A stretch of DNA of 64,000 nt from positions 14,137-78,136 of the IMG/VR virus record IMGVR_UViG_3300032770_000018. One strand, 5' to 3'. The position numbers and the translations under genes are program-made. The stretch comes from a virus. Below are positions 1 through 64,000 of the stretch, piece by piece. Position 1 is the stretch's first letter. The number at the start of each line of letters is the position of its first letter. The notes beneath the pieces were generated by a model. It was given only the letters and a program-made list of their open reading frames with translations, ran no database searches and was not told the origin of the DNA.

Positions 1-937
1 ATTTGAGGCGCGAGATTTGCCCGTCTGTCGCGCCGTAGCGTTGGTCAGCGTTCTGGCTGGCGAGCGTTGCCGTGCGACCCGATTGCTGGCCGGGATGCTT
101 GGCGGGCTTCGTGTTCAGGCCACCGGCGCCCGCCGCAATGTCGGAGTAAGGCGGCGATGAAACCACCGCCGAAACCGTCCCCAATTTCAGCGTCTCGATA
201 TTTCCATCAGTCCTCTCCCCGGCGAGCCCCTGGTAAGTTCGGTTGCCGACCATGTCCGGTTTGTCTGGAGCGCCGTTCAGTGGCGCGGCGTATTTCCGCC
301 CCGGTGCCGGCACGTAGCCTTTGACATTGATCCCGCCGCCGCCTTTCCCGCTGGTCTCGGCATACGGCGGACTCGCAATCACCGCCCCAACCTTGCCCGA
401 GCGCAGGCGTCCGATTTGGCCGGCTTCCTCGCCGTATTCCGCGTGGCACGAAACCCCCTTACTGTGATTCTGTCCAAGTTCCCCGTTCTGCTTCGCCTTC
501 TCCCAGTCAATCCCGTCCTGTTGAGCGCGTAGTGACTCCGAATACGGCGGACTGGTGACGATGGCGCCGGCGCCCGCAATCACTTCATCGAACTGCCGCG
601 AGTCACCCTGGACGATCACTGGCATCGGCGCGTTCAACTGGCCCAGCCGGTAGGCGTGCAGGGCGAAGTTGTCTTGGGCCATCTTTACAAAACGCGGTTC
701 CAGTTCGCAGCCTACCCAGGCCAGCCCGCGATAGGCAGCGATCACCCCGCCGGTGCCGATGCCCCCAAAGCAGTCCACAACCGTGTCGCCTTTCGAGAGC
801 CAGCCGCGCTCGATGCAATGGTCGAGGATGCGCTCAATGAGTCCGCGCGAGAACTTGGCTGGGTGAGCAAAGCTCTCCGACGTGATAAAGCCGTCCCAGC
901 GGGAGTCGTAACAGCCGTGCCAGATGATGGGTTTCAT
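1..937 (-). CDS. DNA amino-methyltransferase (N4-C/N6-A type) with repeated SPPY motifs; 3' end runs off the window
   Basis: Absent from the ORF track because it has no stop in the window. Manual translation from ATG at 937: MKPIIWHGCYD...FAHPAKF...VVDCFGGIGTG (SAM-binding motif I)...GCELE...QGDSR...VTSPPY...IASPPY...VSSPPY; frame open to position 1. Confidence 0.85.
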   Translation of the reverse strand, partial: MKPIIWHGCYDSRWDGFITSESFAHPAKFSRGLIERILDHCIERGWLSKGDTVVDCFGGIGTGGVIAAYRGLAWVGCELEPRFVKMAQDNFALHAYRLGQLNAPMPVIVQGDSRQFDEVIAGAGAIVTSPPYSESLRAQQDGIDWEKAKQNGELGQNHSKGVSCHAEYGEEAGQIGRLRSGKVGAVIASPPYAETSGKGGGGINVKGYVPAPGRKYAAPLNGAPDKPDMVGNRTYQGLAGERTDGNIETLKLGTVSAVVSSPPYSDIAAGAGGLNTKPAKHPGQQSGRTATLASQNADQRYGATDGQISRLK

Positions 938-941
938 CGCG

Positions 942-1448
942 CTAAAACGGGATCTTGCTCTTTACCTCAGCCGAGTGATTTCGATGCGGCACCCCTCTTC
1001 GCCGGGCGCGACCCTTACCACCGTCCACGACCCCGATACCAAGTCGTTCACCGAGTCGTCTTCGGGTAGCCGTGATAACATCGCAAAGAGTTTCGAGCGC
1101 ACCCGTTGGGTCCCGTCGCTGCCGGTTTGACACATAATAAGTAACTGCGATTCTAAACTCTGGATGGCCTTCTCCATCCATTCCTGAAACTCCGGGGATG
1201 TAATCAGGAGCGGCCTCTTGAGCGGCCTCCCGTTCGGCAACTTGGTGATCCACCGCTTGGAATTCTTGAAGCTTGGGATGTGGAAGTTCGGCGCCGACGA
1301 TTGGGCCTCTGGTTCCCACTTCTTGCGCATTACCCGCGGAGCCTGGATTCGCTTTAGCTCCAGAACGAGCGGCTCGCCTAAACGACCCGTCGGACTGCTG
1401 AACAAATCCCCGGGCAAGCATTGAGGCTCTGAGTTCATCGGAGGTCAC
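942..1448 (-). CDS. RusA-like protein, frame B (central RRD..L..L.D motif)
   Basis: GTG at 1448 overlaps the upstream stop (GTGA); ends 4 nt before the MTase ATG; FRIAVTYYVSNRQRRDPTGALETLCDVI resembles the RusA core RRDxDNxxKxxxDxL. Confidence 0.55.
   Translation of the reverse strand: MTSDELRASMLARGFVQQSDGSFRRAARSGAKANPGSAGNAQEVGTRGPIVGAELPHPKLQEFQAVDHQVAEREAAQEAAPDYIPGVSGMDGEGHPEFRIAVTYYVSNRQRRDPTGALETLCDVITATRRRLGERLGIGVVDGGKGRARRRGVPHRNHSAEVKSKIPF
962..1438 (-). CDS. RusA-like protein, frame A (N-terminal PSxKN and C-terminal DD motifs), nested in frame B
   Basis: HIPSFKNSKR...LITSPEFQEW and PEDDSV...GEEGCRIEITRL resemble the RusA N- and C-terminal segments. Confidence 0.55.
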   Translation of the reverse strand: MNSEPQCLPGDLFSSPTGRLGEPLVLELKRIQAPRVMRKKWEPEAQSSAPNFHIPSFKNSKRWITKLPNGRPLKRPLLITSPEFQEWMEKAIQSLESQLLIMCQTGSDGTQRVRSKLFAMLSRLPEDDSVNDLVSGSWTVVRVAPGEEGCRIEITRLR

Positions 1449-1942
1449 TCGCATTTCTCCGGCAACGCCTTGAACCCGCCCTCCTTGAGCGCCTGATAGA
1501 AGGTGCGTTCCCCGTCCCACGCGTAGGGCAGGAACACTTCGCGGTACTCGGCCTGCTTCATTTGGATCATGGACATCTGGACCTCGATCCAGTCTTGAAC
1601 AATCTTCCAAGCCGTGCGCTCGGCCTGCTGCGCAAAGTCGGACTTACGCTTTTTCTTATGGGGGCTCCACGCCAAGGATTTCCCGTCCGATGATAGCTGT
1701 TCGCCATTGGCGTAGTTCAGCCAGAGTGCGTCCAGTGCCTTCTCTTTGTCGGCGGGAATGCGAATCGTCATGCGCGGCGCGCCTTGGTCTGGCTGAATGT
1801 GGAAGGTGATGGCCGAAATCTCGCCGTTGGTACCGCGGTACTCCTTGGTGATCCCGCTCACCCCGCACCGAATTAGCACCTGCTCAATGCGGTAGATGGT
1901 CTGGCTTACCGGCACGTTGCTGGTGTAGTTCTTGAGGAACAT
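1445..1942 (-). CDS. Phage hypothetical protein
   Basis: 165-aa ORF in the operon; KNYTS..., AERTAWKIVQDWIEVQ, EVFLPY resemble a recurrent phage family. Confidence 0.75.
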   Translation of the reverse strand: MFLKNYTSNVPVSQTIYRIEQVLIRCGVSGITKEYRGTNGEISAITFHIQPDQGAPRMTIRIPADKEKALDALWLNYANGEQLSSDGKSLAWSPHKKKRKSDFAQQAERTAWKIVQDWIEVQMSMIQMKQAEYREVFLPYAWDGERTFYQALKEGGFKALPEKCE

Positions 1943-1972
1943 ATCTCGATTTTCACAGTTTGTTTGCGCGGC

Positions 1973-2524
1973 CTACCTCGCGGGCTCCGGCGCGCGTTTG
2001 CGCACCCGGATTTCGCAAATCATCCCGGCCTTGAAGGCAGCGGGGTAGAACACGTCGGCCAGCGCCATCACCGATGGCACCTCCTCCGGGTCGTCTGGGT
2101 CGGCGTCAATATAGACCTTGATCTTGTCGCACTGGCGCTCGAAGGACAGTGGCATCTCGCGGTCGAACACCAGGGAGGTCGCCCGGCGAATCTGTTCGAG
2201 CAGGCCGTCCACGTCAAACTGCGGGTCCTGCTGGAACTCCCGCGCCGGCTCGGGCGAACCGACCAGCCCCTCCTCGAGCAGGATTTGCGCGTCGTAGCCT
2301 CCAAGCTGGCCGGCGCGCGCCGCCAGGTACTTGATGGCCTTGATCTGCCGCCCGGATTTTCCGCAGACAATTTTGAAGTCCGCGCGGTGGGGAATGACAG
2401 TGATTGCCACGTCGCTGCCATCCACGGCTTCCAGGATACGGCAGTCCGCCGGGTAGCGGCACAGGCCAAGAATCAGTGGGGCGATGGCCTTGCTAAGCGG
2501 GTGTTTCAGGTCTTCACGTTTCAC
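1973..2524 (-). CDS. KhpA-like KH-domain RNA-binding protein with a possible degenerate second repeat
   Basis: HRADFKIVCGKSGRQIKAIK matches the KhpA pattern D.GKVIGKxGRxxKAIR (GxxG loop). Confidence 0.75.
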   Translation of the reverse strand: MKREDLKHPLSKAIAPLILGLCRYPADCRILEAVDGSDVAITVIPHRADFKIVCGKSGRQIKAIKYLAARAGQLGGYDAQILLEEGLVGSPEPAREFQQDPQFDVDGLLEQIRRATSLVFDREMPLSFERQCDKIKVYIDADPDDPEEVPSVMALADVFYPAAFKAGMICEIRVRKRAPEPAR

Positions 2525-2533
2525 TGTGATAAA

Positions 2534-2562
2534 GCAATAACCCGGGCGCGCCGGGCTGTCAA
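2534..2562 (-). promoter_or_regulatory. Sigma70-like promoter for the KH gene (probably leaderless)
   Basis: TTGACA-17 nt-TATTGC on the minus strand, GTG start 9 nt after the -10 box. Confidence 0.5.
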
Positions 2563-2753
2563 CGATTTCTCTTCGCGATGTTGTACCCCTGCACGAACGC
2601 GACCCACGCCGTTCCCATAGCCGCCGCCAGACAGCGCTCGCTCATGTAGGTATCGCGCTTGAGGACGAGCTTCTGCTTGGCCCACATCTTTTCAAACTCC
2701 AGGCGCAGGGCCTCGCTCTGCTCCATGTGATGTTCGAGTTGGATCAGGGTCAT
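2559..2753 (-). CDS. Hypothetical protein
   Basis: 64-aa ORF, ATGA-coupled to dnaB. Confidence 0.6.
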   Translation of the reverse strand: MTLIQLEHHMEQSEALRLEFEKMWAKQKLVLKRDTYMSERCLAAAMGTAWVAFVQGYNIAKRNR

Positions 2754-4210
2754 TGGGGTTGGTAGGCGAGATCCGGCTGGGTATCCACCTGGACATCATC
2801 GTCGGATATTTTAGCAGCGCTTTCGAAACGCGTGTAGCTCTTGCAAAACACAAGCGGGACCTCTCCGGTTGGTCCATCCTTCTGCTTGTCGATCAGGAGG
2901 TTCACGCGCTGGGTGTAGTCGTTCCCATTATCCGCAGCATCGTCGTCCTGCTCCTTCGGGCGGTAGAGCAGGCCAACCACGTCGGCATCCTGTTCAACGG
3001 CCCCGGACTCCCGCAGGTCGGCCATCCTTGGCTTGCGATTCTTTTCCCGGTCGAGCTCGCGGTTTAACTGGCTGAGGACGATTATCGGGATGTTCAGTTC
3101 CTTTCCGATTGCCTTAACGCCCGAGGAGATGTCGGCGATCTCCTGCTCCCGGGTTTTGGCCCGCGCGGAGGTAGAATGCAGAAGCTGGAGGTAGTCTATT
3201 ACCAGGAGCTTTATTCCATGCTGCTGGTGCCACCGCCTGGCCTTGGCGCGCAGTTGCAGGACCGATAGCCCTGACTTGTCGTGAACGAAAAGCGGCGCCC
3301 GGGACAACCGTCCTGCGGCATCGGTGATGCTCGAAAAATCGCGCTCGGCAATTAACCCCTGATGAACGTTGCGGATGTTCACCCTGGCCCGGGAACAGAC
3401 CATCCGCATCATCAAGTTATCCGCAGTGGTCTCCAGCGTAAAGACCCCGACCGGAAGGCGCTGCTCGACGGCAACGTAATCGGCGATATTGGCCGCCAGT
3501 GAGCTTTTCCCCATGCTCGGACGGCCAGCGATGACGATCATGCTGGCCGGCTGCATCCCCCAGATGAGGCGGTCCAGATCGACAAATCCCGTAGGAATGC
3601 CCCGCAGCTTTCCGCGGTTCTGGTGGCAGTCCTCAATCACAGCGATGGTCCGCTGCACCAGTTTTCCAACCGGATCGGTTTCACCTACCGACGCCCGAGC
3701 CTCAGCCACTCGGAGAACATCGCGCTCCATCTCATCAATCAAAGCGTCCACTTCGCCCTCATAGTCGTAAATCCTGCTGACTATCCCGGTGCAGGTCTGG
3801 ATCATCCTTCGGAGCAGGTATTTCTCGTGGATGATGTCCGTGTAGTAGGTGACCATGGCTGGAGACGCGGCCAGGTTTGGAAGTTGTGCTAGATACGCAA
3901 TGCCACCAACCTGGTCCAGGAGGCGTTTATCCTTGAGTTTTTGCTGAAGGGTCACCACGTCAATGCCCTCGCGCGCGTCGTACATCTCAACCATGGTCGA
4001 ATAGATGGACTGATGCCGCAGATCATAGAACACCTCGGGGACTCCTGAAAATGCCCGGATGCACTCCCCGATCGTGGAATTTGGGTCCTGTAGGATGCAC
4101 CCAAGGCAAGCCTCTTCGGCCTCCGAAGAGTGTGGTGGAAGGCGATCGATGCTGGACCCGTTTCGGGACGCGCTGTTTCGCCGGCCGGATGTAAGGTCTG
4201 GGGAAATCAC
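2750..4210 (-). CDS. dnaB: Replicative DNA helicase
   Basis: PPHSSEAEEACLG N-domain, Walker A GRPSMGKS, IDYLQL, LSQLNR, DLRESGAVEQDAD, KQKDGPTG. Confidence 0.97.
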   Translation of the reverse strand: MISPDLTSGRRNSASRNGSSIDRLPPHSSEAEEACLGCILQDPNSTIGECIRAFSGVPEVFYDLRHQSIYSTMVEMYDAREGIDVVTLQQKLKDKRLLDQVGGIAYLAQLPNLAASPAMVTYYTDIIHEKYLLRRMIQTCTGIVSRIYDYEGEVDALIDEMERDVLRVAEARASVGETDPVGKLVQRTIAVIEDCHQNRGKLRGIPTGFVDLDRLIWGMQPASMIVIAGRPSMGKSSLAANIADYVAVEQRLPVGVFTLETTADNLMMRMVCSRARVNIRNVHQGLIAERDFSSITDAAGRLSRAPLFVHDKSGLSVLQLRAKARRWHQQHGIKLLVIDYLQLLHSTSARAKTREQEIADISSGVKAIGKELNIPIIVLSQLNRELDREKNRKPRMADLRESGAVEQDADVVGLLYRPKEQDDDAADNGNDYTQRVNLLIDKQKDGPTGEVPLVFCKSYTRFESAAKISDDDVQVDTQPDLAYQPQ

Positions 4211-5034
4211 GCGGAAACTCCTGCCAGGGCGATCTGGCGGTTAAGGTCATCAGCCCTCAAGCGCAGAGCTTTAAGCTCTGCCCGTTGGGCTTCGGTGCAA
4301 CGCGGATTGTAGGCGGTGCTATCGCGGTTGGCCGGGTGAGTTGATATAACCTCGGACACAGACTTGAGTTGAACCGCCGGGCTCGGCGCGAAACCACTGC
4401 CATTACCGTTCAGTTTTTGCTCGAAGATTCCCTGATACCCCTTCTCAATCGAGTTGTTGATCGCATCTACCCATCTTTTAGGCCCCCACTCCTTTAGCAA
4501 CTTTAACTGGAGGCGTGCGGTGGATGGTGTAATCTTCTGACGGCGCTCCCGGCGGTACTTGTTCCAGTCATCCCACGCGACCCGGCATTCCTCGGTCATC
4601 AGCTCAGAGTCCTTGAAAAGCTCTGACGGTTGTACTGACGGATCTATGACGGGTACTGACGGATCGGGTGACCCTGAGTGTACACGCCGGTCACCCCTCT
4701 CTGCCTCCAGGGTCACCCCTCCATTACCACGCCGGTCACCCCTCTCCGTTGACAGGTGACCTACAGTCACCCGTGGGGTTAGCCTGTAAAGGTTAGTTGT
4801 TCCAGGCAGCCCTCCGCCACGCCTGACGCTCACCTTTCCGGACTTTGTCAGCCGAATGATTATACGCTGAACCCCGCGGTCGGACATCCTGGCTTTTAGG
4901 GCAATGCTATCTATGCTTGGCCAAGCCTCTCCGGAGTCATTACAGAAGTCTGCAAGTGCCAGCATTACAAGAAGTTCAGGCTGCTTAGATATAGAGGCGT
5001 CATCCCACACCTGGGACATTATTCGGATGCTCAT
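4207..5034 (-). CDS. Phage replication initiator (N-terminal winged HTH)
   Basis: MSIRIMSQVW..LLVMLALADFCNDSGEAWPSIDSIA HTH signature; C-terminal WxxYRxE...NSIEKGYQGIF; directly upstream of dnaB. Confidence 0.85.
   Translation of the reverse strand: MSIRIMSQVWDDASISKQPELLVMLALADFCNDSGEAWPSIDSIALKARMSDRGVQRIIIRLTKSGKVSVRRGGGLPGTTNLYRLTPRVTVGHLSTERGDRRGNGGVTLEAERGDRRVHSGSPDPSVPVIDPSVQPSELFKDSELMTEECRVAWDDWNKYRRERRQKITPSTARLQLKLLKEWGPKRWVDAINNSIEKGYQGIFEQKLNGNGSGFAPSPAVQLKSVSEVISTHPANRDSTAYNPRCTEAQRAELKALRLRADDLNRQIALAGVSA
4632..4775. repeat. Iteron-like direct repeats (putative replication origin) inside the initiator gene
   Basis: CACGCCGGTCACCCCTCTC at 4683-4701 and 4728-4746, GGTCACCCCTC at 4711, GTACTGACGGATC at 4632 and 4653. 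Confidence 0.65.
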
Positions 5035-5244
5035 GGGTTTTGAATTTGAACGTTCTGTGCTGCCTCCGGCAGATGTGACTCCGGACAGTTCGGCGGGACC
5101 GAAAAGGCCAGAAGCAGCACGGAATTTTCGTTATATCCGAAGTCACGAGACCGGTTCTACACCCCAGCTCGCGACCCGTGCAAGGGTTTTCTGAAAAAAC
5201 TTCACGATTGACACGAAGCCCGGTCGGTAGGACAACGGGGCGAT

Positions 5245-5448
5245 ATGGCAGCAGCGAATTGGATCTCTGGAGCAGTGAAAAATCGAGGAGCACTCCACCG
5301 GGAACTCGGCATCCCTCAGGGCCAAAAAATACCGGCGTCCAAGCTGGCGAGCGCCGCGGCCAAGGGAGGAAAGCTTGGCCGGCGGGCACGCCTGGCTCAG
5401 ACGCTCGGGAAGTTAAGGCGCAAGGGCTCACTGCGGGCGAAGCGGTAG
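5245..5448 (+). CDS. Small basic phage protein (WI..A.K..GAL...LG....KIP..KL family)
   Basis: NWISGAVKNRGALHRELGIPQGQKIPASKL...GKLGRRARLAQTL resembles a recurrent phage small protein; TTGACA 37 nt upstream. Confidence 0.75.
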   Translation: MAAANWISGAVKNRGALHRELGIPQGQKIPASKLASAAAKGGKLGRRARLAQTLGKLRRKGSLRAKR

Positions 5449-5449
5449 C

Positions 5450-5764
5450 CTATTCGGGATCGTCCTCGATTTCGGTCTTCACTTTGAGCTTCTCGCTGGT
5501 CTCGAACTCGACCGAACGATGGGCGGTGACCTTTTCGGTCTTGCCGTCCTCCTCGCCCTCTGCTGGGACCTCGATCTCCACGTCGTAGGTGTAACCGCTC
5601 TGCTTGTGCTTCTGGAGGAGTTCCAAAAGCGCTTTCTTGGCCGCGATCTCCGTCTTTCCCCAGGCCATTCGGCTGTCACGCGCAGCCACGTAATTCTCGG
5701 CCGCCGTTTCGATCTCTTTGATTCTCGCCGGCCCGGTTCCGGGCAGGCTGTCTTGTTTTGCCAT
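5450..5764 (-). CDS. Hypothetical protein
   Basis: 104-aa ORF with typical codon usage. Confidence 0.7.
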   Translation of the reverse strand: MAKQDSLPGTGPARIKEIETAAENYVAARDSRMAWGKTEIAAKKALLELLQKHKQSGYTYDVEIEVPAEGEEDGKTEKVTAHRSVEFETSEKLKVKTEIEDDPE

Positions 5765-5802
5765 GATGTTCTTTCTGTGTTTTTGGTTAACCGTCGTGGA
5801 AA

Positions 5803-6783
5803 CTATTCGCCGTAGAGCATCAGCCGCTCAGGCGGTTCGGTGATGGTGAAGCCGTCAATAACCTTCTGCCCCTCGTCGTCCCAGGAAGGGAACACCCCGG
5901 ACCTGAGGCATCGGCAGTAAAGCCGCAGGGCCATAACACACTTCTCCCGGCCGCGTCGCATGAACTCCGCCGAGATGTGGCGCCGCGCTGGCTGGTAGGG
6001 GGCGACGTTTTCCTGGATGATGTGCCGGAAGTCCGTCCGGTCTTCGCCGGTGGCCAGCGTGTAAACGTCCATGTTCATTGCCGCCTGCCAGTCGTAATTC
6101 CGCTTGTGGACCACCCAGCGCCAGCCGTCCGGGTCGGCCTCGCGCGCGGTTTTGAAATCGCCAAGGCACTTTCCGAACAGCGGGTGGGCCTTGTCGCAGA
6201 CGAGATCGGTCAGCGTTTTTACCGGGATGACCAGACCGGTCTCGGGGTCCTTGTACTCCGCCACACACATGACCTGGAAAGCCGAGCACTTGATGAACGG
6301 CCCGCAGACCGGGTCCTTCATCAGGCGAGCGACGGCAGAGGTGGCCTCGAGCATCATCTCAGCGTCAACGACAGTCAGTCCGTCGGACTCCTGCTCAGCC
6401 TTCCAGTCCTTGCACTCCTTGCACTGGGGGTTCCATGGCACCTGCTCGCCAGCAACAGCCTTACCCTCTTTGACGATGCTCATGGTTTTTGTCGCCGTAC
6501 AGGTCTCCGGGGGAATGGCGTAGCGCTGGTCGAAGCGGCCGCGGTCGGTTACTAGGCAGTCAATGAGGCTACCCCACTCGGTAGCGTCCGTGTCCTTGGG
6601 CTTGTAGCCAGCCAGCCAGTTCTGCGGGTTGCGCGTGAAAAGGCCAAGCTCGGAGCGTGTCATCGCGCGGCCGGGATGACCGCGCGGGAACGCCGGATCA
6701 TCCAGGTGGTAGGCATCGGCGTCGACGTTGGCCCCGACCAGTTTGGCATTAGAGAACGGGTTTTTGAATTCGGGTAGTTCCAT
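5803..6783 (-). CDS. RecE/exonuclease VIII-like PD-(D/E)XK nuclease
   Basis: YH...SEL...WGSLIDCL, KTLTDL...GDFKT, YDWQAA; next to a Sak4-like ATPase. Confidence 0.8.
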   Translation of the reverse strand: MELPEFKNPFSNAKLVGANVDADAYHLDDPAFPRGHPGRAMTRSELGLFTRNPQNWLAGYKPKDTDATEWGSLIDCLVTDRGRFDQRYAIPPETCTATKTMSIVKEGKAVAGEQVPWNPQCKECKDWKAEQESDGLTVVDAEMMLEATSAVARLMKDPVCGPFIKCSAFQVMCVAEYKDPETGLVIPVKTLTDLVCDKAHPLFGKCLGDFKTAREADPDGWRWVVHKRNYDWQAAMNMDVYTLATGEDRTDFRHIIQENVAPYQPARRHISAEFMRRGREKCVMALRLYCRCLRSGVFPSWDDEGQKVIDGFTITEPPERLMLYGE

Positions 6784-6786
6784 AGG

Positions 6787-8214
6787 TCAGGGAGTAATGC
6801 CGAGTTCATCCTGGGCCCCGGGATTCGGGTCCTTGGCAGCCGCTGCCGGCTGCGGGTTTTCAACTGACTCCGGCGGCGCACTCCCCACCACGTAGCCGTC
6901 CTCGATGATGACCGTCGGCTCGACATCCCGGGCGATGCGCTCGACCCAAATCTGGCAATCGGCCTTATCGGCGATTTCGGCCAGGAGTTTCATCCCGTCG
7001 GCGTCCACGTCGTTGCCGGCGCGGATGAGGCAGACCATGAGCTTGGGGTTTAGGGCGATAGCGATTGAAACAGAGACAACGAGCTGCTCGCGCGTGCTGG
7101 CCTGGTCGAAGGGCAGGCCGTTGAGCAGCACCTCACCGGTTTCCTCGCCGATGGAAAGCCCTGGCACCGGGTATTTCGCCTCCTGGATGGCCGTCCGCTT
7201 CTTCGCGTCGAAATCCTCGAGCTTGCGGGTGAGCGCGTCGGCCTCTTTGGTCTTGGCCACAACTTTAGTCTTCAGGTCGGCGTGGGTCTTATTCGCCCGG
7301 ACTTTCTCGTTGGTGATTTCAACTTCAAAAGCCTTCTGCTTGAAGGGCGCGAGGTCCACGTCCACCAGATTCGCAACCGAAAGCTCAAGCCGTTTATGCT
7401 CCTCGAGCTTCTCAGTGTGGGATTTGGAGAGATTGTCGAGCGTGCGTTTCTGCGAAGCCAGTTCATCCTGCAGGCGCTTAATCTCCTGCTCGGTTTCTGC
7501 GATCTTGCCCTGCTGGTAAGCCTTTGAGGCGGCAATGCGCGAGGCACTTTCGGCGGCGTTGTTGGCGGCCGTGCGGGCGGCAGCGTTCTGCGCGTTGGTC
7601 GCCGCCGCGGCCTCCTGCTGGGCGATGATGTCGGCGGCCGAGGTCTCGGTCTCCGGTGCGCCAGCGTAATGCGGAGCAGCCGATAGTTGGGCCTGAAGGC
7701 TGGCCAGGTCGCGATTGACCGCCGTGCGCTCGTTGAAGACCTTCTGGCGATCCTGGTCGTGGGCGGCAAAATCCAACCCGAGGATCTGCCGAAGGGTATC
7801 CCCACGCTTTTTGCTCTTGGCCTCATCCGAGATCGCCCCGGGGGGATTAACGAATTCGAGCGGGTCAAAGCTAAGGTTGCCGCAAAGACCGTCCAGGACA
7901 GCCTGGGGAGATTGGTATTTGTCGCCGTCCTTGGGTTTGACCACCAGTTGCATCCCGCCGGCGGCGGTGAACGTGCGTTTGACGGTGAAGTCGCCCAAGT
8001 CGAGCGTGCCCCCACCCTTTTGGTGGCCGCGGGTGACTGGCTTGGAGGGAATAGACTTTCCTCCGCGCAGAGCGGCCTCGACAAAGTCCAGAATGGACGA
8101 TTTGCCGGCACCGTTCTTGCCGGAGATGATGACGAGGTTCCCATCCGGGGTGATCTCGACAAAGTTGACGCGCTTGAAATGCTCCATCTGGAGCCCGAGA
8201 ATTTTTGTTGCCAT
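6787..8214 (-). CDS. SMC/SbcC-like coiled-coil ATPase
   Basis: Walker A SGKNGAGKSS, long coiled coil, QASTREQL signature, IIEDG. Confidence 0.85.
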   Translation of the reverse strand: MATKILGLQMEHFKRVNFVEITPDGNLVIISGKNGAGKSSILDFVEAALRGGKSIPSKPVTRGHQKGGGTLDLGDFTVKRTFTAAGGMQLVVKPKDGDKYQSPQAVLDGLCGNLSFDPLEFVNPPGAISDEAKSKKRGDTLRQILGLDFAAHDQDRQKVFNERTAVNRDLASLQAQLSAAPHYAGAPETETSAADIIAQQEAAAATNAQNAAARTAANNAAESASRIAASKAYQQGKIAETEQEIKRLQDELASQKRTLDNLSKSHTEKLEEHKRLELSVANLVDVDLAPFKQKAFEVEITNEKVRANKTHADLKTKVVAKTKEADALTRKLEDFDAKKRTAIQEAKYPVPGLSIGEETGEVLLNGLPFDQASTREQLVVSVSIAIALNPKLMVCLIRAGNDVDADGMKLLAEIADKADCQIWVERIARDVEPTVIIEDGYVVGSAPPESVENPQPAAAAKDPNPGAQDELGITP

Positions 8215-8247
8215 AAGAGGAAGGAGACGAAGGTTCAGGGACTGGGT

Positions 8248-8532
8248 TTAGTTCGGAGACGGCGCGCCAGGCGTCGGCGCCGGAGTCGCGCTCCTCGATC
8301 CACGCCGCTTTGTACCGCCATTGATGCTGCGGGCCTTGGGTTTGCTGTTGGGCTTCGTGGTGAGGATGTCGACGATGGCCTCCTTGTGGTTGATGACGGC
8401 TGCGACCGCGTTGTCTACGTCCGTCATGGCCGCCGAAGAGAAGATTCCCTTGAGTTCGTGCTTCTGTGCTTCCTCCAAACTCGCGTGAGTTTGTCCGTCC
8501 CCTGTTACGAATGCCTTTGTGAATGCGATCAT
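8248..8532 (-). CDS. Hypothetical protein
   Basis: 94-aa ORF, ATGA-coupled. Confidence 0.7.
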   Translation of the reverse strand: MIAFTKAFVTGDGQTHASLEEAQKHELKGIFSSAAMTDVDNAVAAVINHKEAIVDILTTKPNSKPKARSINGGTKRRGSRSATPAPTPGAPSPN

Positions 8533-9560
8533 GTTGCTGCCTTTTGTTGAATTTTCTCGTTAAGTTTGGCGATCACCTGTTTTAACCGCTCGACACCGAG
8601 ATCGCCAAGTATTTCGGTGTCGGAAATGTAGTTTTCGTCGAGGAGGAACTGGTTGACCTTCGGCATGACCGCCGCGCGGTCGGTCTTGCTGGCGTCCGCC
8701 GGCAGGTTGTGGATCGCGTGAATCAGCGGGTGGGCCCATATGGCCTTGGCCAGCTCGCCGCGTTCGGTCTTCGACGGTCCGGCCGCCGGAACATTCGCCG
8801 GCGCGCCCGAGGATTTAGACCCGCACCAGGCCGCAATCTTCTGCCCGTGCTCATAGGTGAGCTGCGTCTTCTCGTCGGGCAGGCAATGGAAAAGATCCTC
8901 GTGGGTGATTTTGGTGACGTGGCAGAAGCCGCCCTTGCCGTCTTTGGCGAAAACCTCAACGTTTATGAGCATCTCGAAGATGAACCGCGGGTCAGCAATC
9001 GGCGTGGTGAACTCGTCGGTAACCACTTCCATGCCACGCTGACCCTTTACCATGTGGGTTTTTTCCTGGGCGCGGAGGCAGCAGATGACGGGCAGTGGGC
9101 AGCGAAGCAGGTATTGGACGAAAAACTTATGCTCCTGCTTGGGCTTTATCCAGGCGGCCATCTTGCATTTCTCGCGCTTGCCCCAATCGTCGCCGGCCAT
9201 GCGGTGGAGTTCAGCCTCCTGCATATCCAGCACGCCGCCCTCGCCGTCCCACTCGTGGGTCATCGAGTCAACGACCACGATGTCGGAATCCTTGGCCGCC
9301 AGTTCGACAGCCGCTTTGTAGCGCGCGGGCGAGAACGGAGCGTCGAAGTTGAGCACGCGGTAGCCGCCTGGGATGACATCGGCAAAAATACTCCCACGTC
9401 GGTTTTCGGTGTCGATGAGGGTGATTTTTCCAGCGGGACCGACGATGCCGCGCGCCAAGATGAGAGCCGATCGGGTTTTGCCGCCGCCGCTTTTGCCGTA
9501 GGTGCCGATGAGGGGTTTAACCACGCCGCGCGTGGCCGTTTCAACGGTGAAGTCAGCCAT
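8529..9560 (-). CDS. Sak4-like (AAA_24) recombination ATPase
   Basis: YGKSGGGKTRSAL, IDTE, VVVDSMTHEW. Confidence 0.85.
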   Translation of the reverse strand: MADFTVETATRGVVKPLIGTYGKSGGGKTRSALILARGIVGPAGKITLIDTENRRGSIFADVIPGGYRVLNFDAPFSPARYKAAVELAAKDSDIVVVDSMTHEWDGEGGVLDMQEAELHRMAGDDWGKREKCKMAAWIKPKQEHKFFVQYLLRCPLPVICCLRAQEKTHMVKGQRGMEVVTDEFTTPIADPRFIFEMLINVEVFAKDGKGGFCHVTKITHEDLFHCLPDEKTQLTYEHGQKIAAWCGSKSSGAPANVPAAGPSKTERGELAKAIWAHPLIHAIHNLPADASKTDRAAVMPKVNQFLLDENYISDTEILGDLGVERLKQVIAKLNEKIQQKAAT

Positions 9561-9615
9561 AAGAGGAATTTAATGGGATAGAATCAGTTTCAAATTTCAC
9601 AGTTCACTGTAAAGC

Positions 9616-9644
9616 GTTTTAACCCATGACGCGCGAAGGCGCAA
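9616..9644 (-). promoter_or_regulatory. Sigma70-like promoter of the leftward replication/recombination operon
   Basis: TTGCGC-17 nt-TAAAAC on the minus strand in an AT-rich divergent intergenic region. Confidence 0.45.
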
Positions 9645-9697
9645 GCGAAATTTTGCGGCTTGCTCGGCGCCGGCCGTTTCGGTAATCGGAGGGTCGC

Positions 9698-10780
9698 TTG
9701 AAGACCTCAACGCTCTGGGTGGTTCGCGGCCGGGAGCCCGTGCTTTGGACAATTCCGGTGTTTGTCGAGTGGCACGACAAGACGGCGATCATCCGGCCGG
9801 CGGTGGTGCTCAACGGGATGCAGGGCCACGCGCTGCTGGCGACGGTCAACAAATGGGGAAAGATCGAGGACGGCAACTACATCATTCGCGAGTCGGCGCT
9901 CCGGCAGTGCGCGGAGGAGATCCCGCCGGAGGAAAACGCGGAGATGCACTTTTCCTGGGAGCGCGTCCGGGCGCCCCAGCGCACGCGCTACAACGCACCA
10001 GAGGACCAGGAACGCCGCGAATTCCTGGATGAACTGCACCTTTCGGGCGCCTGGCGGCCGTTCTGCTCCCGGCGCGAGGAGGTCGACTACGTGTTTCACG
10101 CGCTGTGCCGGTTCATGCTGGATTGGCTGGTAAACCAGGAGAAACCGGTGGACCTGCACTTCGCCAAACTGCACAACTGGCCCTGGCGCCAGAACTTCGC
10201 CGACGCGATCTACCGGCGCGAGAAGGCGTACGACCTGCGGCCGAGGGAATTGATGCGCAAGTACGGCCCCCAGGAGGCCTGTGAGATTGAGGTCAACGCC
10301 CGGCTGCGGCACGCAATGCTGACCGGCCCGTTTTTCAGGATGATCGACGGAGACGTGATGGGAAGAGCCCTCTTTATCGAACCAACGCGGGCCTGGCACT
10401 CGCTGATTAAACGGATTGAACGGACCCGGTTCGAGGTGCTAAAGGAACAGGCGTATGCGGACCAGTTTATCCTCTCAGCCTCCCGGCAATGGCCCAGAGT
10501 GGCAAGATTCCTGGCTTCCTGGCTGGCGTCTAGCCTTCAATCATCGCCGATCCTTCTGGAAAGCGCTTCGAGTGGCTATCACCGGTTCGTTTCGAGGGCT
10601 CTCCTTCGGTCTGGCGATAAGGCGCTCATTAAACGCCTCTTTGTCACTATGCGCCTTGCTGGTTTTAAGAGCCCGGACTCGCGCAGATCCAAAAAGACCG
10701 TCGTACGCGCAAAGGCTCGAGCGATGCCGCCAGTGCCCCATGTTCAACCCGGAACTCCAGACCTGCGGAACGGCGCGTGA
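9698..10780 (+). CDS. Hypothetical protein
   Basis: 360-aa ORF (TTG start), strong GC3 bias in the 5' two-thirds. Confidence 0.7.
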   Translation: MKTSTLWVVRGREPVLWTIPVFVEWHDKTAIIRPAVVLNGMQGHALLATVNKWGKIEDGNYIIRESALRQCAEEIPPEENAEMHFSWERVRAPQRTRYNAPEDQERREFLDELHLSGAWRPFCSRREEVDYVFHALCRFMLDWLVNQEKPVDLHFAKLHNWPWRQNFADAIYRREKAYDLRPRELMRKYGPQEACEIEVNARLRHAMLTGPFFRMIDGDVMGRALFIEPTRAWHSLIKRIERTRFEVLKEQAYADQFILSASRQWPRVARFLASWLASSLQSSPILLESASSGYHRFVSRALLRSGDKALIKRLFVTMRLAGFKSPDSRRSKKTVVRAKARAMPPVPHVQPGTPDLRNGA

Positions 10781-10940
10781 GACCTTCTTTAGCCCCAGTG
10801 CCAGGCAGGTGCTACCGCTCGGCTGCTGGTGCTATATGCCGATCAAGGCGGCTCTGCGGTGCAACTGCTGGTTGTATGACGTGAGCGCTGGTCAGGCGGG
10901 CTGGCCGCCGGAACTGAACGACTACCCACATGAGTTCTGA
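10455..10940 (+). CDS. Cys-rich putative metal-binding protein overlapping the upstream gene (start uncertain)
   Basis: RLERCRQC...TCG...GCWCYMPIKA..RCNCW. Confidence 0.65.
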   Translation: MRTSLSSQPPGNGPEWQDSWLPGWRLAFNHRRSFWKALRVAITGSFRGLSFGLAIRRSLNASLSLCALLVLRARTRADPKRPSYAQRLERCRQCPMFNPELQTCGTARETFFSPSARQVLPLGCWCYMPIKAALRCNCWLYDVSAGQAGWPPELNDYPHEF

Positions 10941-11472
10941 AATTGTAAAAGTCGCCAACGGACATCAGGTCCAGGTCGAGGTTGACCTGGAAGAGCCGGC
11001 AATGAGCGATGATCTGCTGGTCGAGACCCTCAAACGCTGCGGCTGCGCCACCTTCGGACCAACGAGGATAAAGGACCTGGCCAGAATCGGCGTCCATCTG
11101 CGGGGCGTTGGGGTGACGAAGATCCAGCGTGGCGCCGTGATGGTGGATCTCGGGAAAGTGGATGAGGTGATCGACGTGGTCCGTGGGATGTTGGGCGCCA
11201 GGGTGGAAAAGTCGGGGAAGGGGACAATCCGCGACCTGGCGGTGCTGACATCCGCTTTTGGGATGCTGATGAAGACCAAAACGGATGTCCAACGATTGGC
11301 CCTTGAGGTCGAGCAGGCGGCGTCGCCGGGCAAGACCATCGAGGAACCGCCCGGGCCGGCCCAGAACTTCGCGCCGGGCAAGCGAATATCCCCCCGCGGC
11401 GGCGGCAACCAGACCTTGGTGCTGGCCCATAACGCCAACGTTTACCCAGACGGCAAGCCAGGGAAGCCTTAG
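10930..11472 (+). CDS. Hypothetical protein
   Basis: 180-aa ORF with typical codon usage. Confidence 0.7.
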   Translation: MSSEIVKVANGHQVQVEVDLEEPAMSDDLLVETLKRCGCATFGPTRIKDLARIGVHLRGVGVTKIQRGAVMVDLGKVDEVIDVVRGMLGARVEKSGKGTIRDLAVLTSAFGMLMKTKTDVQRLALEVEQAASPGKTIEEPPGPAQNFAPGKRISPRGGGNQTLVLAHNANVYPDGKPGKP

Positions 11473-11515
11473 AAAACCGTTGCAGGCAAAAAAGAGGTGT
11501 GCGTAATGTGCGCCC

Positions 11516-11749
11516 ATGAATGGCGATGGATACGCACCAAATTACACGGTTCCAAACTTCAGCCACCCAGAGCCCAGTAACGTTGGCGTCGTTAGCGCCG
11601 GCAGCGGCCTTGAGCAGGGCGCGTACGGAGGGATCGCTCCGACCGACACGCCAAGCGGCCCGACTGAGCGGGTGGACACCGACACCGGCAAGGTCTGGTA
11701 CTTCGTTGACGGCGAATGGGTCTTCAGCGGCATCACTCTCAGCCTATGA
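11516..11749 (+). CDS. Small hypothetical protein (possible virion accessory)
   Basis: DTDTGKVWYFVDGEW resembles DDDTGTVWIFENGGW in 37605..38492; ATGA-coupled to the next gene. Confidence 0.6.
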   Translation: MNGDGYAPNYTVPNFSHPEPSNVGVVSAGSGLEQGAYGGIAPTDTPSGPTERVDTDTGKVWYFVDGEWVFSGITLSL

Positions 11750-13428
11750 AAAAACTACTCTGCACGCTTCTGGCGTCGGCCTCGCTCTGCGTGTTTGGCT
11801 CTGGCCTTCCAACATTCACCGGAATTGTGAAGGGAGACGGCTCGGGCCTAACGAATCTCAATCCTTTGTCGCTGCCACAGAGCCTGCCAGTGGGCAATAC
11901 CAATGCGATTATCGTCACCGGCCTGGGGGCCAACTTTGTGACATGGCTTAACGGGGTCAACGGCCCGGCAACCAACCTGACGGCTGCCAACGGCACGTAC
12001 TACGTGAGCAACAGCCTGGGCTTTGCCTATCTGCCAGGAACCACCTTTGCGATTGACCTGACTGTGTTTGTGCTGTCGAACGCGGTGTTCGCGGAGGACC
12101 TGAACAACGTGACGGTGCTGGCTACGGTGGCTTTGCCGGCTGCCAACCCGGCTCAGCCAGGCAGCGAGGTTGGGAGCATGACTCAGGGGACCGCGGACGG
12201 CAATGGCGCGTCCTACCCGGGATGCTCGATCAGTTACCGGAGCAACAGCGCGAACTTTTTCCCGGCCGCAACAAGTCAGGAGTTTTTCCAGTACCTTCGC
12301 GACGCGCTCAAACCGATGGCGAGTGCGCTGCTCTCCTCAAATCTTTTCAGCGCCACCAGCGGAACGCTCAAAGGTTACAGTTTGCTGAGTGGAGGCTATC
12401 CATCAGTCGGCACGTACACCTTTGTTGGCGACACCTACACCGCCGTCCCCGGTTGCTTAGACGCGATGAGCGTAGCGTCTTTGTCAAATCAGGTGAGCCG
12501 CTACATGGGGCTGGCCACGAATGGTTTTCCTTTTTTGTACGATTCGCTCCTCGCTGATTCGTCCCTGAGTGGGTACCCGGGGAGTCCACCGCTCACGAAC
12601 CTGATGTGCGCAGGTTTCCTGGGTTACGTGCAGATCGTGTACGACCTGTGGCAAGCGTCTGGTAAGGCGCCGTGGGTGTGGGGCGCCTTTGGTGGGAATG
12701 TGACGAACTTGCTCAGCACGACCAACGTCATCAACCACTTAACCTTTTCCTACAAGCAGGCGCAGCATCCGCTGGATGACGACGCGACGATGGACGCGTT
12801 CTATGACGGCCCGGATTATTTCTGCCTGGGCAGCGTGTTCCGGTGGGTGGCGTTGCAGCAAGCGGCGGAGATGGCTGACAGCGGCTACCATCCACTGGAC
12901 GCAACCGCGTTTCGGAACGAGTCGGGCCTGCTCAAATCGAACTTGGTAGCGATTCTCTGGGACAATACGGCTGGGCTGTTCAAGGCGGGGACAAATGCCT
13001 CGACACATGCTCACTGGCACAATATCCCCGCTAACCTGATGGCGGCGCGACTGGGGATCGGTTACGGGACCAACCAGGCGGCGATACTGTCCAACACGGT
13101 GGCTTTTTACGGCAAGGGCTCGTGGTCTGACGCTTGGGCGCAGGTGTATCACTATCCCACGAATGAAGTGACGCCGTACACGGGCGCAATCTCTGCCCCG
13201 TGGTCTTATCCTTACCTCTACTGGGCGGATGAGTACGGCGGCTGCCTGGAGTTGACGCGTCCCGACCTCGCTCAAGCCTACTGGCTGCAATGGGCAACGC
13301 ATTTCCTGACGATTGGGGACACTGACCCGATTGTTGGGGGTGGTGTGCGCAGTCCGAACTTTTTCAAGCCTTACGCGCACATCCGGTGGCGTGCGGGCGA
13401 TGCGGCGGCATTTAATTGCCCAAAATGA
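11746..13428 (+). CDS. Signal-peptide protein with tail-fibre motif and putative (alpha/alpha)-barrel glycosidase-like C-terminal domain
   Basis: MKKLLCTLLASASLCVFG; GDGSGLTNL tail-fibre motif; LKSNLVAILWDNTAGLF...ANLMAARLG resembles six-hairpin glycosidases. Confidence 0.6.
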   Translation: MKKLLCTLLASASLCVFGSGLPTFTGIVKGDGSGLTNLNPLSLPQSLPVGNTNAIIVTGLGANFVTWLNGVNGPATNLTAANGTYYVSNSLGFAYLPGTTFAIDLTVFVLSNAVFAEDLNNVTVLATVALPAANPAQPGSEVGSMTQGTADGNGASYPGCSISYRSNSANFFPAATSQEFFQYLRDALKPMASALLSSNLFSATSGTLKGYSLLSGGYPSVGTYTFVGDTYTAVPGCLDAMSVASLSNQVSRYMGLATNGFPFLYDSLLADSSLSGYPGSPPLTNLMCAGFLGYVQIVYDLWQASGKAPWVWGAFGGNVTNLLSTTNVINHLTFSYKQAQHPLDDDATMDAFYDGPDYFCLGSVFRWVALQQAAEMADSGYHPLDATAFRNESGLLKSNLVAILWDNTAGLFKAGTNASTHAHWHNIPANLMAARLGIGYGTNQAAILSNTVAFYGKGSWSDAWAQVYHYPTNEVTPYTGAISAPWSYPYLYWADEYGGCLELTRPDLAQAYWLQWATHFLTIGDTDPIVGGGVRSPNFFKPYAHIRWRAGDAAAFNCPK

Positions 13429-14018
13429 CCCGTCTCCTCACTATCCTCCTTTGCCTATTCGCCTTCGCGGGCGTGACGCAGACGAATCACATCACACACT
13501 TGTGGCAGGTGCAGGCCATCGGCGCGGCGAAGCGGGAAGGCCCTCACGCCTACAGCATGATGATGCAATCACTCGGACTGGTGCCCCCACCAAGGACCAA
13601 TCCGCCTGTCTTGCTCGCGGCGTGGACGGCCTCCATTGACCCGCTGGCTACCAGCAATCGAATCTATGCGGTGTCTGGCGGTAAGACCAATGTCACAGCC
13701 ACGAGCAACACCAACGAGGCCGCGCTCGTCATCACCAATCGAACTAGCCTGACCGTGACCGCCGTTGACACCGTGAGTAAGCGCGAGAGTCTGCCGTCGA
13801 ACACGGTTCACTACCCCGGCACGGCTGTTCTCCAATTCAGCAGCAAGACCGGAACAAATGTTGAGTTCACATCGGCATTCGCCGCCAAGCCACGTTGGGG
13901 CGTCACTAACTCCACCGTGACTATCAGCAACCCGCCACTCGCGGGCCTCGGTCAATTCTACCGCGCCATCGGGGGGATGAACCCGCCAAAGCGGTGGATA
14001 GATTACAACGGGCCATGA
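13425..14018 (+). CDS. Signal-peptide, FN3-like protein with C-terminal FYR motif
   Basis: MTRLLTILLCLFAFAG; VTAVDTVSKRESLPSN (FN3 last strands); GQFYRA. Confidence 0.65.
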   Translation: MTRLLTILLCLFAFAGVTQTNHITHLWQVQAIGAAKREGPHAYSMMMQSLGLVPPPRTNPPVLLAAWTASIDPLATSNRIYAVSGGKTNVTATSNTNEAALVITNRTSLTVTAVDTVSKRESLPSNTVHYPGTAVLQFSSKTGTNVEFTSAFAAKPRWGVTNSTVTISNPPLAGLGQFYRAIGGMNPPKRWIDYNGP

Positions 14019-14257
14019 CTGCCATCGAGAGAAACCAACCGCTAGACGTGCTGGACATTGAAATCATCCGGCACCGGGGCTATCAGGATGCACCTGACAA
14101 GGAACTTGCTGTGGTCCTAGGAATAACACGCCCCGCAATGGAGGCGAGGTTGAAAAAGCTTCGACGCATTTTCGGGCGCTGCGACCACCTGTTCATGCAC
14201 CAGCTTGCCACCGCTTTTGGTCTGGCCCCTGTAATGCCCGTGATTTATGCCTCCTAA
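14015..14257 (+). CDS. Small HTH (LuxR/sigma region 4-like) protein
   Basis: PDKELAVVLGITRPAMEARLKKLR. Confidence 0.6.
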   Translation: MTAIERNQPLDVLDIEIIRHRGYQDAPDKELAVVLGITRPAMEARLKKLRRIFGRCDHLFMHQLATAFGLAPVMPVIYAS

Positions 14258-14498
14258 CAACCAGTCCCTCGAAATCGTGACCATCGTGCTCAGTGTCGGC
14301 TCGATCACGTTTCCAATCCTATTCGGGTTCATTATTTGGAAGATGATGAAGATTTTCGTCACCCGCGAGAGCTTTGACGATTACAAGAAGCTGGCGGACA
14401 CGCAGCGGGCAGCTTTGGTGGATTCAAATATCAGGATCGAGAAGAAGTTGGACCTGCTGGTTGAGGCCCAAATGAACGGCAGAAGTCATGCGCGATGA
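14247..14498 (+). CDS. Single-TM plus coiled-coil protein (holin-like)
   Basis: IVTIVLSVGSITFPILFGFIIW then RIEKKLDLL. Confidence 0.6.
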   Translation: MPPNNQSLEIVTIVLSVGSITFPILFGFIIWKMMKIFVTRESFDDYKKLADTQRAALVDSNIRIEKKLDLLVEAQMNGRSHAR

Positions 14499-14716
14499 AC
14501 AAGATCGAGGCTTACCTCTTGACCTGTCAGACCTCAGCGATTTGCGTGATCATCATTTCGGCGCTGGCTATCGTCGGATGGCTCTCGGGAGCTATCAGGC
14601 TCGCGTCATGGGGAAGCGCGGTGCCAATGTCTTTGCCGACAGCGGTTTGCTTCATTGCTATAGCGGTCAACGGGTTTCTTTTGGCCGAGTCGTTTCGGGT
14701 AACACGCAAGGAATAA
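14495..14716 (+). CDS. Two-TM small membrane protein
   Basis: Two hydrophobic segments; ATGA-coupled. Confidence 0.55.
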   Translation: MNKIEAYLLTCQTSAICVIIISALAIVGWLSGAIRLASWGSAVPMSLPTAVCFIAIAVNGFLLAESFRVTRKE

Positions 14717-14717
14717 A

Positions 14718-15050
14718 ATGACCAACAGCACGCGCAAATGGCTTCGGGCTGGGATTGAGACCTTCATCCACGGCGGGGCGGCGGCAGTCGGAGGCGGCGT
14801 CGGCGCGGCTGCCATTGACTCGATCAACTTCGGGCTCTGCACGGCCAAGTCGTGGAAGCTCATGGGGTCGTGCTTTCTGGTAAACGGTATGCTCCGGTTC
14901 TTTCAGTGGTGGAGCAACAACCCGCTGCCAATGGACTCTAACCCGCCTTTCCCGATTGCGCCAGCCATCAGCCTAAACCCTCTGGCAAAGGTCCAGACGA
15001 TTGCGCCGCAGCCGCCTGCACCGGGACCGGAGCCCGCGCCGAAGCCATGA
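14718..15050 (+). CDS. Holin-like membrane protein
   Basis: KWLRAGIETFIHGGAAAVGG..., second hydrophobic segment, NNPLP, Pro-rich tail. Confidence 0.55.
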   Translation: MTNSTRKWLRAGIETFIHGGAAAVGGGVGAAAIDSINFGLCTAKSWKLMGSCFLVNGMLRFFQWWSNNPLPMDSNPPFPIAPAISLNPLAKVQTIAPQPPAPGPEPAPKP

Positions 15051-15111
15051 TCACCCGCAAAGAGCTTATCCGCATCATCATCGGCCTGGCGGTGATTGCG
15101 CCAAACCATGC

Positions 15112-15140
15112 TTGACGCTATTCTGCTTTTGACCTATGCT
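15112..15140 (+). promoter_or_regulatory. Sigma70 promoter for the PAPS-reductase-like gene
   Basis: TTGACG-17 nt-TATGCT. Confidence 0.55.
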
Positions 15141-15248
15141 TTTCTCGCTTTGAGTGACGCACAAAAACCTTTGCCGTCTGCCGCGTTGGAAACTTCGCAA
15201 GTCGTATCCTCAAAGCACGCGGCGGACGGCGCTTTGGTTTCAAAGAGC

Positions 15249-16283
15249 ATGAGCGAACCGATCCACATAATTAGCCTCGGCGCTGGCGTGCAGTCTTCAA
15301 CGGATGCTCTGATGGCCAGCGAAGGGGAATCCCCGCCGATGCCGGACTTGGGTTGTTTTGCCGACACACAACGGGAGCCCCTGAGTGTTTATCTGTGGCT
15401 CTCAAAACTATGTGGCGTACAAGTGCGGTTCCGTCCAAATGGAAGGCCATACGTCGAACCGGGCGTTTACCACTCTGGCCTTCTTAAATTTCCAGTTCAC
15501 ATTGTCACAAAAGGCGACATCGGAGAAGATGCGCTGCGGGTGAGAAAGCGCAAGGACGGCAATGGTTCATGGGTGCGCAGTGGAGTTCCTCACTACAGCA
15601 TCAATGCTGATGGATTAAAAGGCCACGGACCTAGGCAATGCACGTATGATTTCAAAATTATACCGTTAGAGCAGGAGCAACGCCGATTGATTGGCAAAGA
15701 CAAGATGAGAGTATGGCGCAAGAGGCACCGATCAGCTTTGAAGGAAATTGCCAAACACGAGAAAGAACTGTCGGTGTGGAAGCGTGCAAAAAAGGCAGGG
15801 TTGCCGCATTCTCCGGTTGCTCCATTAAGACCAGAGGTGGCGTGGGCAGAATGTCAAGCAGACCCGCTTGTCGTGGTCCGTATTGGCATTTCCACAGACG
15901 AGGCAGGCCGCGCAAAGCCATCACGGATTCCTTGGGCAGTTCATCGTTGGCCGCATTTAGAGAGGGGCACGAACCGGGATGGATGCGTCGAATGGTTAGC
16001 CGCCCGAAATCTTAAAGCTCCGAAATCAGCTTGCGAATTTTGCCCATACCATGATGACGATGAATGGATCAGATTGAGGGATGTCGAACCGGAGAGCTTT
16101 GCCCGAGCTGTGCAATTCGATTATGCCTACCGCGCAGCGAAAATAAAAACTGTTTCACAAAAAGGCTTCAAGCCTTATTTACACAACAGCAGAGTCCCGC
16201 TGGACAAGGTTAAATTCCAGAAATTGCAAGGCAAACAACTGACGATGTTTAACAACGAGTGCCAAGGGATGTGCGGGGTATGA
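15249..16283 (+). CDS. PAPS-reductase-like (adenine nucleotide alpha-hydrolase) protein 1
   Basis: ISLGAGVQSS PP-loop, FADTQRE, CTYDFKI, GISTDE..R, KSACEFCPYH, ECQGMCGV; ATG at 15249. Confidence 0.85.
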   Translation: MSEPIHIISLGAGVQSSTDALMASEGESPPMPDLGCFADTQREPLSVYLWLSKLCGVQVRFRPNGRPYVEPGVYHSGLLKFPVHIVTKGDIGEDALRVRKRKDGNGSWVRSGVPHYSINADGLKGHGPRQCTYDFKIIPLEQEQRRLIGKDKMRVWRKRHRSALKEIAKHEKELSVWKRAKKAGLPHSPVAPLRPEVAWAECQADPLVVVRIGISTDEAGRAKPSRIPWAVHRWPHLERGTNRDGCVEWLAARNLKAPKSACEFCPYHDDDEWIRLRDVEPESFARAVQFDYAYRAAKIKTVSQKGFKPYLHNSRVPLDKVKFQKLQGKQLTMFNNECQGMCGV

Positions 16284-16452
16284 AACTCGCCAAAACCATC
16301 CTCACCCTGCTCGCAGCCGGAGCCGTCGTCTGGTTCGTCGTCTGGCTGCTGACGGGTGCGTTCACTGGCCGGGCAAGGACGACACCGAATACGATTCGTC
16401 TGGACAATTTCACCCGTATCACCCAACCTCACTGAATAGCACGAACAAATGA
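16280..16452 (+). pseudogene. Probable lipoprotein gene broken by a 1-nt frameshift at the lipobox (or assembly error)
   Basis: MKLAKTILTLLAAGAVVWFVVWLLTG; adding 1 nt in ACGGGTGC gives LLTG-CVHWPGKDD...STNK ending in an ATGA overlap with 16449. Confidence 0.45.
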
Positions 16453-16673
16453 ATGGGCCTTCATATTGCGAGACTTGCGGCTCGTGGCCAGCGAGAGAAA
16501 CAGCCAAGGGCCTTCGCTGCCACATTTTCGAGTGCCGTGACCTTGCCGCGGAACACCCCGTACCGTTACCAAATGACGCACAAATGCTCAAAGACTTGGC
16601 GGAAATCGGGGTTGCTGGTGCGCAGCAAAAGCTCAATGAGATGATTTTGGACGCGGTCTTCACTCCACTGTAA
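16449..16673 (+). CDS. Small Cys-containing hypothetical protein
   Basis: CETC...CHIFEC. Confidence 0.55.
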   Translation: MNGPSYCETCGSWPARETAKGLRCHIFECRDLAAEHPVPLPNDAQMLKDLAEIGVAGAQQKLNEMILDAVFTPL

Positions 16674-16699
16674 CAACAACTCAAACTGAAAGGTTCAAA

Positions 16700-17269
16700 A
16701 TGAAAAAACTGTTCGTAATAGCATCCATCGTCGCACTGTGCGGCCTGCCAGTGAAGGCTCAAACCAACACCACCCTGCCGACGGCCCCGCAGCCAAGCCC
16801 GCAGCAAAGCTGGCTGGTCAACGCCCTCAGCCTGCACAATCCCACGTTGGAGTACTTCACCAATGACATTTCGGTGGAGTTGGAGCAGGCCGCCAAGATT
16901 GATTCGGCGCTCCCTGGCACGCTCCAAAGTACTACTCTCGACCTCTGGAAGCGGATCGGCACTTCCACCGAACTGGGCGGTGATGCTGAAATTGACACGC
17001 TCGGAGTCGACAACGACATCAACGGCATTTTCGGCCACGTTGATCTGCGTCTGGATTGGGACAACATCGCCGGCGGACTTAGCCTCGGCGGTGGCCGGCA
17101 AATCACGTTGCAGACCACTCGAATCGAGGGCGGCTTCTTTGCCGAATACCGAGTGATACCCAACGTCGGCGCAAATCTCCGGTGGTACGCCGGATACCAG
17201 CCAGACGGTGTGGCAAAGAAAGCCTACACGGCTTTGCTTTTGGGCATCACGGTCGGCCTGGGCAAGTAA
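16700..17269 (+). CDS. Secreted, putative outer-membrane beta-barrel protein
   Basis: MKKLFVIASIVALCGLPVKAQ signal; alternating amphipathic strands (GHVDLRLDW, GFFAEYRV, ANLRWYAGY, LLGITVGL). Confidence 0.6.
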   Translation: MKKLFVIASIVALCGLPVKAQTNTTLPTAPQPSPQQSWLVNALSLHNPTLEYFTNDISVELEQAAKIDSALPGTLQSTTLDLWKRIGTSTELGGDAEIDTLGVDNDINGIFGHVDLRLDWDNIAGGLSLGGGRQITLQTTRIEGGFFAEYRVIPNVGANLRWYAGYQPDGVAKKAYTALLLGITVGLGK

Positions 17270-17286
17270 TCTGATTCCCGCGAAGT

Positions 17287-17838
17287 ATGGAAATCGCCCA
17301 GTACAAGGGCAGGACATTTAATCCATCCAGGATCATCGAGTTCCTCACGCGCGGCCCGTACTCCCATTCGGCTTTTCACTTTGACGAGCACGCCAGCGTG
17401 GTGGCCGCTCAACTTGTCCGGTCGGAAACGCCAATGGGAGACCTGAGGTGGATCAGTGAGGGAAGCGTGGTCGAAGCGTGGCCCCCAAAGCTGCGCTCCG
17501 TCGAATCGCTCAGCGCCCAACACGATCCTGGAACGGTGGTAGACATCTTTGGCTACGATCCACCGCTCAGTGGCACCGAGGAGGCGGCGCTCATTAGGCT
17601 CATCATCCCAGAGATCGGCACGCCCTACGACTGGAAGGACGTGCTGCGCTTCGTCACCCGCCGGAGACCCAAGCCGGAGGACCTGGAGCGGACATGGTTT
17701 TGCTCTGAGTTTGTCACCGAACTGTCCCGCAAGATCGGGCGCCCGTTCTTCAACCAGACCGAATCCTGGGAGGTTCCCCCATCATGGGTGCAACGCACTC
17801 GCGCGCTCAAATACCTGCGCACTGAGACAACAACCTGA
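17287..17838 (+). CDS. Permuted papain-like NlpC/P60 (YiiX/YebB-like) amidase
   Basis: YSHSAF (His) precedes GTPYDW and WFCSEFV (Cys). Confidence 0.85.
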   Translation: MEIAQYKGRTFNPSRIIEFLTRGPYSHSAFHFDEHASVVAAQLVRSETPMGDLRWISEGSVVEAWPPKLRSVESLSAQHDPGTVVDIFGYDPPLSGTEEAALIRLIIPEIGTPYDWKDVLRFVTRRRPKPEDLERTWFCSEFVTELSRKIGRPFFNQTESWEVPPSWVQRTRALKYLRTETTT

Positions 17839-18206
17839 TGCTGGTCGACATCGCCTCAAAGTTTCCGCCCCGGGCCTGCCGGATGCTCGCCAGGAAGGGC
17901 AACGGCCGGAACTGCCGGCCAAAGAGTTACGACGAAATCGCCAGGGAGGTGGGGGTAGCTCGGTCAACGCTGATCCTGATCCTCAGCCGCCCGGACTGGG
18001 GAAACACCGGGATCAGAACGGTTGACGCCATCGCACGTGCGTGCGGAGTGGACTTCCTCAATCCGAAACGGCACGCCAAACTGGTTCGCCGTGGGAAGTT
18101 CGCTCACATCGCCAACGCCAATGGGAGCCAGCGGCTGATGTTTGACCGGATACTTCCGAAGGATATGGGCAGCCGGCAGAGTTCTGGGCCGCCAAAGGCC
18201 ATCTGA
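17838..18206 (+). CDS. XRE-like HTH protein
   Basis: SYDEIAREVGVARSTL...TVDAIARACGVD. Confidence 0.7.
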   Translation: MLVDIASKFPPRACRMLARKGNGRNCRPKSYDEIAREVGVARSTLILILSRPDWGNTGIRTVDAIARACGVDFLNPKRHAKLVRRGKFAHIANANGSQRLMFDRILPKDMGSRQSSGPPKAI

Positions 18207-18260
18207 CGGCCGCGGCGGCGCGCGGCGCGGACGCGTTGCGACGGCTGCTCTCTTCTCCTC

Positions 18261-19856
18261 TCAGGAAATGCTCGTGGCAAAGGCCGGCCGGTCTCGCCTG
18301 CCAACGGTCTCGGGGTCCAATGTCTGCAATTCCTCAGCGCACTCCATCAGCAGCGCGTAGGTCAGGGCGTCGAAGACGTGCTTGTTCTCGTCGTCCACCA
18401 CGTAGTTAAGGGCGCCCTTTCCCTTTTTGAGGTCGCGCAGCATCTGGATGGTCATTGTGCAGTGGGCGCTTACGCGAATTCGTCCCTGCATCAGCAGCTT
18501 TTTCAGCAACCTCACACGCTGGGCAACGCTGTGTTTGGCCTTTGGGACCCCGATAAGCTGAATTCGGTTCCTGGATGCCGCATAGACCTCCAGATGCTGG
18601 TAGGTGTCGCCGGTGCTCTGGTACTTCTCGATGGAAGATCGATCCGACCAGGCGCGTTCCAGGTCAAGCCTGTGACCGGCGATTTCCTCGATGGACAGCC
18701 TTCCCTCGGGCATGTCGGGATTGCCCTCGATGAGCCCCATGAACGCCACGGTAAATTCCTCAACCGACATTTCCTTGCCGATGTTGACCAGCTCGTCGAG
18801 CACGGAGAAATAGGACCGCCCGCTGATGACGTTTCGCTCGATGGCGACGGCAGCGTGGTTTTTGTCTCCCAGGTCCCAACCGGTTATCAACTCGGCGATC
18901 GTCGGACTGGGGTTGAGGTATTCCCAGTCGTCTTCATTCTGCGATGAGCAGTTTCCAACAACGTGAAGATTTTCACGGAAGCAGCCACGGAAGTGTCGGC
19001 TCTGGTCACCGAAGCCAAAAACCCACTTGCCGTTCACCAGGCGCTCATACATCCCGATGTCCGAGCCGCAGGCGACGGTGACCTCGTCGATCTGTCTGGG
19101 ATCCAGCCGCGGGTTCTCGCGGATACCCCATTCCAGGACGTCCGAGTTGGTCTTGAAGAAGTCGAAAACCCGCTCAGGCAGGACGGGCAACCCCACCTCG
19201 GTATTGTGCGCGGTATACTCATCGTAGGTCCACTTGCGCTCGAGGTAGAACGCCCGGTAAATCCAGGAGCTTTCGCCTTCCTCGGCCGGGTTGGTATCGG
19301 CAATCCACTGCTGTTGCTCGAACGGGATGTTGAGCATACGCAGCGCTGGGAGGCCGTACTGGAGCACGCCACGGGTGCCGAACTTCGAAAGCTCAGAAAA
19401 GTAGATGAGGCTGAACTCCATTTCCTTGAGCTTATCCTCAACGTCGTTATCAACGTCGAGGGAGAACAACATGCACTCCGATTCACCGCCGTAGCCGTTG
19501 CGCACCCGAAAGAATGGAGTGCGGGTCTGGCCGTCAACTTTTGGACCCGGACGCTTGTCGGCGCCCATGGTGGTGTAGCGGATGCCGATGCCGGATTTGA
19601 ACCACTCCGGCAGGATGTCCCGCTGCATCTTCATCCATGGGCCGCCGTCCTTCGAGTTCTTGAGCGTGCGGCTGAACATCGCGACCCGGGCGCCCTTAAC
19701 CTCCCAGAGATGGCGGACGATCTTATGCAGGACGGCGATGGTCTTGCCCGATAGGCGTGGGCCGCAGACCAGCATTGCCCGCTTCATGCAGTTGTAGACC
19801 TCCAACTGCCGATCGAACAGGTCGGGAAAGAAAATGCCTTCGGAGTCGATTGGCAT
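18261..19856 (-). CDS. terL: Terminase large subunit
   Basis: RQ..(Q motif), GPRLSGKT, IYFSE, DTNP, ENPRL, GWDLG, WSD, KHVFDALTY; ATG at 19856 overlaps the groES-like stop (TAATG). Confidence 0.92.
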   Translation of the reverse strand: MPIDSEGIFFPDLFDRQLEVYNCMKRAMLVCGPRLSGKTIAVLHKIVRHLWEVKGARVAMFSRTLKNSKDGGPWMKMQRDILPEWFKSGIGIRYTTMGADKRPGPKVDGQTRTPFFRVRNGYGGESECMLFSLDVDNDVEDKLKEMEFSLIYFSELSKFGTRGVLQYGLPALRMLNIPFEQQQWIADTNPAEEGESSWIYRAFYLERKWTYDEYTAHNTEVGLPVLPERVFDFFKTNSDVLEWGIRENPRLDPRQIDEVTVACGSDIGMYERLVNGKWVFGFGDQSRHFRGCFRENLHVVGNCSSQNEDDWEYLNPSPTIAELITGWDLGDKNHAAVAIERNVISGRSYFSVLDELVNIGKEMSVEEFTVAFMGLIEGNPDMPEGRLSIEEIAGHRLDLERAWSDRSSIEKYQSTGDTYQHLEVYAASRNRIQLIGVPKAKHSVAQRVRLLKKLLMQGRIRVSAHCTMTIQMLRDLKKGKGALNYVVDDENKHVFDALTYALLMECAEELQTLDPETVGRRDRPAFATSIS

Positions 19857-20137
19857 TAGCCGAGGATGGCCACAACGTCGCGGATGCTGTAAACGCGACA
19901 CTTCTGGCCATTGAAATCGGTTTCCTGGCTGCCGTAGCTGTTATCGACATGCACGCGATGGCCAACCCGTAGGTCTGGTGGCAGAAGGTTTGGACGACCG
20001 CCGCGGCGCCCTCCGGAGCCGAGGAGGAGAACGATCCCCGTGCTTTGGAGTTTCGACTTTCCGTGCTCGACTAGGACGAACGATTCGGTGGGAGGAGGAT
20101 CAAGTCGGACGAGGACGCGATTGCCGAGAAGCTTCAT
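19856..20137 (-). CDS. GroES/Cpn10-like co-chaperonin
   Basis: MKLLGNRVLVR...TGIVLLLGSG...LRVGHRV...YGSQE...DVVAIL, 93 aa. Confidence 0.85.
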   Translation of the reverse strand: MKLLGNRVLVRLDPPPTESFVLVEHGKSKLQSTGIVLLLGSGGRRGGRPNLLPPDLRVGHRVHVDNSYGSQETDFNGQKCRVYSIRDVVAILG

Positions 20138-20189
20138 ATCCGCAAATTGCGCTTGCAAATCCAAGTGAGGCAAGCGTAAAAGGCACCCA
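20137..20189. promoter_or_regulatory. Divergent, overlapping promoter pair between the GroES-TerL unit and the head operon
   Basis: Plus: TTGCAA (20153)...GCGTAAAAGGCA...ATG 20189; minus: TTGCCT (20173)...GCGCAA...ATG 20137; TTG-to-ATG offset is 36 nt on both strands. Confidence 0.5.
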
Positions 20190-20491
20190 TGAGTGCACCG
20201 ATTTGTAAGATTCGTCTTCCCAGCCATCACCCCGCCGTCGCCGGATTGAGGAAAGGCGACCGCGTCCACCTCATCGCCGAAAAGGCTGAAGAGGAGGCCA
20301 ACGCGATGTCGGAGAAGCCGCCCGGGCCGCAGGTGCCACCGCTCGAAACGCCCTTCCACGTCAACTCGATCGCCAAGGCGCGCGGGGCAGGCGCGGCGCT
20401 TCCCGGTGGAAAAGGCGGAGTCCAATCGCCGGCCGAATATCTCAACAGTCGCCGGCGCTCAGAGGCTGGCGCGGTTGACAGCATGTCGTGA
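20189..20491 (+). CDS. Hypothetical protein
   Basis: 100-aa ORF, GTGA-coupled to the portal gene. Confidence 0.65.
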   Translation: MSAPICKIRLPSHHPAVAGLRKGDRVHLIAEKAEEEANAMSEKPPGPQVPPLETPFHVNSIAKARGAGAALPGGKGGVQSPAEYLNSRRRSEAGAVDSMS

Positions 20492-23025
20492 TCGACCTGA
20501 AGCTACTCGAGCAGAAGGGCATCAACCCGGACAAGCTGAGGGCCAAGCTACAGCCCAGCGGCTTCAACTGGGTGCCAAAGAAGGGGGCTTGGGAGAAGGA
20601 CCCCGGCTACATGACGCACCCGACCAACGAGCCGGGCGAGTCAGACGCCGAGCGCGTCCATAAGCTGATCCTCCGCATCCGCTCGCGCATCCAGGAGGGG
20701 ATGACCCGCAATTTCCAGGACTTCCGCGTCTACTACGCGCTTGATGTCGCCTGGGACACCCCGTTCCGCCAGATCACCCCGACGCTGATCTCGACCTTCC
20801 TCGACGCCGACCCAAACGACGAAAAGGTCTACAAAGCCGTACAGGACTGGGGGCTCGCCCATCTCATCCAAAACGAGAAGGACCCGAAGACCGGCAAGGA
20901 CGTAAAGACCCTTAACCTCCCGGTATTCTTCAGCGTGGTGGTCCCCCTCGTCCGAGCCTACGTGACGATTCGTTGGGCCAAGGTGATGAACGACCGCCGG
21001 CAATTTCCGTATTACAAATACGAGCCGGCCAAGAACACGACCGAACTCAGCCTCAAGTGCGAGGCGCTGAGCGACCGAGTGCAGGTGATGTCATCTCAGT
21101 ACGGCTATTACGACCAGGACAAGCAGGCGGTGCTCAAGATGCTCCACTACGGGCTGTGCCTGAAGTTCATCAAAGAAGCCTGGCACTCGGAGGAGCAGTG
21201 GAAGGAAGCGGACGCCCAGGACGTGCAGGCCGGCGCCGAGAAGCCCGATGGCAACAAGGCAAGCATTGGTGATCCGATAAAGGTGACTACCCGGGAGGGC
21301 CTGCGCTATCACATCCCGCACCCAAGCCGAATCTTTCGTGACCTAGCGCACGGGCCGTGGACTTTCAACTACGATTGTGGATGCGAGTACGGCGGCTACT
21401 GGCGCATCGCGCGCTACCGCGAGATCGAGCAGAACCCGGATTTCTGGAACCGCGACAAGATCGGCTTTGGCGCCGTGGACTTCGTGAGCGGCAACCGGCT
21501 CTTTTTCACCACCGTCTATTCGGCCTGCACGCTGACCATCCCGGTCGCCCAACCCGACAAGCAGCCGGAGGGCCCGGCGCTGGGTGCCGGCATTGGCCTG
21601 GGCGCTGGTGACCTCGACCGCGAGAAAGAGATCGCGACCATCTACTACGGAACGGAGCACGGCGACCAGGGGGTGCTGGTGACCGAGTACTTTGAAAAGC
21701 TGATTCCCAGCCAGAACGGCCTTGGCGACTACGACTGCCCGGTGTGGTTCCGCTTTGTGGTCGCCGGCGACTCCTGCACGATTCTCTACGCCGAGCCCCT
21801 GCCCTACGTGCCGATCACCTACTACGGCTACGACGCGGACGAAAGCCGCAGCAAGCCCGCGAGCCTGAGCCTCGAGGTGCTTCCCTTCCAGGACCATTTC
21901 AGCAACCTGCTGACCCAGACGATCCTCACCTGCAAGCAGAACCTGGCGAACCTGACTTTCATTGATAGCGACCAGATTGACGTAGAAACCCAGGGCAAGA
22001 TCAAGGGCATCGGTGCCTCGCTCTACCGGTTCCTCAACATCATGCCCTACTCGAGCAAGAAGGCGGCGCGCCTGCAGAACAAGCTCGCGGAGGCGGTGCA
22101 GTCTTACGCCCTGCCAAAGGGCAATGTTGCCGAGCTGATCGGAGTGATGAAGCAGATTCTGGACGTCATCGAGCGGGTGCTGGTGATGAGCAGCCAGGAA
22201 GTTGGCCAGGCGGCCAGCCACGAGTTGCGCGCGGAGGAAGTTCGCAACATCCAGGCCAGCACCTCGACGCGCCTGATTTTCACCGCTACACCGGTGGATA
22301 TTGCGACCGATGCGGACAAGCGCCGGATCTACCAGGCGCTGATGGCCTACGGCGACGAGGAGTTCTCGGTACACGTGCCGGCCGAGTCCCCGGTCACCCC
22401 CGATCAATTCAAGGCGATGGGGTTCACCTTCGGTCCAAAGCAGGTCCAGACCCAGTTCCCAGGCGCGGCCCGAGACCGCTACATCCACGCGCGGGTCAAA
22501 AAGAGCGCCCTGGCGATGGACCTCTGGTCGTTTGCCAGCACCAAGAACGACGCCGACCGCGTTGGTGACGCTCAGATGGCCGTCGCGATGTCGCAGATCA
22601 CGCTCAACCTGCTCAATAACCCGATGACCGCGCAGGCGATTGGCCCCGACCAGGCGATTGACCTCGCTAACCATATCTGGCGCCTGAGCGGACTACCGCG
22701 GGACATGAAGCTCCGGAACGTCTCCCCGGCGCCCGACCCGCAACAGGCTCAGCAGGAGGCCCAACAGCAGCTCGCAGCAACGGCGCAGGCGGTCCTCAAA
22801 GCAATCCAGCCTGAGCTTCACCCGTTAATGGATGAGGTGAAGCGCCAACGCGACGAGATCAACGTGGTTTTCAGGGCGCTCAACCTCCCTATCCCGCAAC
22901 CCTCGAATGATAACACTCCACCAACGGCCGCTCCCGGACCCGGACCAGGCATCCATGCGCCAATGGCTCAACCAGCCGGCGTCCCGGCGCTTCCGGGCGC
23001 TCCTGGCCAACCTGGCGGCGGCTGA
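20488..23025 (+). CDS. Portal protein (putative)
   Basis: 845 aa, position between terminase and scaffold/capsid, helical content, Q/P-rich C-terminus. Confidence 0.75.
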   Translation: MIDLKLLEQKGINPDKLRAKLQPSGFNWVPKKGAWEKDPGYMTHPTNEPGESDAERVHKLILRIRSRIQEGMTRNFQDFRVYYALDVAWDTPFRQITPTLISTFLDADPNDEKVYKAVQDWGLAHLIQNEKDPKTGKDVKTLNLPVFFSVVVPLVRAYVTIRWAKVMNDRRQFPYYKYEPAKNTTELSLKCEALSDRVQVMSSQYGYYDQDKQAVLKMLHYGLCLKFIKEAWHSEEQWKEADAQDVQAGAEKPDGNKASIGDPIKVTTREGLRYHIPHPSRIFRDLAHGPWTFNYDCGCEYGGYWRIARYREIEQNPDFWNRDKIGFGAVDFVSGNRLFFTTVYSACTLTIPVAQPDKQPEGPALGAGIGLGAGDLDREKEIATIYYGTEHGDQGVLVTEYFEKLIPSQNGLGDYDCPVWFRFVVAGDSCTILYAEPLPYVPITYYGYDADESRSKPASLSLEVLPFQDHFSNLLTQTILTCKQNLANLTFIDSDQIDVETQGKIKGIGASLYRFLNIMPYSSKKAARLQNKLAEAVQSYALPKGNVAELIGVMKQILDVIERVLVMSSQEVGQAASHELRAEEVRNIQASTSTRLIFTATPVDIATDADKRRIYQALMAYGDEEFSVHVPAESPVTPDQFKAMGFTFGPKQVQTQFPGAARDRYIHARVKKSALAMDLWSFASTKNDADRVGDAQMAVAMSQITLNLLNNPMTAQAIGPDQAIDLANHIWRLSGLPRDMKLRNVSPAPDPQQAQQEAQQQLAATAQAVLKAIQPELHPLMDEVKRQRDEINVVFRALNLPIPQPSNDNTPPTAAPGPGPGIHAPMAQPAGVPALPGAPGQPGGG

Positions 23026-23239
23026 GGCTGCCGAGGCGGCAAATAAGCTCTGCGCCCAGCCGGCGAACGACCGGACGGAGGTGGTGTCCAATGAAGCGCG
23101 GGAACTTATTCGCAGATCCCAGGACCTGACGGCTGCTCGGAATCTCCTTGAGGGGATGGCGGTGCCCGACTACAAGTTCTCTGAATATGACCTCAAGCCC
23201 GACACTGCACCCTCCGAGACAGTTAACGTAGAAATGTAA
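22907..23239 (+). CDS. Small hypothetical protein overlapping the portal 3' end
   Basis: Helical 110-aa ORF (RQWLNQP..RRFRALL) filling the gap to the scaffold gene. Confidence 0.65.
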   Translation: MITLHQRPLPDPDQASMRQWLNQPASRRFRALLANLAAAEAAEAANKLCAQPANDRTEVVSNEARELIRRSQDLTAARNLLEGMAVPDYKFSEYDLKPDTAPSETVNVEM

Positions 23240-23244
23240 AACCT

Positions 23245-24741
23245 ATGGCACAGATCGACCTCGTTACCCGCAGAACCACCCCGAAACCTCCTACAGCCGC
23301 GCCAGCGACGGCAGCCGAACCACCACCAGTCGTGATACCGACCCCCGAGGAGCTGAAGAAGCGAACAAGCGAGATGTTCACCAGCTTGGGGTGGGGAACA
23401 CCTCCAGAGGCTGCGCTGGGAGCCCAACCAGCAGCTCCCGCCGTGGAACCGCCGGCGCCCACTCCGCCACCGCCAGCGGCGGCCGAGCCCACCCCGGAAC
23501 CGGAACCCCAACCTGAACCACAGCCCGAACCCACGACGGCTGACCTTATCGCCAGCACGGCCCGGGAGACCGCCATCGAGGTTTCCAAAGCAATCAGCCG
23601 CGTTCCCGCCACGCCTGCCGCCGCACCTGAGCCAGCGCTCGATCTGACGCCGGAGGATCAGGAGACACTGACCGTCCTTGAGTGGATGGAAAAGAGCGAG
23701 CCCAGCAAATATCGAGGGCGCGCCGCGCAGTTCCGCGACTACCTGCGAAAGGTGTATGCCTACCAAGACGCCTGGCTGGCCAAGAACGAAGGCAAGGATT
23801 TCAACGCCAATGACGAGGAGCATTCGGCGTTCTACGCCGAGAATCCGTTCCCGGTGACCTTGCAGGAGATCCAGAACGCCCAGGTGGACATGCGGGCGGA
23901 AGCCAAGTGGGAGACCCGCGTGAAGCCATTGCAGGAACGGATCGACATGATGGATAACGAGCGAAAGGTCCAGGAGGCCATGCCCGTCATCGGCGCCAAC
24001 CTCGCGAAGATGGTCTATCGGATGGTTGAGGTGGGTGCTCCCGAGCTGGCCACGCTGGTTCGTGGCGCCGACGGCAAGCCGAACTTCAGCCCCGAATCCA
24101 TCGCGGCAGTCGAGGCCAAGGACCCAATCGCCAAAACCATCCTCGACGCCTTTGTGGACAACCAACTCAAACCGATGATCATGGAGTTGGAAAAGACGGT
24201 CATTCCAGGCGCGCGCTTCCAACTCGACCCGGACCACAACGCGGTTCACGCGCAGATTCGGGATTACCACCTCAAGGCCGAGCGGGAGATGGCAGCCGCG
24301 CCCGCCAGCGTGCGAATCCAGAACGGAAAGCAGTGGGTGCCGGTCCAGAGATTATCCCAAATGCGCCGGCAGGTGCAGGGTGGCCCCAGCAGTGACGCCG
24401 ATAAGGCGGCGGCGATGGACGACATCAATGCGCGGTACTGGTGCCTGAGCGTTGACGATCTGGAAAGCTCGATTGCCTACGATTTGGCGCTCAAGGCGCA
24501 AGCGCTAATTGCGCAAACCGATACCCTGGCGAAGAAAAAATACGGCGGGTCAGCCGCCCCGCAACCCCAACCCAGACCCGCAGCGCCAGCGCCAGCTCCA
24601 GCGCCGCAGGTAGCGGCACCGGGCGCAAAACCGCGTTCCCCCTCCACCTCGTCGCCGTCCGATACTTCGTCCGGCGCAGGAAGTCCTGGCGGAGGTGAAA
24701 AAAGTTTCGGGGAACGCGTCACAGCCAATCTCTTCGCGTAG
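23245..24741 (+). CDS. Capsid scaffolding protein (putative)
   Basis: P/E/A-rich N-terminus, helical core, P/S-rich C-terminus, just upstream of the capsid-position gene. Confidence 0.65.
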   Translation: MAQIDLVTRRTTPKPPTAAPATAAEPPPVVIPTPEELKKRTSEMFTSLGWGTPPEAALGAQPAAPAVEPPAPTPPPPAAAEPTPEPEPQPEPQPEPTTADLIASTARETAIEVSKAISRVPATPAAAPEPALDLTPEDQETLTVLEWMEKSEPSKYRGRAAQFRDYLRKVYAYQDAWLAKNEGKDFNANDEEHSAFYAENPFPVTLQEIQNAQVDMRAEAKWETRVKPLQERIDMMDNERKVQEAMPVIGANLAKMVYRMVEVGAPELATLVRGADGKPNFSPESIAAVEAKDPIAKTILDAFVDNQLKPMIMELEKTVIPGARFQLDPDHNAVHAQIRDYHLKAEREMAAAPASVRIQNGKQWVPVQRLSQMRRQVQGGPSSDADKAAAMDDINARYWCLSVDDLESSIAYDLALKAQALIAQTDTLAKKKYGGSAAPQPQPRPAAPAPAPAPQVAAPGAKPRSPSTSSPSDTSSGAGSPGGGEKSFGERVTANLFA

Positions 24742-24799
24742 TAGCATCGGTCTCAGTTGAAGCGGCCGGGTCAGACGGCCGCCAAAAACCGAGACCGAT

Positions 24800-26755
24800 A
24801 TGAAAGTAAGAAATTCGCTTTTGGTGCTGGCGGTCCTCACGTTGGCCCTGCTGGCTATAGCCTTCACGGTGCCCTACCTCAAGGAGTTCGCGCTGGGCAC
24901 AGCCCTCGCGCTGCCCTTCCTGGCGGTGACGAGCACCCAAAACCGTTTCCAAGACACGCCATGTACGGTCGTGGTGTCGAACAACTACGACACCCACGGA
25001 ACGATCACGCGCGCCAGCGTGGCCAACCTGACGCCCGCGCAGCTTGAGGCGCTGTTCCGACCGGGGGGCCTGTTTGCTGACATGGACTCGTGGTTCAAGA
25101 CCTCCTTCGAGATGAAAGCCTGCGGCATCAAGGTCAACGGCATGTATGACTGGGTAATGTCCAGCCAGCGCTCGATGGGCAGCCTGCTCACCTACGAGAA
25201 GATGGACCGCGGCCCCAGCCTGCTGAAGCCCTTCGTCATGGGCCGACAGGACTCGGTGATCAACAAGGAATTCTGGGCGATCACTGGCGGCGTCGCCGAA
25301 TCGGGTTACACGCCAGACCAGCCCGGCACGGCCATCGGGACGGCCACCGCTGGTCCCATCACCGCAGCCGACCTCAGCGCCTCCGGCGCCGCCTCCTCCG
25401 ACCGCATCATCCGCGTGGTCAACCGCTACGGGATGGACCTGGATGCCAAGTGGTTCCTCAACCGCGACCGCGTCTTCATCATGGGTTTGAAAAACGGCCA
25501 GGCTACCTCCGGCTCGTGGAAGGTCCTGGCCTCCGGCGTTTCGACCGACCTCTCCTACGTGGATGTCTGCATCACGAGCGAAAACGCGGGATCGACCAGC
25601 GTCTACGACGCGACCCCAACGGCTGGCGTGTTGCTGGCCGGCGGCAATAACGTGAGCGACTACGAAAGCTGGTGCAATAACCGGCCGACGGTTGACCCCC
25701 GCAAGCGCGTGCCGTTCTGGTATCAGACCATGCGCCGAGCCCGGGCGGTTGACTCGGAATACAAGGTGGTGTTCGCGCGCCTGATGGAGAGCAACGAATA
25801 TTTCCGCCAGTTCGGCGACCTGCCGTTGGCTGAACGCAATCGCCAGGACGAAGAGCTTTTCCAGCGCTCTTGGCTGAACAGCTTCTTCTTCGGCAAGAAG
25901 ATCAGCACCAACCAGACGCTGGCTAACTGGCAGAGTCTGGAACAGATTCTCACGGTCACCAGCACCGGGGTTGATCCGGGCCAGGGCGGCAAACTCGTCG
26001 CCTACCGAGCCAACATGGTAGGCATCTACGAGCAGCTCAAAGCGTGTAGCCGGGTCAAGGACCTGCAGAACAACCAGATCAACCTCTACGAGTTCCTCGG
26101 CGAGTGCTACCGCATCTACCGCGCGCGCAAGAGCCAGGGCCGGGTGGTTGATTCGCTGGACGTGTTCATGGACAGCGTGTCAGCCGCCGACTGGGAGACC
26201 GCGTTCATCAACTACTACAAGCAGGAGTACGGCGACATCGTCCGTATCAACATCGAGACCGGCAGCAACGAACTGGGCTTCCACTGGCGGTCTTTCACGG
26301 TTAAATACCCGATTGGCGTGCAGATTAACCTCGTGACCCACGAGTTCTTCGATGACATCGCCAACGCGTTCACCACGGAGAATCTCGCCAGCCGCGGCAA
26401 CTTCGCGCTGATCCTGGACATCGGAAAGCCCGGCCCAAAGGGCGGGACGATCTATCCGGGAATGATCGCCTCCAACCGCAAGATGCGGACGCTGGGTGAC
26501 CTCGAACAACTGGCGAGGATCGACCCGACCTTCGCCTGCACGATGGAGAGCGTGACTGAGGAAATCAGCCTGACATCGGAGACCTGCACAGCCGTCTGCG
26601 AGTGCCCGGCAAACTCGGTCTGGATCGAGAACCGCGCGCCCGGTGTTCCGAGCACCAGCGCGATGACGCAAAATCCAGACTACTTGAATTTGTATCAGTT
26701 ACCATGGGCTTTTCTAATCGCCGCATCATTGGCGATTGGCGGTCTTTTGTGCTGA
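24800..26755 (+). CDS. Major capsid protein (putative) with hydrophobic N- and C-termini
   Basis: Follows the scaffold gene, strong codon bias, followed by a terminator; no diagnostic motif verified. Confidence 0.7.
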   Translation: MKVRNSLLVLAVLTLALLAIAFTVPYLKEFALGTALALPFLAVTSTQNRFQDTPCTVVVSNNYDTHGTITRASVANLTPAQLEALFRPGGLFADMDSWFKTSFEMKACGIKVNGMYDWVMSSQRSMGSLLTYEKMDRGPSLLKPFVMGRQDSVINKEFWAITGGVAESGYTPDQPGTAIGTATAGPITAADLSASGAASSDRIIRVVNRYGMDLDAKWFLNRDRVFIMGLKNGQATSGSWKVLASGVSTDLSYVDVCITSENAGSTSVYDATPTAGVLLAGGNNVSDYESWCNNRPTVDPRKRVPFWYQTMRRARAVDSEYKVVFARLMESNEYFRQFGDLPLAERNRQDEELFQRSWLNSFFFGKKISTNQTLANWQSLEQILTVTSTGVDPGQGGKLVAYRANMVGIYEQLKACSRVKDLQNNQINLYEFLGECYRIYRARKSQGRVVDSLDVFMDSVSAADWETAFINYYKQEYGDIVRINIETGSNELGFHWRSFTVKYPIGVQINLVTHEFFDDIANAFTTENLASRGNFALILDIGKPGPKGGTIYPGMIASNRKMRTLGDLEQLARIDPTFACTMESVTEEISLTSETCTAVCECPANSVWIENRAPGVPSTSAMTQNPDYLNLYQLPWAFLIAASLAIGGLLC

Positions 26756-26791
26756 TCGTTTCGATGTAGCGCTACAACGAGGGTTGAGTGC

Positions 26792-26826
26792 GGCGCCCCG
26801 GCGAAAGTCGGGGCGCCTGCTTTTTT
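26792..26826 (+). terminator. Rho-independent terminator
   Basis: GGCGCCCCGGC-GAAA-GTCGGGGCGCC stem-loop then TGC-TTTTTT. Confidence 0.85.
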
Positions 26827-26883
26827 GCTTTGCTTGGTTGGCGATTCGGTGCAATGCTCTGGCACAGTGAAAATCGAAATCCA

Positions 26884-27693
26884 ATGCCGCACATAGTCAG
26901 CTTCTCTGGCGGGGTTTGTTCCTTTTGGGCCGCTAAACGCACGGTATCGCGCTACGGAAAAGAGAACGTAATTCTGCTGTTTGCCGACACCTTAATCGAG
27001 GACGAGGACCTCTACAGATTCAACAAACAGGCGCAGGATCACCTCGGAGTGCCAATTACAAGGATCGCCGATGGGAGAACACCTTGGCAGGTATTTAGGG
27101 ATGAACACCTGATAGGGAACACGCACGCAGACATCTGCTCAAGGATTCTAAAACGGGAGCTTATTTGGTCATGGATAAGGGGGCATTTCTTCGCCTTTGG
27201 ACCCGATCCGGCGGTCGTCCATCTCGGCATGGATTTCTCGGAGTTTTCCAGACTTGCAGAGGTGCAAGCCAACAACCGCGATTATCTTATCACCGCGCCG
27301 ATGTGCGAGGGCGAGCTTTGGGACAAATGCCGGATGCTGGAGGAACTAAAATCCATTGGGATAGCGCCACCACGACTCTACTCGTTTGGGTTTCCGCACA
27401 ATAACTGCGGCGGGTTTTGCGTTAAGGCTGGAATCTCCCACTTTGTTCACCTGCACGACGTTCTCCCAAAGGTCTTTGCCACCCACGAGCAGGAAGAACT
27501 TTTTACCCAGCAATGGCTGAGAGAGCGGGGTGTAAGCAATTGGCAATACACGATCCTCCTGGACAGGCGCGGGGGTAAAACCAAGCCGCTTTTGCTCCGC
27601 GACCTCAGGCTTCGCATCGAAGCGGGCGAGAAATTCCCGAGGGACGAGTGGGGTGGTTGTGGCTGCGCTGTGTCGTATCAAGCTGCAGCGTAG
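26884..27693 (+). CDS. PAPS-reductase-like protein 2
   Basis: HIVSFSGGVCS PP-loop, FADTLIEDEDLYRF, CSRILK, GFPHNNCGGFCVKAG, WGGCGC. Confidence 0.85.
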   Translation: MPHIVSFSGGVCSFWAAKRTVSRYGKENVILLFADTLIEDEDLYRFNKQAQDHLGVPITRIADGRTPWQVFRDEHLIGNTHADICSRILKRELIWSWIRGHFFAFGPDPAVVHLGMDFSEFSRLAEVQANNRDYLITAPMCEGELWDKCRMLEELKSIGIAPPRLYSFGFPHNNCGGFCVKAGISHFVHLHDVLPKVFATHEQEELFTQQWLRERGVSNWQYTILLDRRGGKTKPLLLRDLRLRIEAGEKFPRDEWGGCGCAVSYQAAA

Positions 27694-27739
27694 CTATTTT
27701 TCGCTTTGCAACTCCGCAAACGGCGGTATAAGTGCGTCC

Positions 27740-28240
27740 ATGGCAGTCAAGTTCTACAAAAAGCTTTCGCCAGAGACAGAGGTGGTGGTCCTCGGGAAAT
27801 TCAAGCTCAAGTTCGACACGCTCGACCACGTCGTCGGCTATTACGCGACGGACAAACCTGAGGTTTGGGCGGAGTTCGAGAAGTTCATGCGCGAGCAGCG
27901 CTACTGCATCAGCGAGATCAGCGAATCGGAATTTCACGAAAACTTCGTAAAAAAAAAGGCGACAAGCAGTCCATTAAGGCCCGATTGGAGGGAGGAGATT
28001 TCCAAAGGTACGCGTTCGGGCGAGGAGCCCATGGAGCGTATAAAAGGGCCTCTGGCAAATGCCGTACGTGTTGAGGGCTGCGACGGCCACAAAGCCCCTC
28101 CCTGCGCCTCAGCCATGGGCGACGCCCGGGTGGTAGCCGCTGCGGAGGTCCCGCCTACACCCAAGGAATTCAAGCCACCGGTCGGCCGGCGCACGCGAGC
28201 GACCAGAACCAAACCCACGCCGGCTGAGCCCAAAGCGTGA
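27740..28240 (+). CDS. Hypothetical head-module protein with an internal A9 run
   Basis: ATG 27740 after a promoter-like motif; GTGA-coupled to the next gene. Confidence 0.7.
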   Translation: MAVKFYKKLSPETEVVVLGKFKLKFDTLDHVVGYYATDKPEVWAEFEKFMREQRYCISEISESEFHENFVKKKATSSPLRPDWREEISKGTRSGEEPMERIKGPLANAVRVEGCDGHKAPPCASAMGDARVVAAAEVPPTPKEFKPPVGRRTRATRTKPTPAEPKA

Positions 28241-29820
28241 AAACCGTATCCCAGTTAAAGACGGAGATCCGAAACCAGGTTTGGCCATCTGGTCCGCCGG
28301 AGAACCTCACTAGCGCACATGATCTGCTCTTCCAGGAAGCCTTCGCCGAGATCGCCAAGTGGGTGGAATGCGAGCAGGTGGGCAACGTGGATGTTACGGA
28401 CTTCTGCAAGACGTTTTTCAAATGCGGGGTGACGGTCCTCCCATGCCCGAAGGGTATCATCCGCCGGCTCTACGTCATCGCCAATGACGATTTCTGCGAC
28501 CCGGTATTCTACGAGGAGGTGACGTACGAAAAGCTCGTGGCCTGGTCGAACTTCCTGGCCTACATCATCAAGCAGGCCAATGTCCCGCTAACAGGCGGCC
28601 CGCTGCCGCTGGGATTCAGGGCGGCCGACGCTTCGACCGATAGCCTCTGCGGGCGCGCCCGGCAAGGCTACTGGGCCAAATACCGCGGCAACATCTACAT
28701 TGCTCCGTGGATTCAGAGCATGGAGAGCGTGGTCGTCGAGTGGGATGGCATCAAGACCGTCTGGGGAGACTCCGACGTGGTGACTGACACCCAGGACTAT
28801 AAAAAGGCCATCAAACTCTATTTCCAGTACGGTCACGAGCGCGACTATGGCGACCAGAGCATGGCGGCTGCTCTCAAAGTCGGAAACCCTCCCGGAACCG
28901 GAGGATTTGACCAGGCACTGGCGGACCTCGGGTGGCAGTGCCGTGAGAACACGCGCGTCCGTGAGAGCCAGCCGCAGCCAAACAAGCAGCGGTTCGGCTG
29001 GATCACGCTCGACCTGATCGAGAAAGGACTGCCGCCAGGGCCTGTGCCACCATCGGTCATCGCGCATCTGGGCAACTTCTTCCCGTCTGGTTCGGCCTCC
29101 GACGAGGTGGGCGCTTTGGTTCGGACGATGTCTCCGGCGGCGCTGGTCGCCTGCGGGTTGGTGGCTGGCGCCTCGGGAGACAGCTACGACGATCCGACCG
29201 GAAAATGGTTCCACGACTTTATTCAGCCATACCTTGGGGCCCAAGGCGCCGGCTCGGACGCTGGGAACGCCTTCTGGCCGGCAGTGGGCCCGGGCGACTG
29301 GGCAAAGGACGCCTGCGCGACCTTCTTGGCCTGGTTCCCGATAGGCAATCGCCTCTACTACTCGAAATGCCTGCAAAACATCGAATTCTTCTTCCTGGAC
29401 ACCAACGTGCGTGAGCCTGACGGAAACTGGTTAAACTCCACGCAAGCGCAATGGCTCCAGGTGTGGATCGCGATGAGCACCTCGCCCTGGAAAGTGGTGG
29501 TAATGGCCGACTGCCCGTATGGCTCGGTCCGCAGCAACGGATTGCTCCAGTGGCCGTTCAGGTCGTGGGGGATTGATATGGTGCTTTGCTCGGGCGCCGT
29601 GAACTACGAGCGGCTTTCGGTGTCGGGGATGCCGGTGATTAACAATGGACTGGCTGGAGGAAGTGCTATTGAGCCGGTGGTAACTCCGGACCCCAACTCG
29701 GTGTTCGTTTACAGCGCCGGAGGTGGTGTTGGCCGAATGACCCTCGATGCCAATAACCTGCTCTACGAGTTTGTTCAGCTCGACGGCTCAACCATTGACT
29801 CGGTGAAGCTCACCAAATGA
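28237..29820 (+). CDS. Putative head-tail adaptor fused to a degenerate calcineurin-like phosphoesterase domain
   Basis: N-terminal TVSQLKTEIR adaptor-like start; C-terminal FWPAVGPGDW, FFFLDTN, QAQWL, WKVVV, NYERL. Confidence 0.65.
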   Translation: MKTVSQLKTEIRNQVWPSGPPENLTSAHDLLFQEAFAEIAKWVECEQVGNVDVTDFCKTFFKCGVTVLPCPKGIIRRLYVIANDDFCDPVFYEEVTYEKLVAWSNFLAYIIKQANVPLTGGPLPLGFRAADASTDSLCGRARQGYWAKYRGNIYIAPWIQSMESVVVEWDGIKTVWGDSDVVTDTQDYKKAIKLYFQYGHERDYGDQSMAAALKVGNPPGTGGFDQALADLGWQCRENTRVRESQPQPNKQRFGWITLDLIEKGLPPGPVPPSVIAHLGNFFPSGSASDEVGALVRTMSPAALVACGLVAGASGDSYDDPTGKWFHDFIQPYLGAQGAGSDAGNAFWPAVGPGDWAKDACATFLAWFPIGNRLYYSKCLQNIEFFFLDTNVREPDGNWLNSTQAQWLQVWIAMSTSPWKVVVMADCPYGSVRSNGLLQWPFRSWGIDMVLCSGAVNYERLSVSGMPVINNGLAGGSAIEPVVTPDPNSVFVYSAGGGVGRMTLDANNLLYEFVQLDGSTIDSVKLTK

Positions 29821-31844
29821 TAAACTTCCCCGTCATCAACGAAGACCGGTGTCAGCAACCGGCCGCGACATGCGTGGACCCGCGGTGCTCTGACCCGACG
29901 TTTGCGGCAGCCAACCCATTGCTCTGCTCCACGACCGGAAACCTCGTGGTTAAGCCTGAGGTAGCTGAACTCTGCGCTCCGACCGAACTTCAATTCGGCC
30001 TCTACGCCAGGACGCCAACCGGGGATGTAGAGATTGCCGACGGCATCACCTGGAGCAGCTCGAACTCGGCCGTAATGACCATTGGAGCGGTGGACGGCAA
30101 GGGCAGCGCGCTCACCGCCGGGCTAGTGACCATCACCGCGACCTGGCAGGGGGTCAGCGCCTTCGCGCAGGTCAATGTTCTGGGCGTGGACGGCAGTTGC
30201 TGCGACGGCGTCCAGGTCGAGTTCGCAACGGTGGTGGACAATTCGCTTTCGATGAGCCAACCCTTCGGCGGCTCGTACCCCACCAAGCTCTCGGTGGCCA
30301 AGGCCCTCCTCCAGGGGATGATCTCGCAACTGCAGGCCAAGGACATCATGGCAGTCGGCGAGTTCAACGACGGCTACAAGACTGACCAGGGCTTTACCTC
30401 AAACCAATCTCTCCTGGACGCGGCCGTTAACGCCATCCCCACAAGCAGTGGACAGACCAACGTGCCGCTCGCCATTCAGAACGCCCAGGCGCTCCTGGCT
30501 GCTGCGCCTGCACCAACCGGCCAGACCACAAGTTCGCTAAAAATCATCCTGCTCGTGAGCGATGGCGATAGCCGGCCGCTGCTGAGCACCTCTGACATGG
30601 CGGCGCTTCTCAATTCAGCCAAGGCATTCAAGGCCTCTGGCGGGGTGATCATGTGCTGCGGCATTCGCGCCAAAGGCGATGGCTTCAACCTCCTGGACCA
30701 GATTTCGAGCGGCGGTTTCTTTATCAATGTCTTCGGCTCCGACTCGGAGGTGTCGGACGCGATCACGCGCCTGACATGCAGCATGGGCTACGTCTGCGCT
30801 GGGTCTCGGCCGCCGGACGGCTACAGCTGCGCTGGCTACGGCTACAACTGCTGTGACGCGCCGATTGGCCCTCAAGAGCCGGACCCGACGAACCCCTGGG
30901 ACCTTGAGGACGGCAGTCCTCCACAACCTCCACCGCAGCTTCCACCAGTCCAGTTCTCACCCGCAGATGGAACATTCCAAACCAACGCAGCGCACGTCTC
31001 ACTCTCCGTACCGGGGCACCCGAACGCGGCAATCATGTTTTCGATCAATGGAACAAGCACGCCCCCAGACCCGTCCTTTTCTCCTCCGGTTGGGCAGGCC
31101 TACGAAGGGCAAAACGCGCCGGTAACCCTCTGGCTTAACGGTTCGGATTCGGTCTGCATCAAGGCGATGGCGAGAGAATCTGGATACGCCGACAGTGCGG
31201 TCTCACAGGCGTGCTACCCACCAACCAGGACAATAGCAGCCCAACTCAGCGGGCTGCGCTGGGAGATGCCGCTTATTTCCGATCTCACACCATGGCTCTA
31301 CACCACGGAGTCGGTAGTCCCAGACAAAAACACCGTGCTGGTCGGAGACCCGAACCGGGTGTACAACGTGACGCTCAGGTTTCGAGGCTTTGTTGAGCCG
31401 TTTCCAGACTATACCGGAACCCCAGACCCCAGCGCCACGGGCTCGCAGCTTCTGATCGCCCTGGGGGACGTTAACCCAACCACGAGGTCAGGAGGCGGTG
31501 CGTTTGTCACGGGCGGGACCGCGCCAACCAACACGGCTGGGAATGTATACGAGTTGATTATTTCAGACCCTCCGCAGCATTTCTTCCTCAACGGGGCTGT
31601 CGCTGGACTGCTTCAAGACGTCGGGATGCTAATTGATTACACCGAGACTATCCAGATGCGAACAGGGGCAACCGTAACGATGAAGGCCAGTTCAGGCGAC
31701 GGCCAGGCAATCGGAAATGGCAGCTTTGGGGACCCCGGCGGGTCGGGATACCACGTCTGCTATCTCGCCGCCGTTGGGGTGCCCCCTTACCCTGCGGCTT
31801 TCATAACCCAGTACATCCAGATGGACGTGGTCTCAGTGACGTGA
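29817..31844 (+). CDS. Virion-associated Ig-like + vWA + Fn3-associated protein
   Basis: ITWSSSNSAV...G.VTITAT (Big_2); VVDNSLSM, GQTN, LLVSDG (vWA MIDAS); VQFSPADGTF...IKAMA...YADSAV. Confidence 0.8.
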   Translation: MINFPVINEDRCQQPAATCVDPRCSDPTFAAANPLLCSTTGNLVVKPEVAELCAPTELQFGLYARTPTGDVEIADGITWSSSNSAVMTIGAVDGKGSALTAGLVTITATWQGVSAFAQVNVLGVDGSCCDGVQVEFATVVDNSLSMSQPFGGSYPTKLSVAKALLQGMISQLQAKDIMAVGEFNDGYKTDQGFTSNQSLLDAAVNAIPTSSGQTNVPLAIQNAQALLAAAPAPTGQTTSSLKIILLVSDGDSRPLLSTSDMAALLNSAKAFKASGGVIMCCGIRAKGDGFNLLDQISSGGFFINVFGSDSEVSDAITRLTCSMGYVCAGSRPPDGYSCAGYGYNCCDAPIGPQEPDPTNPWDLEDGSPPQPPPQLPPVQFSPADGTFQTNAAHVSLSVPGHPNAAIMFSINGTSTPPDPSFSPPVGQAYEGQNAPVTLWLNGSDSVCIKAMARESGYADSAVSQACYPPTRTIAAQLSGLRWEMPLISDLTPWLYTTESVVPDKNTVLVGDPNRVYNVTLRFRGFVEPFPDYTGTPDPSATGSQLLIALGDVNPTTRSGGGAFVTGGTAPTNTAGNVYELIISDPPQHFFLNGAVAGLLQDVGMLIDYTETIQMRTGATVTMKASSGDGQAIGNGSFGDPGGSGYHVCYLAAVGVPPYPAAFITQYIQMDVVSVT

Positions 31845-32878
31845 GCCGAATAACCGTTCTTGGGGCAGTAAACAGCTACACCGGATACGGACTGCACACC
31901 ATCCAGGCGGTCAGGGATATTGAGACTCTTTCTGGCGCTTACGTCTCGGTCAGAGCGCTCTCCACTTCCGAGGCCTTTGGCGCACGCATCCCGATGGATA
32001 TTCGGCGCCGCTTTGTGAATGGTCCGCAGCCAGAGCCCTGGGAACTCCTGATCCACCCGCCGAACTTCCTGCCCACGCCGGGCAAAAAAACGGCCTACTT
32101 TTCGATGTGGGAGGCTACCCGGCTTCCTCCCAAGGGGCGCAGCCTGCTCAACAAGGCCACGGTTGTTTTCACGCCCAGCCACTGGAATGCCTCGACGTTC
32201 TCGGCCTGCGGGGTGGATGTGCCGATCGAGGTCGTGCCGCTCGGGATAAACACCAAAGCCTTTTATTATCGGCCACCCCCGCAACGACTCGACGGCCTGT
32301 GCGTCTTTGGAGCCGCAGGCAGGATGGCCCACGGCGGGGTGCGTAAGGGCATCAACGAGGTGATTGAAGCATTCCTAGCGGCGTTCCCGAAGCAGGACGA
32401 CGCGCGGTTGAGGATAAAATGCTGGCCGGACTGCCCGGTCGCAAAGGTGCGGGACAACCGAATCAGTATCACGGCCGCCTACCTGAGCGACGACGAGGTA
32501 GCTGAATGGTTTTCCGGCATCCACGTTTTCGTCAGTGCCGCCCGGGCAGAGGGCTGGGGATTGATGCAACACCAGGCCATGGCGGTAGGGCGCCCGATTA
32601 TAACCGTGGATTTCGGCGGCGTCCGGGAGTTCTTCAAGCCGGCGATGGGCTACGCGCTGCCCTATCGGATGGTCCAGGCGACCAAAGCCTACGACGGCTG
32701 CGGCCACTGGGCAGAGCCGGACTTCGATGATTTTGTTTCGATGATGCGCCACGTGTACGAGCGGCGCGAGCAGGCGCAGGAAAAAGGCCGGGCCGCCGCA
32801 GTGGCCATGATGGGCACCGACTGGCTCGACGCCAATCGCGTGCTGGTCAGCAAACTCATGAAACTTGGGGCTTTGTGA
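31841..32878 (+). CDS. GT-B (GT4-like) glycosyltransferase
   Basis: MWEAT, TPSHWN, VVPLGI, RKG, FVSAARAEGWGL..HQAMAVGRPII. Confidence 0.9.
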   Translation: MSRITVLGAVNSYTGYGLHTIQAVRDIETLSGAYVSVRALSTSEAFGARIPMDIRRRFVNGPQPEPWELLIHPPNFLPTPGKKTAYFSMWEATRLPPKGRSLLNKATVVFTPSHWNASTFSACGVDVPIEVVPLGINTKAFYYRPPPQRLDGLCVFGAAGRMAHGGVRKGINEVIEAFLAAFPKQDDARLRIKCWPDCPVAKVRDNRISITAAYLSDDEVAEWFSGIHVFVSAARAEGWGLMQHQAMAVGRPIITVDFGGVREFFKPAMGYALPYRMVQATKAYDGCGHWAEPDFDDFVSMMRHVYERREQAQEKGRAAAVAMMGTDWLDANRVLVSKLMKLGAL

Positions 32879-32881
32879 ACT

Positions 32882-33394
32882 ATGCCGGGATCTGACTACA
32901 GGTTCGACGCGACGGCCGCAGCGGTCGTGCGTGTGATGTTCCGTGGCCGAAAGCCGCTTGTCCTGGACGTTGGCGCCGGCGCCGGGAAGGGAGCAACGGT
33001 CTTTGGACCACCTTTGTCGCGCGAGGTTCACGGGCTTGAAATCTTCCGCAAATACATCGACGAGTTCGACCTGCGAACGAAGTACGCTGAGGTCTTCTGT
33101 GGCAACATCATGGATTGGAGCCCGTGTCAGCTCTCGAAGTACGACCTCCTGGTTGCCGGCGACGTGCTCGAGCACCTCACTATTGACGATGCCAGGAAGC
33201 TAATCCGCAACTGCCAACTGTCCGGATGCAGTATGATCGTCCAGGTGCCGTTCCTCTACGAGCAGGGTCCGGAGAACGGCAACGAGTACGAGCGGCACAT
33301 TCAGCCGGATCTGACGCGCGACCTGATGGCTGTCCGCTACCCCATGCTCTTCGAGGTCTTGGCCGATCCCCGTCTGGGCTTGTACATCCTATGA
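32882..33394 (+). CDS. Class I SAM-dependent methyltransferase
   Basis: VLDVGAGAG, GLEIF, GDVLEHL. Confidence 0.9.
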   Translation: MPGSDYRFDATAAAVVRVMFRGRKPLVLDVGAGAGKGATVFGPPLSREVHGLEIFRKYIDEFDLRTKYAEVFCGNIMDWSPCQLSKYDLLVAGDVLEHLTIDDARKLIRNCQLSGCSMIVQVPFLYEQGPENGNEYERHIQPDLTRDLMAVRYPMLFEVLADPRLGLYIL

Positions 33395-34155
33395 ATCCAA
33401 CCGTTTCGCTCGCAATCTTCACCCACAACGACCTTCCGATGCTCAAGGCCACACTGCTTCACGAGCAGCGCTGGGTAGACCAGGTGTGCATCCTCGACAT
33501 GGCTTCCGCCGATGGCACTCAAGAATTCTGTGAGGCGTGGCTCCGGCCCGGCGTGGACGTATACCGGCGCCGGGATACCAATACCTGCCCTGACCTGGGG
33601 TTCTCCGAAGCCAAAAACGCCGTCATGGACATGGCGACCTCCGACTGGGTGCTTTGCGCCGGCGCCGACACCATCATGGACTGGCGGCAGGCACCGAACA
33701 TCAAGCGCGTATTGGCCGAGGTTAAAGCCGACGCATTGAGCATAAACACCGTCAGCATCCTGCCATTCAAAGAGTGCCAACCCCACCAGATCGAGGAGGC
33801 AGTGGCACGCAAGAACTTCGGGAAGGATGGGCGCCATCGGTGCTTTGTTCGTCGTGGCTCAGGAATTGTCTTCAAGGGCTACATCCACGAAGAGCCATTC
33901 CGCGGAGAGGTAAACGTGTTCGGAGAGGCTCAGCTAACACAGCTTTCCAGATTTCACCTGCACGGCTGGGGCAACGACAACCTGCGTTCCTGGCGCTACG
34001 GCTGGATGCTGCTCCGGGCCTGGCAGCGTGAGCCCGCGCTTCAGGCATACACAAACGAATGGTGGTACAAGGAGTATTGCCCTCAGAACGCCGACCTGCT
34101 GAAAAGGCAATCAGAGGCCTACGAGGAATATCGCCAGAAAACCGGTGACCGCTGA
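33391..34155 (+). CDS. GT-A (GT2-like) glycosyltransferase
   Basis: VSLAIFTHN, ILDMASADGT, FSEAKN, DWVL, FKGYIHE. Confidence 0.85.
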   Translation: MNPTVSLAIFTHNDLPMLKATLLHEQRWVDQVCILDMASADGTQEFCEAWLRPGVDVYRRRDTNTCPDLGFSEAKNAVMDMATSDWVLCAGADTIMDWRQAPNIKRVLAEVKADALSINTVSILPFKECQPHQIEEAVARKNFGKDGRHRCFVRRGSGIVFKGYIHEEPFRGEVNVFGEAQLTQLSRFHLHGWGNDNLRSWRYGWMLLRAWQREPALQAYTNEWWYKEYCPQNADLLKRQSEAYEEYRQKTGDR

Positions 34156-34882
34156 GCCCAAGATCGCCGGCGGACTCATCACCCGGAACTACAGCCGGTT
34201 TCCGGGGACCTTCCCAGTGCTAAAGCAGATGTCGGACGTGACCATCGTCATTGACGACAGCCCGGGGTCCGCAATTCCAGACATTGGCGCCGACGAGACC
34301 GTCTCACTGCGGAGAAAGGGCGAGTGGAACGACACGGCCAACCAGGTCCTGCTCTTCCTGCGGGCGGCCGTCCATGGGTGCAACTGGGTTATTGGCTGCG
34401 GCGACGACATGCTGCCATCGGTTGCGCTGTTCAACGGGATAAGAGCCCTCTCCAAGACCGATGCCGACATGGTATGGGTTGAGTTTCGGGAGCTTTGGGA
34501 GGGCATTGACCAATACCGCTCCGATGGCATTTGGGGGACGAAGGGGGCGCCGGCTCTGGTGCGCAACTGGATGCTCGAGCAGAGGATAACGCTGCCTGAC
34601 CTGACCATGCGGCTTCACCGAAGGGCCTGGAATGAGGACCGGAAGGCCGCGCATACGAAAGCCGACGCCAAATACGCCGTCTATCACTTCGGGTCGCTAA
34701 CGCGGGCACTCCGCGAGGCTAGGGTCGAGAAGTATCGCCGGGCTGACCCGACAAACCGTTTCCAGCGCGACTACTCCTACATGCTGGACGATTCAGGCAT
34801 ACAGCTTTCCAAGGTGCCGCGGGAGGACCAGGGGGCCATGCTGGAATGGATCGGTGGGTCCGCAAATCCAATTAAGGCTTGA
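34145..34882 (+). CDS. GT2-like glycosyltransferase
   Basis: IVIDDS, WVIGCGDD, LW...YRSDG.W, VYHFG. Confidence 0.65.
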   Translation: MTAEPKIAGGLITRNYSRFPGTFPVLKQMSDVTIVIDDSPGSAIPDIGADETVSLRRKGEWNDTANQVLLFLRAAVHGCNWVIGCGDDMLPSVALFNGIRALSKTDADMVWVEFRELWEGIDQYRSDGIWGTKGAPALVRNWMLEQRITLPDLTMRLHRRAWNEDRKAAHTKADAKYAVYHFGSLTRALREARVEKYRRADPTNRFQRDYSYMLDDSGIQLSKVPREDQGAMLEWIGGSANPIKA

Positions 34883-34914
34883 GCGCCAGGAGAATCGGCG
34901 TATAGCGTTGCGCC

Positions 34915-35595
34915 ATGAGTATCTCGGCCGCAGATTTCAAAGCGCTTATCCCGGACCCATCAGCCTCGATGTGCGGGAACTTCATCAACAGCCTGCTCAA
35001 GCTTCCAGTCCTGCTCTACCAATGGATCCAGCAGGTGGAGGGCACGAGCTCCGGAGGTGGTGGCGGCGGCGGCGGCACAGTGGCTGGGACGCTCAAACCC
35101 GGGGACCTTATCTTCTCCGCCGCGCCGGCCGCTGCGGACTCGACGCGTCTCCTGTGCGACGGCACCGAATACCCTCAGGCGACATATCCGGCGCTCTTCG
35201 CGGCGATTGGCAACATCTATGGGACGCCCTCAAACAGCGCCAACTTTAAAGTCCCGAATTTCAGCGGGCGCTTCCCCGTCGGCGTCGGTAACTTTCCAAA
35301 CGCCGGGGCGGTATCGCTCGGAAACACCGGGGGCAGCGATCAGCAGGCGATCAGCGAGGCAAACCTGCCCCTCTATACACCGGGGCCACTCAAGTCCTCT
35401 AATGGAACGGACAAAGTTTGGACGGACGTCTATGGCACGGGCCCGACTAAAAACGGTCCTGGGTTCAACGCTACACAGGGCGCCCAGAATCAGCCGGAGG
35501 TAGACTTCTCCGACCCATCCTACGGAAGCAGTACCCCGACGCAGCTCCCAATTCTTCCGCCGTACGTTGGAACGTACATCTACATCAAGACCTAG
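34915..35595 (+). CDS. Phage tail collar domain protein
   Basis: LLCDGTEYPQATYPALFAAIGNIYG...FKVPNFSGRFPVG...LPPY...YIYIKT. Confidence 0.92.
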   Translation: MSISAADFKALIPDPSASMCGNFINSLLKLPVLLYQWIQQVEGTSSGGGGGGGGTVAGTLKPGDLIFSAAPAAADSTRLLCDGTEYPQATYPALFAAIGNIYGTPSNSANFKVPNFSGRFPVGVGNFPNAGAVSLGNTGGSDQQAISEANLPLYTPGPLKSSNGTDKVWTDVYGTGPTKNGPGFNATQGAQNQPEVDFSDPSYGSSTPTQLPILPPYVGTYIYIKT

Positions 35596-35598
35596 CCC

Positions 35599-37605
35599 AT
35601 GCCATCGCTCCAAATAAGAGGCGTCCCAGTGGCGCCGCTGACGGGGCCGCTCGACCTCCGAAGCGAAGTCGCACTGATGGAGGGATCGTCGCTTAGGATG
35701 CGGCAGAACTTCCAAGCGACCGGAAAGGGCAAGCTCACGCGTGGCTGTGGATGGGCCAAACTGCTGGACTCGGCGACCTACAACAACCAGGACTTTCACG
35801 ACCAACTCCTCTATTTCGGGCCCAATGGGGCGATCCGCCAGCCAGTCACAATGCTCTTCCCAGCCGAGTCCACGATGGGCGTCCGCAGCCTAATCCTGGC
35901 CACACAGAGCCAAATCTGCATGTTGGTCGAGTCCTCCGGCGACTACCGCGTTCTTGGAAACGCCTACGGTGGCGTCCCATCGGCATCGGCATCGGCGCCA
36001 CGCTTCAAAGCCGCCCAGGTCAACGACTACGTCGCTTTCACCAACGACTTCAACAAGCCGATGTATTACGTGCTCGAGGACGGCTCGGGCACGCTGCTCC
36101 AGACTTTCGACGACCTTGACACCATCGGGGTCAGCCGGGCCGCTGTAACCTGGGCCTGGAGAGGATGCTTGTTCTTCGCTGACGTGGTGATGGACGGCCA
36201 GCGGCAGAGCAACCTGCTGCTTTGGTCGGATTATCAGAACCCGACGAGCTTCGACCCAGCCGTCCTTTCGTCGATCACTGGCACGAAATATCTCAATCCA
36301 GGAGAGCGCATCTTGGCTGGCTTGGAGTTCGGAAACTCCTTCCTCATCTACACAACCGAGAACATTTGGGAGATGGTGGTCGTCGGCGGAGACCAGTCGT
36401 TCGACTTCGCTATCCGCTACCCAGGCTCAAAGAACCGTTCAATCGGCCTGCTGAAATACCCGAATACCCTCGCATCCCTCGGCGATGAGCACTGCTACCT
36501 GGCTGAGGACGGCCTTTACACGTTCAACCCGTACTATCTCAAGCCCGACCGCGTCGAGTGGGCGCACCTGGCGACGCCGGAGGTCCTGGACAACATTGAC
36601 TCGGCCAACTGCTCGGTCCACGTCGGGCTCTACAACAACTACGAGTACCTGCTTTCGGTCGCAAAGGTTGGGGACGCCAACAACTGCCCAAGTGTCACTC
36701 TCAGGCTGAATACCGCCTATAGCTGCGCCGACGTGGTCGACGCTGGCTTTACCGCCTTTTGCAATTTCCAGAGCTTCCTTTCCCCAACGGTTCGCGATTT
36801 CATCACCTCGAACGGAATATGCTCTTTGCAGGGAATGGCGAACCTCGGCTTCCCGCTAGGCCAGCAGGGCGTTGCAAAGCCTCCGGGAGCAATCACATCG
36901 GCATTCACCCCGGACTGCTTCTACACTAAGGTCACGCAGACGATTGGCGATGTGACCGTCGAGGACTGGAATCAGGCGCACGCCGCCCCAACGTCGCTTT
37001 GCGCCCTATTGGGCAACCAGACCTTTGATAGCGTCTGCCGGAAGTGCGCGGGGCCAACGTTGCTGGTCGCCGCCAGCTCGGACGACTGGTGCCTGAAGCA
37101 AATCGGAGGCGTTAGCTACCGTGAGGTCTGCCTGAATCCGTCCGCCATCGGGAGCTTCATCACCAATGCGGGATACAGCAGCGCCGTCGGGAACTACGCG
37201 CTGCGTGGGTATGACTCAATACTCAGGCTCTCTCCGATGTACATTGCCGGCGAGCGCGCGCCGATGATGCAACTCGACAGTGTGACGCTCGACTTCGAGG
37301 CTAGAGCATCAAGCCAACCGGCTTCGGTCTCACTGCGCGTTGGCGTCTCGGCCCAACCGACCGACCCCAACGGGCCCGACATGCAGTGGTTTGCCCACAG
37401 CGCCAAGACGCTGGCCCTTCAAAGCTCCACCACGCCAGCCCAGCGCCTCGCCGCCAATGTGACGCCCTCCCAAGTAATGCGCTGGCAGCTTTACCGAGTA
37501 GCCAGGATGCTCTACCTCGAATTGACCATTTCAGGGACGGGTGGGGACGCTGACTTTAGCCGCGTGACCGTTGAGGCCGGCCCGTCGCGCGCGAGGAACT
37601 TCTAA
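35599..37605 (+). CDS. Tail tubular/nozzle (stabilisation-type) protein
   Basis: 668 aa, beta-rich (LFFAD, LLWSD, LIYT..IWEM), located in the tail module. Confidence 0.6.
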   Translation: MPSLQIRGVPVAPLTGPLDLRSEVALMEGSSLRMRQNFQATGKGKLTRGCGWAKLLDSATYNNQDFHDQLLYFGPNGAIRQPVTMLFPAESTMGVRSLILATQSQICMLVESSGDYRVLGNAYGGVPSASASAPRFKAAQVNDYVAFTNDFNKPMYYVLEDGSGTLLQTFDDLDTIGVSRAAVTWAWRGCLFFADVVMDGQRQSNLLLWSDYQNPTSFDPAVLSSITGTKYLNPGERILAGLEFGNSFLIYTTENIWEMVVVGGDQSFDFAIRYPGSKNRSIGLLKYPNTLASLGDEHCYLAEDGLYTFNPYYLKPDRVEWAHLATPEVLDNIDSANCSVHVGLYNNYEYLLSVAKVGDANNCPSVTLRLNTAYSCADVVDAGFTAFCNFQSFLSPTVRDFITSNGICSLQGMANLGFPLGQQGVAKPPGAITSAFTPDCFYTKVTQTIGDVTVEDWNQAHAAPTSLCALLGNQTFDSVCRKCAGPTLLVAASSDDWCLKQIGGVSYREVCLNPSAIGSFITNAGYSSAVGNYALRGYDSILRLSPMYIAGERAPMMQLDSVTLDFEARASSQPASVSLRVGVSAQPTDPNGPDMQWFAHSAKTLALQSSTTPAQRLAANVTPSQVMRWQLYRVARMLYLELTISGTGGDADFSRVTVEAGPSRARNF

Positions 37606-38492
37606 TGGCAGCGAGAGCCAACCCGCTGGACGGTTTCAGGACGTCGGTAACGACGAATGATTTCCGGGTGCCGGAGATCCCAAACCTCGGGCAACTCATC
37701 GAGCAGCACGGCTTTTCCGCCGGCATGAAAGCCCATGCCCAGGCGATGACGCAGTGGAGCAAGGAACTTGAGGCCACAGTCAACGCCCGCCTCCAACCAA
37801 AGGACCAGGCGGCGAGCCTCGGATCGGCTGCGGCTCCAGCGTCCACGACACCACCCACCGGCGGCACGACCGTCTCCTCCGGTTCAGGCTCAACTAGCCC
37901 GTCAGCACCATCCTTTCCCGGGTACAGCACTCTCCTCCATGCCTTCGCCGACGATAACTGGAACAACGCGTTGCGAGATTTCATCAGCACCATCCTACAT
38001 GGGCTGGGAATCCTCACCGAGGGAAGCTATGGAGGGCAGACACCGCCGTTCACCCCGGCAGCAATGTCCATAGCGGTGGACGATGACACAGGAACGGTCT
38101 GGATTTTTGAAAATGGGGGCTGGGTTAAAATGCAGACAGCCGCCAGCCAGGGACCGGTCTATTTTTACTGCGCGGACACTGGACTATGGCACCAGGTCTC
38201 GGTTGTCGGCGATCCATCCGACTGGGGGATTGACGGCGTTGGGGTCCAATTTCCCCCGCAGGGCGTTACGCACGCCTACACGTCATTTCAGTTCCCTTGC
38301 GCCGATACCAGGCTTTGGCATGAAGTCAGCCTTGTAGGAACTCCTCCCACGTGGGCGATTAACCCGACCGGGGCTGGCCCGTCCGACATTGACGTTGACT
38401 TCGGCTTTGCCCTACAACCGTTTTGGAATGCGGACCTTGAAGAATGGGTGTATCCGAAGCTCGTCGGCTCACCGCCGAGCTGGGGATTCTAA
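37605..38492 (+). CDS. Virion-associated hypothetical protein with C-terminal repeats
   Basis: Repeats CADTGLWHQVSVVGDP.DWGI / CADTRLWHEVSLVGTP.TWAI / LVGSPPSWGF. Confidence 0.65.
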   Translation: MAARANPLDGFRTSVTTNDFRVPEIPNLGQLIEQHGFSAGMKAHAQAMTQWSKELEATVNARLQPKDQAASLGSAAAPASTTPPTGGTTVSSGSGSTSPSAPSFPGYSTLLHAFADDNWNNALRDFISTILHGLGILTEGSYGGQTPPFTPAAMSIAVDDDTGTVWIFENGGWVKMQTAASQGPVYFYCADTGLWHQVSVVGDPSDWGIDGVGVQFPPQGVTHAYTSFQFPCADTRLWHEVSLVGTPPTWAINPTGAGPSDIDVDFGFALQPFWNADLEEWVYPKLVGSPPSWGF

Positions 38493-38495
38493 ACT

Positions 38496-39671
38496 ATGAA
38501 ACGAACACATTTGATAATCGTAATGTTGGCCGGGCTCGCGCTTTTACTGCTGGCCGCAACCCTGCCCAATCGCACGGTGCTGTGCGACTCGAACGGGAAC
38601 CTGCTCTGGCCCACGAACTTCTTTTCCGATGCCACCAACGGCGTGGACTTCGCAGCGGCGGTCAATGCCGTTTCGACTGTCGGAGGCGGAGGCATCAGCG
38701 CAGCCAACGCGACGAATGCCGCTCGCACTGTAGTTACGTGGAGCAATTCGCTCTATCTGCCTATTGGCGGCACAGCAGTCGCGGCCTCATCCGGTTGGCC
38801 TACAACTTGGGACTGGACGGCGGCGGTGACAGGGAAACCGGATTTCGCGACGAACACGTATGCGGGGGTGTCGAACGCGTTGGGGTTTGTGGCGGCAACG
38901 AACGGGGCGGCGATTGGGGCAGCGCAGCTTCCGGCGTTGAGCGGCGATATCACGACGAGCGCGGGGTCGGCGGCGACTTCCTTGAAGGCAACCGGGACGG
39001 CCGGCACCTATCGGAGCGTGACGTTCGATGCGCAGGGGCGCGAGACGGGCGGCACAAGTCCGACGACATTCGCGGGCTACGGCGTGAGCGATAGCGCCGC
39101 AAACTTGCTGGCGGCTTTGACGGACCGGAACTTTTTCGGGGCGACAAATGAGGTTGCCACCAACCTGAACAGCGCCGGGGTGACGGCCGGGTATGTGCTG
39201 ACGGCGACATCCTCAAATAACCCGGCGTGGGAACCGTCCCAGGGCGGAGGCACGACCGGGGCTCTGACTAACAACTCGGCCCAGGGCATGATCAATTTGC
39301 AGGGACCAGTCAACGTCACGAACGGAGTTTACCAGGGCACGACAACGCTGGCTTACACGGGCTACACCAACGTTCTGGTGGACTTCTCGACGGGCACGCG
39401 GTTCAAGTTGCTCATCTCGACCAACACTTGGTTGATTCCGACAAACATTGGCACCGTGCTGGACTCGGATTTTGTTCTCAAAACCTTTATGGCCAGCCCG
39501 GGTGTGTTCACGGTTGGGTTGGGGACCAACGCCCTGGGCCAGCGCTTCACGCTGCCCGGCGGCGTCGCGTTCACGGCGACCACCAATGTCGGCGCGGCAG
39601 ACCTTTACACCATGATGGCCGATTACACCGGGACCAACACCATGATCGTCTTAGCCCCCAACTTCAAATGA
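38496..39671 (+). CDS. Tail-fibre-like protein with N-terminal signal peptide
   Basis: MKRTHLIIVMLAGLALLLLAA; GTYRSVTFDAQGRETGGTSPTTFAGYGVSD and AGYVLTAT...PAW tail-fibre motifs. Confidence 0.8.
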   Translation: MKRTHLIIVMLAGLALLLLAATLPNRTVLCDSNGNLLWPTNFFSDATNGVDFAAAVNAVSTVGGGGISAANATNAARTVVTWSNSLYLPIGGTAVAASSGWPTTWDWTAAVTGKPDFATNTYAGVSNALGFVAATNGAAIGAAQLPALSGDITTSAGSAATSLKATGTAGTYRSVTFDAQGRETGGTSPTTFAGYGVSDSAANLLAALTDRNFFGATNEVATNLNSAGVTAGYVLTATSSNNPAWEPSQGGGTTGALTNNSAQGMINLQGPVNVTNGVYQGTTTLAYTGYTNVLVDFSTGTRFKLLISTNTWLIPTNIGTVLDSDFVLKTFMASPGVFTVGLGTNALGQRFTLPGGVAFTATTNVGAADLYTMMADYTGTNTMIVLAPNFK

Positions 39672-40456
39672 AAGCCTTGCTATTCTACATCTTTCTGGTT
39701 TGTGCATCGGCCTCGGCGCAGATGGCGCTCTGGAACAAGACACAGTTGGCCATAGTCCCGCAAGGGTTGGTCGGATACTGGACGCTGGACGTCGCGGATT
39801 GCCCAAGCGGAAAGGCGCTGGATGCCAGCGGCGCGGCGACTAGCGCGTTCCAAGTCGCGGCTCCAACCCAGACAAATGGAGTTGTTGGGCAGGGGATGTT
39901 CTTTAATGGCTCAACCCAATACATTGACATCACAACTTCATCGAATGCCTGGTACAATTTTAAGACCGGAACGGTGTGTTTGTGGTGCAAGGAGCGGGAT
40001 ACGGGAGGGGAAACGATCCCGTGGTCAGCGTCGTCAACCAGCGCATCCACCACAGAAATTTTCATTGAGGAAGATTGGCGCTCTGGAAACAAATTCTGGA
40101 ATATCGTTGGTCGTTACAATAGCAGCACAGAATGGCAGTACACGATTTACATTCCTGGGGGCTACGCCTCTAACAACTGGGTTCACATCGCCCTCGTCCA
40201 AAATGGGGTCGCCCCGACGTTCTTTACGAACGGGGTTCTGTCAACGATGACGGGAACAACCACCACGGCTCCGTCATACTGGCTAAGCAACATTTTGTAT
40301 TCGGCTAACGCCACGCCCGCGAACAAGATTTCCATCGGGCTGTTGCATCGGAGTACGCTGGTGTCTCAGTATGCTGGGGCGGTGGATGATGTGCGGGTTT
40401 ACAACTACCCGCTTTCGGCAGCGCAGATTGCGAACATTTACAAGGCGGGACATTGA
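39668..40456 (+). CDS. LamG/concanavalin-like domain protein with signal peptide
   Basis: MKALLFYIFLVCASASAQ; GLVGYWTLD, FNGSTQYI, WVHIALV, GAVDDVRVYNYPLSAAQI. Confidence 0.88.
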   Translation: MKALLFYIFLVCASASAQMALWNKTQLAIVPQGLVGYWTLDVADCPSGKALDASGAATSAFQVAAPTQTNGVVGQGMFFNGSTQYIDITTSSNAWYNFKTGTVCLWCKERDTGGETIPWSASSTSASTTEIFIEEDWRSGNKFWNIVGRYNSSTEWQYTIYIPGGYASNNWVHIALVQNGVAPTFFTNGVLSTMTGTTTTAPSYWLSNILYSANATPANKISIGLLHRSTLVSQYAGAVDDVRVYNYPLSAAQIANIYKAGH

Positions 40457-40914
40457 AGGGCTCAGTTGAATCAGAATTCCGACCAGCGGTAGCTTCCGAC
40501 CTACTGAAGATCGGGCGACTGGTCCGGGAGTTCTACCACAAGGTCGGAGGTGTTTACGGCATCGAGTACAGTCACGACGACGCAATGAACCTGATTTCTG
40601 GGCTGATTGCGCGCGGGATTTGCCTTGTTGGGCCTACGAGTTGCGCCGGTGCGCTGGTGATGCCCTTTCCGTACAACAACAAGGCGCAGGTGGCCTACGT
40701 TGCCTTCTGGTATTTTCAGGAGTCCCGCGAGATACGAATTTTCGAGGAGTTGCTGCGCCGGTGTGCGGCAGCCGGGGCCACACACGTCAGCGCGGCCAGC
40801 CACTTCCCGCACAACCGGATCGCCAGGTGGTATCTCAAGCTGGGGCTCCATCCGGTCGAGGGCCAGTTCTGCCGGGCGCTGAATAGTGCTTGCATCCAGC
40901 CGGGAGCGGCGTAA
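40453..40914 (+). CDS. GNAT-like protein
   Basis: FRPAVASDL start, RIARWYLKLG end; position before ejection genes. Confidence 0.55.
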   Translation: MKGSVESEFRPAVASDLLKIGRLVREFYHKVGGVYGIEYSHDDAMNLISGLIARGICLVGPTSCAGALVMPFPYNNKAQVAYVAFWYFQESREIRIFEELLRRCAAAGATHVSAASHFPHNRIARWYLKLGLHPVEGQFCRALNSACIQPGAA

Positions 40915-40923
40915 AAGGCAGAT

Positions 40924-41721
40924 ATGGGTTCGATGATCACAGCCTTTCAGGGAAACCCGACGTTTTCCACCCTGACGAACGTCAAGAACCCCGGGCTCAA
41001 CAAGCAAATCAACAGCGCCGCCGCCGGGGCAGGCACGCTCAACTCGAATGCCCAGGCCTCCCTCGCCGACTACATCACGAAGTACATGGGCGGTCTGCCA
41101 GCAGCCCAACAGCGGACTAACCAGGAAGTGGCGTCGGTGGACAGCCTCTACAACGGCGGCATGGCCCAGCAACTGGCCGCCCTCAGGGCAGCCCAGATGT
41201 CGGCAACCAACGCCGCGGCCAACGTCGCAACCCAGCAGGCGCTGCGCGGGCTGAATGCCGGCCGCCTCGGAGAACAGGGCGCAGGCAGCTCCTACGACGC
41301 CCGTATGGCCATCGGTGCGCTTCAGCCAATCGCGGTGCAGGCGGCGCTCACCAATGCCGGGCAGGCCAGGACAGACCTCGGGACGCTGACGGGCCTTCAG
41401 CTTGGAAACCTTGGGGTGGCCCAGGGCTTGGCCAACCAGCAGGCGGCTTACGGTATGCAACCCGTCTCGGCCGCCGAGGCGGTCTATGGGCAGAACCTGA
41501 ACAATTTGAACGGGCTGGCCGGCCTCTACAACGCCAACGACATCTACGGCGTGCAGCAGAACAAAACGACGCTCGATGAAATCGGCAATTTCTTCGGCGG
41601 CATGGGCAGTGCTGGATCGTCCTTCATGTCCACGATGGGCAACAACCCCGGGTTGGCCAGCAGTCTTGGAATGGGTGGCATGTTTGGCCCCGGCGGTAGC
41701 AGTGGAGGAATGAGCCTGTGA
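40924..41721 (+). CDS. Internal virion/DNA ejection protein (putative)
   Basis: A/G/Q/N-rich with GM-rich C-terminus. Confidence 0.6.
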   Translation: MGSMITAFQGNPTFSTLTNVKNPGLNKQINSAAAGAGTLNSNAQASLADYITKYMGGLPAAQQRTNQEVASVDSLYNGGMAQQLAALRAAQMSATNAAANVATQQALRGLNAGRLGEQGAGSSYDARMAIGALQPIAVQAALTNAGQARTDLGTLTGLQLGNLGVAQGLANQQAAYGMQPVSAAEAVYGQNLNNLNGLAGLYNANDIYGVQQNKTTLDEIGNFFGGMGSAGSSFMSTMGNNPGLASSLGMGGMFGPGGSSGGMSL

Positions 41722-41963
41722 GCGCTAGGGTGTGTGGAAGCTGCGGGACACGAATGCCAGCGCGGCCAGTGATCGGACGATGGGCGCAGGTCCTGCACAA
41801 AGCTCGACGCCTCATCGTGGTAGGAACAGTGATCGACGCCTACCCAGGAACGCAGCGGGCCAAGAGAATCCGCATCCAGCGCGGGCCGCTTCAGGGAGAG
41901 GTTGTGCAGCCGCACGAGTACGAGTTCAAGGGCTTCATCGAGGACGAAGAAGTTGACCCCTGA
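41718..41963 (+). CDS. Hypothetical protein
   Basis: 81-aa ORF, GTGA-coupled. Confidence 0.5.
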   Translation: MSARVCGSCGTRMPARPVIGRWAQVLHKARRLIVVGTVIDAYPGTQRAKRIRIQRGPLQGEVVQPHEYEFKGFIEDEEVDP

Positions 41964-42003
41964 CGCCTCCGGGCGTAGGTTTTGGCACAGTGAAAAGTGA
42001 ACT

Positions 42004-42798
42004 ATGAAAGTGTTTATCCTCGTGACCTGCCGCAAGCCCGAGTTGCTTCCGGCTTCGACCCTCGTCTTCAAGAGCCTCCGAACAGGTTTCCCAACCGCCG
42101 AGGTCACAGCCTTTGTTAACTGTGCACCGGACCACGAGTGTGGAAGGGTGATCACTGAGGCGATGCTGGCTGCTGGGGTCAATGCCGCTGGATGGGAACC
42201 AAGGACCGATAACGACCCTAAAAAACCAACAACGATTCATCACCGCTTCATTTACGAACTCCTGCTCAAGGAATCTGATCCGTTTTGGATCTGCGACACT
42301 GATGTAATCTTTTGGGGCCAGGTCGAAGGCAAAGGATCCTCGGCGCCGATGCTCGGACGCTACATCCCGCAATTTCGGGATAAATTTACCAACTGCGTCA
42401 CTCGCCCACGGCTTCACACGTCGCTCCTCTGGTTCAACACGCCGGTCCTCAAGAGGGCGCTCTCGCAATACTGGCAGCAGTTCCCAGAGACGCCGTTCAA
42501 CCCTCGGCCAAACCTCATCTACCCGGCCTTCTACCCGTTCCGCGTTGGAGCGAAGGTCACGAACTACTTTCACGACACCTGCTCGCTGCTTTACCAGGCA
42601 GTCGGAGGCCAGAGCTTTAGCACGGCCGAACTTGACCTCTACGACCATCTCAACTTCGCGACGATCAGCGACATCGTGGCGCCGTTCTACCCGGAGTTGC
42701 GCTTTCGGGAATCCCATTTTGCGGTCTTCGAGAACACAAAGCTGGCCAAGGGAGCCTGGCGCGATCAGGACAGGTTCTATGCAGCCAACGCCGTTTGA
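42004..42798 (+). CDS. GT-A-like glycosyltransferase
   Basis: FWICDTDVIFW DxD motif, RLHTSLLW, DT.S.LY, YDHL. Confidence 0.6.
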   Translation: MKVFILVTCRKPELLPASTLVFKSLRTGFPTAEVTAFVNCAPDHECGRVITEAMLAAGVNAAGWEPRTDNDPKKPTTIHHRFIYELLLKESDPFWICDTDVIFWGQVEGKGSSAPMLGRYIPQFRDKFTNCVTRPRLHTSLLWFNTPVLKRALSQYWQQFPETPFNPRPNLIYPAFYPFRVGAKVTNYFHDTCSLLYQAVGGQSFSTAELDLYDHLNFATISDIVAPFYPELRFRESHFAVFENTKLAKGAWRDQDRFYAANAV

Positions 42799-43306
42799 CT
42801 GCGCCCAGGTGGACGCCGGCCTGCGCGACTTCTTCTCAAAGGTCTCGAACGGCGACCGACTGGCCGCCGACTTCCTCTGCCGGTTCATGGCCTATTGCCA
42901 CGGCGTCGACGACGTAATCGACGAGTCCAAATGGGACGCCGAGACGTTGCTGGCGCTTCTGGTTCAAGCCTCCGAGGTCTATTCGCACGAGTTCTACCGG
43001 ATGCACGTCGGGCGGCTCCAGACGCCGATTCTCACGGCTACCAGCGTTTACGCCGACTCGATCAAATGGGAGAAAGACCCGGCGCTTTGGAAGCGCGAAT
43101 GGGCGGAGGTTACGCGGCACGCCGGCAATGAGGTTATCCTGGCGGTTGCCCTTATCTGCGGCGGATTCGCCCACCTGCGCGACGTGAGTGCTCCGCTTTA
43201 CGCCACCTGTTTCGTTTACCACAAAGACCGCTATGGCACCCCAACCGAACCCCGAACGGAGCGAACAGCAACGCCTCTGCCTGAGCCTTTACCAAACGGC
43301 AGCTAA
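42779..43306 (+). CDS. Helical DDxxD protein, copy 1
   Basis: YCHGVDDVIDE...FY...YADSIKWE...RHAGNE. Confidence 0.75.
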   Translation: MQPTPFDCAQVDAGLRDFFSKVSNGDRLAADFLCRFMAYCHGVDDVIDESKWDAETLLALLVQASEVYSHEFYRMHVGRLQTPILTATSVYADSIKWEKDPALWKREWAEVTRHAGNEVILAVALICGGFAHLRDVSAPLYATCFVYHKDRYGTPTEPRTERTATPLPEPLPNGS

Positions 43307-43742
43307 CGGCATCCCGGAGGCCGAGCAGTTCCTGGGCGACTGGCACGATTACTGTCATGGGATTGACGACTTCATTGACGAGGGTAAGCGCGACCCGGAG
43401 GCCCTGCTGGCAATCCTGGCCCACGCCAACATCCTCTACTCCCGACCGTTCTACGTGGTCAACGCCCACCGCCTGCAACTGGTGGTCGCGCTCATCACCA
43501 GCGGCTACGCCGACAGTATTCAGTGGGAAGGCTCGCCGGTTGACTGGCGCGCGCGATGGGCGGACGTGCTGCGCTACGCCGGCAACGAGATGGTTCTGGC
43601 GGTCGCGCAGATAACCGGGGGCTTCTCGCTTGTCCGCCAACTGAGCCCGCGGCTTCGAGAATTCTCCTGGGAGTGCCACCACGACGATAGGCCGATACCA
43701 GTGCCAACAGCCCAAGGCCGGGAGCTTCCGCTCACAGAATGA
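43233..43742 (+). CDS. Helical DDxxD protein, copy 2
   Basis: YCHGIDDFIDE...FY...YADSIQWE...RYAGNE; paralogue of the upstream gene. Confidence 0.75.
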   Translation: MAPQPNPERSEQQRLCLSLYQTAANGIPEAEQFLGDWHDYCHGIDDFIDEGKRDPEALLAILAHANILYSRPFYVVNAHRLQLVVALITSGYADSIQWEGSPVDWRARWADVLRYAGNEMVLAVAQITGGFSLVRQLSPRLREFSWECHHDDRPIPVPTAQGRELPLTE

Positions 43743-43780
43743 CGTTGACGACGGCGGCTAATGGGGGGTAAAGCAGTCCC

Positions 43781-44878
43781 ATGGCGTACGGCAGCGATTT
43801 TTCAGCCGCTCAGTCGGCGGCACTTCAGGAAAGGGGATTGGCCCAGTCCCAGGCGCAGTTCGACGAGAGCGAGATGCAGAGGGCGCTCCAGTTTGCAACC
43901 CAGGCGGGTGCGGCTCAGCGCCAGTTCCAATACCTGAGGGATGTGGTAAACCCCACAGAGTGGGCGATGCGTGGCCGGCAGTTGGACATTGAGCAGGCCC
44001 GCGCGGACAGGGCCCTGAGCATCGAGCAGCGCCGGGCCGACACCGCCCAAGGCTATCTCGACATCTACAAGAAGCAGATGGACACCGCTGCCGCCCAGGG
44101 CACGCCCGCGCAGATTAAAGACCACGAGTTTGCTTTTGTGGCTGCCGCTCAGGACGCCGAGCGCGGAATGTTCGACTCCCCACAGCACGTCTCCCAGCTT
44201 TACCCCGCACTCTCGCCAGCCGAGGCCAACCTGATGTATCAGCGCAGCGCGGCGGTGCGGCCAAGCGTCGAGGCGCAATACCGGACGGCGGAGAACGCGC
44301 GGTCGCTCCTCAACGCCTACGATGCGACGAACATGCAGTTGCTGCCGAATTACGTGGACCCGACCGGGCGCCCAACCATCGCACCCGTCCACTGGTTTGA
44401 CAGCCAACAGACAGTGGCCCAGAAGCAGCAGCACAATGCGGCGTTGCTGATGCGAAATCGCCTGGACCAGACAGGCATCATTCCGAATCTGCGAAAGAGT
44501 CCGCTACTGAGCTACGACGCGGAGAGCGGGCAGTGGCAGAACAACGTTCCTCAGCCGCGCTGGTTTCCGACGGGCGGTACTCCAACACCCACCGGGCCAT
44601 CCACTGAGGCACCGATGGGCTGGCAGCCCACGACTGGCGGTGGCTGGTTAAAGCCAGTCCTGCCGGCCGGACCGCCCGCGCCTTCTCCGGGCCGTAACAT
44701 CACCTATATCTCTCCGCCGCAGGTTCCGGGGTCGTCCGGCATGGGCAATCCGATGACCCAGCGGAAGTACACGCCTTTTGTCTATAACCGCGTGAACGAG
44801 CTGGTGAATCGTATGGGAATGGACCCGTCGGCAGCACTCAGGCAGGCTCAGGCCGAGGACCAGGCACTCTCTCAGTAA
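43781..44878 (+). CDS. Internal virion/ejection protein (putative)
   Basis: Q/A-rich helical protein preceding the giant gene. Confidence 0.6.
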   Translation: MAYGSDFSAAQSAALQERGLAQSQAQFDESEMQRALQFATQAGAAQRQFQYLRDVVNPTEWAMRGRQLDIEQARADRALSIEQRRADTAQGYLDIYKKQMDTAAAQGTPAQIKDHEFAFVAAAQDAERGMFDSPQHVSQLYPALSPAEANLMYQRSAAVRPSVEAQYRTAENARSLLNAYDATNMQLLPNYVDPTGRPTIAPVHWFDSQQTVAQKQQHNAALLMRNRLDQTGIIPNLRKSPLLSYDAESGQWQNNVPQPRWFPTGGTPTPTGPSTEAPMGWQPTTGGGWLKPVLPAGPPAPSPGRNITYISPPQVPGSSGMGNPMTQRKYTPFVYNRVNELVNRMGMDPSAALRQAQAEDQALSQ

Positions 44879-44924
44879 ATCTAATTTCCGTTGATATGCC
44901 CGGGTTCCGTGCTAAAACGGCGCC

Positions 44925-47900
44925 ATGGCTTTTCTGACACCAGAGGAGATCGACGCGATAGGCGAAACGCCATCCGGCGCGGCACCACGTTCAATGGAGC
45001 GCGTGCTGACGCCCGACCAGATTGACCAAATCGGCCAGGGATCAGCACTCAGAAGCCGTCAAGAGATCGACACCCGCTCGTTTCAGACGCCCAGCATCGC
45101 GTCGCACCAAGCCACTTTCTTTCCCCGACCTGGCCCGACTGCGCCCTCGGGAGTGCCTGTAGAGCCAATTACGGCGCCCGACATTGCTGGCGGCGCGGCG
45201 GAGGCGGTGCAGGAATACCCCAAGAACGTCGGTAAGATCCTGTCCCTCGGGTACGCGGGCGCGGCTGACGTTACCTCGCAGGCCATGGGGCTGCCAAAGG
45301 CCCAGGCGGATGCGACCGGCCAGACCGAGCCTGATAGCTGGGCTAACATCAAGGCTGTTCTCAACGAGGAAGACCTGCCGATGGACCAGATAATCAGGCA
45401 GACCCCAGGGCTGCCCGGCATGTTGGCCAAGGCTGGCAAAATGTGGTTGGACCTCATCCCGAGAATCTATCTGATGCGCGGATTTGGCGCGGCTGGCATG
45501 GGGCCGGCAACGGCTGGGGCGCTCGCATTCGGCACGAAACCAACCGGCAGCGGCATTGACCCGGTTGGCGCGGCGCTGGGCGCGCTGATGCCCGGAGTCC
45601 AGGAAGTTGGCCGAACTCTTGGGGGTAGCCTGGCCGATTCGCTGATGCGGCGCGGGCTCATCAACGCGGGCGACAAGTTCACACGCAACCTCGTTGAGGA
45701 AGTTGGGGGTGTTGGCGCAATCCAAACTCTTAACGAAGCGCTCAATTCGCCGCAGCTTTACCAGCTTTACCAGCAGGACCCCCATCAGTTCTGGAGCCAG
45801 ATCGGGGCGGACACTCTTGGAAGCGCGGCGTTCATGCTGGTTGGCGCCCGGGATTGGGCGACGGGGCCCGGACCGTGGAGCAGCGCCTTTATGCGGGCGG
45901 TCGAGAAGACCTACACGCCGGAAGACCTCAAGGACATTTACCTGAGAGTCAACCGCGGGGAAGCCACCCAGGAAGAGCAGCAGATTGTCCGGTTCATCAA
46001 CACGAAGGTCAGCAGCCCGGGCGAGGCAATTCGCGGGGGTGCGACCATCCGGACGGAGACCCCGATCTTCACCAGCCCATTCTGGCAAAAGTTTTTCGGC
46101 CTGGCAGCCAAGGACCCTGAGATCCGGCTGACAGGGGCGCCGGGACAGCAACCGCCGGCCGCGCCGGCAGCAACAGCGGCACCGCAGCCAAGGCCCGGCG
46201 GACGGCCGCTCTTGCTGGGAACAGGAGAGGCAGATGCCACTACTCAAGAGCAGCAGCCAGGAAGCGTTCCACCGCAACGTGGCGGAACTATACCGCAGCA
46301 ACCAGGACAAGCCCCCGGAGGAACGGCGGTCGCGCCAGCAGATACTGGCAATCGCCTACCGGGTGCAGCGGGGAGCCCACCGGGAGGAATCCCAGCGGGC
46401 ACGCCGCCGACCACGCCAACGCCCGTCCCGCCTGCGCCAAAGCCAGCGGCGGGGGGCAAGCCTCCGGCGGTAGCGCCCGACTGGAAAACCATCAAGCCCG
46501 ACGACATTTCGGCAATGCCGGCGGAGACCTTTGGGCCGTGGTACGCGTCGCTCGTGGTAAACCGGAAGCCTTTGCAGGATCGGCTGGCCAAAGAGGAAAC
46601 GGCGGACACTCTCGCCCAGCATCTCGCGGCGGCCACCACTGGTGCGGGGCTAGTCCGGCGCATGGCCGAGGCGGAAACCGATCCCGCCAAGCGGCAGGAC
46701 TTGATGAACCGCTACCTCGCGGCCACGCAGAAGGTTCAACTGTTCCACGAGGCCCTTGGAATAAAAAATGGAATAATTGCCAAGGGACCTGCCAAGCCAT
46801 CTCTGCCAATAAACCCAGCGACCATTGGGCTACCCCAGTGGCGGCAACAGGACCACAACGTCACTCGCAGCGGCAAGGACAGCTACTACGTTCCAACCAC
46901 CGGAGACCGCACACTATGGCCGGGCGTCACCAGCAAGCGCCGGGTGGTGGACATGCAGTATTTCCTGGAGAAGCTGAAGCGCGGCGAGATCGGCCAGGAA
47001 GAATACAACCGACAGATTCAAGGCATCCGGGACAACCCGATGTATGGAAAGCCCGAGCCTGTGCCGCCACCCGCGGCTCCGAAATGGAAGGACATCGGAC
47101 CCAACAGCAACGGCGACACCGTCTTTGAGGATGACAACGGTGTCCGATCGATTCTGCGAGGCAGCGTCAGGGTTACCGAACCGGTGCGGATGATACCAAC
47201 CCGAGAAGGCGTCCAGACCGCGACCGGAGACCGGACGGGCACGGAGTTTGAGACCGCAACGGAGGCCAGGAAGCGCACGTCCCCCGAAGCCGGAAACGCT
47301 CTCCGCGCCCTCGTCAACAGCGCGGAGAACAACCAGCAAAAGGCTGCGGAGGTTAAGCGGCTGGCCGATAAAGAGGGCGTCACGGTCAAGCAGATGCAGG
47401 AGCGCATCGAGGCCGAGGTGGTGAAGATGGCCAACGAGACTGCGCGACGGCCAGACCTCTCGCCAAAAGAAAAGTTCCAGGAACTGATCGCCCTCTACAA
47501 CCGCCAGCCGGTTTTCTCCGCGCGGACCAGCACCAGCGTCGAGAATCAAGCCTACTCGACGCCCGCGCCAATCGCTTTCGCTACCGGCTACATGGCGGAC
47601 GTCGGACCATCCTCCAGCCAGTACGACGGCACGGGCGGCAATGGGATGCTCCTCATCGGCGGGGACATCGCGCATTCATGGGCCAATGAACTCGACCCCG
47701 CGCGGCAGGCGGCGCTCAAGGCGCTGGGTGTCGGAATCGTCACCGGCAACGACGCGACGACCTTCCGTCCGAACGTGAAATACGATGTAGTGCGGCTCAA
47801 TCCGCCCTTCGGCTCGATCGGCAACACGCTCTACGACGGGTTTGGCATCAGCAAGCTCGAACACCTGATCGCCCTCAAATCCCTCGAGGCGATGAAGAAC

Positions 47901-50900
47901 GACGGTACCGCCGCGGTAATCCTCGGGGCAACCATGCAGCCGCAGCAGAAGGTGGTCAAAGGCGCACAGTGGGTTTTCGAGAATTACCTCTATGGCCACT
48001 ATCACGTTGCCGCAAACTTTGAAGTCTCTGGCGATCTCTACGCCAAGCAGGGAACGAAGTGGCCGATTCGGGTGATCATCATTGCCGGGCGCCGGGCGAC
48101 TCCGCTGACGGGCGAGCTGGCGCCGGCGAGCGTGCAACGCCTGGGCATGTTCGACGAACTATGGACCCAGGCCGAAAGGACTCACGATGACGTTGTTAGA
48201 GCAAAAGAAGCCCTGGTGTCCGGTCGAGAGCCCGGACTACCTGTGCCTGCTGGGGCCAAACCAGGCCCCGCCAAAGGACAAACTCCGGTTCCTCTTCCTC
48301 CAACAGGACCTCCTGGAACTCCTGGTAAAGGAGGCAAGCCACAACGAGGTGGAGGAGGCAAACCGACGCCTGCTGGAAAACCTACAGGAGGACTTCCTGG
48401 TCAACCTCCCGTGCAAGCTCCTGGCGGACCCGGCGGGACCCCACCAACTGCTGTTCAACCCGGCGCCGGAGGGGACAAAACTGTCGGAGTGGAAGGAGGA
48501 ACTCCCGGAAAAACTGGCGCTCCCGGAAATGCCCCAGGCGCAGGCGGCGGCGCTGGCAAAGAGCCTCAGCCTGGAAAGCTTCCTGGCAAGGGTCCTGTAA
48601 GGGGCGGCCGAAAGGCTGACGACCTCTCCGGGATGGCCGACGATGAGTTGGATAACCTACTCGACGCGGCGGTCCAGGAGAATCAGCCGGCTCCGGCTCA
48701 GGCACCGAAAGCGGCGCCGGCGCCGAAGGCATCAACCTCGGGCCAACGCGGCGGCGCGCTTCCCGGCGGCAAGGCCCAGGCGCCGAAGCCTGCGCCAGCG
48801 CCGAAGCTTTCGGACGCAGCCAAAGACGCGGCCAAGGCGTTCGACGAAGGGATGAAAGGCCTTAACGACCTCTTCGGAGGCGGAGGGCTGGTTGGTAGTG
48901 GGCCAGCGTTCAACGAAGACACCTACCAGAAGGCCAAGGGCCATTTCAAACAGGCATACGACGCGTTTGTGAGCATGGGTCGCACACTCAAGGAGTTCGT
49001 GGCCGAGTGTCTGCGCCGCTGGGGCAATAACGTGCGGGACTACATCCGCCGGTTCATCAAGGACATGCAGGCCGAACAGGAGGCCAAGACGGAGATCGAA
49101 CCGGGGAAGGCCAACGCCTTGCAGGATGTTTACGAGCCGCGCTCGGAGGCGACGCCGCTGGGAACGCTCACTCCGAAGAACATCTCGGTCGGGGAGCACG
49201 CGGCGCTCGATGCCCTCAAAGCCCGGGTTGGTTCGCTCGACAACTACGTGGCGGACAAGCTCAATATGCAGCCGGACGAGGTGAAACAGGTCCTGGCCGG
49301 CGAGCAGGTTGACGGCGTGGCACAGGGGATTAACCAGGTCGAGACCGGAGGGGCGGTCATTATCGGAGACCAAACGGGTATCGGTAAAGGGCGCCAGGGA
49401 GCCGGGATGCTGCGATACGGCATCGTTAATGGAGCGGTCGCCGTGTTCATGACCAAGGACCCGAAGCTCTTCTCAGACATGCACGGGGACCTTGCGGACA
49501 TCCACACGCAGATCCGTCCATTCATCATGGGCAGTCCGGCAAAGGCCAGCATCGTCGGCAGGGACGGCCAGGTGATCCACCGTGCTCCCGGGCTTGAGGT
49601 CCAGCGGCGCGAAATGGCACGCATTCTCCAGGGCGGCTGGGCCAACAGTGGCTACAACTGCATCTTTCTCACCTACTCGCAGGTCAACGATCGGAACGAA
49701 CGGCAGCAGTTCCTCGAGCGGTTGGCGGCTACCAATCCCACGCTGATCGTGATGGATGAGGCTCACGAGGCGGCTGGCGACTCGGGAAGCTCGATGCAGG
49801 CGGCATTCATCACCGGCGGTCAGGTCCAGCGCGGGTCGGGGGCGCAGCGGAAGACCATCACGGTACCCGGACTACTCAACCAGCAGGGAACCCGAACGGC
49901 GCCGGGCGGGGTGGTTTACATGAGCGCCACTTTCGCCAAACGGCCGGAGAACATGGCGTGCTATTTCCGCACGGCCCTCAGCCGCTCGGCCCAGAACTTC
50001 AATCAGATCGTCCAGGCAATGAAACGCGGCGGGGTCGCGCTGCAGCAGGCGGTGAGTGAGGCGCTGGCCAAGGCCGGCCAGTACATGCGGCGCGAGCGCG
50101 ACTTCTCCGGCGTGCGCTACGACATGAAAACCATCAAGGTCGCCGGCGAGGGGGCTTTGAAAGGTGAGGTTGACGAGGTTACCGAGGTACTGAGCCAGAT
50201 CGTGGATTTCAGCCACAAAATCCGCGACCGCGTGCAAGCCCAGGGCGGAGGCGCGAGCAGCACCGCCATGACAGCCGCCCAACAGGACATGACGGATTTC
50301 GCGGCCATCGTTCACAACCAGATTTCCCAGTTGCTGCTTGCCGCCAAGGCGGACGCGGTCGTTCAGGAAGCGATCGCGGCCAAAGCGAAGGGCGAGAAAC
50401 CAGTCATCGCCCTGATGAACACGATGGAGACGTTCCTGGATAACTACACGACCGACCACGACATCCAGCCCGGGCACGCCATTAAGCTCGGCTGGCAGGA
50501 GTTGCTGAAGTACGCGCTGACTCGCACGCTTCGGGTGACGGAAAAACTACCCAACGGCGACAAGAACATCTACTCGGTTGACCCGGAGGAATTCGGCCTG
50601 GGCGACGCCTACCGCGCGGTCGAAGCGGCGGCCGACGCCATCTCCAGCAAGTTCCCAGTCTCGCCCATTGACTACATCATCCAGCGGCTAAAGGCGGCTG
50701 GCGTCTCGATGGTCGAGCTTACCGGCCGGCAGAGCGGCATCGAATATACCGACTTTGAGAAAAACGAGGGCATTTACCGGACGTTCAAAAAGGCGAACAA
50801 GAACCAGGTGGTTAACGGGTTCAACGGCGGGAAGTACGACGGGATGCTCCTTAATGCCAGCGGTAGCACCGGCCTGAGCGCCCACGCGAGCACCACCTTC

Positions 50901-53900
50901 GATGATAAGCGCCCCCGCCACATGATGATCGTGCAGCCGGCGCTGGACATCAATGTCTTCATCCAGACGCTGGGCCGCATCCTGCGCACTGGGATGGTGA
51001 AGCTGGGACTCGGGGAGGATGGCCAGCCATACGGCGCGCGCTACAGCCATTTGGTTTTGCCGCTACAGGCCGAGTTGCGGCCGGCGGCTATGGCAGCAAA
51101 GAAGATGAAGAGCCTCAATGCCAACACGACGGCAGAGGCCGACGCGGCGATCAAGATCGAGGCGGAGGACATCTTCAACCGCTATGGCGACCGCATCTGC
51201 GCAGAGTTCCTGGACCAGCACCCCGACATTCAGCGCCTGCTCGAACTGCCGATTGATGTGAACGACGACGGGACGGTTGAGGTTCCGCGCGACGTGGCTC
51301 GCAAGATGACCGGCCGGATGGCGCTCATGCCCGATGAGGACCAACGCAAAGCCTACGAGGAGCTCATGCCGGCCTACCGGACGCTCATCGAGCAGTTGAA
51401 GGCGACGGGCGAGTACGACCTGGAGATTGTCGTGCACGACGACTGGGATGGTATCCAGCGCGACGATCAGGAGCTACAGGCCGGGACCGACGACAGCAAT
51501 ATCTTCACCGCCGGAGTGAGAATGCAGCGGTGGGAGGTGCGCGATATGCGCCATGTCCCCACCGGACAGGAGATGGAATCCGAATTCAAGCGCGTGTTGG
51601 GCAGCAAGGCGAAGGTCCTGGAGACCTGGAGAGAGGTCCGGGTGAAGGGCGACAAGCGGATCGAAGATGCCCAGGCGACGCTCGCGCGTCAGCAGGCCGA
51701 ATGGGATGCCGCCGACAAGCGCAAGGACCAGATGAGCGAGGCCGAGGCGCAGGGCCACATGGCACAGGGCGTCCACCTCGCGGGGATGCGCGGCATCGTT
51801 GACAGCATGGCCCATCGCTGGGACCACGCGAAGGGTTTGGTGGACAGCCTGCTTGAGCGCGCGGGCCAGGTTGTGGAGCTGACCAACCCGGAGACGGGCG
51901 ACGCTTTCAACGGGATGCTGGTGGACGTGAAATACCCGACCGGCAAGCGCTATACGATGGCGGCTTTTCGGTTCAAGTTTCTGCTCCATTCCCCCGGCGG
52001 GGTGGCCTACATCACCGGCGCTCAGTTCGGGGGCGGCCTCTGGAACATCGATCAGAGTGATAAGGAAGTGGCGGACCTGGGGCCCGGCGACAAGAACGCG
52101 CGTTACCAGCGGTGGTTCATCACCGGCAACCCCATCGGCGGGTACGTCGCCACTGGGGGCCGCGGCAAAATGGTGCGCTTCAAATCTCAGGATGAGCGGA
52201 CGATTACTGGCCTGATGATGCCCACGAACTGGGGGCCGCAGAATTTGGCCAATGACCCGAGGCTGGACCTCATCAGCGGGGCCGCCGTCAGACACTTTCT
52301 CAACAACTACGGGATGGTTGGGCGCAACGGCGTGCCACTCGAATGCGGGAACGTCTGCCGGTTGACGCGCCAATCTTGGGGCTCGCGCAGCTACACCATC
52401 AGCGTGCCGGCCGCCCGGAGCACCGGCTCTCCGATCTATCTCGACCGGGAACTGCGGCGGACCACCGGCGACTTCACCAAGACCGGCAGCCGGATGACCG
52501 CCAACGTGGACGATGACGACATCAACAAGGTGGCCGACCGGATCATGGCGATCACCAAAGCGCGGTTCCGGCCGGTCGGGGATACTGAGAGGCTAATTCC
52601 GCAAGTGTCGGAGTCCAATCGGCGTGGCCGTCCAAGGCAGGGCGCGCTGGCGTTGCGGCAGGCCGGTGGGGTTGATGTCTCAATGGAGGGCAAGACCTTC
52701 ATCCTGTCTCGACCGGGCGTCCCAATCCAGGGGCTTCCAGCTTTCCACGGGACACCGCACGACGTTGACCGATTCTCGCTGGATAAGATTGGCACCGGGG
52801 AAGGTGCGCAGGTTTACGGCTGGGGGCTTTACTTCGCAGAGCGTGCCGAAGTGGCTCACAAATACAGAAAAGCTCTGACTTTGCAAAATTGGCGATCTCT
52901 TGAGGATTTAGCGTCTCTTTTGGTTACTGAGACTGGGGGTGATAAGCAAGCGGCAAAAGACCTGGCCAATACCCGCCTGAATCAGTCCCATATCAAAGCG
53001 TTTCAGGATGTTATCCCGCTAATAGATTCCGCGAAACAGCGCGGCAGCCTCTACAGTGTTGACCTCGACGTTGAGCCGGAGCAGTTGCTCAATTGGGATA
53101 AGCCATACATCGAACAATCCCCGGAGGTTAGGCGGCGGCTTGAAGAATCCGAATTAGGTCCTTGGATCAGGGCTAACCGCCCCAACATCGGAAACATCTA
53201 CGAGCGTTTATCGGAGCTTTTTAAGTCCCCCGCCAAGAACCTGCCCGATTGGGTAATTGAGTCTGAGATGTTCCGGGGTGAGAGCATGGTGGGAAGCGAC
53301 AAAAAGGCATCAGAATTTCTCAACTCGTTGGGCATCAAAGGCATTCGTTACCTTGACCAGGGAAGCAGGAGCCTGCCGCCGGTTCAGGTTGTCAAAATGG
53401 GAGACGGAAAATTCGGGGTTCTTTGGGGAAGCGATCCTGTGCCTGTTAATGGAAAATTCTACGAGACTGAGGAGCAGGCGCAGAAGGTCGCGGACGATGT
53501 CGCAATTAAGCCGACCTACAATTACGTCATCTTCGACGAGAACTCGATTAAGATCACCCACAAGAACGGCGAGCCAGTCACCGCCGACGAGATGCGGCAG
53601 GCGTCCCTCAAGAGCGCGGCAGACAATAGCCAGGAAGCCGCGCGCGCTGGCGTCCGGGAGGCTATGGGCCCATCAGACCTTCGGCGGATGATTAACGCGC
53701 CGGACGCCGGCTTGCCCGACGAGGCGGTCAATCTGCTCAACGAGTTTCTCGACAGCCCGCTCGCCGATTACTTGGAAGGCGTGAGGCTCCGGATTGCCGA
53801 CACCCTGGCCGACGGCTGGCAGGGCAGCTACTTCGAGAAGCTGGCGGAACTGGCGAGGACGGCTGACCCGCTAACCGGCATTCACGAGTTCCTGCACCGC

Positions 53901-56900
53901 ATATGGGAGATCCTCCCGCCAGACATCCAGAAGGAATTCGAGCGCCTGCGCGTCGAGGGACTCCGCAAGATGCTCGAGGAAGCGGTGGCGGCCGGACAGA
54001 TGGAACGGGCCAAAGCCATTCAGGACCTGATCGCCCGGCCAACCGCCGGCGCCGAGGAATTCCTGGCGCGCGGCTACCCGTCGATCCTGCTCAAGGACCT
54101 CTATCCGTATTCCAGCGCGGAGGAGAATTTCACCCACAGCGGCAGCGCGCGATTCAAGGAACGCGTGGGCTCTATGGTCGAGGGCTTCTGGTCGAGGGTT
54201 AAGCAGATCATCAGCGACTTCATCGCTGCTCTGAAGAAGGCGCTTAGGCTCAAACAGAATCAGGCACAGTGGCTGGACAACGTTCTACGTGGAAACTTCG
54301 ACCCCGCCGAGGCCGAGGATGTTTCCCGCGTTGAGCGCCAGGGCGCGCTGGGGGCCACGCCTCCCGAAGAATCGGAGCGTGCGGCGGCGATCAAGCGCGC
54401 TGAGGTGGAAGAGGAGCAGGAACAACCCGGAGTGCCGACCCAGGTCTTTGGCACGGTGGACCACGTTCGGGCACGCGAGCAGATAACCCCAAGCTCAATG
54501 GCCGACAGCATCGCCCACGCCGAATCTGTCTTTAAGCAGGCGGGTGTCCCATTCATCCGGGAGACCAACGGGCTATTGACCATCCAGCAAACCGGGTTCG
54601 AGATGAACGCTGAGGGCCGCAAGCTGCTGGACCTGCTGCGCCAGGAGATTGCGACTAAGAACCAACCGGGTAAGGCTGGTGACCTGCTGGCCGACCTGCT
54701 GAACACCATCGTCTATAACTTTCACCAGGGCACGATGTCGGAGTTCGAGCGGCCACTGAGGGAGGAGCTTTACGAGCTGGCTCAGTCTGACCGCAGCCAG
54801 CGTGGGCTCCAGCTTGGCGCTCTGGCGCTCTTCCGGCCCGACCTCGACTTCGTGGCCAAGAACGTGGATGTCGTGCTTCACCGCGTTTACTCGGACGCCT
54901 TCGGAGGGACAGAGATTGCCAGCGTGCTTAAGCGCGTGATGGAGAACTTCCGGCAGTATTTCACCGACGATGAGATCCGAGCGGCGCTGGCGAGCGCACC
55001 CGGGCTGGTTGACCTCGTGGACAAGATCATCGCGCTCAACCGTCGGGATGAGGGCGGCCGGGTTTACCGGCGGGTGCAGGCGATGCTCAAGCCCAAGAAC
55101 AAAAAGAAACTGAGCGCCCTCGAAGGCGACGCCAGGGTCCAAGAGGCGGTTGACCAGATCATCGAGAATGCGCGGCTGCTGGGTATTGAGCCGCAGAAGT
55201 CGCCTAACCCAAAGCTTTCGCCGTTGCACCGGCTGCTCCTGATGGTCACTCCAGGCAATGCCGATAAAATTGACGACCTCATCAGCCGAGCGGTCGCCGA
55301 GGGCGAGCGTAACGCCGGCATCAAGTGGGCGCTACGCCAGACCAAGACGCCGGATGAGCGCGCGGAGGCCGAGGCGCGGTTTGCCGCCGGGGAGGAACCG
55401 ACCGAGGACATGGTCGAGCAAGGGTTGGACCTCCCGGAGTTCGCCCACTGGCGGGCGCTTCGCGACGATTTGCTGGGCTACGAGCCGACGACCCTGAAGC
55501 TGGTTCAGGACCTGATCCGCGGCGACTTCAAGGGCACGCGCTTTGGCAAGCCGGAGAACCGACCAGCCGACACACGGCTGGACCTTAACAAGCTGGCGAC
55601 GCAGCCGGAGGAGGAGGTCCGCAGGGTTCTCGACGCCTACCTGGATAACATCGAGGCCAACATGGACGTCCGGAAGGCCGACGAGGATACCCAACAACGG
55701 GTGCGCGAGATGGTCGAGCGGGAGGTTGCCCACCAACTAGAGCAGGCCCGCGAGCGGTTCCGAAGCCCGATGTTCGCCCCGCCGAAGGACCCGCGCACCG
55801 CCCTAACGCCACAGCAGCAGATGGCCAAGCTGGTCAACGCCGGCCTATTCCGCGACCCGCGGGCTAACCTTGCAGAGATGGTCCAGCGCGTGGCCGCCAA
55901 ATCGCGCGTCGCACGGCTTACACCTGGGCTTCCCGATTTGGTCAAGCAGGTGTTCCAGACGCCGTTCTATCGGCAGTCTGACCTAGCCAAGCGCTTTGCC
56001 GACGACCTGGTCAACCGGCTGGGCGTCGCGCCTGAACAGGCGCAGAAGGCCGCTGAGGTGTTCGCGCAGGCATTCGACTCGCGGTTCACCCGGGCCAAAG
56101 AGCTTGCCCAGAAGCAGGTGGTGGCCTCCTTCACGCCGCTGGACAGGTCGGTCATTAAACCCGGCCGCCCGATCTGGCAGAAGATCGAGCGGGCGGTCAA
56201 CGCCGGGGTGTTCGACGCCGGCGAAGTCCTCAGGGAGATCGCGCGATCCCGCGGGTGGTCCATCCCGACCGACGCCCAGATCGCCAAGATGAAGGCGCTT
56301 TCCGAGCGCGAGCAGCGGTTACGCGACCTCACGACGGCTGAGCAGGCGGCGGCCGGTGACCGTCCAGAGGACATCGCCAAAGCCAAAGCCGAAAAGGCGG
56401 CAGCCACCCTCGAGGAGCGGGCGGCCCTTCACAAGCAGATGGGTGTCATGTGGTCGCGGATGACCCGGCCTATCTCCTGGGCCCACTGGTGGTCAACGCG
56501 CCGCAACTTCGCAGCCGCGCTCAACGAGCTTGAGACAGGCAATCTCCTGCTCAAGGTTGGTTTCCCGTTCCGGCTGGGCATCCACATCCTCACCCAGGGC
56601 GCGATGCACACGCCGACCCGAGCGATGGCCGCGGCGGTAGAACGCTGGCTGGCGGACCGCTCGGCGGCGCGCGAGACCAACCTTTGGCGTGACCTGCACC
56701 AGGCGGTCTCCGACGCCTACAAGCAGCGGCTGGCCGCATGGCGCCCGGCGCTGGTGTCGGCCAGGGCGGCGCTCGCGGGTCGTGGCGAAGCCCGCAACGT
56801 GGACAGGCTGATGACCGGCATCCAAGCGCTCGAACGGGCGTCCAGCCTGGCCGACGAGCTATCGGCACAGGGCAAATTCGCCCAAGCGTTTGTCGTCCGG

Positions 56901-58775
56901 CTGGTCGGACTAGTGCGGCTTAGCTTCCGATTCTGCCAAGCGTGGGACAACCTTCAGGGCACACCCGCGGAATTCCAGGAGATGCGCGAGCAGGTGATTA
57001 CCGGGCTGCGCGAGATGGGGCGCACGCCGGCGGAGGCGCAGGCACAGGCCGATCAGGTAATGGGCAACATGGGCGACGAATGGCAACTGGCCTATGCCAG
57101 GGCCCAGCAAATCTTCGAAGGCAACGGCTTGGAGGCAACGCCGCACGCCCTGTCAGAGGCAGCCTGGGAGATCGTAAAGTCCAACCAGTATCTGCGGATG
57201 CAGGCGCTCGGTCTGCCGGCCGACGCCTTCTTGGAAACCAATCGGCTCCTTCGCAGCACGCTCTCCTGGCAGGAGAGGGCGGTGACCGGGTTGGGTGGCG
57301 TCGTGGCCGGCGTGGCGCGCGGGGCCACCCGGCTGGGTGAGCACTTCGGAGTGCCGCTCGGGTTCACCCGGTTTGGCAACGCGATCGGCACGGGCATCAA
57401 CTACATGCTGATGTTCACGCCGCTCTACTCGCTGGCCAGCGTGAACTTGGGACAAGGCGCCGGTGGATCGACCTGGTTCCGAACCGAGAAGGACCGGCAC
57501 CAGCGGCGCATCCAGGCTCTCCTTGGGACAATCTGCGGGTCGGCCCTTCTGCTGCTGGCTGCCCTGGGCATCATCCGGGTGCGCAACAACTATCCAAAGG
57601 ACAAGAACGAGCGCGACGCCTGGGAGCGCAGCGGACGCAAACCGCACACCGTCGAGATACCCGTCGGAGATAACCAGTCGCTCATCATCAGCACGATCGT
57701 TGGACCGTTTGCAGCCTTTGGGCCGTACCTCGGCGCCGGCGGCGCCATCCGGGACCTCTTGGACAACCGCGCCAAGCAGCAGGCCAAACTCAACACCGAG
57801 GCGGCGGCGCGCGGCCTACCCGCCGGCAAGATTCGGCCGGTTGATATGGCGGACATGCTCGAGGTGGCCGCCGCCGCCGGAGAGCAGGCCCTAATGGGCA
57901 ACCGGACGCTCAGCGGTCTGGCAGCGAGCGTGACCGATTACGGTTCGTGGAATCTGCCGAAGCTGGTCGCCTCCCAGATGGCGCCGCTGGTTCCAGGACT
58001 GCCGGGCTACCAGGAGGCATCCCGGCTTGCTGGGGTGAACCTCGACGCCAAGATGGCCAGCTTCTGGGATTTCCTGGTGCCGCTTCCCAGCAGCCAGGCC
58101 CGTGCGGTCAACATGCTGGGGCAGCCGGTCACCGACGAGAACGACGCACGAAGGATCGTTCAAATCCTCACCGGCGGGACCTACCCGGTGCCGACGGACA
58201 CGCCGACGGCCCAAGCGGTCGCCGAATACGGGGCGCTCTTCTCGACCGGCTTTCGGCCTCCGGCGGTCGAGCCGAACCGCGGTTACGCCATTGGAGGCGA
58301 TTTCAGGCCGATGAACGACCAGGAGCTGGCACGCTACACCCAGATTCGGGGCGATAACCTCCGCAACGCGCTGGCGAGCATGGGGAGCAATCCCGACCCG
58401 GCAGACGTCCAGGCAGCCTACAAGGTGGCCAACCAGGAGGCCCTGCAGGCGGTCGGTGTGGATACGAGCTCGAAGGCGCCCACGGCCGGGAGGCAGACGG
58501 GGCAGCCTGCGCAGTCTCAGCAGCAGGCGCCCACACCCGGGACGCCGGGGTCACCCGCCGGCACGCCCAGCCGGACTGGTGTGGCGGCGCGCGGTGGCGG
58601 GATTCGACTCGGGACCCGGGGCGGCGCCCTGCGCCGGCCACCAGCAATGGGCCGAATGCGCCCTCCGGGAATGCACCGGGCGGCGATTTCGGGGGTTCGG
58701 GCGCGCGCTGGGAGTGGAATCGGACTTCCAAGGGGTCGAGGAATGCCCTCCCGGTCGAGCGCTTTTCGTCGCTAG
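44925..58775 (+). CDS. Giant polyvalent (DarB-like) ejection protein: N6-MTase + strawberry-notch SF2 helicase + ART-like domain + HExxH
   Basis: QAYSTP, GGNGMLL, ANELD, NPPFG; GDQTGIGKGR, TYSQ, DEAH, SAT, ELTGR, STGLSAHA, QTLGRILRTG; FHGT...IGTGEGAQVYGWGLYF...NYVIFDE; HEFLH. Confidence 0.9.
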   Translation: MAFLTPEEIDAIGETPSGAAPRSMERVLTPDQIDQIGQGSALRSRQEIDTRSFQTPSIASHQATFFPRPGPTAPSGVPVEPITAPDIAGGAAEAVQEYPKNVGKILSLGYAGAADVTSQAMGLPKAQADATGQTEPDSWANIKAVLNEEDLPMDQIIRQTPGLPGMLAKAGKMWLDLIPRIYLMRGFGAAGMGPATAGALAFGTKPTGSGIDPVGAALGALMPGVQEVGRTLGGSLADSLMRRGLINAGDKFTRNLVEEVGGVGAIQTLNEALNSPQLYQLYQQDPHQFWSQIGADTLGSAAFMLVGARDWATGPGPWSSAFMRAVEKTYTPEDLKDIYLRVNRGEATQEEQQIVRFINTKVSSPGEAIRGGATIRTETPIFTSPFWQKFFGLAAKDPEIRLTGAPGQQPPAAPAATAAPQPRPGGRPLLLGTGEADATTQEQQPGSVPPQRGGTIPQQPGQAPGGTAVAPADTGNRLPGAAGSPPGGIPAGTPPTTPTPVPPAPKPAAGGKPPAVAPDWKTIKPDDISAMPAETFGPWYASLVVNRKPLQDRLAKEETADTLAQHLAAATTGAGLVRRMAEAETDPAKRQDLMNRYLAATQKVQLFHEALGIKNGIIAKGPAKPSLPINPATIGLPQWRQQDHNVTRSGKDSYYVPTTGDRTLWPGVTSKRRVVDMQYFLEKLKRGEIGQEEYNRQIQGIRDNPMYGKPEPVPPPAAPKWKDIGPNSNGDTVFEDDNGVRSILRGSVRVTEPVRMIPTREGVQTATGDRTGTEFETATEARKRTSPEAGNALRALVNSAENNQQKAAEVKRLADKEGVTVKQMQERIEAEVVKMANETARRPDLSPKEKFQELIALYNRQPVFSARTSTSVENQAYSTPAPIAFATGYMADVGPSSSQYDGTGGNGMLLIGGDIAHSWANELDPARQAALKALGVGIVTGNDATTFRPNVKYDVVRLNPPFGSIGNTLYDGFGISKLEHLIALKSLEAMKNDGTAAVILGATMQPQQKVVKGAQWVFENYLYGHYHVAANFEVSGDLYAKQGTKWPIRVIIIAGRRATPLTGELAPASVQRLGMFDELWTQAERTHDDVVRAKEALVSGREPGLPVPAGAKPGPAKGQTPVPLPPTGPPGTPGKGGKPQRGGGGKPTPAGKPTGGLPGQPPVQAPGGPGGTPPTAVQPGAGGDKTVGVEGGTPGKTGAPGNAPGAGGGAGKEPQPGKLPGKGPVRGGRKADDLSGMADDELDNLLDAAVQENQPAPAQAPKAAPAPKASTSGQRGGALPGGKAQAPKPAPAPKLSDAAKDAAKAFDEGMKGLNDLFGGGGLVGSGPAFNEDTYQKAKGHFKQAYDAFVSMGRTLKEFVAECLRRWGNNVRDYIRRFIKDMQAEQEAKTEIEPGKANALQDVYEPRSEATPLGTLTPKNISVGEHAALDALKARVGSLDNYVADKLNMQPDEVKQVLAGEQVDGVAQGINQVETGGAVIIGDQTGIGKGRQGAGMLRYGIVNGAVAVFMTKDPKLFSDMHGDLADIHTQIRPFIMGSPAKASIVGRDGQVIHRAPGLEVQRREMARILQGGWANSGYNCIFLTYSQVNDRNERQQFLERLAATNPTLIVMDEAHEAAGDSGSSMQAAFITGGQVQRGSGAQRKTITVPGLLNQQGTRTAPGGVVYMSATFAKRPENMACYFRTALSRSAQNFNQIVQAMKRGGVALQQAVSEALAKAGQYMRRERDFSGVRYDMKTIKVAGEGALKGEVDEVTEVLSQIVDFSHKIRDRVQAQGGGASSTAMTAAQQDMTDFAAIVHNQISQLLLAAKADAVVQEAIAAKAKGEKPVIALMNTMETFLDNYTTDHDIQPGHAIKLGWQELLKYALTRTLRVTEKLPNGDKNIYSVDPEEFGLGDAYRAVEAAADAISSKFPVSPIDYIIQRLKAAGVSMVELTGRQSGIEYTDFEKNEGIYRTFKKANKNQVVNGFNGGKYDGMLLNASGSTGLSAHASTTFDDKRPRHMMIVQPALDINVFIQTLGRILRTGMVKLGLGEDGQPYGARYSHLVLPLQAELRPAAMAAKKMKSLNANTTAEADAAIKIEAEDIFNRYGDRICAEFLDQHPDIQRLLELPIDVNDDGTVEVPRDVARKMTGRMALMPDEDQRKAYEELMPAYRTLIEQLKATGEYDLEIVVHDDWDGIQRDDQELQAGTDDSNIFTAGVRMQRWEVRDMRHVPTGQEMESEFKRVLGSKAKVLETWREVRVKGDKRIEDAQATLARQQAEWDAADKRKDQMSEAEAQGHMAQGVHLAGMRGIVDSMAHRWDHAKGLVDSLLERAGQVVELTNPETGDAFNGMLVDVKYPTGKRYTMAAFRFKFLLHSPGGVAYITGAQFGGGLWNIDQSDKEVADLGPGDKNARYQRWFITGNPIGGYVATGGRGKMVRFKSQDERTITGLMMPTNWGPQNLANDPRLDLISGAAVRHFLNNYGMVGRNGVPLECGNVCRLTRQSWGSRSYTISVPAARSTGSPIYLDRELRRTTGDFTKTGSRMTANVDDDDINKVADRIMAITKARFRPVGDTERLIPQVSESNRRGRPRQGALALRQAGGVDVSMEGKTFILSRPGVPIQGLPAFHGTPHDVDRFSLDKIGTGEGAQVYGWGLYFAERAEVAHKYRKALTLQNWRSLEDLASLLVTETGGDKQAAKDLANTRLNQSHIKAFQDVIPLIDSAKQRGSLYSVDLDVEPEQLLNWDKPYIEQSPEVRRRLEESELGPWIRANRPNIGNIYERLSELFKSPAKNLPDWVIESEMFRGESMVGSDKKASEFLNSLGIKGIRYLDQGSRSLPPVQVVKMGDGKFGVLWGSDPVPVNGKFYETEEQAQKVADDVAIKPTYNYVIFDENSIKITHKNGEPVTADEMRQASLKSAADNSQEAARAGVREAMGPSDLRRMINAPDAGLPDEAVNLLNEFLDSPLADYLEGVRLRIADTLADGWQGSYFEKLAELARTADPLTGIHEFLHRIWEILPPDIQKEFERLRVEGLRKMLEEAVAAGQMERAKAIQDLIARPTAGAEEFLARGYPSILLKDLYPYSSAEENFTHSGSARFKERVGSMVEGFWSRVKQIISDFIAALKKALRLKQNQAQWLDNVLRGNFDPAEAEDVSRVERQGALGATPPEESERAAAIKRAEVEEEQEQPGVPTQVFGTVDHVRAREQITPSSMADSIAHAESVFKQAGVPFIRETNGLLTIQQTGFEMNAEGRKLLDLLRQEIATKNQPGKAGDLLADLLNTIVYNFHQGTMSEFERPLREELYELAQSDRSQRGLQLGALALFRPDLDFVAKNVDVVLHRVYSDAFGGTEIASVLKRVMENFRQYFTDDEIRAALASAPGLVDLVDKIIALNRRDEGGRVYRRVQAMLKPKNKKKLSALEGDARVQEAVDQIIENARLLGIEPQKSPNPKLSPLHRLLLMVTPGNADKIDDLISRAVAEGERNAGIKWALRQTKTPDERAEAEARFAAGEEPTEDMVEQGLDLPEFAHWRALRDDLLGYEPTTLKLVQDLIRGDFKGTRFGKPENRPADTRLDLNKLATQPEEEVRRVLDAYLDNIEANMDVRKADEDTQQRVREMVEREVAHQLEQARERFRSPMFAPPKDPRTALTPQQQMAKLVNAGLFRDPRANLAEMVQRVAAKSRVARLTPGLPDLVKQVFQTPFYRQSDLAKRFADDLVNRLGVAPEQAQKAAEVFAQAFDSRFTRAKELAQKQVVASFTPLDRSVIKPGRPIWQKIERAVNAGVFDAGEVLREIARSRGWSIPTDAQIAKMKALSEREQRLRDLTTAEQAAAGDRPEDIAKAKAEKAAATLEERAALHKQMGVMWSRMTRPISWAHWWSTRRNFAAALNELETGNLLLKVGFPFRLGIHILTQGAMHTPTRAMAAAVERWLADRSAARETNLWRDLHQAVSDAYKQRLAAWRPALVSARAALAGRGEARNVDRLMTGIQALERASSLADELSAQGKFAQAFVVRLVGLVRLSFRFCQAWDNLQGTPAEFQEMREQVITGLREMGRTPAEAQAQADQVMGNMGDEWQLAYARAQQIFEGNGLEATPHALSEAAWEIVKSNQYLRMQALGLPADAFLETNRLLRSTLSWQERAVTGLGGVVAGVARGATRLGEHFGVPLGFTRFGNAIGTGINYMLMFTPLYSLASVNLGQGAGGSTWFRTEKDRHQRRIQALLGTICGSALLLLAALGIIRVRNNYPKDKNERDAWERSGRKPHTVEIPVGDNQSLIISTIVGPFAAFGPYLGAGGAIRDLLDNRAKQQAKLNTEAAARGLPAGKIRPVDMADMLEVAAAAGEQALMGNRTLSGLAASVTDYGSWNLPKLVASQMAPLVPGLPGYQEASRLAGVNLDAKMASFWDFLVPLPSSQARAVNMLGQPVTDENDARRIVQILTGGTYPVPTDTPTAQAVAEYGALFSTGFRPPAVEPNRGYAIGGDFRPMNDQELARYTQIRGDNLRNALASMGSNPDPADVQAAYKVANQEALQAVGVDTSSKAPTAGRQTGQPAQSQQQAPTPGTPGSPAGTPSRTGVAARGGGIRLGTRGGALRRPPAMGRMRPPGMHRAAISGVRARAGSGIGLPRGRGMPSRSSAFRR
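46234..46473 (+). CDS. Nested small basic phage protein (MPL.K..S...N..E family) in the +1 frame of the giant gene
   Basis: MPLLKSSSQEAFHRNVAEL...QQILAIAY; AGGAGAGG just upstream of the ATG. Confidence 0.7.
   Translation: MPLLKSSSQEAFHRNVAELYRSNQDKPPEERRSRQQILAIAYRVQRGAHREESQRARRRPRQRPSRLRQSQRRGASLRR
48187..48600 (+). CDS. Nested acidic helical protein in the +1 frame of the giant gene
   Basis: AAAGGA 6 nt before the ATG; L/E-rich amphipathic sequence; host frame becomes P/G-rich with A/T third positions over this span. Confidence 0.6.
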   Translation: MTLLEQKKPWCPVESPDYLCLLGPNQAPPKDKLRFLFLQQDLLELLVKEASHNEVEEANRRLLENLQEDFLVNLPCKLLADPAGPHQLLFNPAPEGTKLSEWKEELPEKLALPEMPQAQAAALAKSLSLESFLARVL

Positions 58776-58859
58776 GATGCCCTAGGAGCGGAGCGTTTAG
58801 GGGGTATCAGAGTAGCACCCCGCCTGTCAAAGCCTGCGCCAGCCCATGGGGTGGAAGCC

Positions 58860-59327
58860 CTATTGGCCTTCCTGTGACTCCGGGGGTTCCTCCGGCGGCA
58901 GATTGAACTCCGTTACCCGGGCAGCCATCATCTCAAACTTCTGGATAGCCGCCTGCTTGACCGATTCAAAGGCTATCTCGTTGCGGCAACGGATGATACA
59001 CTTGGCGATCTCCTCCGCCACGTCCGGCCAGGTCCGGTCCTGCTTGCGCGACCACCACTTGAAATCCGCCCAAATCCGCATGGCAGCCGCCGATGATTCG
59101 GCTTCTTCGGGGCTTATCTCTGGTTCGGCCTTCGCCTCGCCATTCTTGGCCGGCTGGGGGCCGGACCTGAGAATCTTGTGCAATTCCTGCATGTCGCGCC
59201 CGTGCGGCTGGACTTCGATCCGGGCATTGCAGGTTGGGCAGAACGACACAAAGGCGAAATCGCCGTCGGGCTCGCGGACCCACCGGGGACGCAACGGCTC
59301 GTCGTGGCAGGCATGGCGGTTCTTCAT
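58860..59327 (-). CDS. Hypothetical protein with CxxC
   Basis: ACH...FCPTC; ATGA-coupled. Confidence 0.65.
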   Translation of the reverse strand: MKNRHACHDEPLRPRWVREPDGDFAFVSFCPTCNARIEVQPHGRDMQELHKILRSGPQPAKNGEAKAEPEISPEEAESSAAAMRIWADFKWWSRKQDRTWPDVAEEIAKCIIRCRNEIAFESVKQAAIQKFEMMAARVTEFNLPPEEPPESQEGQ

Positions 59328-60049
59328 TTGTCGCCCGCGTAACGCTCTAGTTCGCGCTTTCGCTCCGGCGTCGCAGCGGCGTAGATGTCAGTATGGCGGT
59401 CCCAGACTAGGCAGTTCGACTGGTCTCCCCGGCGGTAGATGTTCGGTGGGGTTCTCCACGCTGGTTCTGAGTAACTCGCATCCCAGGTGGCCATGCGGAC
59501 TGGAAGCTTCATCTCGGTAACCCATCGGGAGATGTTCCATTCACCCGACTCGAACATAAAGGTCTTTTCGCGGGAGTTCACGAGGTACGGATAGGACCGG
59601 AAAAGCTCCGGAGACATCCAATAGCAGCATGTTCGGAGGTGTGGATGCCGCTCGCACGATGCCATAGCCGCGCCGATGCCGTTCTTGCCCTGCGCTTCCC
59701 AAGACTCAACGATGCGTTTGAGCCAGCCCGCGCGATGGAAATGAACGCGCGTCGAGAAGCAGACCATCAGGTCGGCGTCAATCGCATGGGCCGCGTGCTG
59801 ATGGGAGCCGATGTCGCAGCCCTGCCCGGAATAAGCAAGGCTATTATGCGCAACCGACTCGCCCATGGCGCCAACAACCCAGCGCCACGCAGCTTTGGCG
59901 GTATCGTCCCTATAGGTGCTGAGCACCGGGACCAAGACAAACGGTTGCGCGGGCGGATTGCACGCGAGAGTCCGGGCAAACCTGAGAATGTCCGACGTGA
60001 AAACTTCGAGCGCATCGCAGGGAATTGGATAAACAAGGGCGATTTTCAT
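59324..60049 (-). CDS. Glycosyltransferase-like protein
   Basis: GCDIGSHQ, WLKRI, PHLRT, FESGEWNIS; ATG at 60049. Confidence 0.6.
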   Translation of the reverse strand: MKIALVYPIPCDALEVFTSDILRFARTLACNPPAQPFVLVPVLSTYRDDTAKAAWRWVVGAMGESVAHNSLAYSGQGCDIGSHQHAAHAIDADLMVCFSTRVHFHRAGWLKRIVESWEAQGKNGIGAAMASCERHPHLRTCCYWMSPELFRSYPYLVNSREKTFMFESGEWNISRWVTEMKLPVRMATWDASYSEPAWRTPPNIYRRGDQSNCLVWDRHTDIYAAATPERKRELERYAGDK

Positions 60050-60294
60050 ATTTCGTAAAACCATTTGTGCCGTCGGAGGTCGAGTTTTGGCGGAAGCGAT
60101 ACGGGTTTGAGCATCAGGGCGACACTCAGACCGGGGAGCGGACGCGCGGCCCTCCACCAGCTTCGGTCCCAAGTTCTTGGGTGCTTGCGGTTCGGGTGAT
60201 CTGGCGCGGGCGTTAGAAAGGCTTTCACGCGCGGGCTCTGGTTTAGAAGCCGGCAAGTCGCTTGGAGACTATGAAGCGCCGCGTCGAGGCTCAT
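60046..60294 (-). CDS. Hypothetical protein
   Basis: 82-aa ORF with ATGA overlaps on both sides. Confidence 0.5.
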   Translation of the reverse strand: MSLDAALHSLQATCRLLNQSPRVKAFLTPAPDHPNRKHPRTWDRSWWRAARPLPGLSVALMLKPVSLPPKLDLRRHKWFYEI

Positions 60295-60869
60295 CGTGTC
60301 ATTATCAGGTTGGCCGGCGTCCGGTGGCGTTCACGGTAGCCGAACTCGGCCATTGTTGAAAGTATCTGGGCGTCGCGCGGTGGACTGGGCAGAGTGAGAA
60401 ACTCCATGATGACGATGCGGGGCATCGGGCCGTCCTGAATACTGAACCAGACGTCCAACTCGGTTCCCTCAGTGTCAATGCTCAGGAGGTCAACGTGATC
60501 AACGCCGTAAACGTTCATGATGGAGCAGAGCGACCGGACTGGCATCTGGATTGGTTCTCCCTGAACCGCCAGACCAGACATTCCACGATCTGCGAGGTTC
60601 AGAAAGAACGAACGCGTCTGGCCGCTGGCTGTCCCTACGGCGCACTGAATTGTCTCACATTTCCGCTGTTCCTGGCACCGCCTGGCCATGAGGGGATCTG
60701 GCTCGATAACAAGTCCGGCCCATCCTCGATCCTCAAAGTGTTTGGTATTCGAGCAGAGCACCCCGTCGAAGGCGCCGACCTCAATGAAGAAGCCAAATTC
60801 GGGGAGGGCTAGGTGCTCGGCTATAAACCGATCTTCCCCGAATTGACTATAGTATTGCGGTTCACTCAC
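60291..60869 (-). CDS. FkbM-family methyltransferase
   Basis: YSQFGED, FIEVGAFDG..SNT, GLVIEP, DLLSIDTEGTE. Confidence 0.92.
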   Translation of the reverse strand: MSEPQYYSQFGEDRFIAEHLALPEFGFFIEVGAFDGVLCSNTKHFEDRGWAGLVIEPDPLMARRCQEQRKCETIQCAVGTASGQTRSFFLNLADRGMSGLAVQGEPIQMPVRSLCSIMNVYGVDHVDLLSIDTEGTELDVWFSIQDGPMPRIVIMEFLTLPSPPRDAQILSTMAEFGYRERHRTPANLIMTR

Positions 60870-61555
60870 ACGCTCACCACCCCTTCGGTCACGGCTTTTA
60901 ACTGCGCTTCTGTCTTGATGCCGTGGACGTACCACGCGCCGCGCTCAATCGCTTTGCGGGCCTCCTGGATATATTCCGGGCGGTCCAGCGCGTTGCGTGA
61001 ATAGGTCCACTCGTCGCTGTAGCTGACCCCCAGGTCGTAAAGGTCGTCCATCAGCCCAATGAAACGGTCTGGAAATCCTGTCTCGATGAGGCCGAGCTTC
61101 AGCATCCGGCGCCCGTAAAGGACCATCTCGCCCGCAGTCTGGCGATCAACCCACCAAGGCCCGTGGTAAAACTTCGTGCCAGTGAAACCAGAGCCACCGT
61201 AGCCGCCGAGTGTCGTTATCATGCCACCCATGTGGCCAGGAAGTCCGTGCAGGAAAATGGCGTCGTGTTCGGTCAGCAGGAAATCGGTATAAGCCTGGAA
61301 CTCTTGCCCATCCACTAGGCGCTCAAGAACATCAACAATCCGCCGGCAGAGGTTGTCGCCGTTGACATAGGAGTCTTTCCCGACCTCGATATGGCCGATC
61401 ATTGAGCGGTTCTCCGGGCCGGTCGGCCAGCGGCAGTCTGAGTCCTCGCGGCCAACCCCAAGGATGTTGCAGCCCGTTAGCTCGTAATAAGGCCAGTGTC
61501 TCGCCACGGTCTCATTCGCCTTGGCGTAGCTCAGGATTACAAGGAGGGTTTTCAC
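60866..61555 (-). CDS. Glycosyltransferase-like protein
   Basis: LLVILSY start, LTEHDAI, FPDRFIG, VHGIKT. Confidence 0.5.
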   Translation of the reverse strand: MKTLLVILSYAKANETVARHWPYYELTGCNILGVGREDSDCRWPTGPENRSMIGHIEVGKDSYVNGDNLCRRIVDVLERLVDGQEFQAYTDFLLTEHDAIFLHGLPGHMGGMITTLGGYGGSGFTGTKFYHGPWWVDRQTAGEMVLYGRRMLKLGLIETGFPDRFIGLMDDLYDLGVSYSDEWTYSRNALDRPEYIQEARKAIERGAWYVHGIKTEAQLKAVTEGVVSV

Positions 61556-61809
61556 GGAACGATGGGAAGGACGGTTTGCTCTCCGTTTGGTTTGGGGTGG
61601 TTAAGACACCAGTCTTTATTGTGCCCGACGTGGATAGCGTGTTCATCGCAAAGCGGCCGATCGCAGGTTCCGCTACGATGATTGCTGTCGGGATAGTCAC
61701 AGAGCTTCGTGCTCGGTTTGGAGCAGAAGTGGCACCTGGGATTGCGCCTCAGCCGGTGGCAGATGATGGCACCGCCGCTGCCGGGCAATTTTACGATGTC
61801 GCAGGGCAT
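61552..61809 (-). CDS. Cys/His-rich zinc-binding phage protein
   Basis: CHFC..LCD..TCDRPLCDEHA..DWCLNH. Confidence 0.75.
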   Translation of the reverse strand: MPCDIVKLPGSGGAIICHRLRRNPRCHFCSKPSTKLCDYPDSNHRSGTCDRPLCDEHAIHVGHNKDWCLNHPKPNGEQTVLPIVP

Positions 61810-61821
61810 ATCGAAGTTCGT

Positions 61822-62055
61822 CTAGTCCTCGAAGTAACTGACTTCCTTCAGGCTGCAAAGGTCGCGAATAATTCCGGTTCCGGTGGCGCAATCCTGCGAT
61901 GGACCGCCCTTCACCTTGCAGCCGAAAGGACAGGTCTTGGCATGTTCTGCGAACTGCACTAATTTTTCCATCACCCTTTCCGGTACGCGGCCGTCGGGCT
62001 CCATTTTGATTTTAAGGCCCACCGGAATCACCTCAGCTTCGGAATGTTCTGCCAC
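61822..62055 (-). CDS. Hypothetical protein
   Basis: 77-aa ORF, HAKTCPFGC. Confidence 0.55.
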   Translation of the reverse strand: MAEHSEAEVIPVGLKIKMEPDGRVPERVMEKLVQFAEHAKTCPFGCKVKGGPSQDCATGTGIIRDLCSLKEVSYFED

Positions 62056-62669
62056 CGGGATGGTTTACAGTAGGCGTTAGCGAAATGCACGAGGGAAGCG
62101 CTTTTCCACCCTTCCTGGCCGTAGCACCGCACGAGGTCGTGAGAGACCACCCAGTCGACTTTGGCTATGAGCAGGTCTTCAAGTGTGTACTGGTCGCTGA
62201 AATGAGGTCGGCCGCCCTGATCGCGCCGACCGATCTTCCCCTCGATGAACACCTGGGCAAGCTGCTCGCAGGTGTCGGGCATCGCGAAGGTGAAGGAGGG
62301 GCAAGCGCCGCGTTCCTGGTAGATGTGCAGCTTGGCCATGTCGGCACCGGTCATTTCTGGAATCGAGATACCGAACTCGCCGGGAAACGGGATGACATCA
62401 AAGTCGGCCATGAACCCGCCGCCGGCCATCGCCAGGGCCAGCCAGCGCTCGTGGCAGGCGACCTCGTAGGCCCGGGGGTTCACGGAGGGCCGGCGCGACA
62501 CAGCCTCGTGGAGCTGCTTATAGAGCGAGTGCTGCTGGGCATCGCGCTCCCCGAGAATGAACGGGTCCCAAGCCGCGGCCTCCCAGCGCTGGCGCCAAAG
62601 CACGGTCAGCCGCAACTCGTCAACCTGGTTGTGCTCAGGCACGTCGGAATAATAGCCGAATAGCTTCAT
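62028..62669 (-). CDS. DxD sugar-binding glycosyltransferase-like protein
   Basis: RWLALAMAGGGFMADFDV, HFSDQ, LVHF. Confidence 0.65.
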   Translation of the reverse strand: MKLFGYYSDVPEHNQVDELRLTVLWRQRWEAAAWDPFILGERDAQQHSLYKQLHEAVSRRPSVNPRAYEVACHERWLALAMAGGGFMADFDVIPFPGEFGISIPEMTGADMAKLHIYQERGACPSFTFAMPDTCEQLAQVFIEGKIGRRDQGGRPHFSDQYTLEDLLIAKVDWVVSHDLVRCYGQEGWKSASLVHFANAYCKPSRWQNIPKLR

Positions 62670-62887
62670 GGTTTAGAGATTACCGAAAGCGACGGGTTCA
62701 TGTGGATGACGGGGAAGAAGTTGAGTTGGACCTTCTCAGGATGGACGTGTCGGTCCTGCGCGAACCTGAGAATCATTTGCTCGACGCGCTCAGCCTGCGC
62801 TTTTACCAGCGGTTCAAGAGCCTGACGGATTTGAGTCTCGATTTCCTTCATCGCGTCAAAAACCTCCCGTTGCGCTTCCGGCGTCAT
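62666..62887 (-). CDS. Hypothetical protein
   Basis: ATGA-coupled ORF. Confidence 0.6.
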   Translation of the reverse strand: MTPEAQREVFDAMKEIETQIRQALEPLVKAQAERVEQMILRFAQDRHVHPEKVQLNFFPVIHMNPSLSVISKP

Positions 62888-63279
62888 GGCTTGTCTCCTA
62901 AGACTGCGCTAAGCAGGTCGTGAATCTTCCATGCGGCCTTTCCGATGCGCTTGTCCTGTTCGTGGTCGCACTCGTTGATGATAAAGTCCACAAGTCGCAG
63001 AGGATCGCGCAGCAACTCGGCGAGGGCTTTGCCGGGTAGCTCCCCGGTCTTTACCTGCCATGCCCGCGCATAGAGTTCGTTCATCGCGGCGACTCGCATC
63101 GCGTCCTCAGCCCTCGCATTAGCCGCGTCACGCTCGACTGTGACGGCGGCGAGTTGGGTCTGGATGTCGGCGCGAGCGTCAGATTGGATGGCCTTAATGT
63201 CCAATAGCGTTATGGTGTTGCAGTTAATTTCCTCAGCATCGCGCCGAAGTAACGCAAGCCATTCCTTTTCAGTTCTCAT
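62884..63279 (-). CDS. Hypothetical coiled-coil protein
   Basis: ATG 63279 overlaps the upstream stop. Confidence 0.6.
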   Translation of the reverse strand: MRTEKEWLALLRRDAEEINCNTITLLDIKAIQSDARADIQTQLAAVTVERDAANARAEDAMRVAAMNELYARAWQVKTGELPGKALAELLRDPLRLVDFIINECDHEQDKRIGKAAWKIHDLLSAVLGDKP

Positions 63280-63593
63280 TGCTTGCCTCCGTCTATTACA
63301 TGGGTTGCACAACCCTCTTCATGTTCTTTTTTTCCGCAGGGCGTCTCCCGGAAACACATCGGGCACCATACGTCCTCCACATCGTCGCATTGGTCGCACA
63401 TGAAATACTCTTGCGAACACTGCTTGCCACATCGAATGCAGAACGGGCCTGAGTGATAAACTGCCTCACGCAATCTCCCTGGAAGATCCGACAGCTCCCA
63501 AGGACAATGGTTTACATCTTTGTGCCAGCGTAGAATTGTGTTCAGCAACTCTGCCGGGTCGTTGTATGTGGCTTTTGGTTGTCTGGTTTTCAT
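63276..63593 (-). CDS. Cys-rich hypothetical protein
   Basis: CIRC, CDQC, CPMC. Confidence 0.6.
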   Translation of the reverse strand: MKTRQPKATYNDPAELLNTILRWHKDVNHCPWELSDLPGRLREAVYHSGPFCIRCGKQCSQEYFMCDQCDDVEDVWCPMCFRETPCGKKEHEEGCATHVIDGGKQ

Positions 63594-63973
63594 TGACCCA
63601 ATACCCTTCTGCGTAGTTCGCCTCTTACGGTTTCCAACTCAGCCTCTACCTTCTCCAACGCCTTCTTGATTTCCTCACGCTCGGTCTCGGCGGCGATCCT
63701 CTGCCGTTTGTAGTCGTGCATCGCGGCACGCACTGCCTCAAATTCTTCCCTTAATTCCTCGTGCTTCTCCTTCCGCACCCAGGCGGAGGGGTTGGGGGTT
63801 CCGTCAATGGCTTTACGCATCCTGTCGTGAATCGGCAGGCACCCGCTATGCTCTACGCAAAAGGCAAGCAGTGCGTTCGCCGCATCCCTTAACGCCGCAT
63901 TCGCCTGCTCCAACGCCGCTACTTTGATGCGAAGTGCGTCCAGTTCTGGACTGAGAAGCTTTACGTCGTTCAT
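63590..63973 (-). CDS. Hypothetical coiled-coil protein
   Basis: 127-aa helical ORF. Confidence 0.6.
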   Translation of the reverse strand: MNDVKLLSPELDALRIKVAALEQANAALRDAANALLAFCVEHSGCLPIHDRMRKAIDGTPNPSAWVRKEKHEELREEFEAVRAAMHDYKRQRIAAETEREEIKKALEKVEAELETVRGELRRRVLGQ

Positions 63974-64000
63974 GGCGAGCGCACCTTGAGCCTGTTTCAG

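Follow-up and report, generated by a model that had tools for sequence, protein, structure and literature searches.

A stretch of 64,000 nucleotides (positions 14,137 to 78,136) of the IMG/VR virus record IMGVR_UViG_3300032770_000018, called the window below, contains on its minus strand two reading frames, A and B, that lie over one another and each carry parts resembling a RusA-type Holliday junction resolvase. The locus raises the question of whether both frames are translated, and whether the two sets of parts meet in a single enzyme as two polypeptides, as one recoded chain, or not at all. A sequence-only reading of the same DNA had offered two co-expressed half-proteins, a double (-1 then +1) recoding event, and an ancestral rusA with compensating frameshifts, without choosing among them.

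Both minus-strand frames were confirmed to be open and fully overlapping, each with its own start, and their layout in the window is as follows.

962 to 1438, minus strand: ORF A, ATG at 1438-1436, stop TAA at 964-962, 158 aa.
942 to 1454, minus strand: ORF B, ATG at 1454-1452, stop TAG at 944-942, 170 aa.
1457 to 1460, minus strand: GGAG, likely ribosome-binding site, 8 nt before GTG 1448 and 2 nt before ATG 1454.

Frame B is free of stops over 942-1610 (minus strand) and is offset one base behind frame A. An alternative start, GTG at 1448-1446, would give a B product of 168 aa; this codon shares the sequence GTGA with the TGA stop of the upstream gene, and the overlap suggests translational coupling into the A/B pair. 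The start codons of A and B are 10-16 nt apart in different frames, just past the upstream stop. The GGAG at 1457-1460 likely serves as a ribosome-binding site, and purine-rich motifs precede the B start in several relatives. The upstream ORF itself (1445-1942, 165 aa) has no Pfam or PHROG match.

The motifs IPSFKNSK...EFQEW and EDDS...GCRIEI were found in frame A, as had been described, and the central segment missing from A is present in frame B as RRDPTGALETLCD. Codon-position GC of ORF A is 0.53/0.46/0.73, as usual for a coding frame. Over the 158 codons of A, frame B has no stops against 3.7 expected (synonymous-codon shuffles, P about 0.01), and it has none in any of the ten close homologous loci. 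Across all genes of the window the same alternative frame contains 2.9 stops per 100 codons (observed/expected 0.88), so the openness of frame B is specific to this locus and not genome-wide. On one side of the gene is a replication-recombination module that encodes AAA_24 and AAA_23 ATPases, DnaB, a PDDEXK nuclease and an HTH protein resembling a replication initiator; on the other are methyltransferases, and phage resolvases usually occupy such a site. The match of the downstream methyltransferase (2-937) to the N6_N4_Mtase model is confined to the last 60 positions of the latter, and SPPY occurs three times in the translation. Elsewhere in the window, positions 44925-58775 form a single plus-strand ORF of 4,616 aa.

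Judged by its homologues, frame A is a real gene family: 70 database proteins align over its full length at 50-70% identity, and none of them has a Pfam domain. In viral, metagenome and genome collections 59 related loci were found; after removal of duplicates and fragments, 35 of these and the window made a comparison set of 36, in 18 clusters at <55% identity. Samples of wetland, soil, peat and freshwater supplied the loci, together with two MAGs (Verrucomicrobiota, Methylomirabilota). A search for sequencing runs containing the DNA of the window listed one DNA run, a wetland metagenome that is probably its source, and no RNA run. The split layout is present in 36/36 distinct phage or prophage loci, and the prediction that both frames would stay open in related phages was thus borne out in the relatives examined. 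A B-profile database search, in which the best 8,000 candidates by shared words were scored, found at least 12 B-type proteins recorded by gene callers and, among the same 8,000 candidates, no single-frame, unsplit relative. The gene was absent from 50,697 GenBank phage records searched by tblastn with A and with a compact relative, PHROGs searches with each frame gave no match, and a search of the ESM Atlas for look-alikes of A gave no usable match. In one further relative (L056:2426-2824) both frames are disrupted, with the PSFKNSK region in the B-type frame and stops in B; decay of the copy or a fault of assembly is the probable cause.

Codon-position diversity was computed independently for a close group (n=10) and a distant group (n=28), with the same pattern in both. 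The segments distinguished by this analysis are given below.

1142 to 1291, minus strand: A residues 50-99 (PSFKNSK loop, hairpin, alpha1); frame-A selection; the same bases encode an unconstrained, predicted-disordered linker in B.
1068 to 1157, minus strand: B centre, residues 100-129, beta2 and alpha2; matches RusA residues about 52-85, catalytic Asp motif included.
1073 to 1132, minus strand: stretch of B-only selection by codon-position diversity, ~20 codons, A residues about 103-122; a variable linker in A.
965 to 1069, minus strand: A residues 124-158 (LP-x-DDS with D127 and D128, beta3, beta4); frame-A selection; the same bases encode the basic tail of B.

Over nearly the whole gene the third positions of A codons vary most, and P55, K58, N59 and K61 of A are invariant. 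At A residues 103-122 the most variable positions are instead the second positions of A (0.5-0.8), which are the third positions of B, with A first positions at about 0.0-0.3. On this codon-position evidence, purifying selection over the stretch is on frame B only. The B centre is conserved in all 36 loci, even where A falls to 30-44% identity, with the consensus F/Y-R-V-T-V-T-L-x-V-S-D-x-R-x-R-D-x-D-G-A-x-S-T-L-x-D-C-L-x-x-A; R114, D115, G118, T122 and D125 are invariant or nearly so, and there are hardly any indels in the 36 sequences, so that the centre has a fixed length. An RNA structure or a DNA site as the cause of this conservation was excluded by the strict three-base period of variation at the synonymous positions of B.

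B has its own ATG or GTG in 36/36 loci, 4-76 nt upstream of the start of A in 35/36; in the exception (L007) the B start, as placed, is 20 nt downstream of the start of A (d = -20). A has its own start also, usually ATG. Between the start of A and the centre, frame B shows no B-frame selection and contains no stops in 36/36 loci, against 52.7 expected. Through the 30-codon B centre (1068-1157) frame A likewise contains no stops in 36/36, against 67.3 expected from general codon usage and 13.4 from the family's own codon pool, which is already biased by stop avoidance. With one representative for each of the 18 clusters, P was about 1e-13 for B before the centre and about 1e-20 for A through the centre. 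Frame B after the centre served as a control; its 39 stops, where 46.2 were expected, show that the null model is calibrated. By these measures of open length and selection, frames A and B are very probably both translated.

The relationship of the two products to RusA is remote. The Pfam RusA model (PF05866, cut-off 22.8 bits) matched neither frame A nor frame B of the window nor any of the 36 B-type proteins. The source record is a complete 78-kb virus with terminal repeats, and a six-frame search (E<=10) found no ordinary RusA in any frame of it. For profile-profile comparison, in-silico A-B-A joins were scripted from the 36 loci, and the RusA alignment combined E. coli RusA and three of its close database relatives with 21 canonical RusA genes from Verrucomicrobiota genomes. 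By hhalign the A-B-A chimera aligned to this diverse RusA profile with a probability of 91.9% (P 7e-7) over 90 columns, RusA residues 11-114; B alone reached 86.9% over 34 columns and A alone 1.1%. The margin of the chimera over B alone was slight (score 43.7 vs 39.6), and a collinear RusA alignment over the domain was obtained only when the frames were joined A-B-A. In it the region of A residues 124-158 aligned to RusA residues about 88-114, collinear with the B centre. When the B profile was run against 177,635 PDB sequences, E. coli RusA (1Q8R) ranked third (residues 56-85, E 0.7), the matched residues being the beta2 strand and the R-R-R-D-L-D-N helix; the A profile gave only noise against the PDB sequences.

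A RusA HMM of our own gave 6.2 bits for the chimera of the window sequences, 1.7 for B and -0.9 for A, and HMMER-level means were 8.4 bits for the chimera, 7.2 for B alone and 1.9 for A alone, none significant on its own. The chimera comparison that the sequence-only reading had proposed therefore came out in favour of the chimera, which outscores either single frame against RusA profiles and is aligned over the whole domain, and the reading of the motifs as RusA holds at the level of remote homology. Since the HMMER ordering is the same but not significant, the locus is labelled RusA-like by remote homology and not as a member of the Pfam family.

The predicted structures were examined for each product separately. 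The AF2 model of A has a pLDDT of 74 overall and is weakest (48-63) at residues 101-130, where B is conserved. A fold search with this A-only model, independent of Foldseek, returned RusA 1Q8R as the single outstanding match among 48,161 chains, at a modest Z of 4.3 with the next match at Z 2.2; the superposition (rmsd 3.4 A) covers 82 of 118 residues and spans the whole chain. Foldseek with the A model against the PDB gave nothing below E=2. The AF2 model of B has a confident N-terminal part (residues 1-30, pLDDT 87-94), a poorly predicted stretch (31-100, pLDDT 48-62) and a helix at 116-138 (pLDDT 79-90). Two further features lie at the ends of B.

1365 to 1454, minus strand: B N-terminal mini-domain, residues 1-30, predicted helix then beta-hairpin (AF2 pLDDT 87-94).
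942 to 950, minus strand: B C-terminal Pro-Phe and stop, downstream of the stop of A; conserved in the close clade, L003 and L022.

The N-terminal motif of B (D-E-L..M-L-A-K-G-F-V...G-W) is conserved in the close clade, and relatives have other N-terminal motifs. The codon-position signal there is weakly B-like, and part of the motif may reflect instead the ribosome-binding site and ATG of A. At the other end, the first two bases of the terminal Pro codon are invariant and the third varies, so B appears to be translated to its end. The C-terminal ending is [I/V/L/P]-P-F in the clade of the window, L003 and L022, and resembles the C-terminal tip of bacterial SSB (..I-P-F), a docking site for repair proteins.

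The acidic residues were compared with the catalytic ones of E. coli RusA (D70, D72 and D91). The equivalent of D70 is D115 of B and that of D91 is D128 of A, both invariant. The equivalent of D72 is D in 27/36 loci and T or S in 9/36, the window among the nine. Along the B helix this position covaries without exception with another: D at +2 occurs with S/T at +6 (27 loci), and T/S at +2 with E/D at +6 (9 loci). The T/S(+2)-E/D(+6) switch (B residues 115-121, window 1090-1112) arose in at least two clades. The window belongs to this group, with R-R-D-P-T-G-A-L-E-T; in its clade the second catalytic Asp is replaced by Thr, and an acid is found one helical turn later. The covariation looks like a relocated catalytic carboxylate, and it fits a catalytic role of the B centre.

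The reading that we consider fairly likely, from the complementary, non-redundant and collinear fold parts in the two frames, is that the products of A and B work together as one RusA-like enzyme. The locus would then hold two almost fully overlapping genes on one mRNA, both started by ordinary initiation, with ribosomes starting at B (GTG 1448 or ATG 1454) or at A (ATG 1438). A would supply beta1 (about 24-29), the PSFKNSK loop (55-61), the hairpin and alpha1 (82-100), then the variable linker (103-122) and LP-x-DDS-beta3-beta4 (124-156). B would supply a small domain at its N-terminus (1-30) and, after a linker predicted to be disordered (31-95), beta2-alpha2 (100-135) and a basic tail with PF at its end. 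The strand and helix of B would take the place of what A lacks and so form one RusA-like catalytic core, to which B would contribute the carboxylates of D115, the acid at +2 or +6, and D125, and A those of D127/D128. Because it lacks the central strand, the helix and two acidic residues, A would be unable to cut DNA alone. The A+B unit is proposed to pair up like the RusA dimer and to resolve Holliday junctions at the end of the phage replication-recombination module. A point against this reading is that a fold made from two chains with a long unconstrained linker in each is unusual, and we can name only one precedent.

Of the options left side by side by the sequence-only reading, two co-expressed proteins are favoured by the separate starts, by openness outside the regions under selection and by interleaved constraints within six codons (below). 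They would not be simple half-proteins, since each ORF covers almost all of the locus and the elements of the fold come by turns from one and the other.

It is unlikely, but the best placed of the alternatives, that both proteins are made and do not complement each other, A being a degenerate or regulatory RusA-like protein and B having a separate function, with a centre that merely resembles RusA or descends from it. The confident N-terminal domain of B and its clade-conserved C-terminal PF do suggest roles other than supplying a missing part, 82 residues of the A-only model can already be superposed on RusA, and the similarity of the B centre to RusA is significant at the profile-profile level only. 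Separate functions do not account well for exactly complementary, collinear parts of one fold in the two frames, for a centre of fixed length or for an acidic-residue covariation that fits an active site.

Whether the parts could instead be joined in a single chain by recoding depends on the junctions between the frames, and above all on one further segment.

1142 to 1157, minus strand: doubly constrained segment, end of alpha1 in A (..S-Q-L) and start of beta2 in B (F/Y-R-V/I-T) on the same bases, both frames.

A codon 94 ends in T in 36/36 loci, whichever residue it encodes (S, L, R, A, G, V, N); this T is also the first base of the B codon for F/Y100. The next B residue, R101, is kept in 31/36 through synonymous codons that alter the residue of A (E, V, G, A, others). 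Two to three codons downstream the constraint is that of A, where Q98 (34/36) and L99 (35/36) fix four-fold-degenerate sites of the B codons for T/S/A and V/I. The B-constrained F/Y100 and R101 thus lie upstream of the A-constrained Q98 and L99, all within 16 nt, and because a B constraint precedes an A constraint within six codons the pattern cannot be explained by one ribosome path.

A single RusA-like chain made by programmed frameshifting, from A to B (-1) before beta2 and from B to A (+1) after alpha2, is accordingly judged improbable. Such a chain would explain why the A-B-A chimera gives the full collinear order of RusA elements without redundancy and why constraint alternates B-A-B-A along the locus, and a T-TTA or T-TTC at the first junction could allow a one-tRNA slip in many members. 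Against it, the nucleotide alignments contain no conserved slippery heptamer, stop, rare-codon site or other shift signal at either junction, in line with the earlier remark that no obvious slippery heptamer was to be seen; at the first junction the sequence is AGT ATC or AAT ATC in the members with Tyr, and the second has no conserved stop or motif. Frameshifting has no need for the start of B, for the openness of B before the centre or for that of A through the centre, all found in 36/36 loci (joint P <1e-12), and one reading path could not give B-constrained codons upstream of A-constrained ones; from the fused chain, the end of alpha1 and the alpha1-beta2 loop would be missing. If translation started in B, a third shift would be needed. 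The double recoding event of the sequence-only reading is disfavoured on these same grounds of separate starts, openness of both frames and interleaved constraints. Slightly less probable still is that two or three frame changes within about 500 nt (B to A, A to B, B to A) yield one chain, with full-length A and B as by-products or regulators; if true, multiple recoding would make this the first conserved gene of that kind. Transcriptional slippage was set aside, neither junction having a homopolymer run.

A dead rusA with two compensating frameshifts (the third option of the sequence-only reading, rejected because the centre of B is under strong purifying selection in its own frame across 18 diverged clusters), an artefact of sequencing or a shadow ORF left open by chance in GC-rich DNA is scarcely credible: long alternative frames are common in GC-rich genes and Pfam has no match here, but the layout recurs in 36 independent contigs from many samples, frame B is under purifying selection at its centre, and stop avoidance goes far beyond the window-wide rate.

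The proposed two-polypeptide resolvase can be set against four kinds of known system. It is like RusA (PF05866; E. coli DLP12 RusA, 1Q8R) in the order of elements (beta1, P-S-x-N loop, alpha1, beta2, R-R-D-x-D-N/G helix, DD-beta3-beta4), in the collinearity of the chimera at profile level, in having 1Q8R as the top structural match of the A model and in the place of the gene in a phage replication-recombination module. RusA is one chain forming a homodimer, whereas here the elements are split over two ORFs in 36/36 loci; in addition the equivalent of K76 is S, T or E, A has a 20-residue insertion and a hairpin, and B has an extra N-terminal domain and a tail.

The precedent that we can name is M.EcoHK31I, in which the gene of the large subunit contains, in a different frame, the coding sequence of the small one. 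In this C5-cytosine methyltransferase motifs I-VIII and X are on the large polypeptide and motif IX is on the small one (PMC3404938). As in the locus described here, the second ORF is in another frame, has its own start and bears a motif that the first frame lacks; M.EcoHK31I differs in enzyme family, and here the ORFs are nearly co-extensive, with alternating secondary-structure elements of a 120-residue fold. The same phage has, upstream of the window, a C5-cytosine methyltransferase (L087:1760-2782; G000:C1 about 10759-11781) that matches Pfam positions 3-180/324 only, with a 299-codon ORF (L087:1801-2700) nested in its +1 frame on the same strand, an M.EcoHK31I-like layout.

In programmed frameshift genes (dnaX, prfB, the phage tail chaperone G/GT) two frames of one locus likewise feed a functional product. 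Those genes have a conserved shift site and a second frame that is open only downstream of it, unlike the present locus, where each frame has its own start and is open throughout, a conserved shift site is lacking and one segment is doubly constrained. Overprinted viral gene pairs, for example tombusvirus p19/p22 (reviewed in PMC8227390), share the complete overlap, and in them too the ordered regions of one protein lie over disordered regions of its partner. The classic overprinted case is of unrelated proteins, one of them new, whereas here the two products have complementary parts of one old fold. By analogy, the locus may be described as a further case of a known but very rare architecture, closest to that of M.EcoHK31I. 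No report of a RusA-type or any other recombination nuclease split between frames was found in the literature.

If A and B assemble, this would be to our knowledge the second enzyme type known with such an architecture, after M.EcoHK31I, and the first among recombination nucleases: a small nuclease fold in which secondary-structure elements alternate between two polypeptides made from the same DNA. The split would then be of long standing in a broad set of uncultured phages from soil, wetland and freshwater. Three questions could be studied in the family: the origin of overlapping genes from an existing fold as opposed to de novo, the way in which two starts with a spacing of 4-76 nt fix the ratio of the subunits, and the extent to which fragments of a protein can complement one another. 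A gene split in this way escapes standard gene callers and Pfam; one frame is called a hypothetical protein, and the phages seem to be without a resolvase. The frame-specific substitution test could reveal other split enzymes.

Follow-up and report, generated by a model that had tools for sequence, protein, structure and literature searches.

Signal-bearing fibre, lectin and glycosidase-like genes in two mobile cassettes of a short-tailed phage: candidate exported accessory proteins

Two gene cassettes of a complete 78-kb crAss/SU10-like short-tailed phage encode fibre-like, lectin-like and glycosidase-like proteins that open with Sec-type signals. The reading favoured here, which is held tentatively and at a little less than even confidence, is that these are Sec-exported accessory proteins acting on the glycans of the host envelope, and that virion assembly does not depend on them. 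To our knowledge, textbook tailed phages all build their fibres in the cytoplasm, and literature searches found no signal-bearing tail fibres of phages described. The window that was analysed is a stretch of 64,000 nucleotides (positions 14,137 to 78,136 of IMG/VR record IMGVR_UViG_3300032770_000018); its features are listed in Table 1, and ORFs are named by their first position.

Table 1. Features of the window, with positions counted from its first nucleotide.
Feature	Positions	Strand	Remarks
Cassette A gene 1, 77-aa ORF without signal	11516..11749	+	C-terminal ...DTDTGKVWYF..GEWVF motif; stop overlaps the 11746 start (ATGA)
Cassette A gene 2, 560-aa protein	11746..13428	+	signal at about residues 1-18; conserved N-terminal region of about 65 aa; six-hairpin-glycosidase-like body (putative)
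Cassette A gene 3, 197-aa protein with signal peptide	13425..14018	+	ATGA overlap with 11746
Further signal-bearing protein, 189 aa	16700..17269	+	outside the four ORFs first named
SU10/crAss-like major capsid protein	24800..26755	+	N-terminal extension of about 50 aa (basic residues and two hydrophobic segments); 19-aa hydrophobic C-terminal tail
Podovirus nozzle homologue without signal	35599..37605	+	PDB 8zkm_E and 8zkk_O nozzle, E 3e-4; phrog_3287 virion structural protein
Cassette B gene 1, 295-aa anchor-like protein without signal	37605..38492	+	variable C-terminal part, DDDTGTVWIF..GGWV motif, three Trp-rich repeats
Cassette B gene 2, 391-aa fibre-like protein	38496..39671	+	signal/signal-anchor, fibre-shaft motif, 140-aa C-terminal tip
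Cassette B gene 3, 262-aa LamG/ConA-like lectin-domain protein	39668..40456	+	cleavable-looking signal (ASA|Q); ATGA overlap with 38496

Signals were scored with a strict, home-made rule, which demands a net basic n-region and an uncharged nine-residue window, located in the first 28 residues, whose mean Kyte-Doolittle value is 2.2 or more. The four ORFs to which a preliminary description of the window had assigned signal peptides (11746, 13425, 38496 and 39668) were found where it had placed them and pass the rule, as does 16700, whereas all 573 control segments taken from internal Met residues fail it. Genome-wide, the rule is satisfied by eight of the 50 ORFs of at least 150 amino acids, two of them borderline and one the capsid protein. 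At the true N-terminus of all five flagged proteins, a basic n-region and a hydrophobic h-region precede a c-region with small residues at -3 and -1, and Gln occupies position +1 in three of the five predicted cleavage sites. A lipoprotein reading was rejected, since none of the five signals contains a good lipobox, and a Pfam search of the flagged ORFs found no T9SS C-terminal domain. A SAR domain, which is weakly hydrophobic and rich in Gly, Ala and Ser, was likewise rejected for 38496, the core of which is rich in Leu, Ile and Val (mean score 3.1).

The signals are retained by orthologues while their sequences drift. Orthologues of 13425 at 84% identity (in G001, an otherwise unrelated phage) and 52% identity (P0174) keep a signal of diverged sequence, which is about 65-70% identical in the former and unrelated in the latter. 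The LamG protein 39668 is 87% identical to its G001 counterpart overall and about 75% identical in the signal, and 16700, possibly a Lom-type outer-membrane beta-barrel, has a signal in common with a G001 protein (76% over 21 amino acids) whose last residue is Phe. The exception to this drift is 11746, the signal of which is nearly identical in G001, with about 92% nucleotide identity between G000 and G001 over the first 78 nt versus 64% upstream. Within the first 30 codons, differences from G001 fall preferentially at third positions (3, 3 and 11 by codon position in 11746; 3, 4 and 14 in 39668), and synonymous differences are at least as numerous as non-synonymous ones. This bias implies that the signal segments are translated, and the codon comparison indicates that they are under purifying selection. 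Furthermore, three of the four gene junctions within the cassettes are ATGA overlaps, and a downstream Met of 39668 is not conserved in G001. True starts downstream of the hydrophobic segments, which would have undone the earlier claim, are rejected in view of the codon-position bias and the conservation in orthologues, with which the ATGA overlaps agree. Because the signals appear genuine and are conserved, export of the flagged proteins from the cytoplasm through Sec is the natural reading and is well supported. The absence of Shine-Dalgarno use together with Gln at +1 hints at a Bacteroidota-like host; no relatives of the capsid protein were found as prophages in 802 sampled genomes, 401 from the phylum of an Acidobacteriales MAG and 401 from that of a Chitinophagaceae MAG.

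Both cassettes have a common layout, in which a small signal-less ORF is followed by a signal-bearing fibre or enzyme and then by a small signal-bearing partner. In cassette A, the first ORF has counterparts upstream of a signal-bearing partner in G001 and in G006, a relative of the source phage. The motif GDGSGLTNL, previously noted on 11746, does occur there, at residues 30-38 and thus inside the conserved N-terminal region; this protein and its G001 homologue P0024 have their first 86 amino acids in common (53%) and different C-terminal bodies. The body of 11746 looks like a six-hairpin glycosidase, as suggested by a language-model feature score of 0.86 in the ESM Atlas and by TM scores of 0.55-0.59 to rhamnosidase- and trehalase-type clusters, which serve as a lead only at a model pLDDT of 0.48; no Pfam match was obtained, including to the six-hairpin glycoside hydrolases (GH78/GH63/trehalase-like). 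The earlier FN3-like label of 13425 found no match in Pfam or PHROG, and the AF2 model of this protein has a pLDDT of 38.

In the late operon, cassette B directly follows the nozzle gene, so that the placement of 38496 and 39668 in the tail module holds. The nozzle, which is 47-54% identical in the relatives G006 and G007, is the last of the core tail genes. The N-terminal part of the anchor-like protein 37605 (about 65 amino acids) is conserved across the phage family, and its C-terminal part is remodelled in the source phage and varies with the downstream genes. The reading frames of 37605 and 38496 are the same, with TAA and one codon between them; a read-through fusion was set aside, as the corresponding junction in G006 contains a 340-nt gap with another gene. 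The fibre motif reported for 38496 is present as GTAGTYRSVTFDAQGRE...PTTFAGYG, and the middle part of the protein has tblastn homologues among the annotated fibres of phages of Ralstonia and Sphaerotilus and also matches phrog_5181, which makes it the only flagged ORF with fibre-shaft homology. Its tip is 85% identical in G001. Its N-terminus may be a signal-anchor, given the 18-residue core rich in Leu and Ile and the weak cleavage site; in the AF2 model (pLDDT 34) only a helix at residues 3-22 is confident. The assignment of 39668 as a LamG protein was borne out by Pfam PF13385 (Laminin_G_3; E 2.8e-11, 44.2 bits against a curated cut-off of 27.6), and phrog_8510 was also matched. PDB sequence searches with 38496, 39668 and 11746 returned no matches. 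Promoter or terminator sites for the cassettes did not exceed shuffled expectation, although the host promoter type may differ from the patterns scanned.

The cassettes are accessory and, to judge from sequence comparison, horizontally mobile. G001 shares almost only cassette genes with the source phage, at 84-87% identity. Among the true relatives, as defined by capsid, portal and nozzle, G007, L022 and L025 have the anchor and tip genes and no signal-bearing fibre in the slot of cassette B, and G006 has a different signal-bearing fibre there (1216 amino acids). The N-terminus of this fibre resembles that of 38496 in its long hydrophobic core (18-20 residues) without a clear cleavage site, and its C-terminal tip is homologous to the adjoining signal-less tip protein (36%, E 4e-13). 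Signal-bearing fibres with the same shaft motif were found at ten of 12 IMG/VR loci, at both of two prophage loci in bacterial MAGs and in 39 of the 136 complete top representatives with the motif (about 29%); at L003, L008 and L011, such fibres are flanked by runs of two or three signal-bearing ORFs. No signal was found in the nozzle or in the other adhesin candidates (29817, 34915 and 37605), which implies that an adsorption apparatus built in the cytoplasm exists.

Three further elements of the preliminary description fared less well. It had suggested that the exported adhesins may be glycosylated; however, N-x-S/T counts in the flagged proteins lie within one standard deviation of shuffled sequences and no D/E-x-N-x-S/T sequon occurs, so that a bacterial N-glycoprotein reading was rejected. 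The glycosyltransferases that it counted as part of the system carry no signal and belong to a block specific to the source genome, and their part in it is not supported. The hydrophobic ends of the capsid protein are genuine and belong to its lineage, and the extension is kept in the closest relatives; however, this extension has two segments and is not a cleavable signal, and L028 and L031, two close relatives whose capsid protein is 68% identical, lack it.

If the favoured reading of export to the host envelope is correct, the cassettes, the genes of which are translationally coupled, would be co-transcribed with the late genes. The two downstream proteins of each cassette would be threaded through SecYEG, signal peptidase I would trim 11746, 13425 and 39668, and 38496 would either be trimmed or be kept anchored through its long hydrophobic core. 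The exported proteins would then fold and trimerize in the periplasm, where glycosidase-like and lectin-like domains would bind or act on host envelope glycans. In favour of this reading are the conserved signals, their wider occurrence on fibres with the shaft motif, the accessory and mobile status of the cassettes, the signal-less nozzle and adhesin candidates, and the Bdellovibrio and Porphyromonas phage precedents described below. Moreover, the flagged domains appear to be carbohydrate-active or carbohydrate-binding (the LamG match and the glycosidase-like lead), and both partners in each cassette bear signals, as expected of proteins that must meet. Most probably, the proteins would serve to hide or break down the receptor that the phage itself uses, both on the infected cell and on its debris, giving progeny protection and superinfection exclusion, and the homology of the G006 fibre tip to the adjoining tip protein fits such a receptor mask. 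Alternatively, the proteins may serve as adhesins; either way, they would be phage-borne counterparts of the tail-fibre-like surface fibres of bacteria.

Signal-bearing proteins that act on the host envelope and are encoded among or beside tail genes include Lom and Bor of lambda, Llp of T5 and Cor of phi80 and N15. These are not needed for particle assembly, and their activities include the blocking of receptors, which leads to progeny protection and superinfection exclusion. They are similar to the flagged cassettes in their accessory distribution among related phages; however, they are small outer-membrane proteins or lipoproteins that are not fibre-like, many have their own promoters, and we know of none that shares domains with the receptor-binding proteins of its phage. 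The mosaic adhesive trimer (MAT) fibres of Bdellovibrio bacteriovorus are exported, surface-displayed, tail-fibre-like trimers (Caulton et al., 2024, PMC10769870), and they resemble the flagged proteins in having a signal peptide, a conserved region after it (in the MAT family a beta-rich N-domain of about 130 amino acids) and swappable C-terminal tips, including lectin folds. However, the MAT genes are chromosomal genes of the predator with surface display shown, whereas the flagged genes lie in complete phage genomes in a late operon; a PDB sequence search found no match of the flagged proteins to the solved MAT pieces. Matrishin et al. (2023, PMC10367356) describe phages of Porphyromonas gingivalis in which major capsid proteins and genes of unknown function bear Sec-type signals, in some cases with Gln at +1 (the Bacteroidetes Q rule); these were taken to mark proteins that modify the envelope, or to be leaders that the prohead protease cuts off. 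That study names no tail fibres, whereas the genes flagged here are a fibre, a lectin and a glycosidase-like protein in cassettes.

Several features argue against the accessory-export reading. Cassette B occupies the fibre slot of podoviruses, is coupled to an anchor gene and, unlike classical morons, showed no dedicated promoter or terminator. The conserved N-terminus after the signal and the swapped body of 11746 and P0024 are a hallmark of virion-attached receptor-binding proteins, the C-terminal part of the anchor is remodelled in the source phage, and a periplasmic mask has no obvious need of a shaft. The slot, the coupling to the anchor gene, the anchor's conserved N-terminal and variable C-terminal parts and the pattern of 11746 and P0024 favour another view. 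In this view, the signal-bearing fibre, lectin and enzyme would, once folded in the periplasm, be added to the particle as accessory receptor-binding proteins, docking via anchor 37605 (or the 11516-type ORF for cassette A) at the holin breach of the inner membrane or after lysis. In addition, true fibres of P2-like phages of Ralstonia and T7-like phages of Sphaerotilus are homologous to the shaft of 38496, and the tip and LamG move together between phages that are not related, like host-range modules. Fibres and tailspikes of podoviruses with a separate or N-terminal anchor (T7 gp17 type; Sphaerotilus SnaP-R1 gp42; for the shaft motif, Ralstonia RSA1 gpH) share with 38496 the shaft motif, the slot after the nozzle and a conserved N-terminus with an exchanged tip; they differ in having a cytoplasmic virion-binding N-domain and no signal, whereas 38496 has a Sec-type signal, with 37605 as a putative separate anchor, and is dispensable in relatives. 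That the exported proteins become virion fibres is nevertheless considered somewhat unlikely, since particle and fibre would lie on opposite sides of the membrane, the literature search found no such case in tailed phages, relatives manage without the fibre, the nozzle and other adhesins of the source phage are signal-less, and the Leu/Ile-rich core may hold 38496 in the membrane. The general form of this idea, a split route in the source and many uncultured short-tailed phages by which fibres, lectins and depolymerases of the host-recognition apparatus are exported by Sec, fold in the periplasm and are captured by anchors on cytoplasm-built particles only once lysis breaches the inner membrane, is rated as unlikely. 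Of the envelope-routed virion maturation first proposed, the export is well supported, whereas a place in the virion or in its maturation is at most putative, given the accessory status of the cassettes, the three relatives without a signal-bearing slot-B fibre and the signal-less nozzle and other adhesin candidates.

It is very improbable that the hydrophobic N-termini are trimer cores, tail plugs or start-codon artefacts of cytoplasmic proteins. Such a view could appeal to the signal region of 11746, which is more conserved than its flanks, an unusual property for a signal, and to the IMG gene caller, which starts 38496 nine codons later; however, this later start still opens with the hydrophobic core, the third-position bias marks the segments as translated, and the three-region layout and Gln at +1 fit substrates of signal peptidase I. 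N-termini of this type would be captured by the SRP/Sec export machinery, and the N-terminal domains of same-shaft fibres from cultured phages are ordinary ones (a T7 gp17-like N-domain and no signal). A membrane-organized assembly is extremely improbable. Here the capsid extension would moor proheads to the inner membrane on its cytoplasmic side, opposite type II-anchored periplasmic fibres, and the particle would either retain some membrane component or be finished at the membrane. This idea draws on the predicted N-in/C-in topology of that extension and on the uncleaved-looking cores of 38496 and the G006 fibre; against it speak L028 and L031, which lack the extension, the prohead-protease reading of the Porphyromonas phage capsid leaders (PMC10367356) and the cleavable appearance of the remaining signals, and no genes for membrane remodelling or lipids were identified.

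The signal provides a simple sequence mark that divides 'tail fibre' annotations into two populations, a distinction that neither the design of phage therapy nor the prediction of receptors makes at present. If the signal-bearing proteins are decoys that mask or destroy receptors and derive from the phage's own receptor-binding modules, their role in exclusion and in the protection of progeny would be of a new class. If, instead, fibres are routinely exported and join the virion late, this would be a new assembly route, with a step across the membrane not described for tailed phages, and genome-based prediction of host range would have to account for it.

Four ORFs, named by their start coordinates in the window (11746, 13425, 38496 and the LamG ORF 39668), had been credited in the preliminary description with Sec-type signal peptides. 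The translations bear this out, a basic start being followed by an uncharged hydrophobic core, small residues and then a polar stretch, and a fifth ORF, 16700, has the same kind of N-terminus. Signals in the window were called with our own strict sequence rule, which all five ORFs passed, whereas 573 control segments starting at internal Met residues all failed it. The junctions within the two gene cassettes concerned comprise three ATGA overlaps and a fourth in which TAA and one codon precede ATG. Over the first 30 codons, comparison with G001, an otherwise unrelated phage sharing the cassettes, gave 3/3/11 differences by codon position for 11746 (seven synonymous and five non-synonymous codons) and 3/4/14 for LamG (11 and seven, respectively); since the differences fall mainly at third positions, the hydrophobic segments are translated and under purifying selection. 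Judged from the sequence, the starts are sound. At 38490–38498, 37605 and 38496 share a reading frame, separated by TAA and one codon, and read-through of this TAA would fuse the two proteins and place the 'signal' internally.

The signals are also conserved in homologues: the three members of the 13425 family, at 100%, 84% and 52% identity, each keep a signal of different sequence, and the LamG signal is ∼75% identical between the present phage and G001 (87% for the whole protein). The exception is 11746, the signal of which is almost unchanged in G001 and is more conserved than either flank. Its first 78 nt (11746–11823) are ∼92% identical, compared with ∼64% or less in the flanks, and may mark a joint left by recombination or, at the gene start, an element of regulation. 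A small-x-small site is followed by Gln in three of the five signals of the window and in 24 of the 45 relatives that bear a signal, a pattern reminiscent of the Bacteroidetes Q rule (cited in PMC10367356). Shine–Dalgarno-like motifs precede seven of 49 genes and are not commoner than at random positions (13.5%). Together with Gln at three of five predicted signal peptidase sites, this lack of Shine–Dalgarno use hints at a host of Bacteroidota type despite 60% G+C.

The window spans positions 14137–78136 of the source record, a 78,136-bp IMG/VR virus genome with direct terminal repeats that is judged to be complete. The gene content indicates a short-tailed phage.

Features of the phage genome and first genes of the two cassettes (window coordinates)
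Feature	Position	Strand	Description
Cassette A, gene 1	11516–11749		77 aa, without signal; C-terminal D-x-D-T-G-x-V-W...G-x-W-V motif
Large terminase	18261–19901	minus	phrog_2
Portal			Weak SU10 likeness
Scaffold-like protein			Pro/Ala-rich
SU10/crAss-like major capsid protein	24800–26755		Atlas feature score 0.96; structural alignment covers residues ∼122–633
Podovirus nozzle homologue	35599–37605		668 aa; Vibrio phage VP1 nozzle, PDB 8zkm_E/8zkk_O, E 3e-4
Cassette B, gene 1	37605		Anchor gene; 295 aa; D-x-D-T-G-x-V-W...G-x-W-V motif mid-protein
Giant gene			4616 aa

Adjoining the terminase genes is a 183-aa ClpP/crotonase superfamily protein (17287–17838; phrog_1128, E 6.6e-14), which may be a prohead protease able to trim the capsid leader. 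The stretch 16259–17269 encodes a 58-aa membrane protein and the signal-bearing 189-aa protein 16700, each partly common to G001, where the latter has a C-terminal Phe, like the outer-membrane β-barrel of Lom type.

Cassettes A and B have an identical layout. In each, a gene without a signal comes first and two genes for signal-bearing proteins come after it: 11746 and then 13425 in A, where each gene overlaps the next, and the fibre 38496 and then LamG in B, downstream of 37605. A similar small ORF stands ahead of a signal-bearing partner in G001 and in the relative G006, and at three other phage loci (L003, L008 and L011) the signal-bearing fibre is flanked by one or two further signal-bearing ORFs. 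True relatives, defined by the capsid protein (63–71% identity), are syntenic with the present phage and differ exactly at the two cassette places. In two of them (L022 and L025) the nozzle is followed by a 185-aa anchor and a signal-less 120-aa tip protein, and in G007 by a 71-aa anchor only; none of the three has a signal-bearing fibre there. In G006 the same place (∼66139–70677, minus strand) encodes an anchor, a tip protein of 119 aa and, in addition, a signal-bearing fibre of 1216 aa. This fibre has long ATN...LAINLAG repeats and many BNR-like S-x-D-G-x-x-W repeats, and its last 100 aa are homologous to the adjoining signal-less tip protein (36%, E 4e-13). The type A cassette of G006 comprises a small motif ORF, a signal-bearing GDGS-motif protein and two small signal-bearing proteins. 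A ∼5-kb block (29817–34882), found only in the present phage and corresponding to just ∼0.9 kb in G006, encodes a 675-aa VWA plus Ig-like protein, the first residues of which match a 283-aa G006 protein, and two glycosyltransferase-like genes.

The G001 genome (72.5 kb, complete) has neither the capsid nor the portal or nozzle of the present phage. What the two have in common is almost only the N-terminal part of 11746 (53% identity over the first 86 aa, the remainder of the protein being another body), 13425 (84%), the 16700 signal, the fibre tip (85% over the last 141 aa of 38496) and LamG. On these genome comparisons, the cassettes are mobile and dispensable. Furthermore, signals are absent from the nozzle and from three other adhesin candidates, 29817 (VWA and Ig domains), 34915 (tail-collar domain) and 37605; completion of the particle in the cytoplasm therefore does not require the cassettes.

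The middle of 38496 carries a shaft motif common to annotated tail fibres of cultured phages, namely Ralstonia RSA1 gpH and Sphaerotilus SnaP-R1 gp42; however, gp42 starts with an ordinary T7-type N-domain without a signal, whereas 38496 starts with one. The 39668 product is a LamG/ConA-like domain protein (PF13385, E 2.8e-11). No profile matched 11746, for which a likeness to six-hairpin glycosidases (ESM Atlas feature score 0.86; TM 0.55–0.59 on a low-confidence model) provides a lead. The suggested glycosylation of exported fibres is unsupported, because N-x-S/T sequons are as frequent as in shuffled sequences and D/E-x-N-x-S/T is absent. Of 12 IMG/VR loci that encode the shaft motif, ten specify a fibre with a signal (up to 1433 aa). 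The two matches from bacterial MAGs, one of Acidobacteriales and the other of Chitinophagaceae, likewise bear a signal and are surrounded by phage genes. When 1.84 billion representatives were searched with a profile, 3709 matches were obtained, and among the best 150 of these the signal rule was passed by 39 of 136 complete proteins (29%); many of these look like Bacteroidota cell-surface rather than phage proteins. No description of signal-bearing phage tail fibres was found in the literature searched.

SRP and Sec targeting bring N-termini of this kind to the export machinery, and for this reason the signal-bearing proteins are very probably exported or, in the case of 38496, membrane-anchored. 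We favour the reading that they are accessory proteins directed at envelope glycans outside the cytoplasm, because the cassettes are mobile as well as dispensable, the phage has an adsorption apparatus that lacks signals, the domains are directed at carbohydrates, the tip of the G006 fibre is a copy of that phage's own tip protein and export of tail-fibre-like trimers is proven in Bdellovibrio (PMC10769870). The main rival to this reading is docking of the signal-bearing proteins onto virions at lysis, for which the placement of a cassette after the nozzle, its coupling to an anchor gene, the absence of promoter or terminator sites of its own beyond the shuffled expectation, and the conserved post-signal N-terminus with swapped bodies in 11746 and its G001 homologue P0024 all speak. 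Membrane-organized assembly through the N-terminal extension of the capsid protein has a low probability; the closest relatives retain this extension, but in L028 and L031 (68% identical) the protein does not have it and starts at the conserved TST..RFQ(D/E)TPC. Ahead of that motif, the extension (∼50 aa) begins with basic residues and contains two hydrophobic segments. A hydrophobic C-terminal tail of 19 aa occurs in the present capsid protein alone, its relatives ending at ...NLY. As accessory proteins of the envelope, the favoured reading, the signal-bearing cassette products would destroy or mask receptors, or else function as adhesins.

Follow-up and report, generated by a model that had tools for sequence, protein, structure and literature searches.

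The open reading frame (ORF) at 46234..46473, on the + strand of the window (the whole 64,000-nucleotide stretch of phage DNA that was analysed), encodes a 79-aa member of the phage protein family phrog_2423 and lies entirely inside a 4616-aa ORF that is read in a different frame. Judging from sequence comparison, we consider it fairly probable that this is a genuine and probably still functional member of the family, which was engulfed by a gene fusion and is made by internal initiation. An earlier note on this DNA had claimed a nested 79-aa gene, and this was confirmed, as the ORF runs exactly from 46234 to 46473 on the + strand, in the +1 frame of the giant ORF. The features discussed are as follows, the last of them being numbered on its own contig.

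44925..58775, + strand: giant ORF, 4616 aa, an anti-defence gene of the polyvalent, DarB-like injected-effector type judging from its domains; a single gene in the public collection (P0012)
44925..46130, + strand: N-terminal module of the giant ORF, homologous to the free-standing 392-aa protein P0013
46131..46490, + strand: low-complexity linker in the giant frame, aa 403-522, 78% P/G/Q/A/T, which reads the small gene in its -1 frame
46223..46230, + strand: Shine-Dalgarno-like AGGAGAGG, whose AGGAG core ends 6 nt before the nested ATG
46234..46473, + strand: nested ORF (P0001), 79 aa, ATG start and TAG stop, in the +1 frame of the giant ORF
46234..46401, + strand: core of the nested protein, residues 1-56, with the phrog_2423 homology; predicted two-helix hairpin
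46402..46473, + strand: Arg-rich C-terminal tail of the nested ORF, residues 57-79, outside the family conservation and overlapping a P/T/A linker in the giant frame
199-420 of metagenome contig Ga0137425_1003362 (L004): small gene P0003, a separate gene behind a TAA at 189-191

The length of the nested ORF is not beyond chance on a + strand with 15% T, and several further alternative-frame ORFs of 69-196 aa are found within the same giant gene. It is because of its homology, not its length, that the nested gene stands beyond chance. Membership of phrog_2423 was established by profile and protein searches: residues 1-56 aligned to positions 1-48 of the 52 in the profile (E 1.5e-7, 32.3 bits), and when the whole 78-kb phage was scanned in six frames with phrog_2423, the nested ORF was the single match (E 7e-8). 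A phmmer search of 1.84e9 proteins returned nine matches at E<1e-3 (best 1.7e-15), all of them free-standing proteins of 48-73 aa aligned from Met1. Five other alternative-frame ORFs of the giant gene gave no match in the same PHROG collection. The residues that are invariant among 23 sequences of the family (M1, N15, L19, N23, R32, I37 and I40) are all present in P0001, which also keeps P2, L3, E18, K26, R34, Q36 and A41. AlphaFold2 predicted helices at residues 9-24 and 34-58, with block-mean pLDDT values of 92-96 for residues 1-50, 89 for residues 51-60 and about 60 in the tail. Searches with the nested protein found no match among PDB sequences, no NCBIfam family and nothing in Foldseek at E<=0.001, where the top rows were generic helical hairpins. 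Pfam DUF6496 (PF20106) gave no match to P0001, its gathering threshold not being reached; it was weakly matched by 5 of the 23 family members (best E 8.7e-4) and is carried by 11% of the members of one Atlas cluster, so DUF6496 and phrog_2423 may be distantly related at most.

The earlier note had likened the product to a small basic family that is usually seen as a stand-alone phage gene. Both the resemblance, through the phrog_2423 match and the nine phmmer homologues, and the stand-alone state, which is established for 34 of 34 family loci in IMG/VR and two annotated phage records, were borne out. Those two were the only annotated records examined among the 139 phage records matched by tblastn, each match being individually weak (E 0.03-4), and both, from SP6-like phages, show a separate gene. 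Escherichia phage VEc3 gp56 (YP_009796121.1) and Klebsiella phage 6939 gene 0008 (URY99187.1) belong to the same family as P0001 and share with it the motif MPL...N(I/V)xEL...N..K...R.R.QI.AIA, a basic C-terminus and alignment from Met1. Known phrog_2423 genes adjoin a tail-fibre or tail-spike gene, standing just 3' of it, or portal, scaffold and major-head genes. Members of the family are basic proteins of about 50 aa, predicted to form a helical hairpin, and their genes are usually part of head or virion modules. P0001 departs from the norm of a free-standing gene of 45-57 aa, being 79 aa long with an Arg-rich tail and fully nested within another ORF. Close relatives of the nested gene were absent from IMG/VR and from prokaryote genomes, a DNA search of 45400-47400 against phages gave no match, and a word-index search with the 79-aa protein returned nothing.

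The closest relative was P0003, a 73-aa protein on the metagenome contig L004, which is 71-73% identical to P0001 in protein and 80% identical in DNA. As in the window, this small gene comes immediately 5' of a DarB-like giant with a methyltransferase, is in the +1 frame relative to that giant and has an Arg-rich tail. Unlike in the window, it is not nested: the TAA that ends the upstream gene stands seven bases before the small-gene ATG, and a spacer of about 100 nt follows before the DarB-like ORF, with a non-coding look in the giant frame (third-position GC 0.41 at 421-521). Between 192 and 522 the giant frame of L004 is devoid of ATG, GTG and TTG codons. The flanks of the small gene cannot be aligned between the window and L004, and the upstream gene in L004 is unrelated. 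The window also has a second +1 ORF, which is not homologous to the +1 ORF at 1834-2205 of L004.

Comparison of the two small genes established selection on the small frame alone. In the small frame 36 synonymous sites carry 16.5 differences and 120 non-synonymous sites carry 18.5, which gives a dN/dS of 0.24 (Fisher p = 0.001). The giant frame gave 0.98 and the remaining frame 1.0. These values come from a single pair with 52 codons and 35 differences, and they include divergence on a lineage in which the gene is free-standing. A shift of codon-position GC towards the +1 frame might have counted as separate proof that this frame is coding, but was rejected, because the region 48135-48674 shifts likewise and has no detectable homologue; the 137-aa ORF in that region found no support in PHROG, the Atlas or phage tblastn.

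The giant ORF has the Pfam domains AAA_34 at aa 1477-1739 (2.7e-21) and Helicase_C_4 at aa 1915-2168 (1.2e-9), an ART-PolyVal match at aa 2605-2649 that is below the Pfam cut-off (9e-5), and an NPPF methyltransferase motif visible in its translation. Effector or enzymatic domains that are unrelated to one another thus occur together in a single giant polypeptide, as in polyvalent proteins; a PHROG scan of the whole 4616-aa protein gave no family. It resembles the polyvalent proteins of the P1 DarB type (Iyer et al. 2017, PMC5512222) in its N6-methyltransferase motif, strawberry-notch helicase and ART-PolyVal-like domain. Upstream of it there are matches to tail proteins (34915-35595) and to a virion structural protein (35599-37605), and its immediate neighbours have no family; it may be encoded among virion or late genes, which would imply packaging and injection. 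In that paper the words 'overlapping' and 'frameshift' are absent, and genes nested in polyvalent linkers are not described (PMC5512222).

The N-terminal part of the giant protein matches a free-standing protein: residues 2-402 are 39% identical to residues 3-387 of the 392 in P0013 (E 3e-79). P0013, known here as a protein sequence alone, ends 5 residues past the homology, at the point where the linker of the giant ORF begins. No other giant protein shares this N-terminus, and relatives of it were found neither in IMG/VR nor in prokaryote genomes. Over the 240 nt of the nested gene the giant frame translates to 79% P/G/Q/A/T, in agreement with the earlier description of the host frame as a P/G/Q-type linker. 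The earlier expectation that standard annotation would miss the nested gene also held, since the 4616-aa product is present in a collection of 15 billion proteins and the 79-aa product is absent from it.

The giant ORF looks like a fusion because P0013 stops at the linker and the small gene of L004 stands separate. This fits the earlier suggestion that the giant ORF absorbed a formerly separate gene. In the history that we propose, an upstream gene of about 400 aa resembling P0013 would have lost its stop and joined in frame with a downstream DarB-like polyvalent gene. Ribosomes from 44925 would then read the nucleotides of the small gene in its -1 frame, and the stretch of giant protein so produced, a P/G/Q/A/T linker joining the N-terminal module to the effector domains, would be disordered and free of constraint. 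For the small protein we propose separate synthesis from the same late mRNA, with ribosomes starting internally at its AGGAG-N6-ATG. No single relative that was found has a P0013-like gene followed by the small gene and then by a polyvalent gene; the nested arrangement was found in this one genome only, and the overlap is not conserved in the related genomes found.

We infer that the 79-aa product is translated from the dN/dS, the retention of the invariant residues, the sole copy in the genome and the presence of a Shine-Dalgarno (SD) signal with an ATG. As the nested gene is the only phrog_2423 copy, the nested copy must supply the protein if the phage needs it. The + strand of the giant gene holds AGGAG 28 times, and only the motif at 46223-46230 is followed, at a distance of 4-10 nt, by a start codon whose out-of-frame ORF exceeds 3 aa; in the centroid fold this site is unpaired. 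The earlier note had called this SD strong. The motif and its spacing are indeed present, but their weight is reduced, as SD cores stand upstream of 5 of 46 of the phage's genes against a background of 10.7%, showing no enrichment. The host may not rely on SD sequences, and the AGGAG before 46234 could be a chance occurrence with a background of about 2%. The RNA fold around the nested start was no more stable than that of shuffled sequences (z = -0.45). No promoter-like or terminator-like sites were found in 45600-46900, no Rfam families in 44000-49000, and only short chance pairs among repeats in 45900-46800.

Soon after its engulfment, a gene would appear intact whether it is used or not. 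The small gene could therefore be a relic that the phage neither translates nor needs any more, taken in too recently to have decayed. We regard this as unlikely, while still giving it a real chance. It is favoured by the nested state being found in one genome only, by the use of SD sequences not being typical of this phage, and by the possibility that read-through ribosomes from 44925 could occlude the internal start. However, the linkers on either side look matured in the giant frame, with GC-rich P/A and P/T runs and a third-position GC of 0.66-0.75 (0.75 at 46402-46473), whereas the matching stretch of L004 is AT-richer and non-coding, which speaks against a very recent fusion. The invariant residues, the ATG, the stop and the SD have all survived in what is the sole copy in the phage, and the dN/dS of 0.24 also speaks against decay.

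It is also possible, at a probability that we put rather low, that the giant gene was already fused when the small gene and its SD were recombined as a cassette into a tolerant linker, where the frame was kept open. Phage genomes are mosaic, and a gene that is 80% identical in DNA between the window and L004 amid flanks that cannot be aligned would fit a mobile module, or one that is much more conserved than its surroundings. However, the N-terminal module exists free-standing as P0013 and ends exactly at the linker, and in L004, too, the small gene comes immediately before the polyvalent gene. Fewer assumptions are therefore needed if the small gene originally stood between two genes than if it was inserted. 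In addition, no giant protein was found that has the same N-terminal module and lacks the insert.

An assembly or sequencing indel that removed an upstream stop, so that there are really three separate genes, is very improbable. The record is a metagenome assembly, and a TGA stands in the +1 frame at 46129-46131, a few codons from the P0013 end. However, an independent Logan contig of 77,944 bp at 57x, which may come from the same source sample, has no differences or gaps over 44800-47800, and a contig from a second sample is identical over 46151-46307; both are contigs, not raw reads. A separate downstream gene would moreover lack a plausible start after 46473, the giant frame downstream of that position having no start codon preceded by an SD.

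We give even less credence to programmed frameshifting, by which the small domain would join the giant protein through two shifts, or through a -1 shift that places it at the N-terminal end of the polyvalent protein. The Arg-rich tail, which is not part of the family, overlaps an open stretch of the giant frame in the window as well as in L004, and the giant frame of L004 is without start codons, as described above. Missing starts and stops are, however, expected at 15% T, and neither sequence contains an X XXY YYZ slippery heptamer in the frame of the small gene. The 421-521 stretch of L004 is also not coding-like in the giant frame, and 43 of 43 relatives end as small proteins. Finally, a chance ORF with a spurious resemblance is effectively refuted: alternative-frame ORFs of such length are common in this T-poor giant gene, but the three E values given above, the full-length alignment from Met1, the invariant residues, the orthologue with 80% identical DNA and the control ORFs without matches all stand against it.

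If the reading preferred here is right, and an old gene was engulfed by fusion and is still used, the engulfment could have been maintained because the small protein is a partner of the polyvalent protein, such as a packaging adaptor, a chaperone or a nucleic-acid-binding helper, coupled to it in cis by internal initiation. This is speculative and we think it rather improbable. Were it so, the presence of the small gene at the 5' edge of a DarB-like giant in two phages that cannot otherwise be aligned would reflect a functional pairing, and the linkers of polyvalent proteins could generally hide unannotated genes. The case as it stands, which rests on one genome, indicates that real, conserved genes inside giant phage ORFs are lost in gene calling, and that it would be worthwhile to scan every frame of the linkers in polyvalent or DarB-like giants.

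A small gene that lies wholly inside a larger one has been termed an 'internal overlap', and in hepadnaviruses the spacer of the polymerase overlaps preS, an overlap that is ancient and family-wide (PMC8227390). The hepadnavirus case and the window are alike in that a tolerant linker shares its nucleotides with the functional region of another gene, the frame of the linker being the newer one and serving to unite domains in one polypeptide. They differ in that hepadnaviruses are animal viruses with a different genome logic and an overlap conserved across the family, whereas the overlap in the window was found in one phage. Tolerant linkers permit long overlaps at little cost, of which the nested gene is a concrete example.

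The usual explanation of overlapping genes in viruses is overprinting, the birth of a new ORF within an old gene. The present case would illustrate the opposite route, in which neighbouring genes fuse, an old and conserved gene between them is kept intact, and the new frame across it becomes a disordered linker with a dN/dS of about 1. As with Rz1 in Rz of lambda, or E in D and B in A of phiX174, the nested gene is on the same strand as its host and in the +1 frame, and it has a putative start site of its own. In lambda Rz1 and in phiX174 E and B, the nested gene is young and overprinted, and the host frame is ancestral. Unlike in these cases, the nested gene of the window is old and widely conserved, and the host frame that runs over it is new and unconstrained. 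Nested overlapping genes are therefore already known, but here the polarity is reversed, the nested gene being the old one.

The window comes from a complete IMG/VR phage record of 78,136 bp that bears direct terminal repeats; the GC content is ~60% and the late strand is poor in T (15% T within the giant gene). Because its giant ORF carries strawberry-notch-type helicase domains (AAA_34 and Helicase_C_4 in Pfam), a sub-threshold Pfam match to ART-PolyVal and an NPPF methyltransferase motif, the product can be classed as a putative polyvalent, DarB-like protein as defined by Iyer et al. 2017 (PMC5512222). Scanning the full-length 4616-aa product (44925-58772) against PHROG gave no family at E<=1e-5 despite the Pfam helicase domains, whereas the giant protein of metagenome contig L004 matches DarB-like PHROGs. 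Ahead of the tail genes, the + strand block also holds a PAPS-reductase-like gene (phrog_424, 26788-27693, E 3.6e-36) and a glycosyltransferase gene (phrog_2170, 31841-32878, E 9.6e-27).

The earlier note had placed a small phage gene in the +1 frame of the giant gene, under a P/G/Q linker. Its exact coordinates were borne out, and the giant frame reads the same 240 nt as 79% P/G/Q/A/T.

Features of the window
44925..58775, + strand: giant ORF, 4616 aa
46223-46230, + strand: Shine-Dalgarno-like AGGAGAGG, its AGGAG core ending 6 nt before the nested ATG
46234..46473, + strand: nested ORF P0001, 79 aa, in the +1 frame of the giant ORF
48187-48600, + strand: second +1 ORF, 137 aa, L/E-rich, under a G/P/K low-complexity host reading

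The resemblance to a small phage family was upheld by both profile and protein searches. P0001 matched phrog_2423 at E 1.5e-7 (residues 1-56 on profile positions 1-48 of 52), and a six-frame scan of the whole phage for this family found the nested ORF site as its sole match. With the 56-residue core as query, phmmer against 1.84 billion representative proteins (cut-off E<1e-3) gave nine matches, each of 48-73 aa and aligned from the first residue; the strongest had E 1.7e-15 and was 71% identical. In an alignment of 23 family sequences, the invariant positions M1, N15, L19, N23, R32, I37 and I40, and likewise the nearly invariant ones, were all kept in P0001. AlphaFold2, run on the alignment, predicted a confident two-helix hairpin (helices 9-24 and 34-58; block-mean pLDDT 92-96 for residues 1-50 and 89 for 51-60), with low confidence for the tail, residues 60-79.

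The family had been described as usually stand-alone, and it was a free-standing gene of 45-57 aa in 34/34 IMG/VR loci, never within a long ORF. In SP6-like phages it lies directly 3' of a long gene, whose annotation is tail-fibre in VEc3 and hypothetical in Klebsiella phage 6939; on contig L006 it is 3' of terminase and a portal-sized gene and 5' of the major head protein, and on contig L034 it is directly 5' of the portal gene. Because of these neighbours, the family belongs to virion and head modules. PDB and NCBIfam searches with the small protein gave no assignment, and the family's sole Pfam link is a weak one to DUF6496.

Constraint was compared between frames over the 52 ungapped codons common to the window and L004. 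The small-gene frame had a dN/dS of 0.24 (Fisher p = 0.001), against 0.98 for the giant and 1.0 for the third frame, values based on one pair with 35 differences, part of the divergence lying on the free-standing lineage. On these ratios the overlap nucleotides evolved as a small-protein gene, and the giant-frame reading could drift freely, as a disordered linker would be expected to.

That the nested gene is translated is our inference. The SD and ATG are where the earlier note saw them, but the argument from a strong SD calls for caution, as only 5/46 long ORFs of the window have an SD core of four bases between -16 and -4, equal to the random background (10.7%); this count is rough, taking ORFs of at least 120 aa with the start of the longest ORF. 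Because SD cores are at background frequency, host initiation may be largely SD-independent, in which case the nested AGGAG is a chance occurrence (about 2% background) or else a dedicated signal for internal initiation. It is unpaired in the centroid fold and, among the 28 AGGAG in the giant gene, is the only one preceding an out-of-frame start that opens a real ORF. The main rival, that the nested gene is a silent relic, is considered unlikely.

The codon-position GC pattern moves to the +1 frame across 46095-46484. This was rejected as independent coding evidence, because A/T-ending codons in P/G low complexity alone can yield the pattern and the relative-less stretch 48135-48674 shows the same shift. 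Beyond 46095-46484, this stretch is the one long part of the giant gene with such a switch, its giant-frame third-position GC being 0.2-0.3 versus 0.77 overall. The 137-aa ORF within it had no PHROG match, no phage tblastn match and Atlas recognition below threshold, and thus stands without homology support, in contrast to the nested ORF.

The closest small-gene relative, P0003, lies on L004, a 3031-bp contig.

Features of contig L004
189-191: TAA stop of the upstream ORF
199 to 420: small gene P0003
~100 nt 3' of the small gene: spacer, AT-richer, giant-frame third-position GC 0.41, of non-coding look
3' of the spacer: giant ORF, open-ended, >836 aa, matching DarB-like antirestriction and DNA methyltransferase PHROGs

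The DNA of the window and L004 is 80% identical over the small gene only, with neither flank alignable, and the two giant proteins have one 67-aa stretch in common and nothing more. By this comparison of layouts, both phages have the same small gene at a DarB-like giant gene's 5' edge, free-standing in L004 and nested in the window.

In L004 the upstream and giant ORFs share a frame (189-522) that has no stop from 192 on, so that one TAA (189-191) is the sole barrier to a window-type fusion. A 15-codon Lys-rich mini-ORF (457-504) in the small gene's frame, with a good AAAGGAG site, ends 19 nt before the TTG opening the giant ORF and could be a coupling or leader element. Within the giant ORF, a rather globular-looking +1-frame ORF of 123 aa (1834-2205) underlies a G/P-rich linker just before the methyltransferase domain; it had no PHROG match and no homology to the window 48187 ORF.

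For the N-terminal 400 aa of the giant protein in the window, the single homologue is P0013, a free-standing 392-aa protein that is 39% identical, aligns end to end and ends five positions past the start of the P/A-rich linker. No other giant proteins sharing this N-terminus were found, and past the nested stop no start codon in the giant frame is accompanied by a ribosome-binding site. The P0013-like module contains conserved glycine/alanine-rich hydrophobic stretches at 45400-45620 (giant aa about 160-235), nearly identical in P0013 in the LIPRIYLMRG...GAALGALMPG region; no family was found for them, and they recall the membrane-active segments that ejection proteins have.

The simplest reading is a fusion across the small gene. 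The ancestor would have had three separate units, a P0013-like gene, the small gene and a polyvalent gene, and the first would then have joined the last in frame, reading across the small gene. That the giant ORF absorbed a formerly separate gene, as had been proposed, is supported by the free-standing P0003 and by P0013 ending at the linker. Because the linkers beside the conserved core (46131-46233, 46402-46490) consist of GC-rich P/A and P/T runs whose third-position GC is ordinary for the giant gene, unlike the L004 spacer, the fusion may not be brand new. Insertion of the small gene into a pre-existing linker, which bears on history alone, requires more assumptions than fusion and is rather improbable.

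An assembly error is very unlikely: the probable source run, assembled independently by Logan, gave a 77,944-bp contig (57x), identical to the window over 44800-47800 with no gaps, and a second wetland sample from another study contained an identical 157-nt contig that takes in the SD and ATG together with the first 25 codons. The nested arrangement is therefore not an assembly artefact. Slimmer still is the chance of programmed frameshifting by which the small domain would be built into the giant protein, since there are no slippery sites and the relatives all end as small proteins. The T-poor giant gene has many alternative-frame ORFs of 69-196 aa, so the length of P0001 is not beyond chance; five others searched against PHROG gave no match. 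It is homology, unlike length, that lifts the nested ORF above chance, and a chance ORF is barely credible.

Neither 'overlapping' nor 'frameshift' occurs in the full text of the polyvalent-protein paper (PMC5512222), which therefore gives no account of genes nested within the linkers of such proteins. With the nested small phage gene confirmed as an observation and its absorption supported as an interpretation, the case serves chiefly as a clean example of gene evolution and as a caution to those annotating giant phage genes. Phages offer classical cases of nested +1 genes, such as Rz1 in Rz of lambda, and E in D and B in A of phiX174. Compared with these, the polarity is reversed here, the nested gene being the old, widely distributed one. 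Internal overlaps have been attributed in reviews to overprinting, the nested or extended frame then being young and often disordered (PMC8227390), whereas here the host frame over the small gene would be the young, disordered one, born of gene fusion. Conceptually, the nearest analogue given in that review is the hepadnavirus polymerase spacer overlapping preS.
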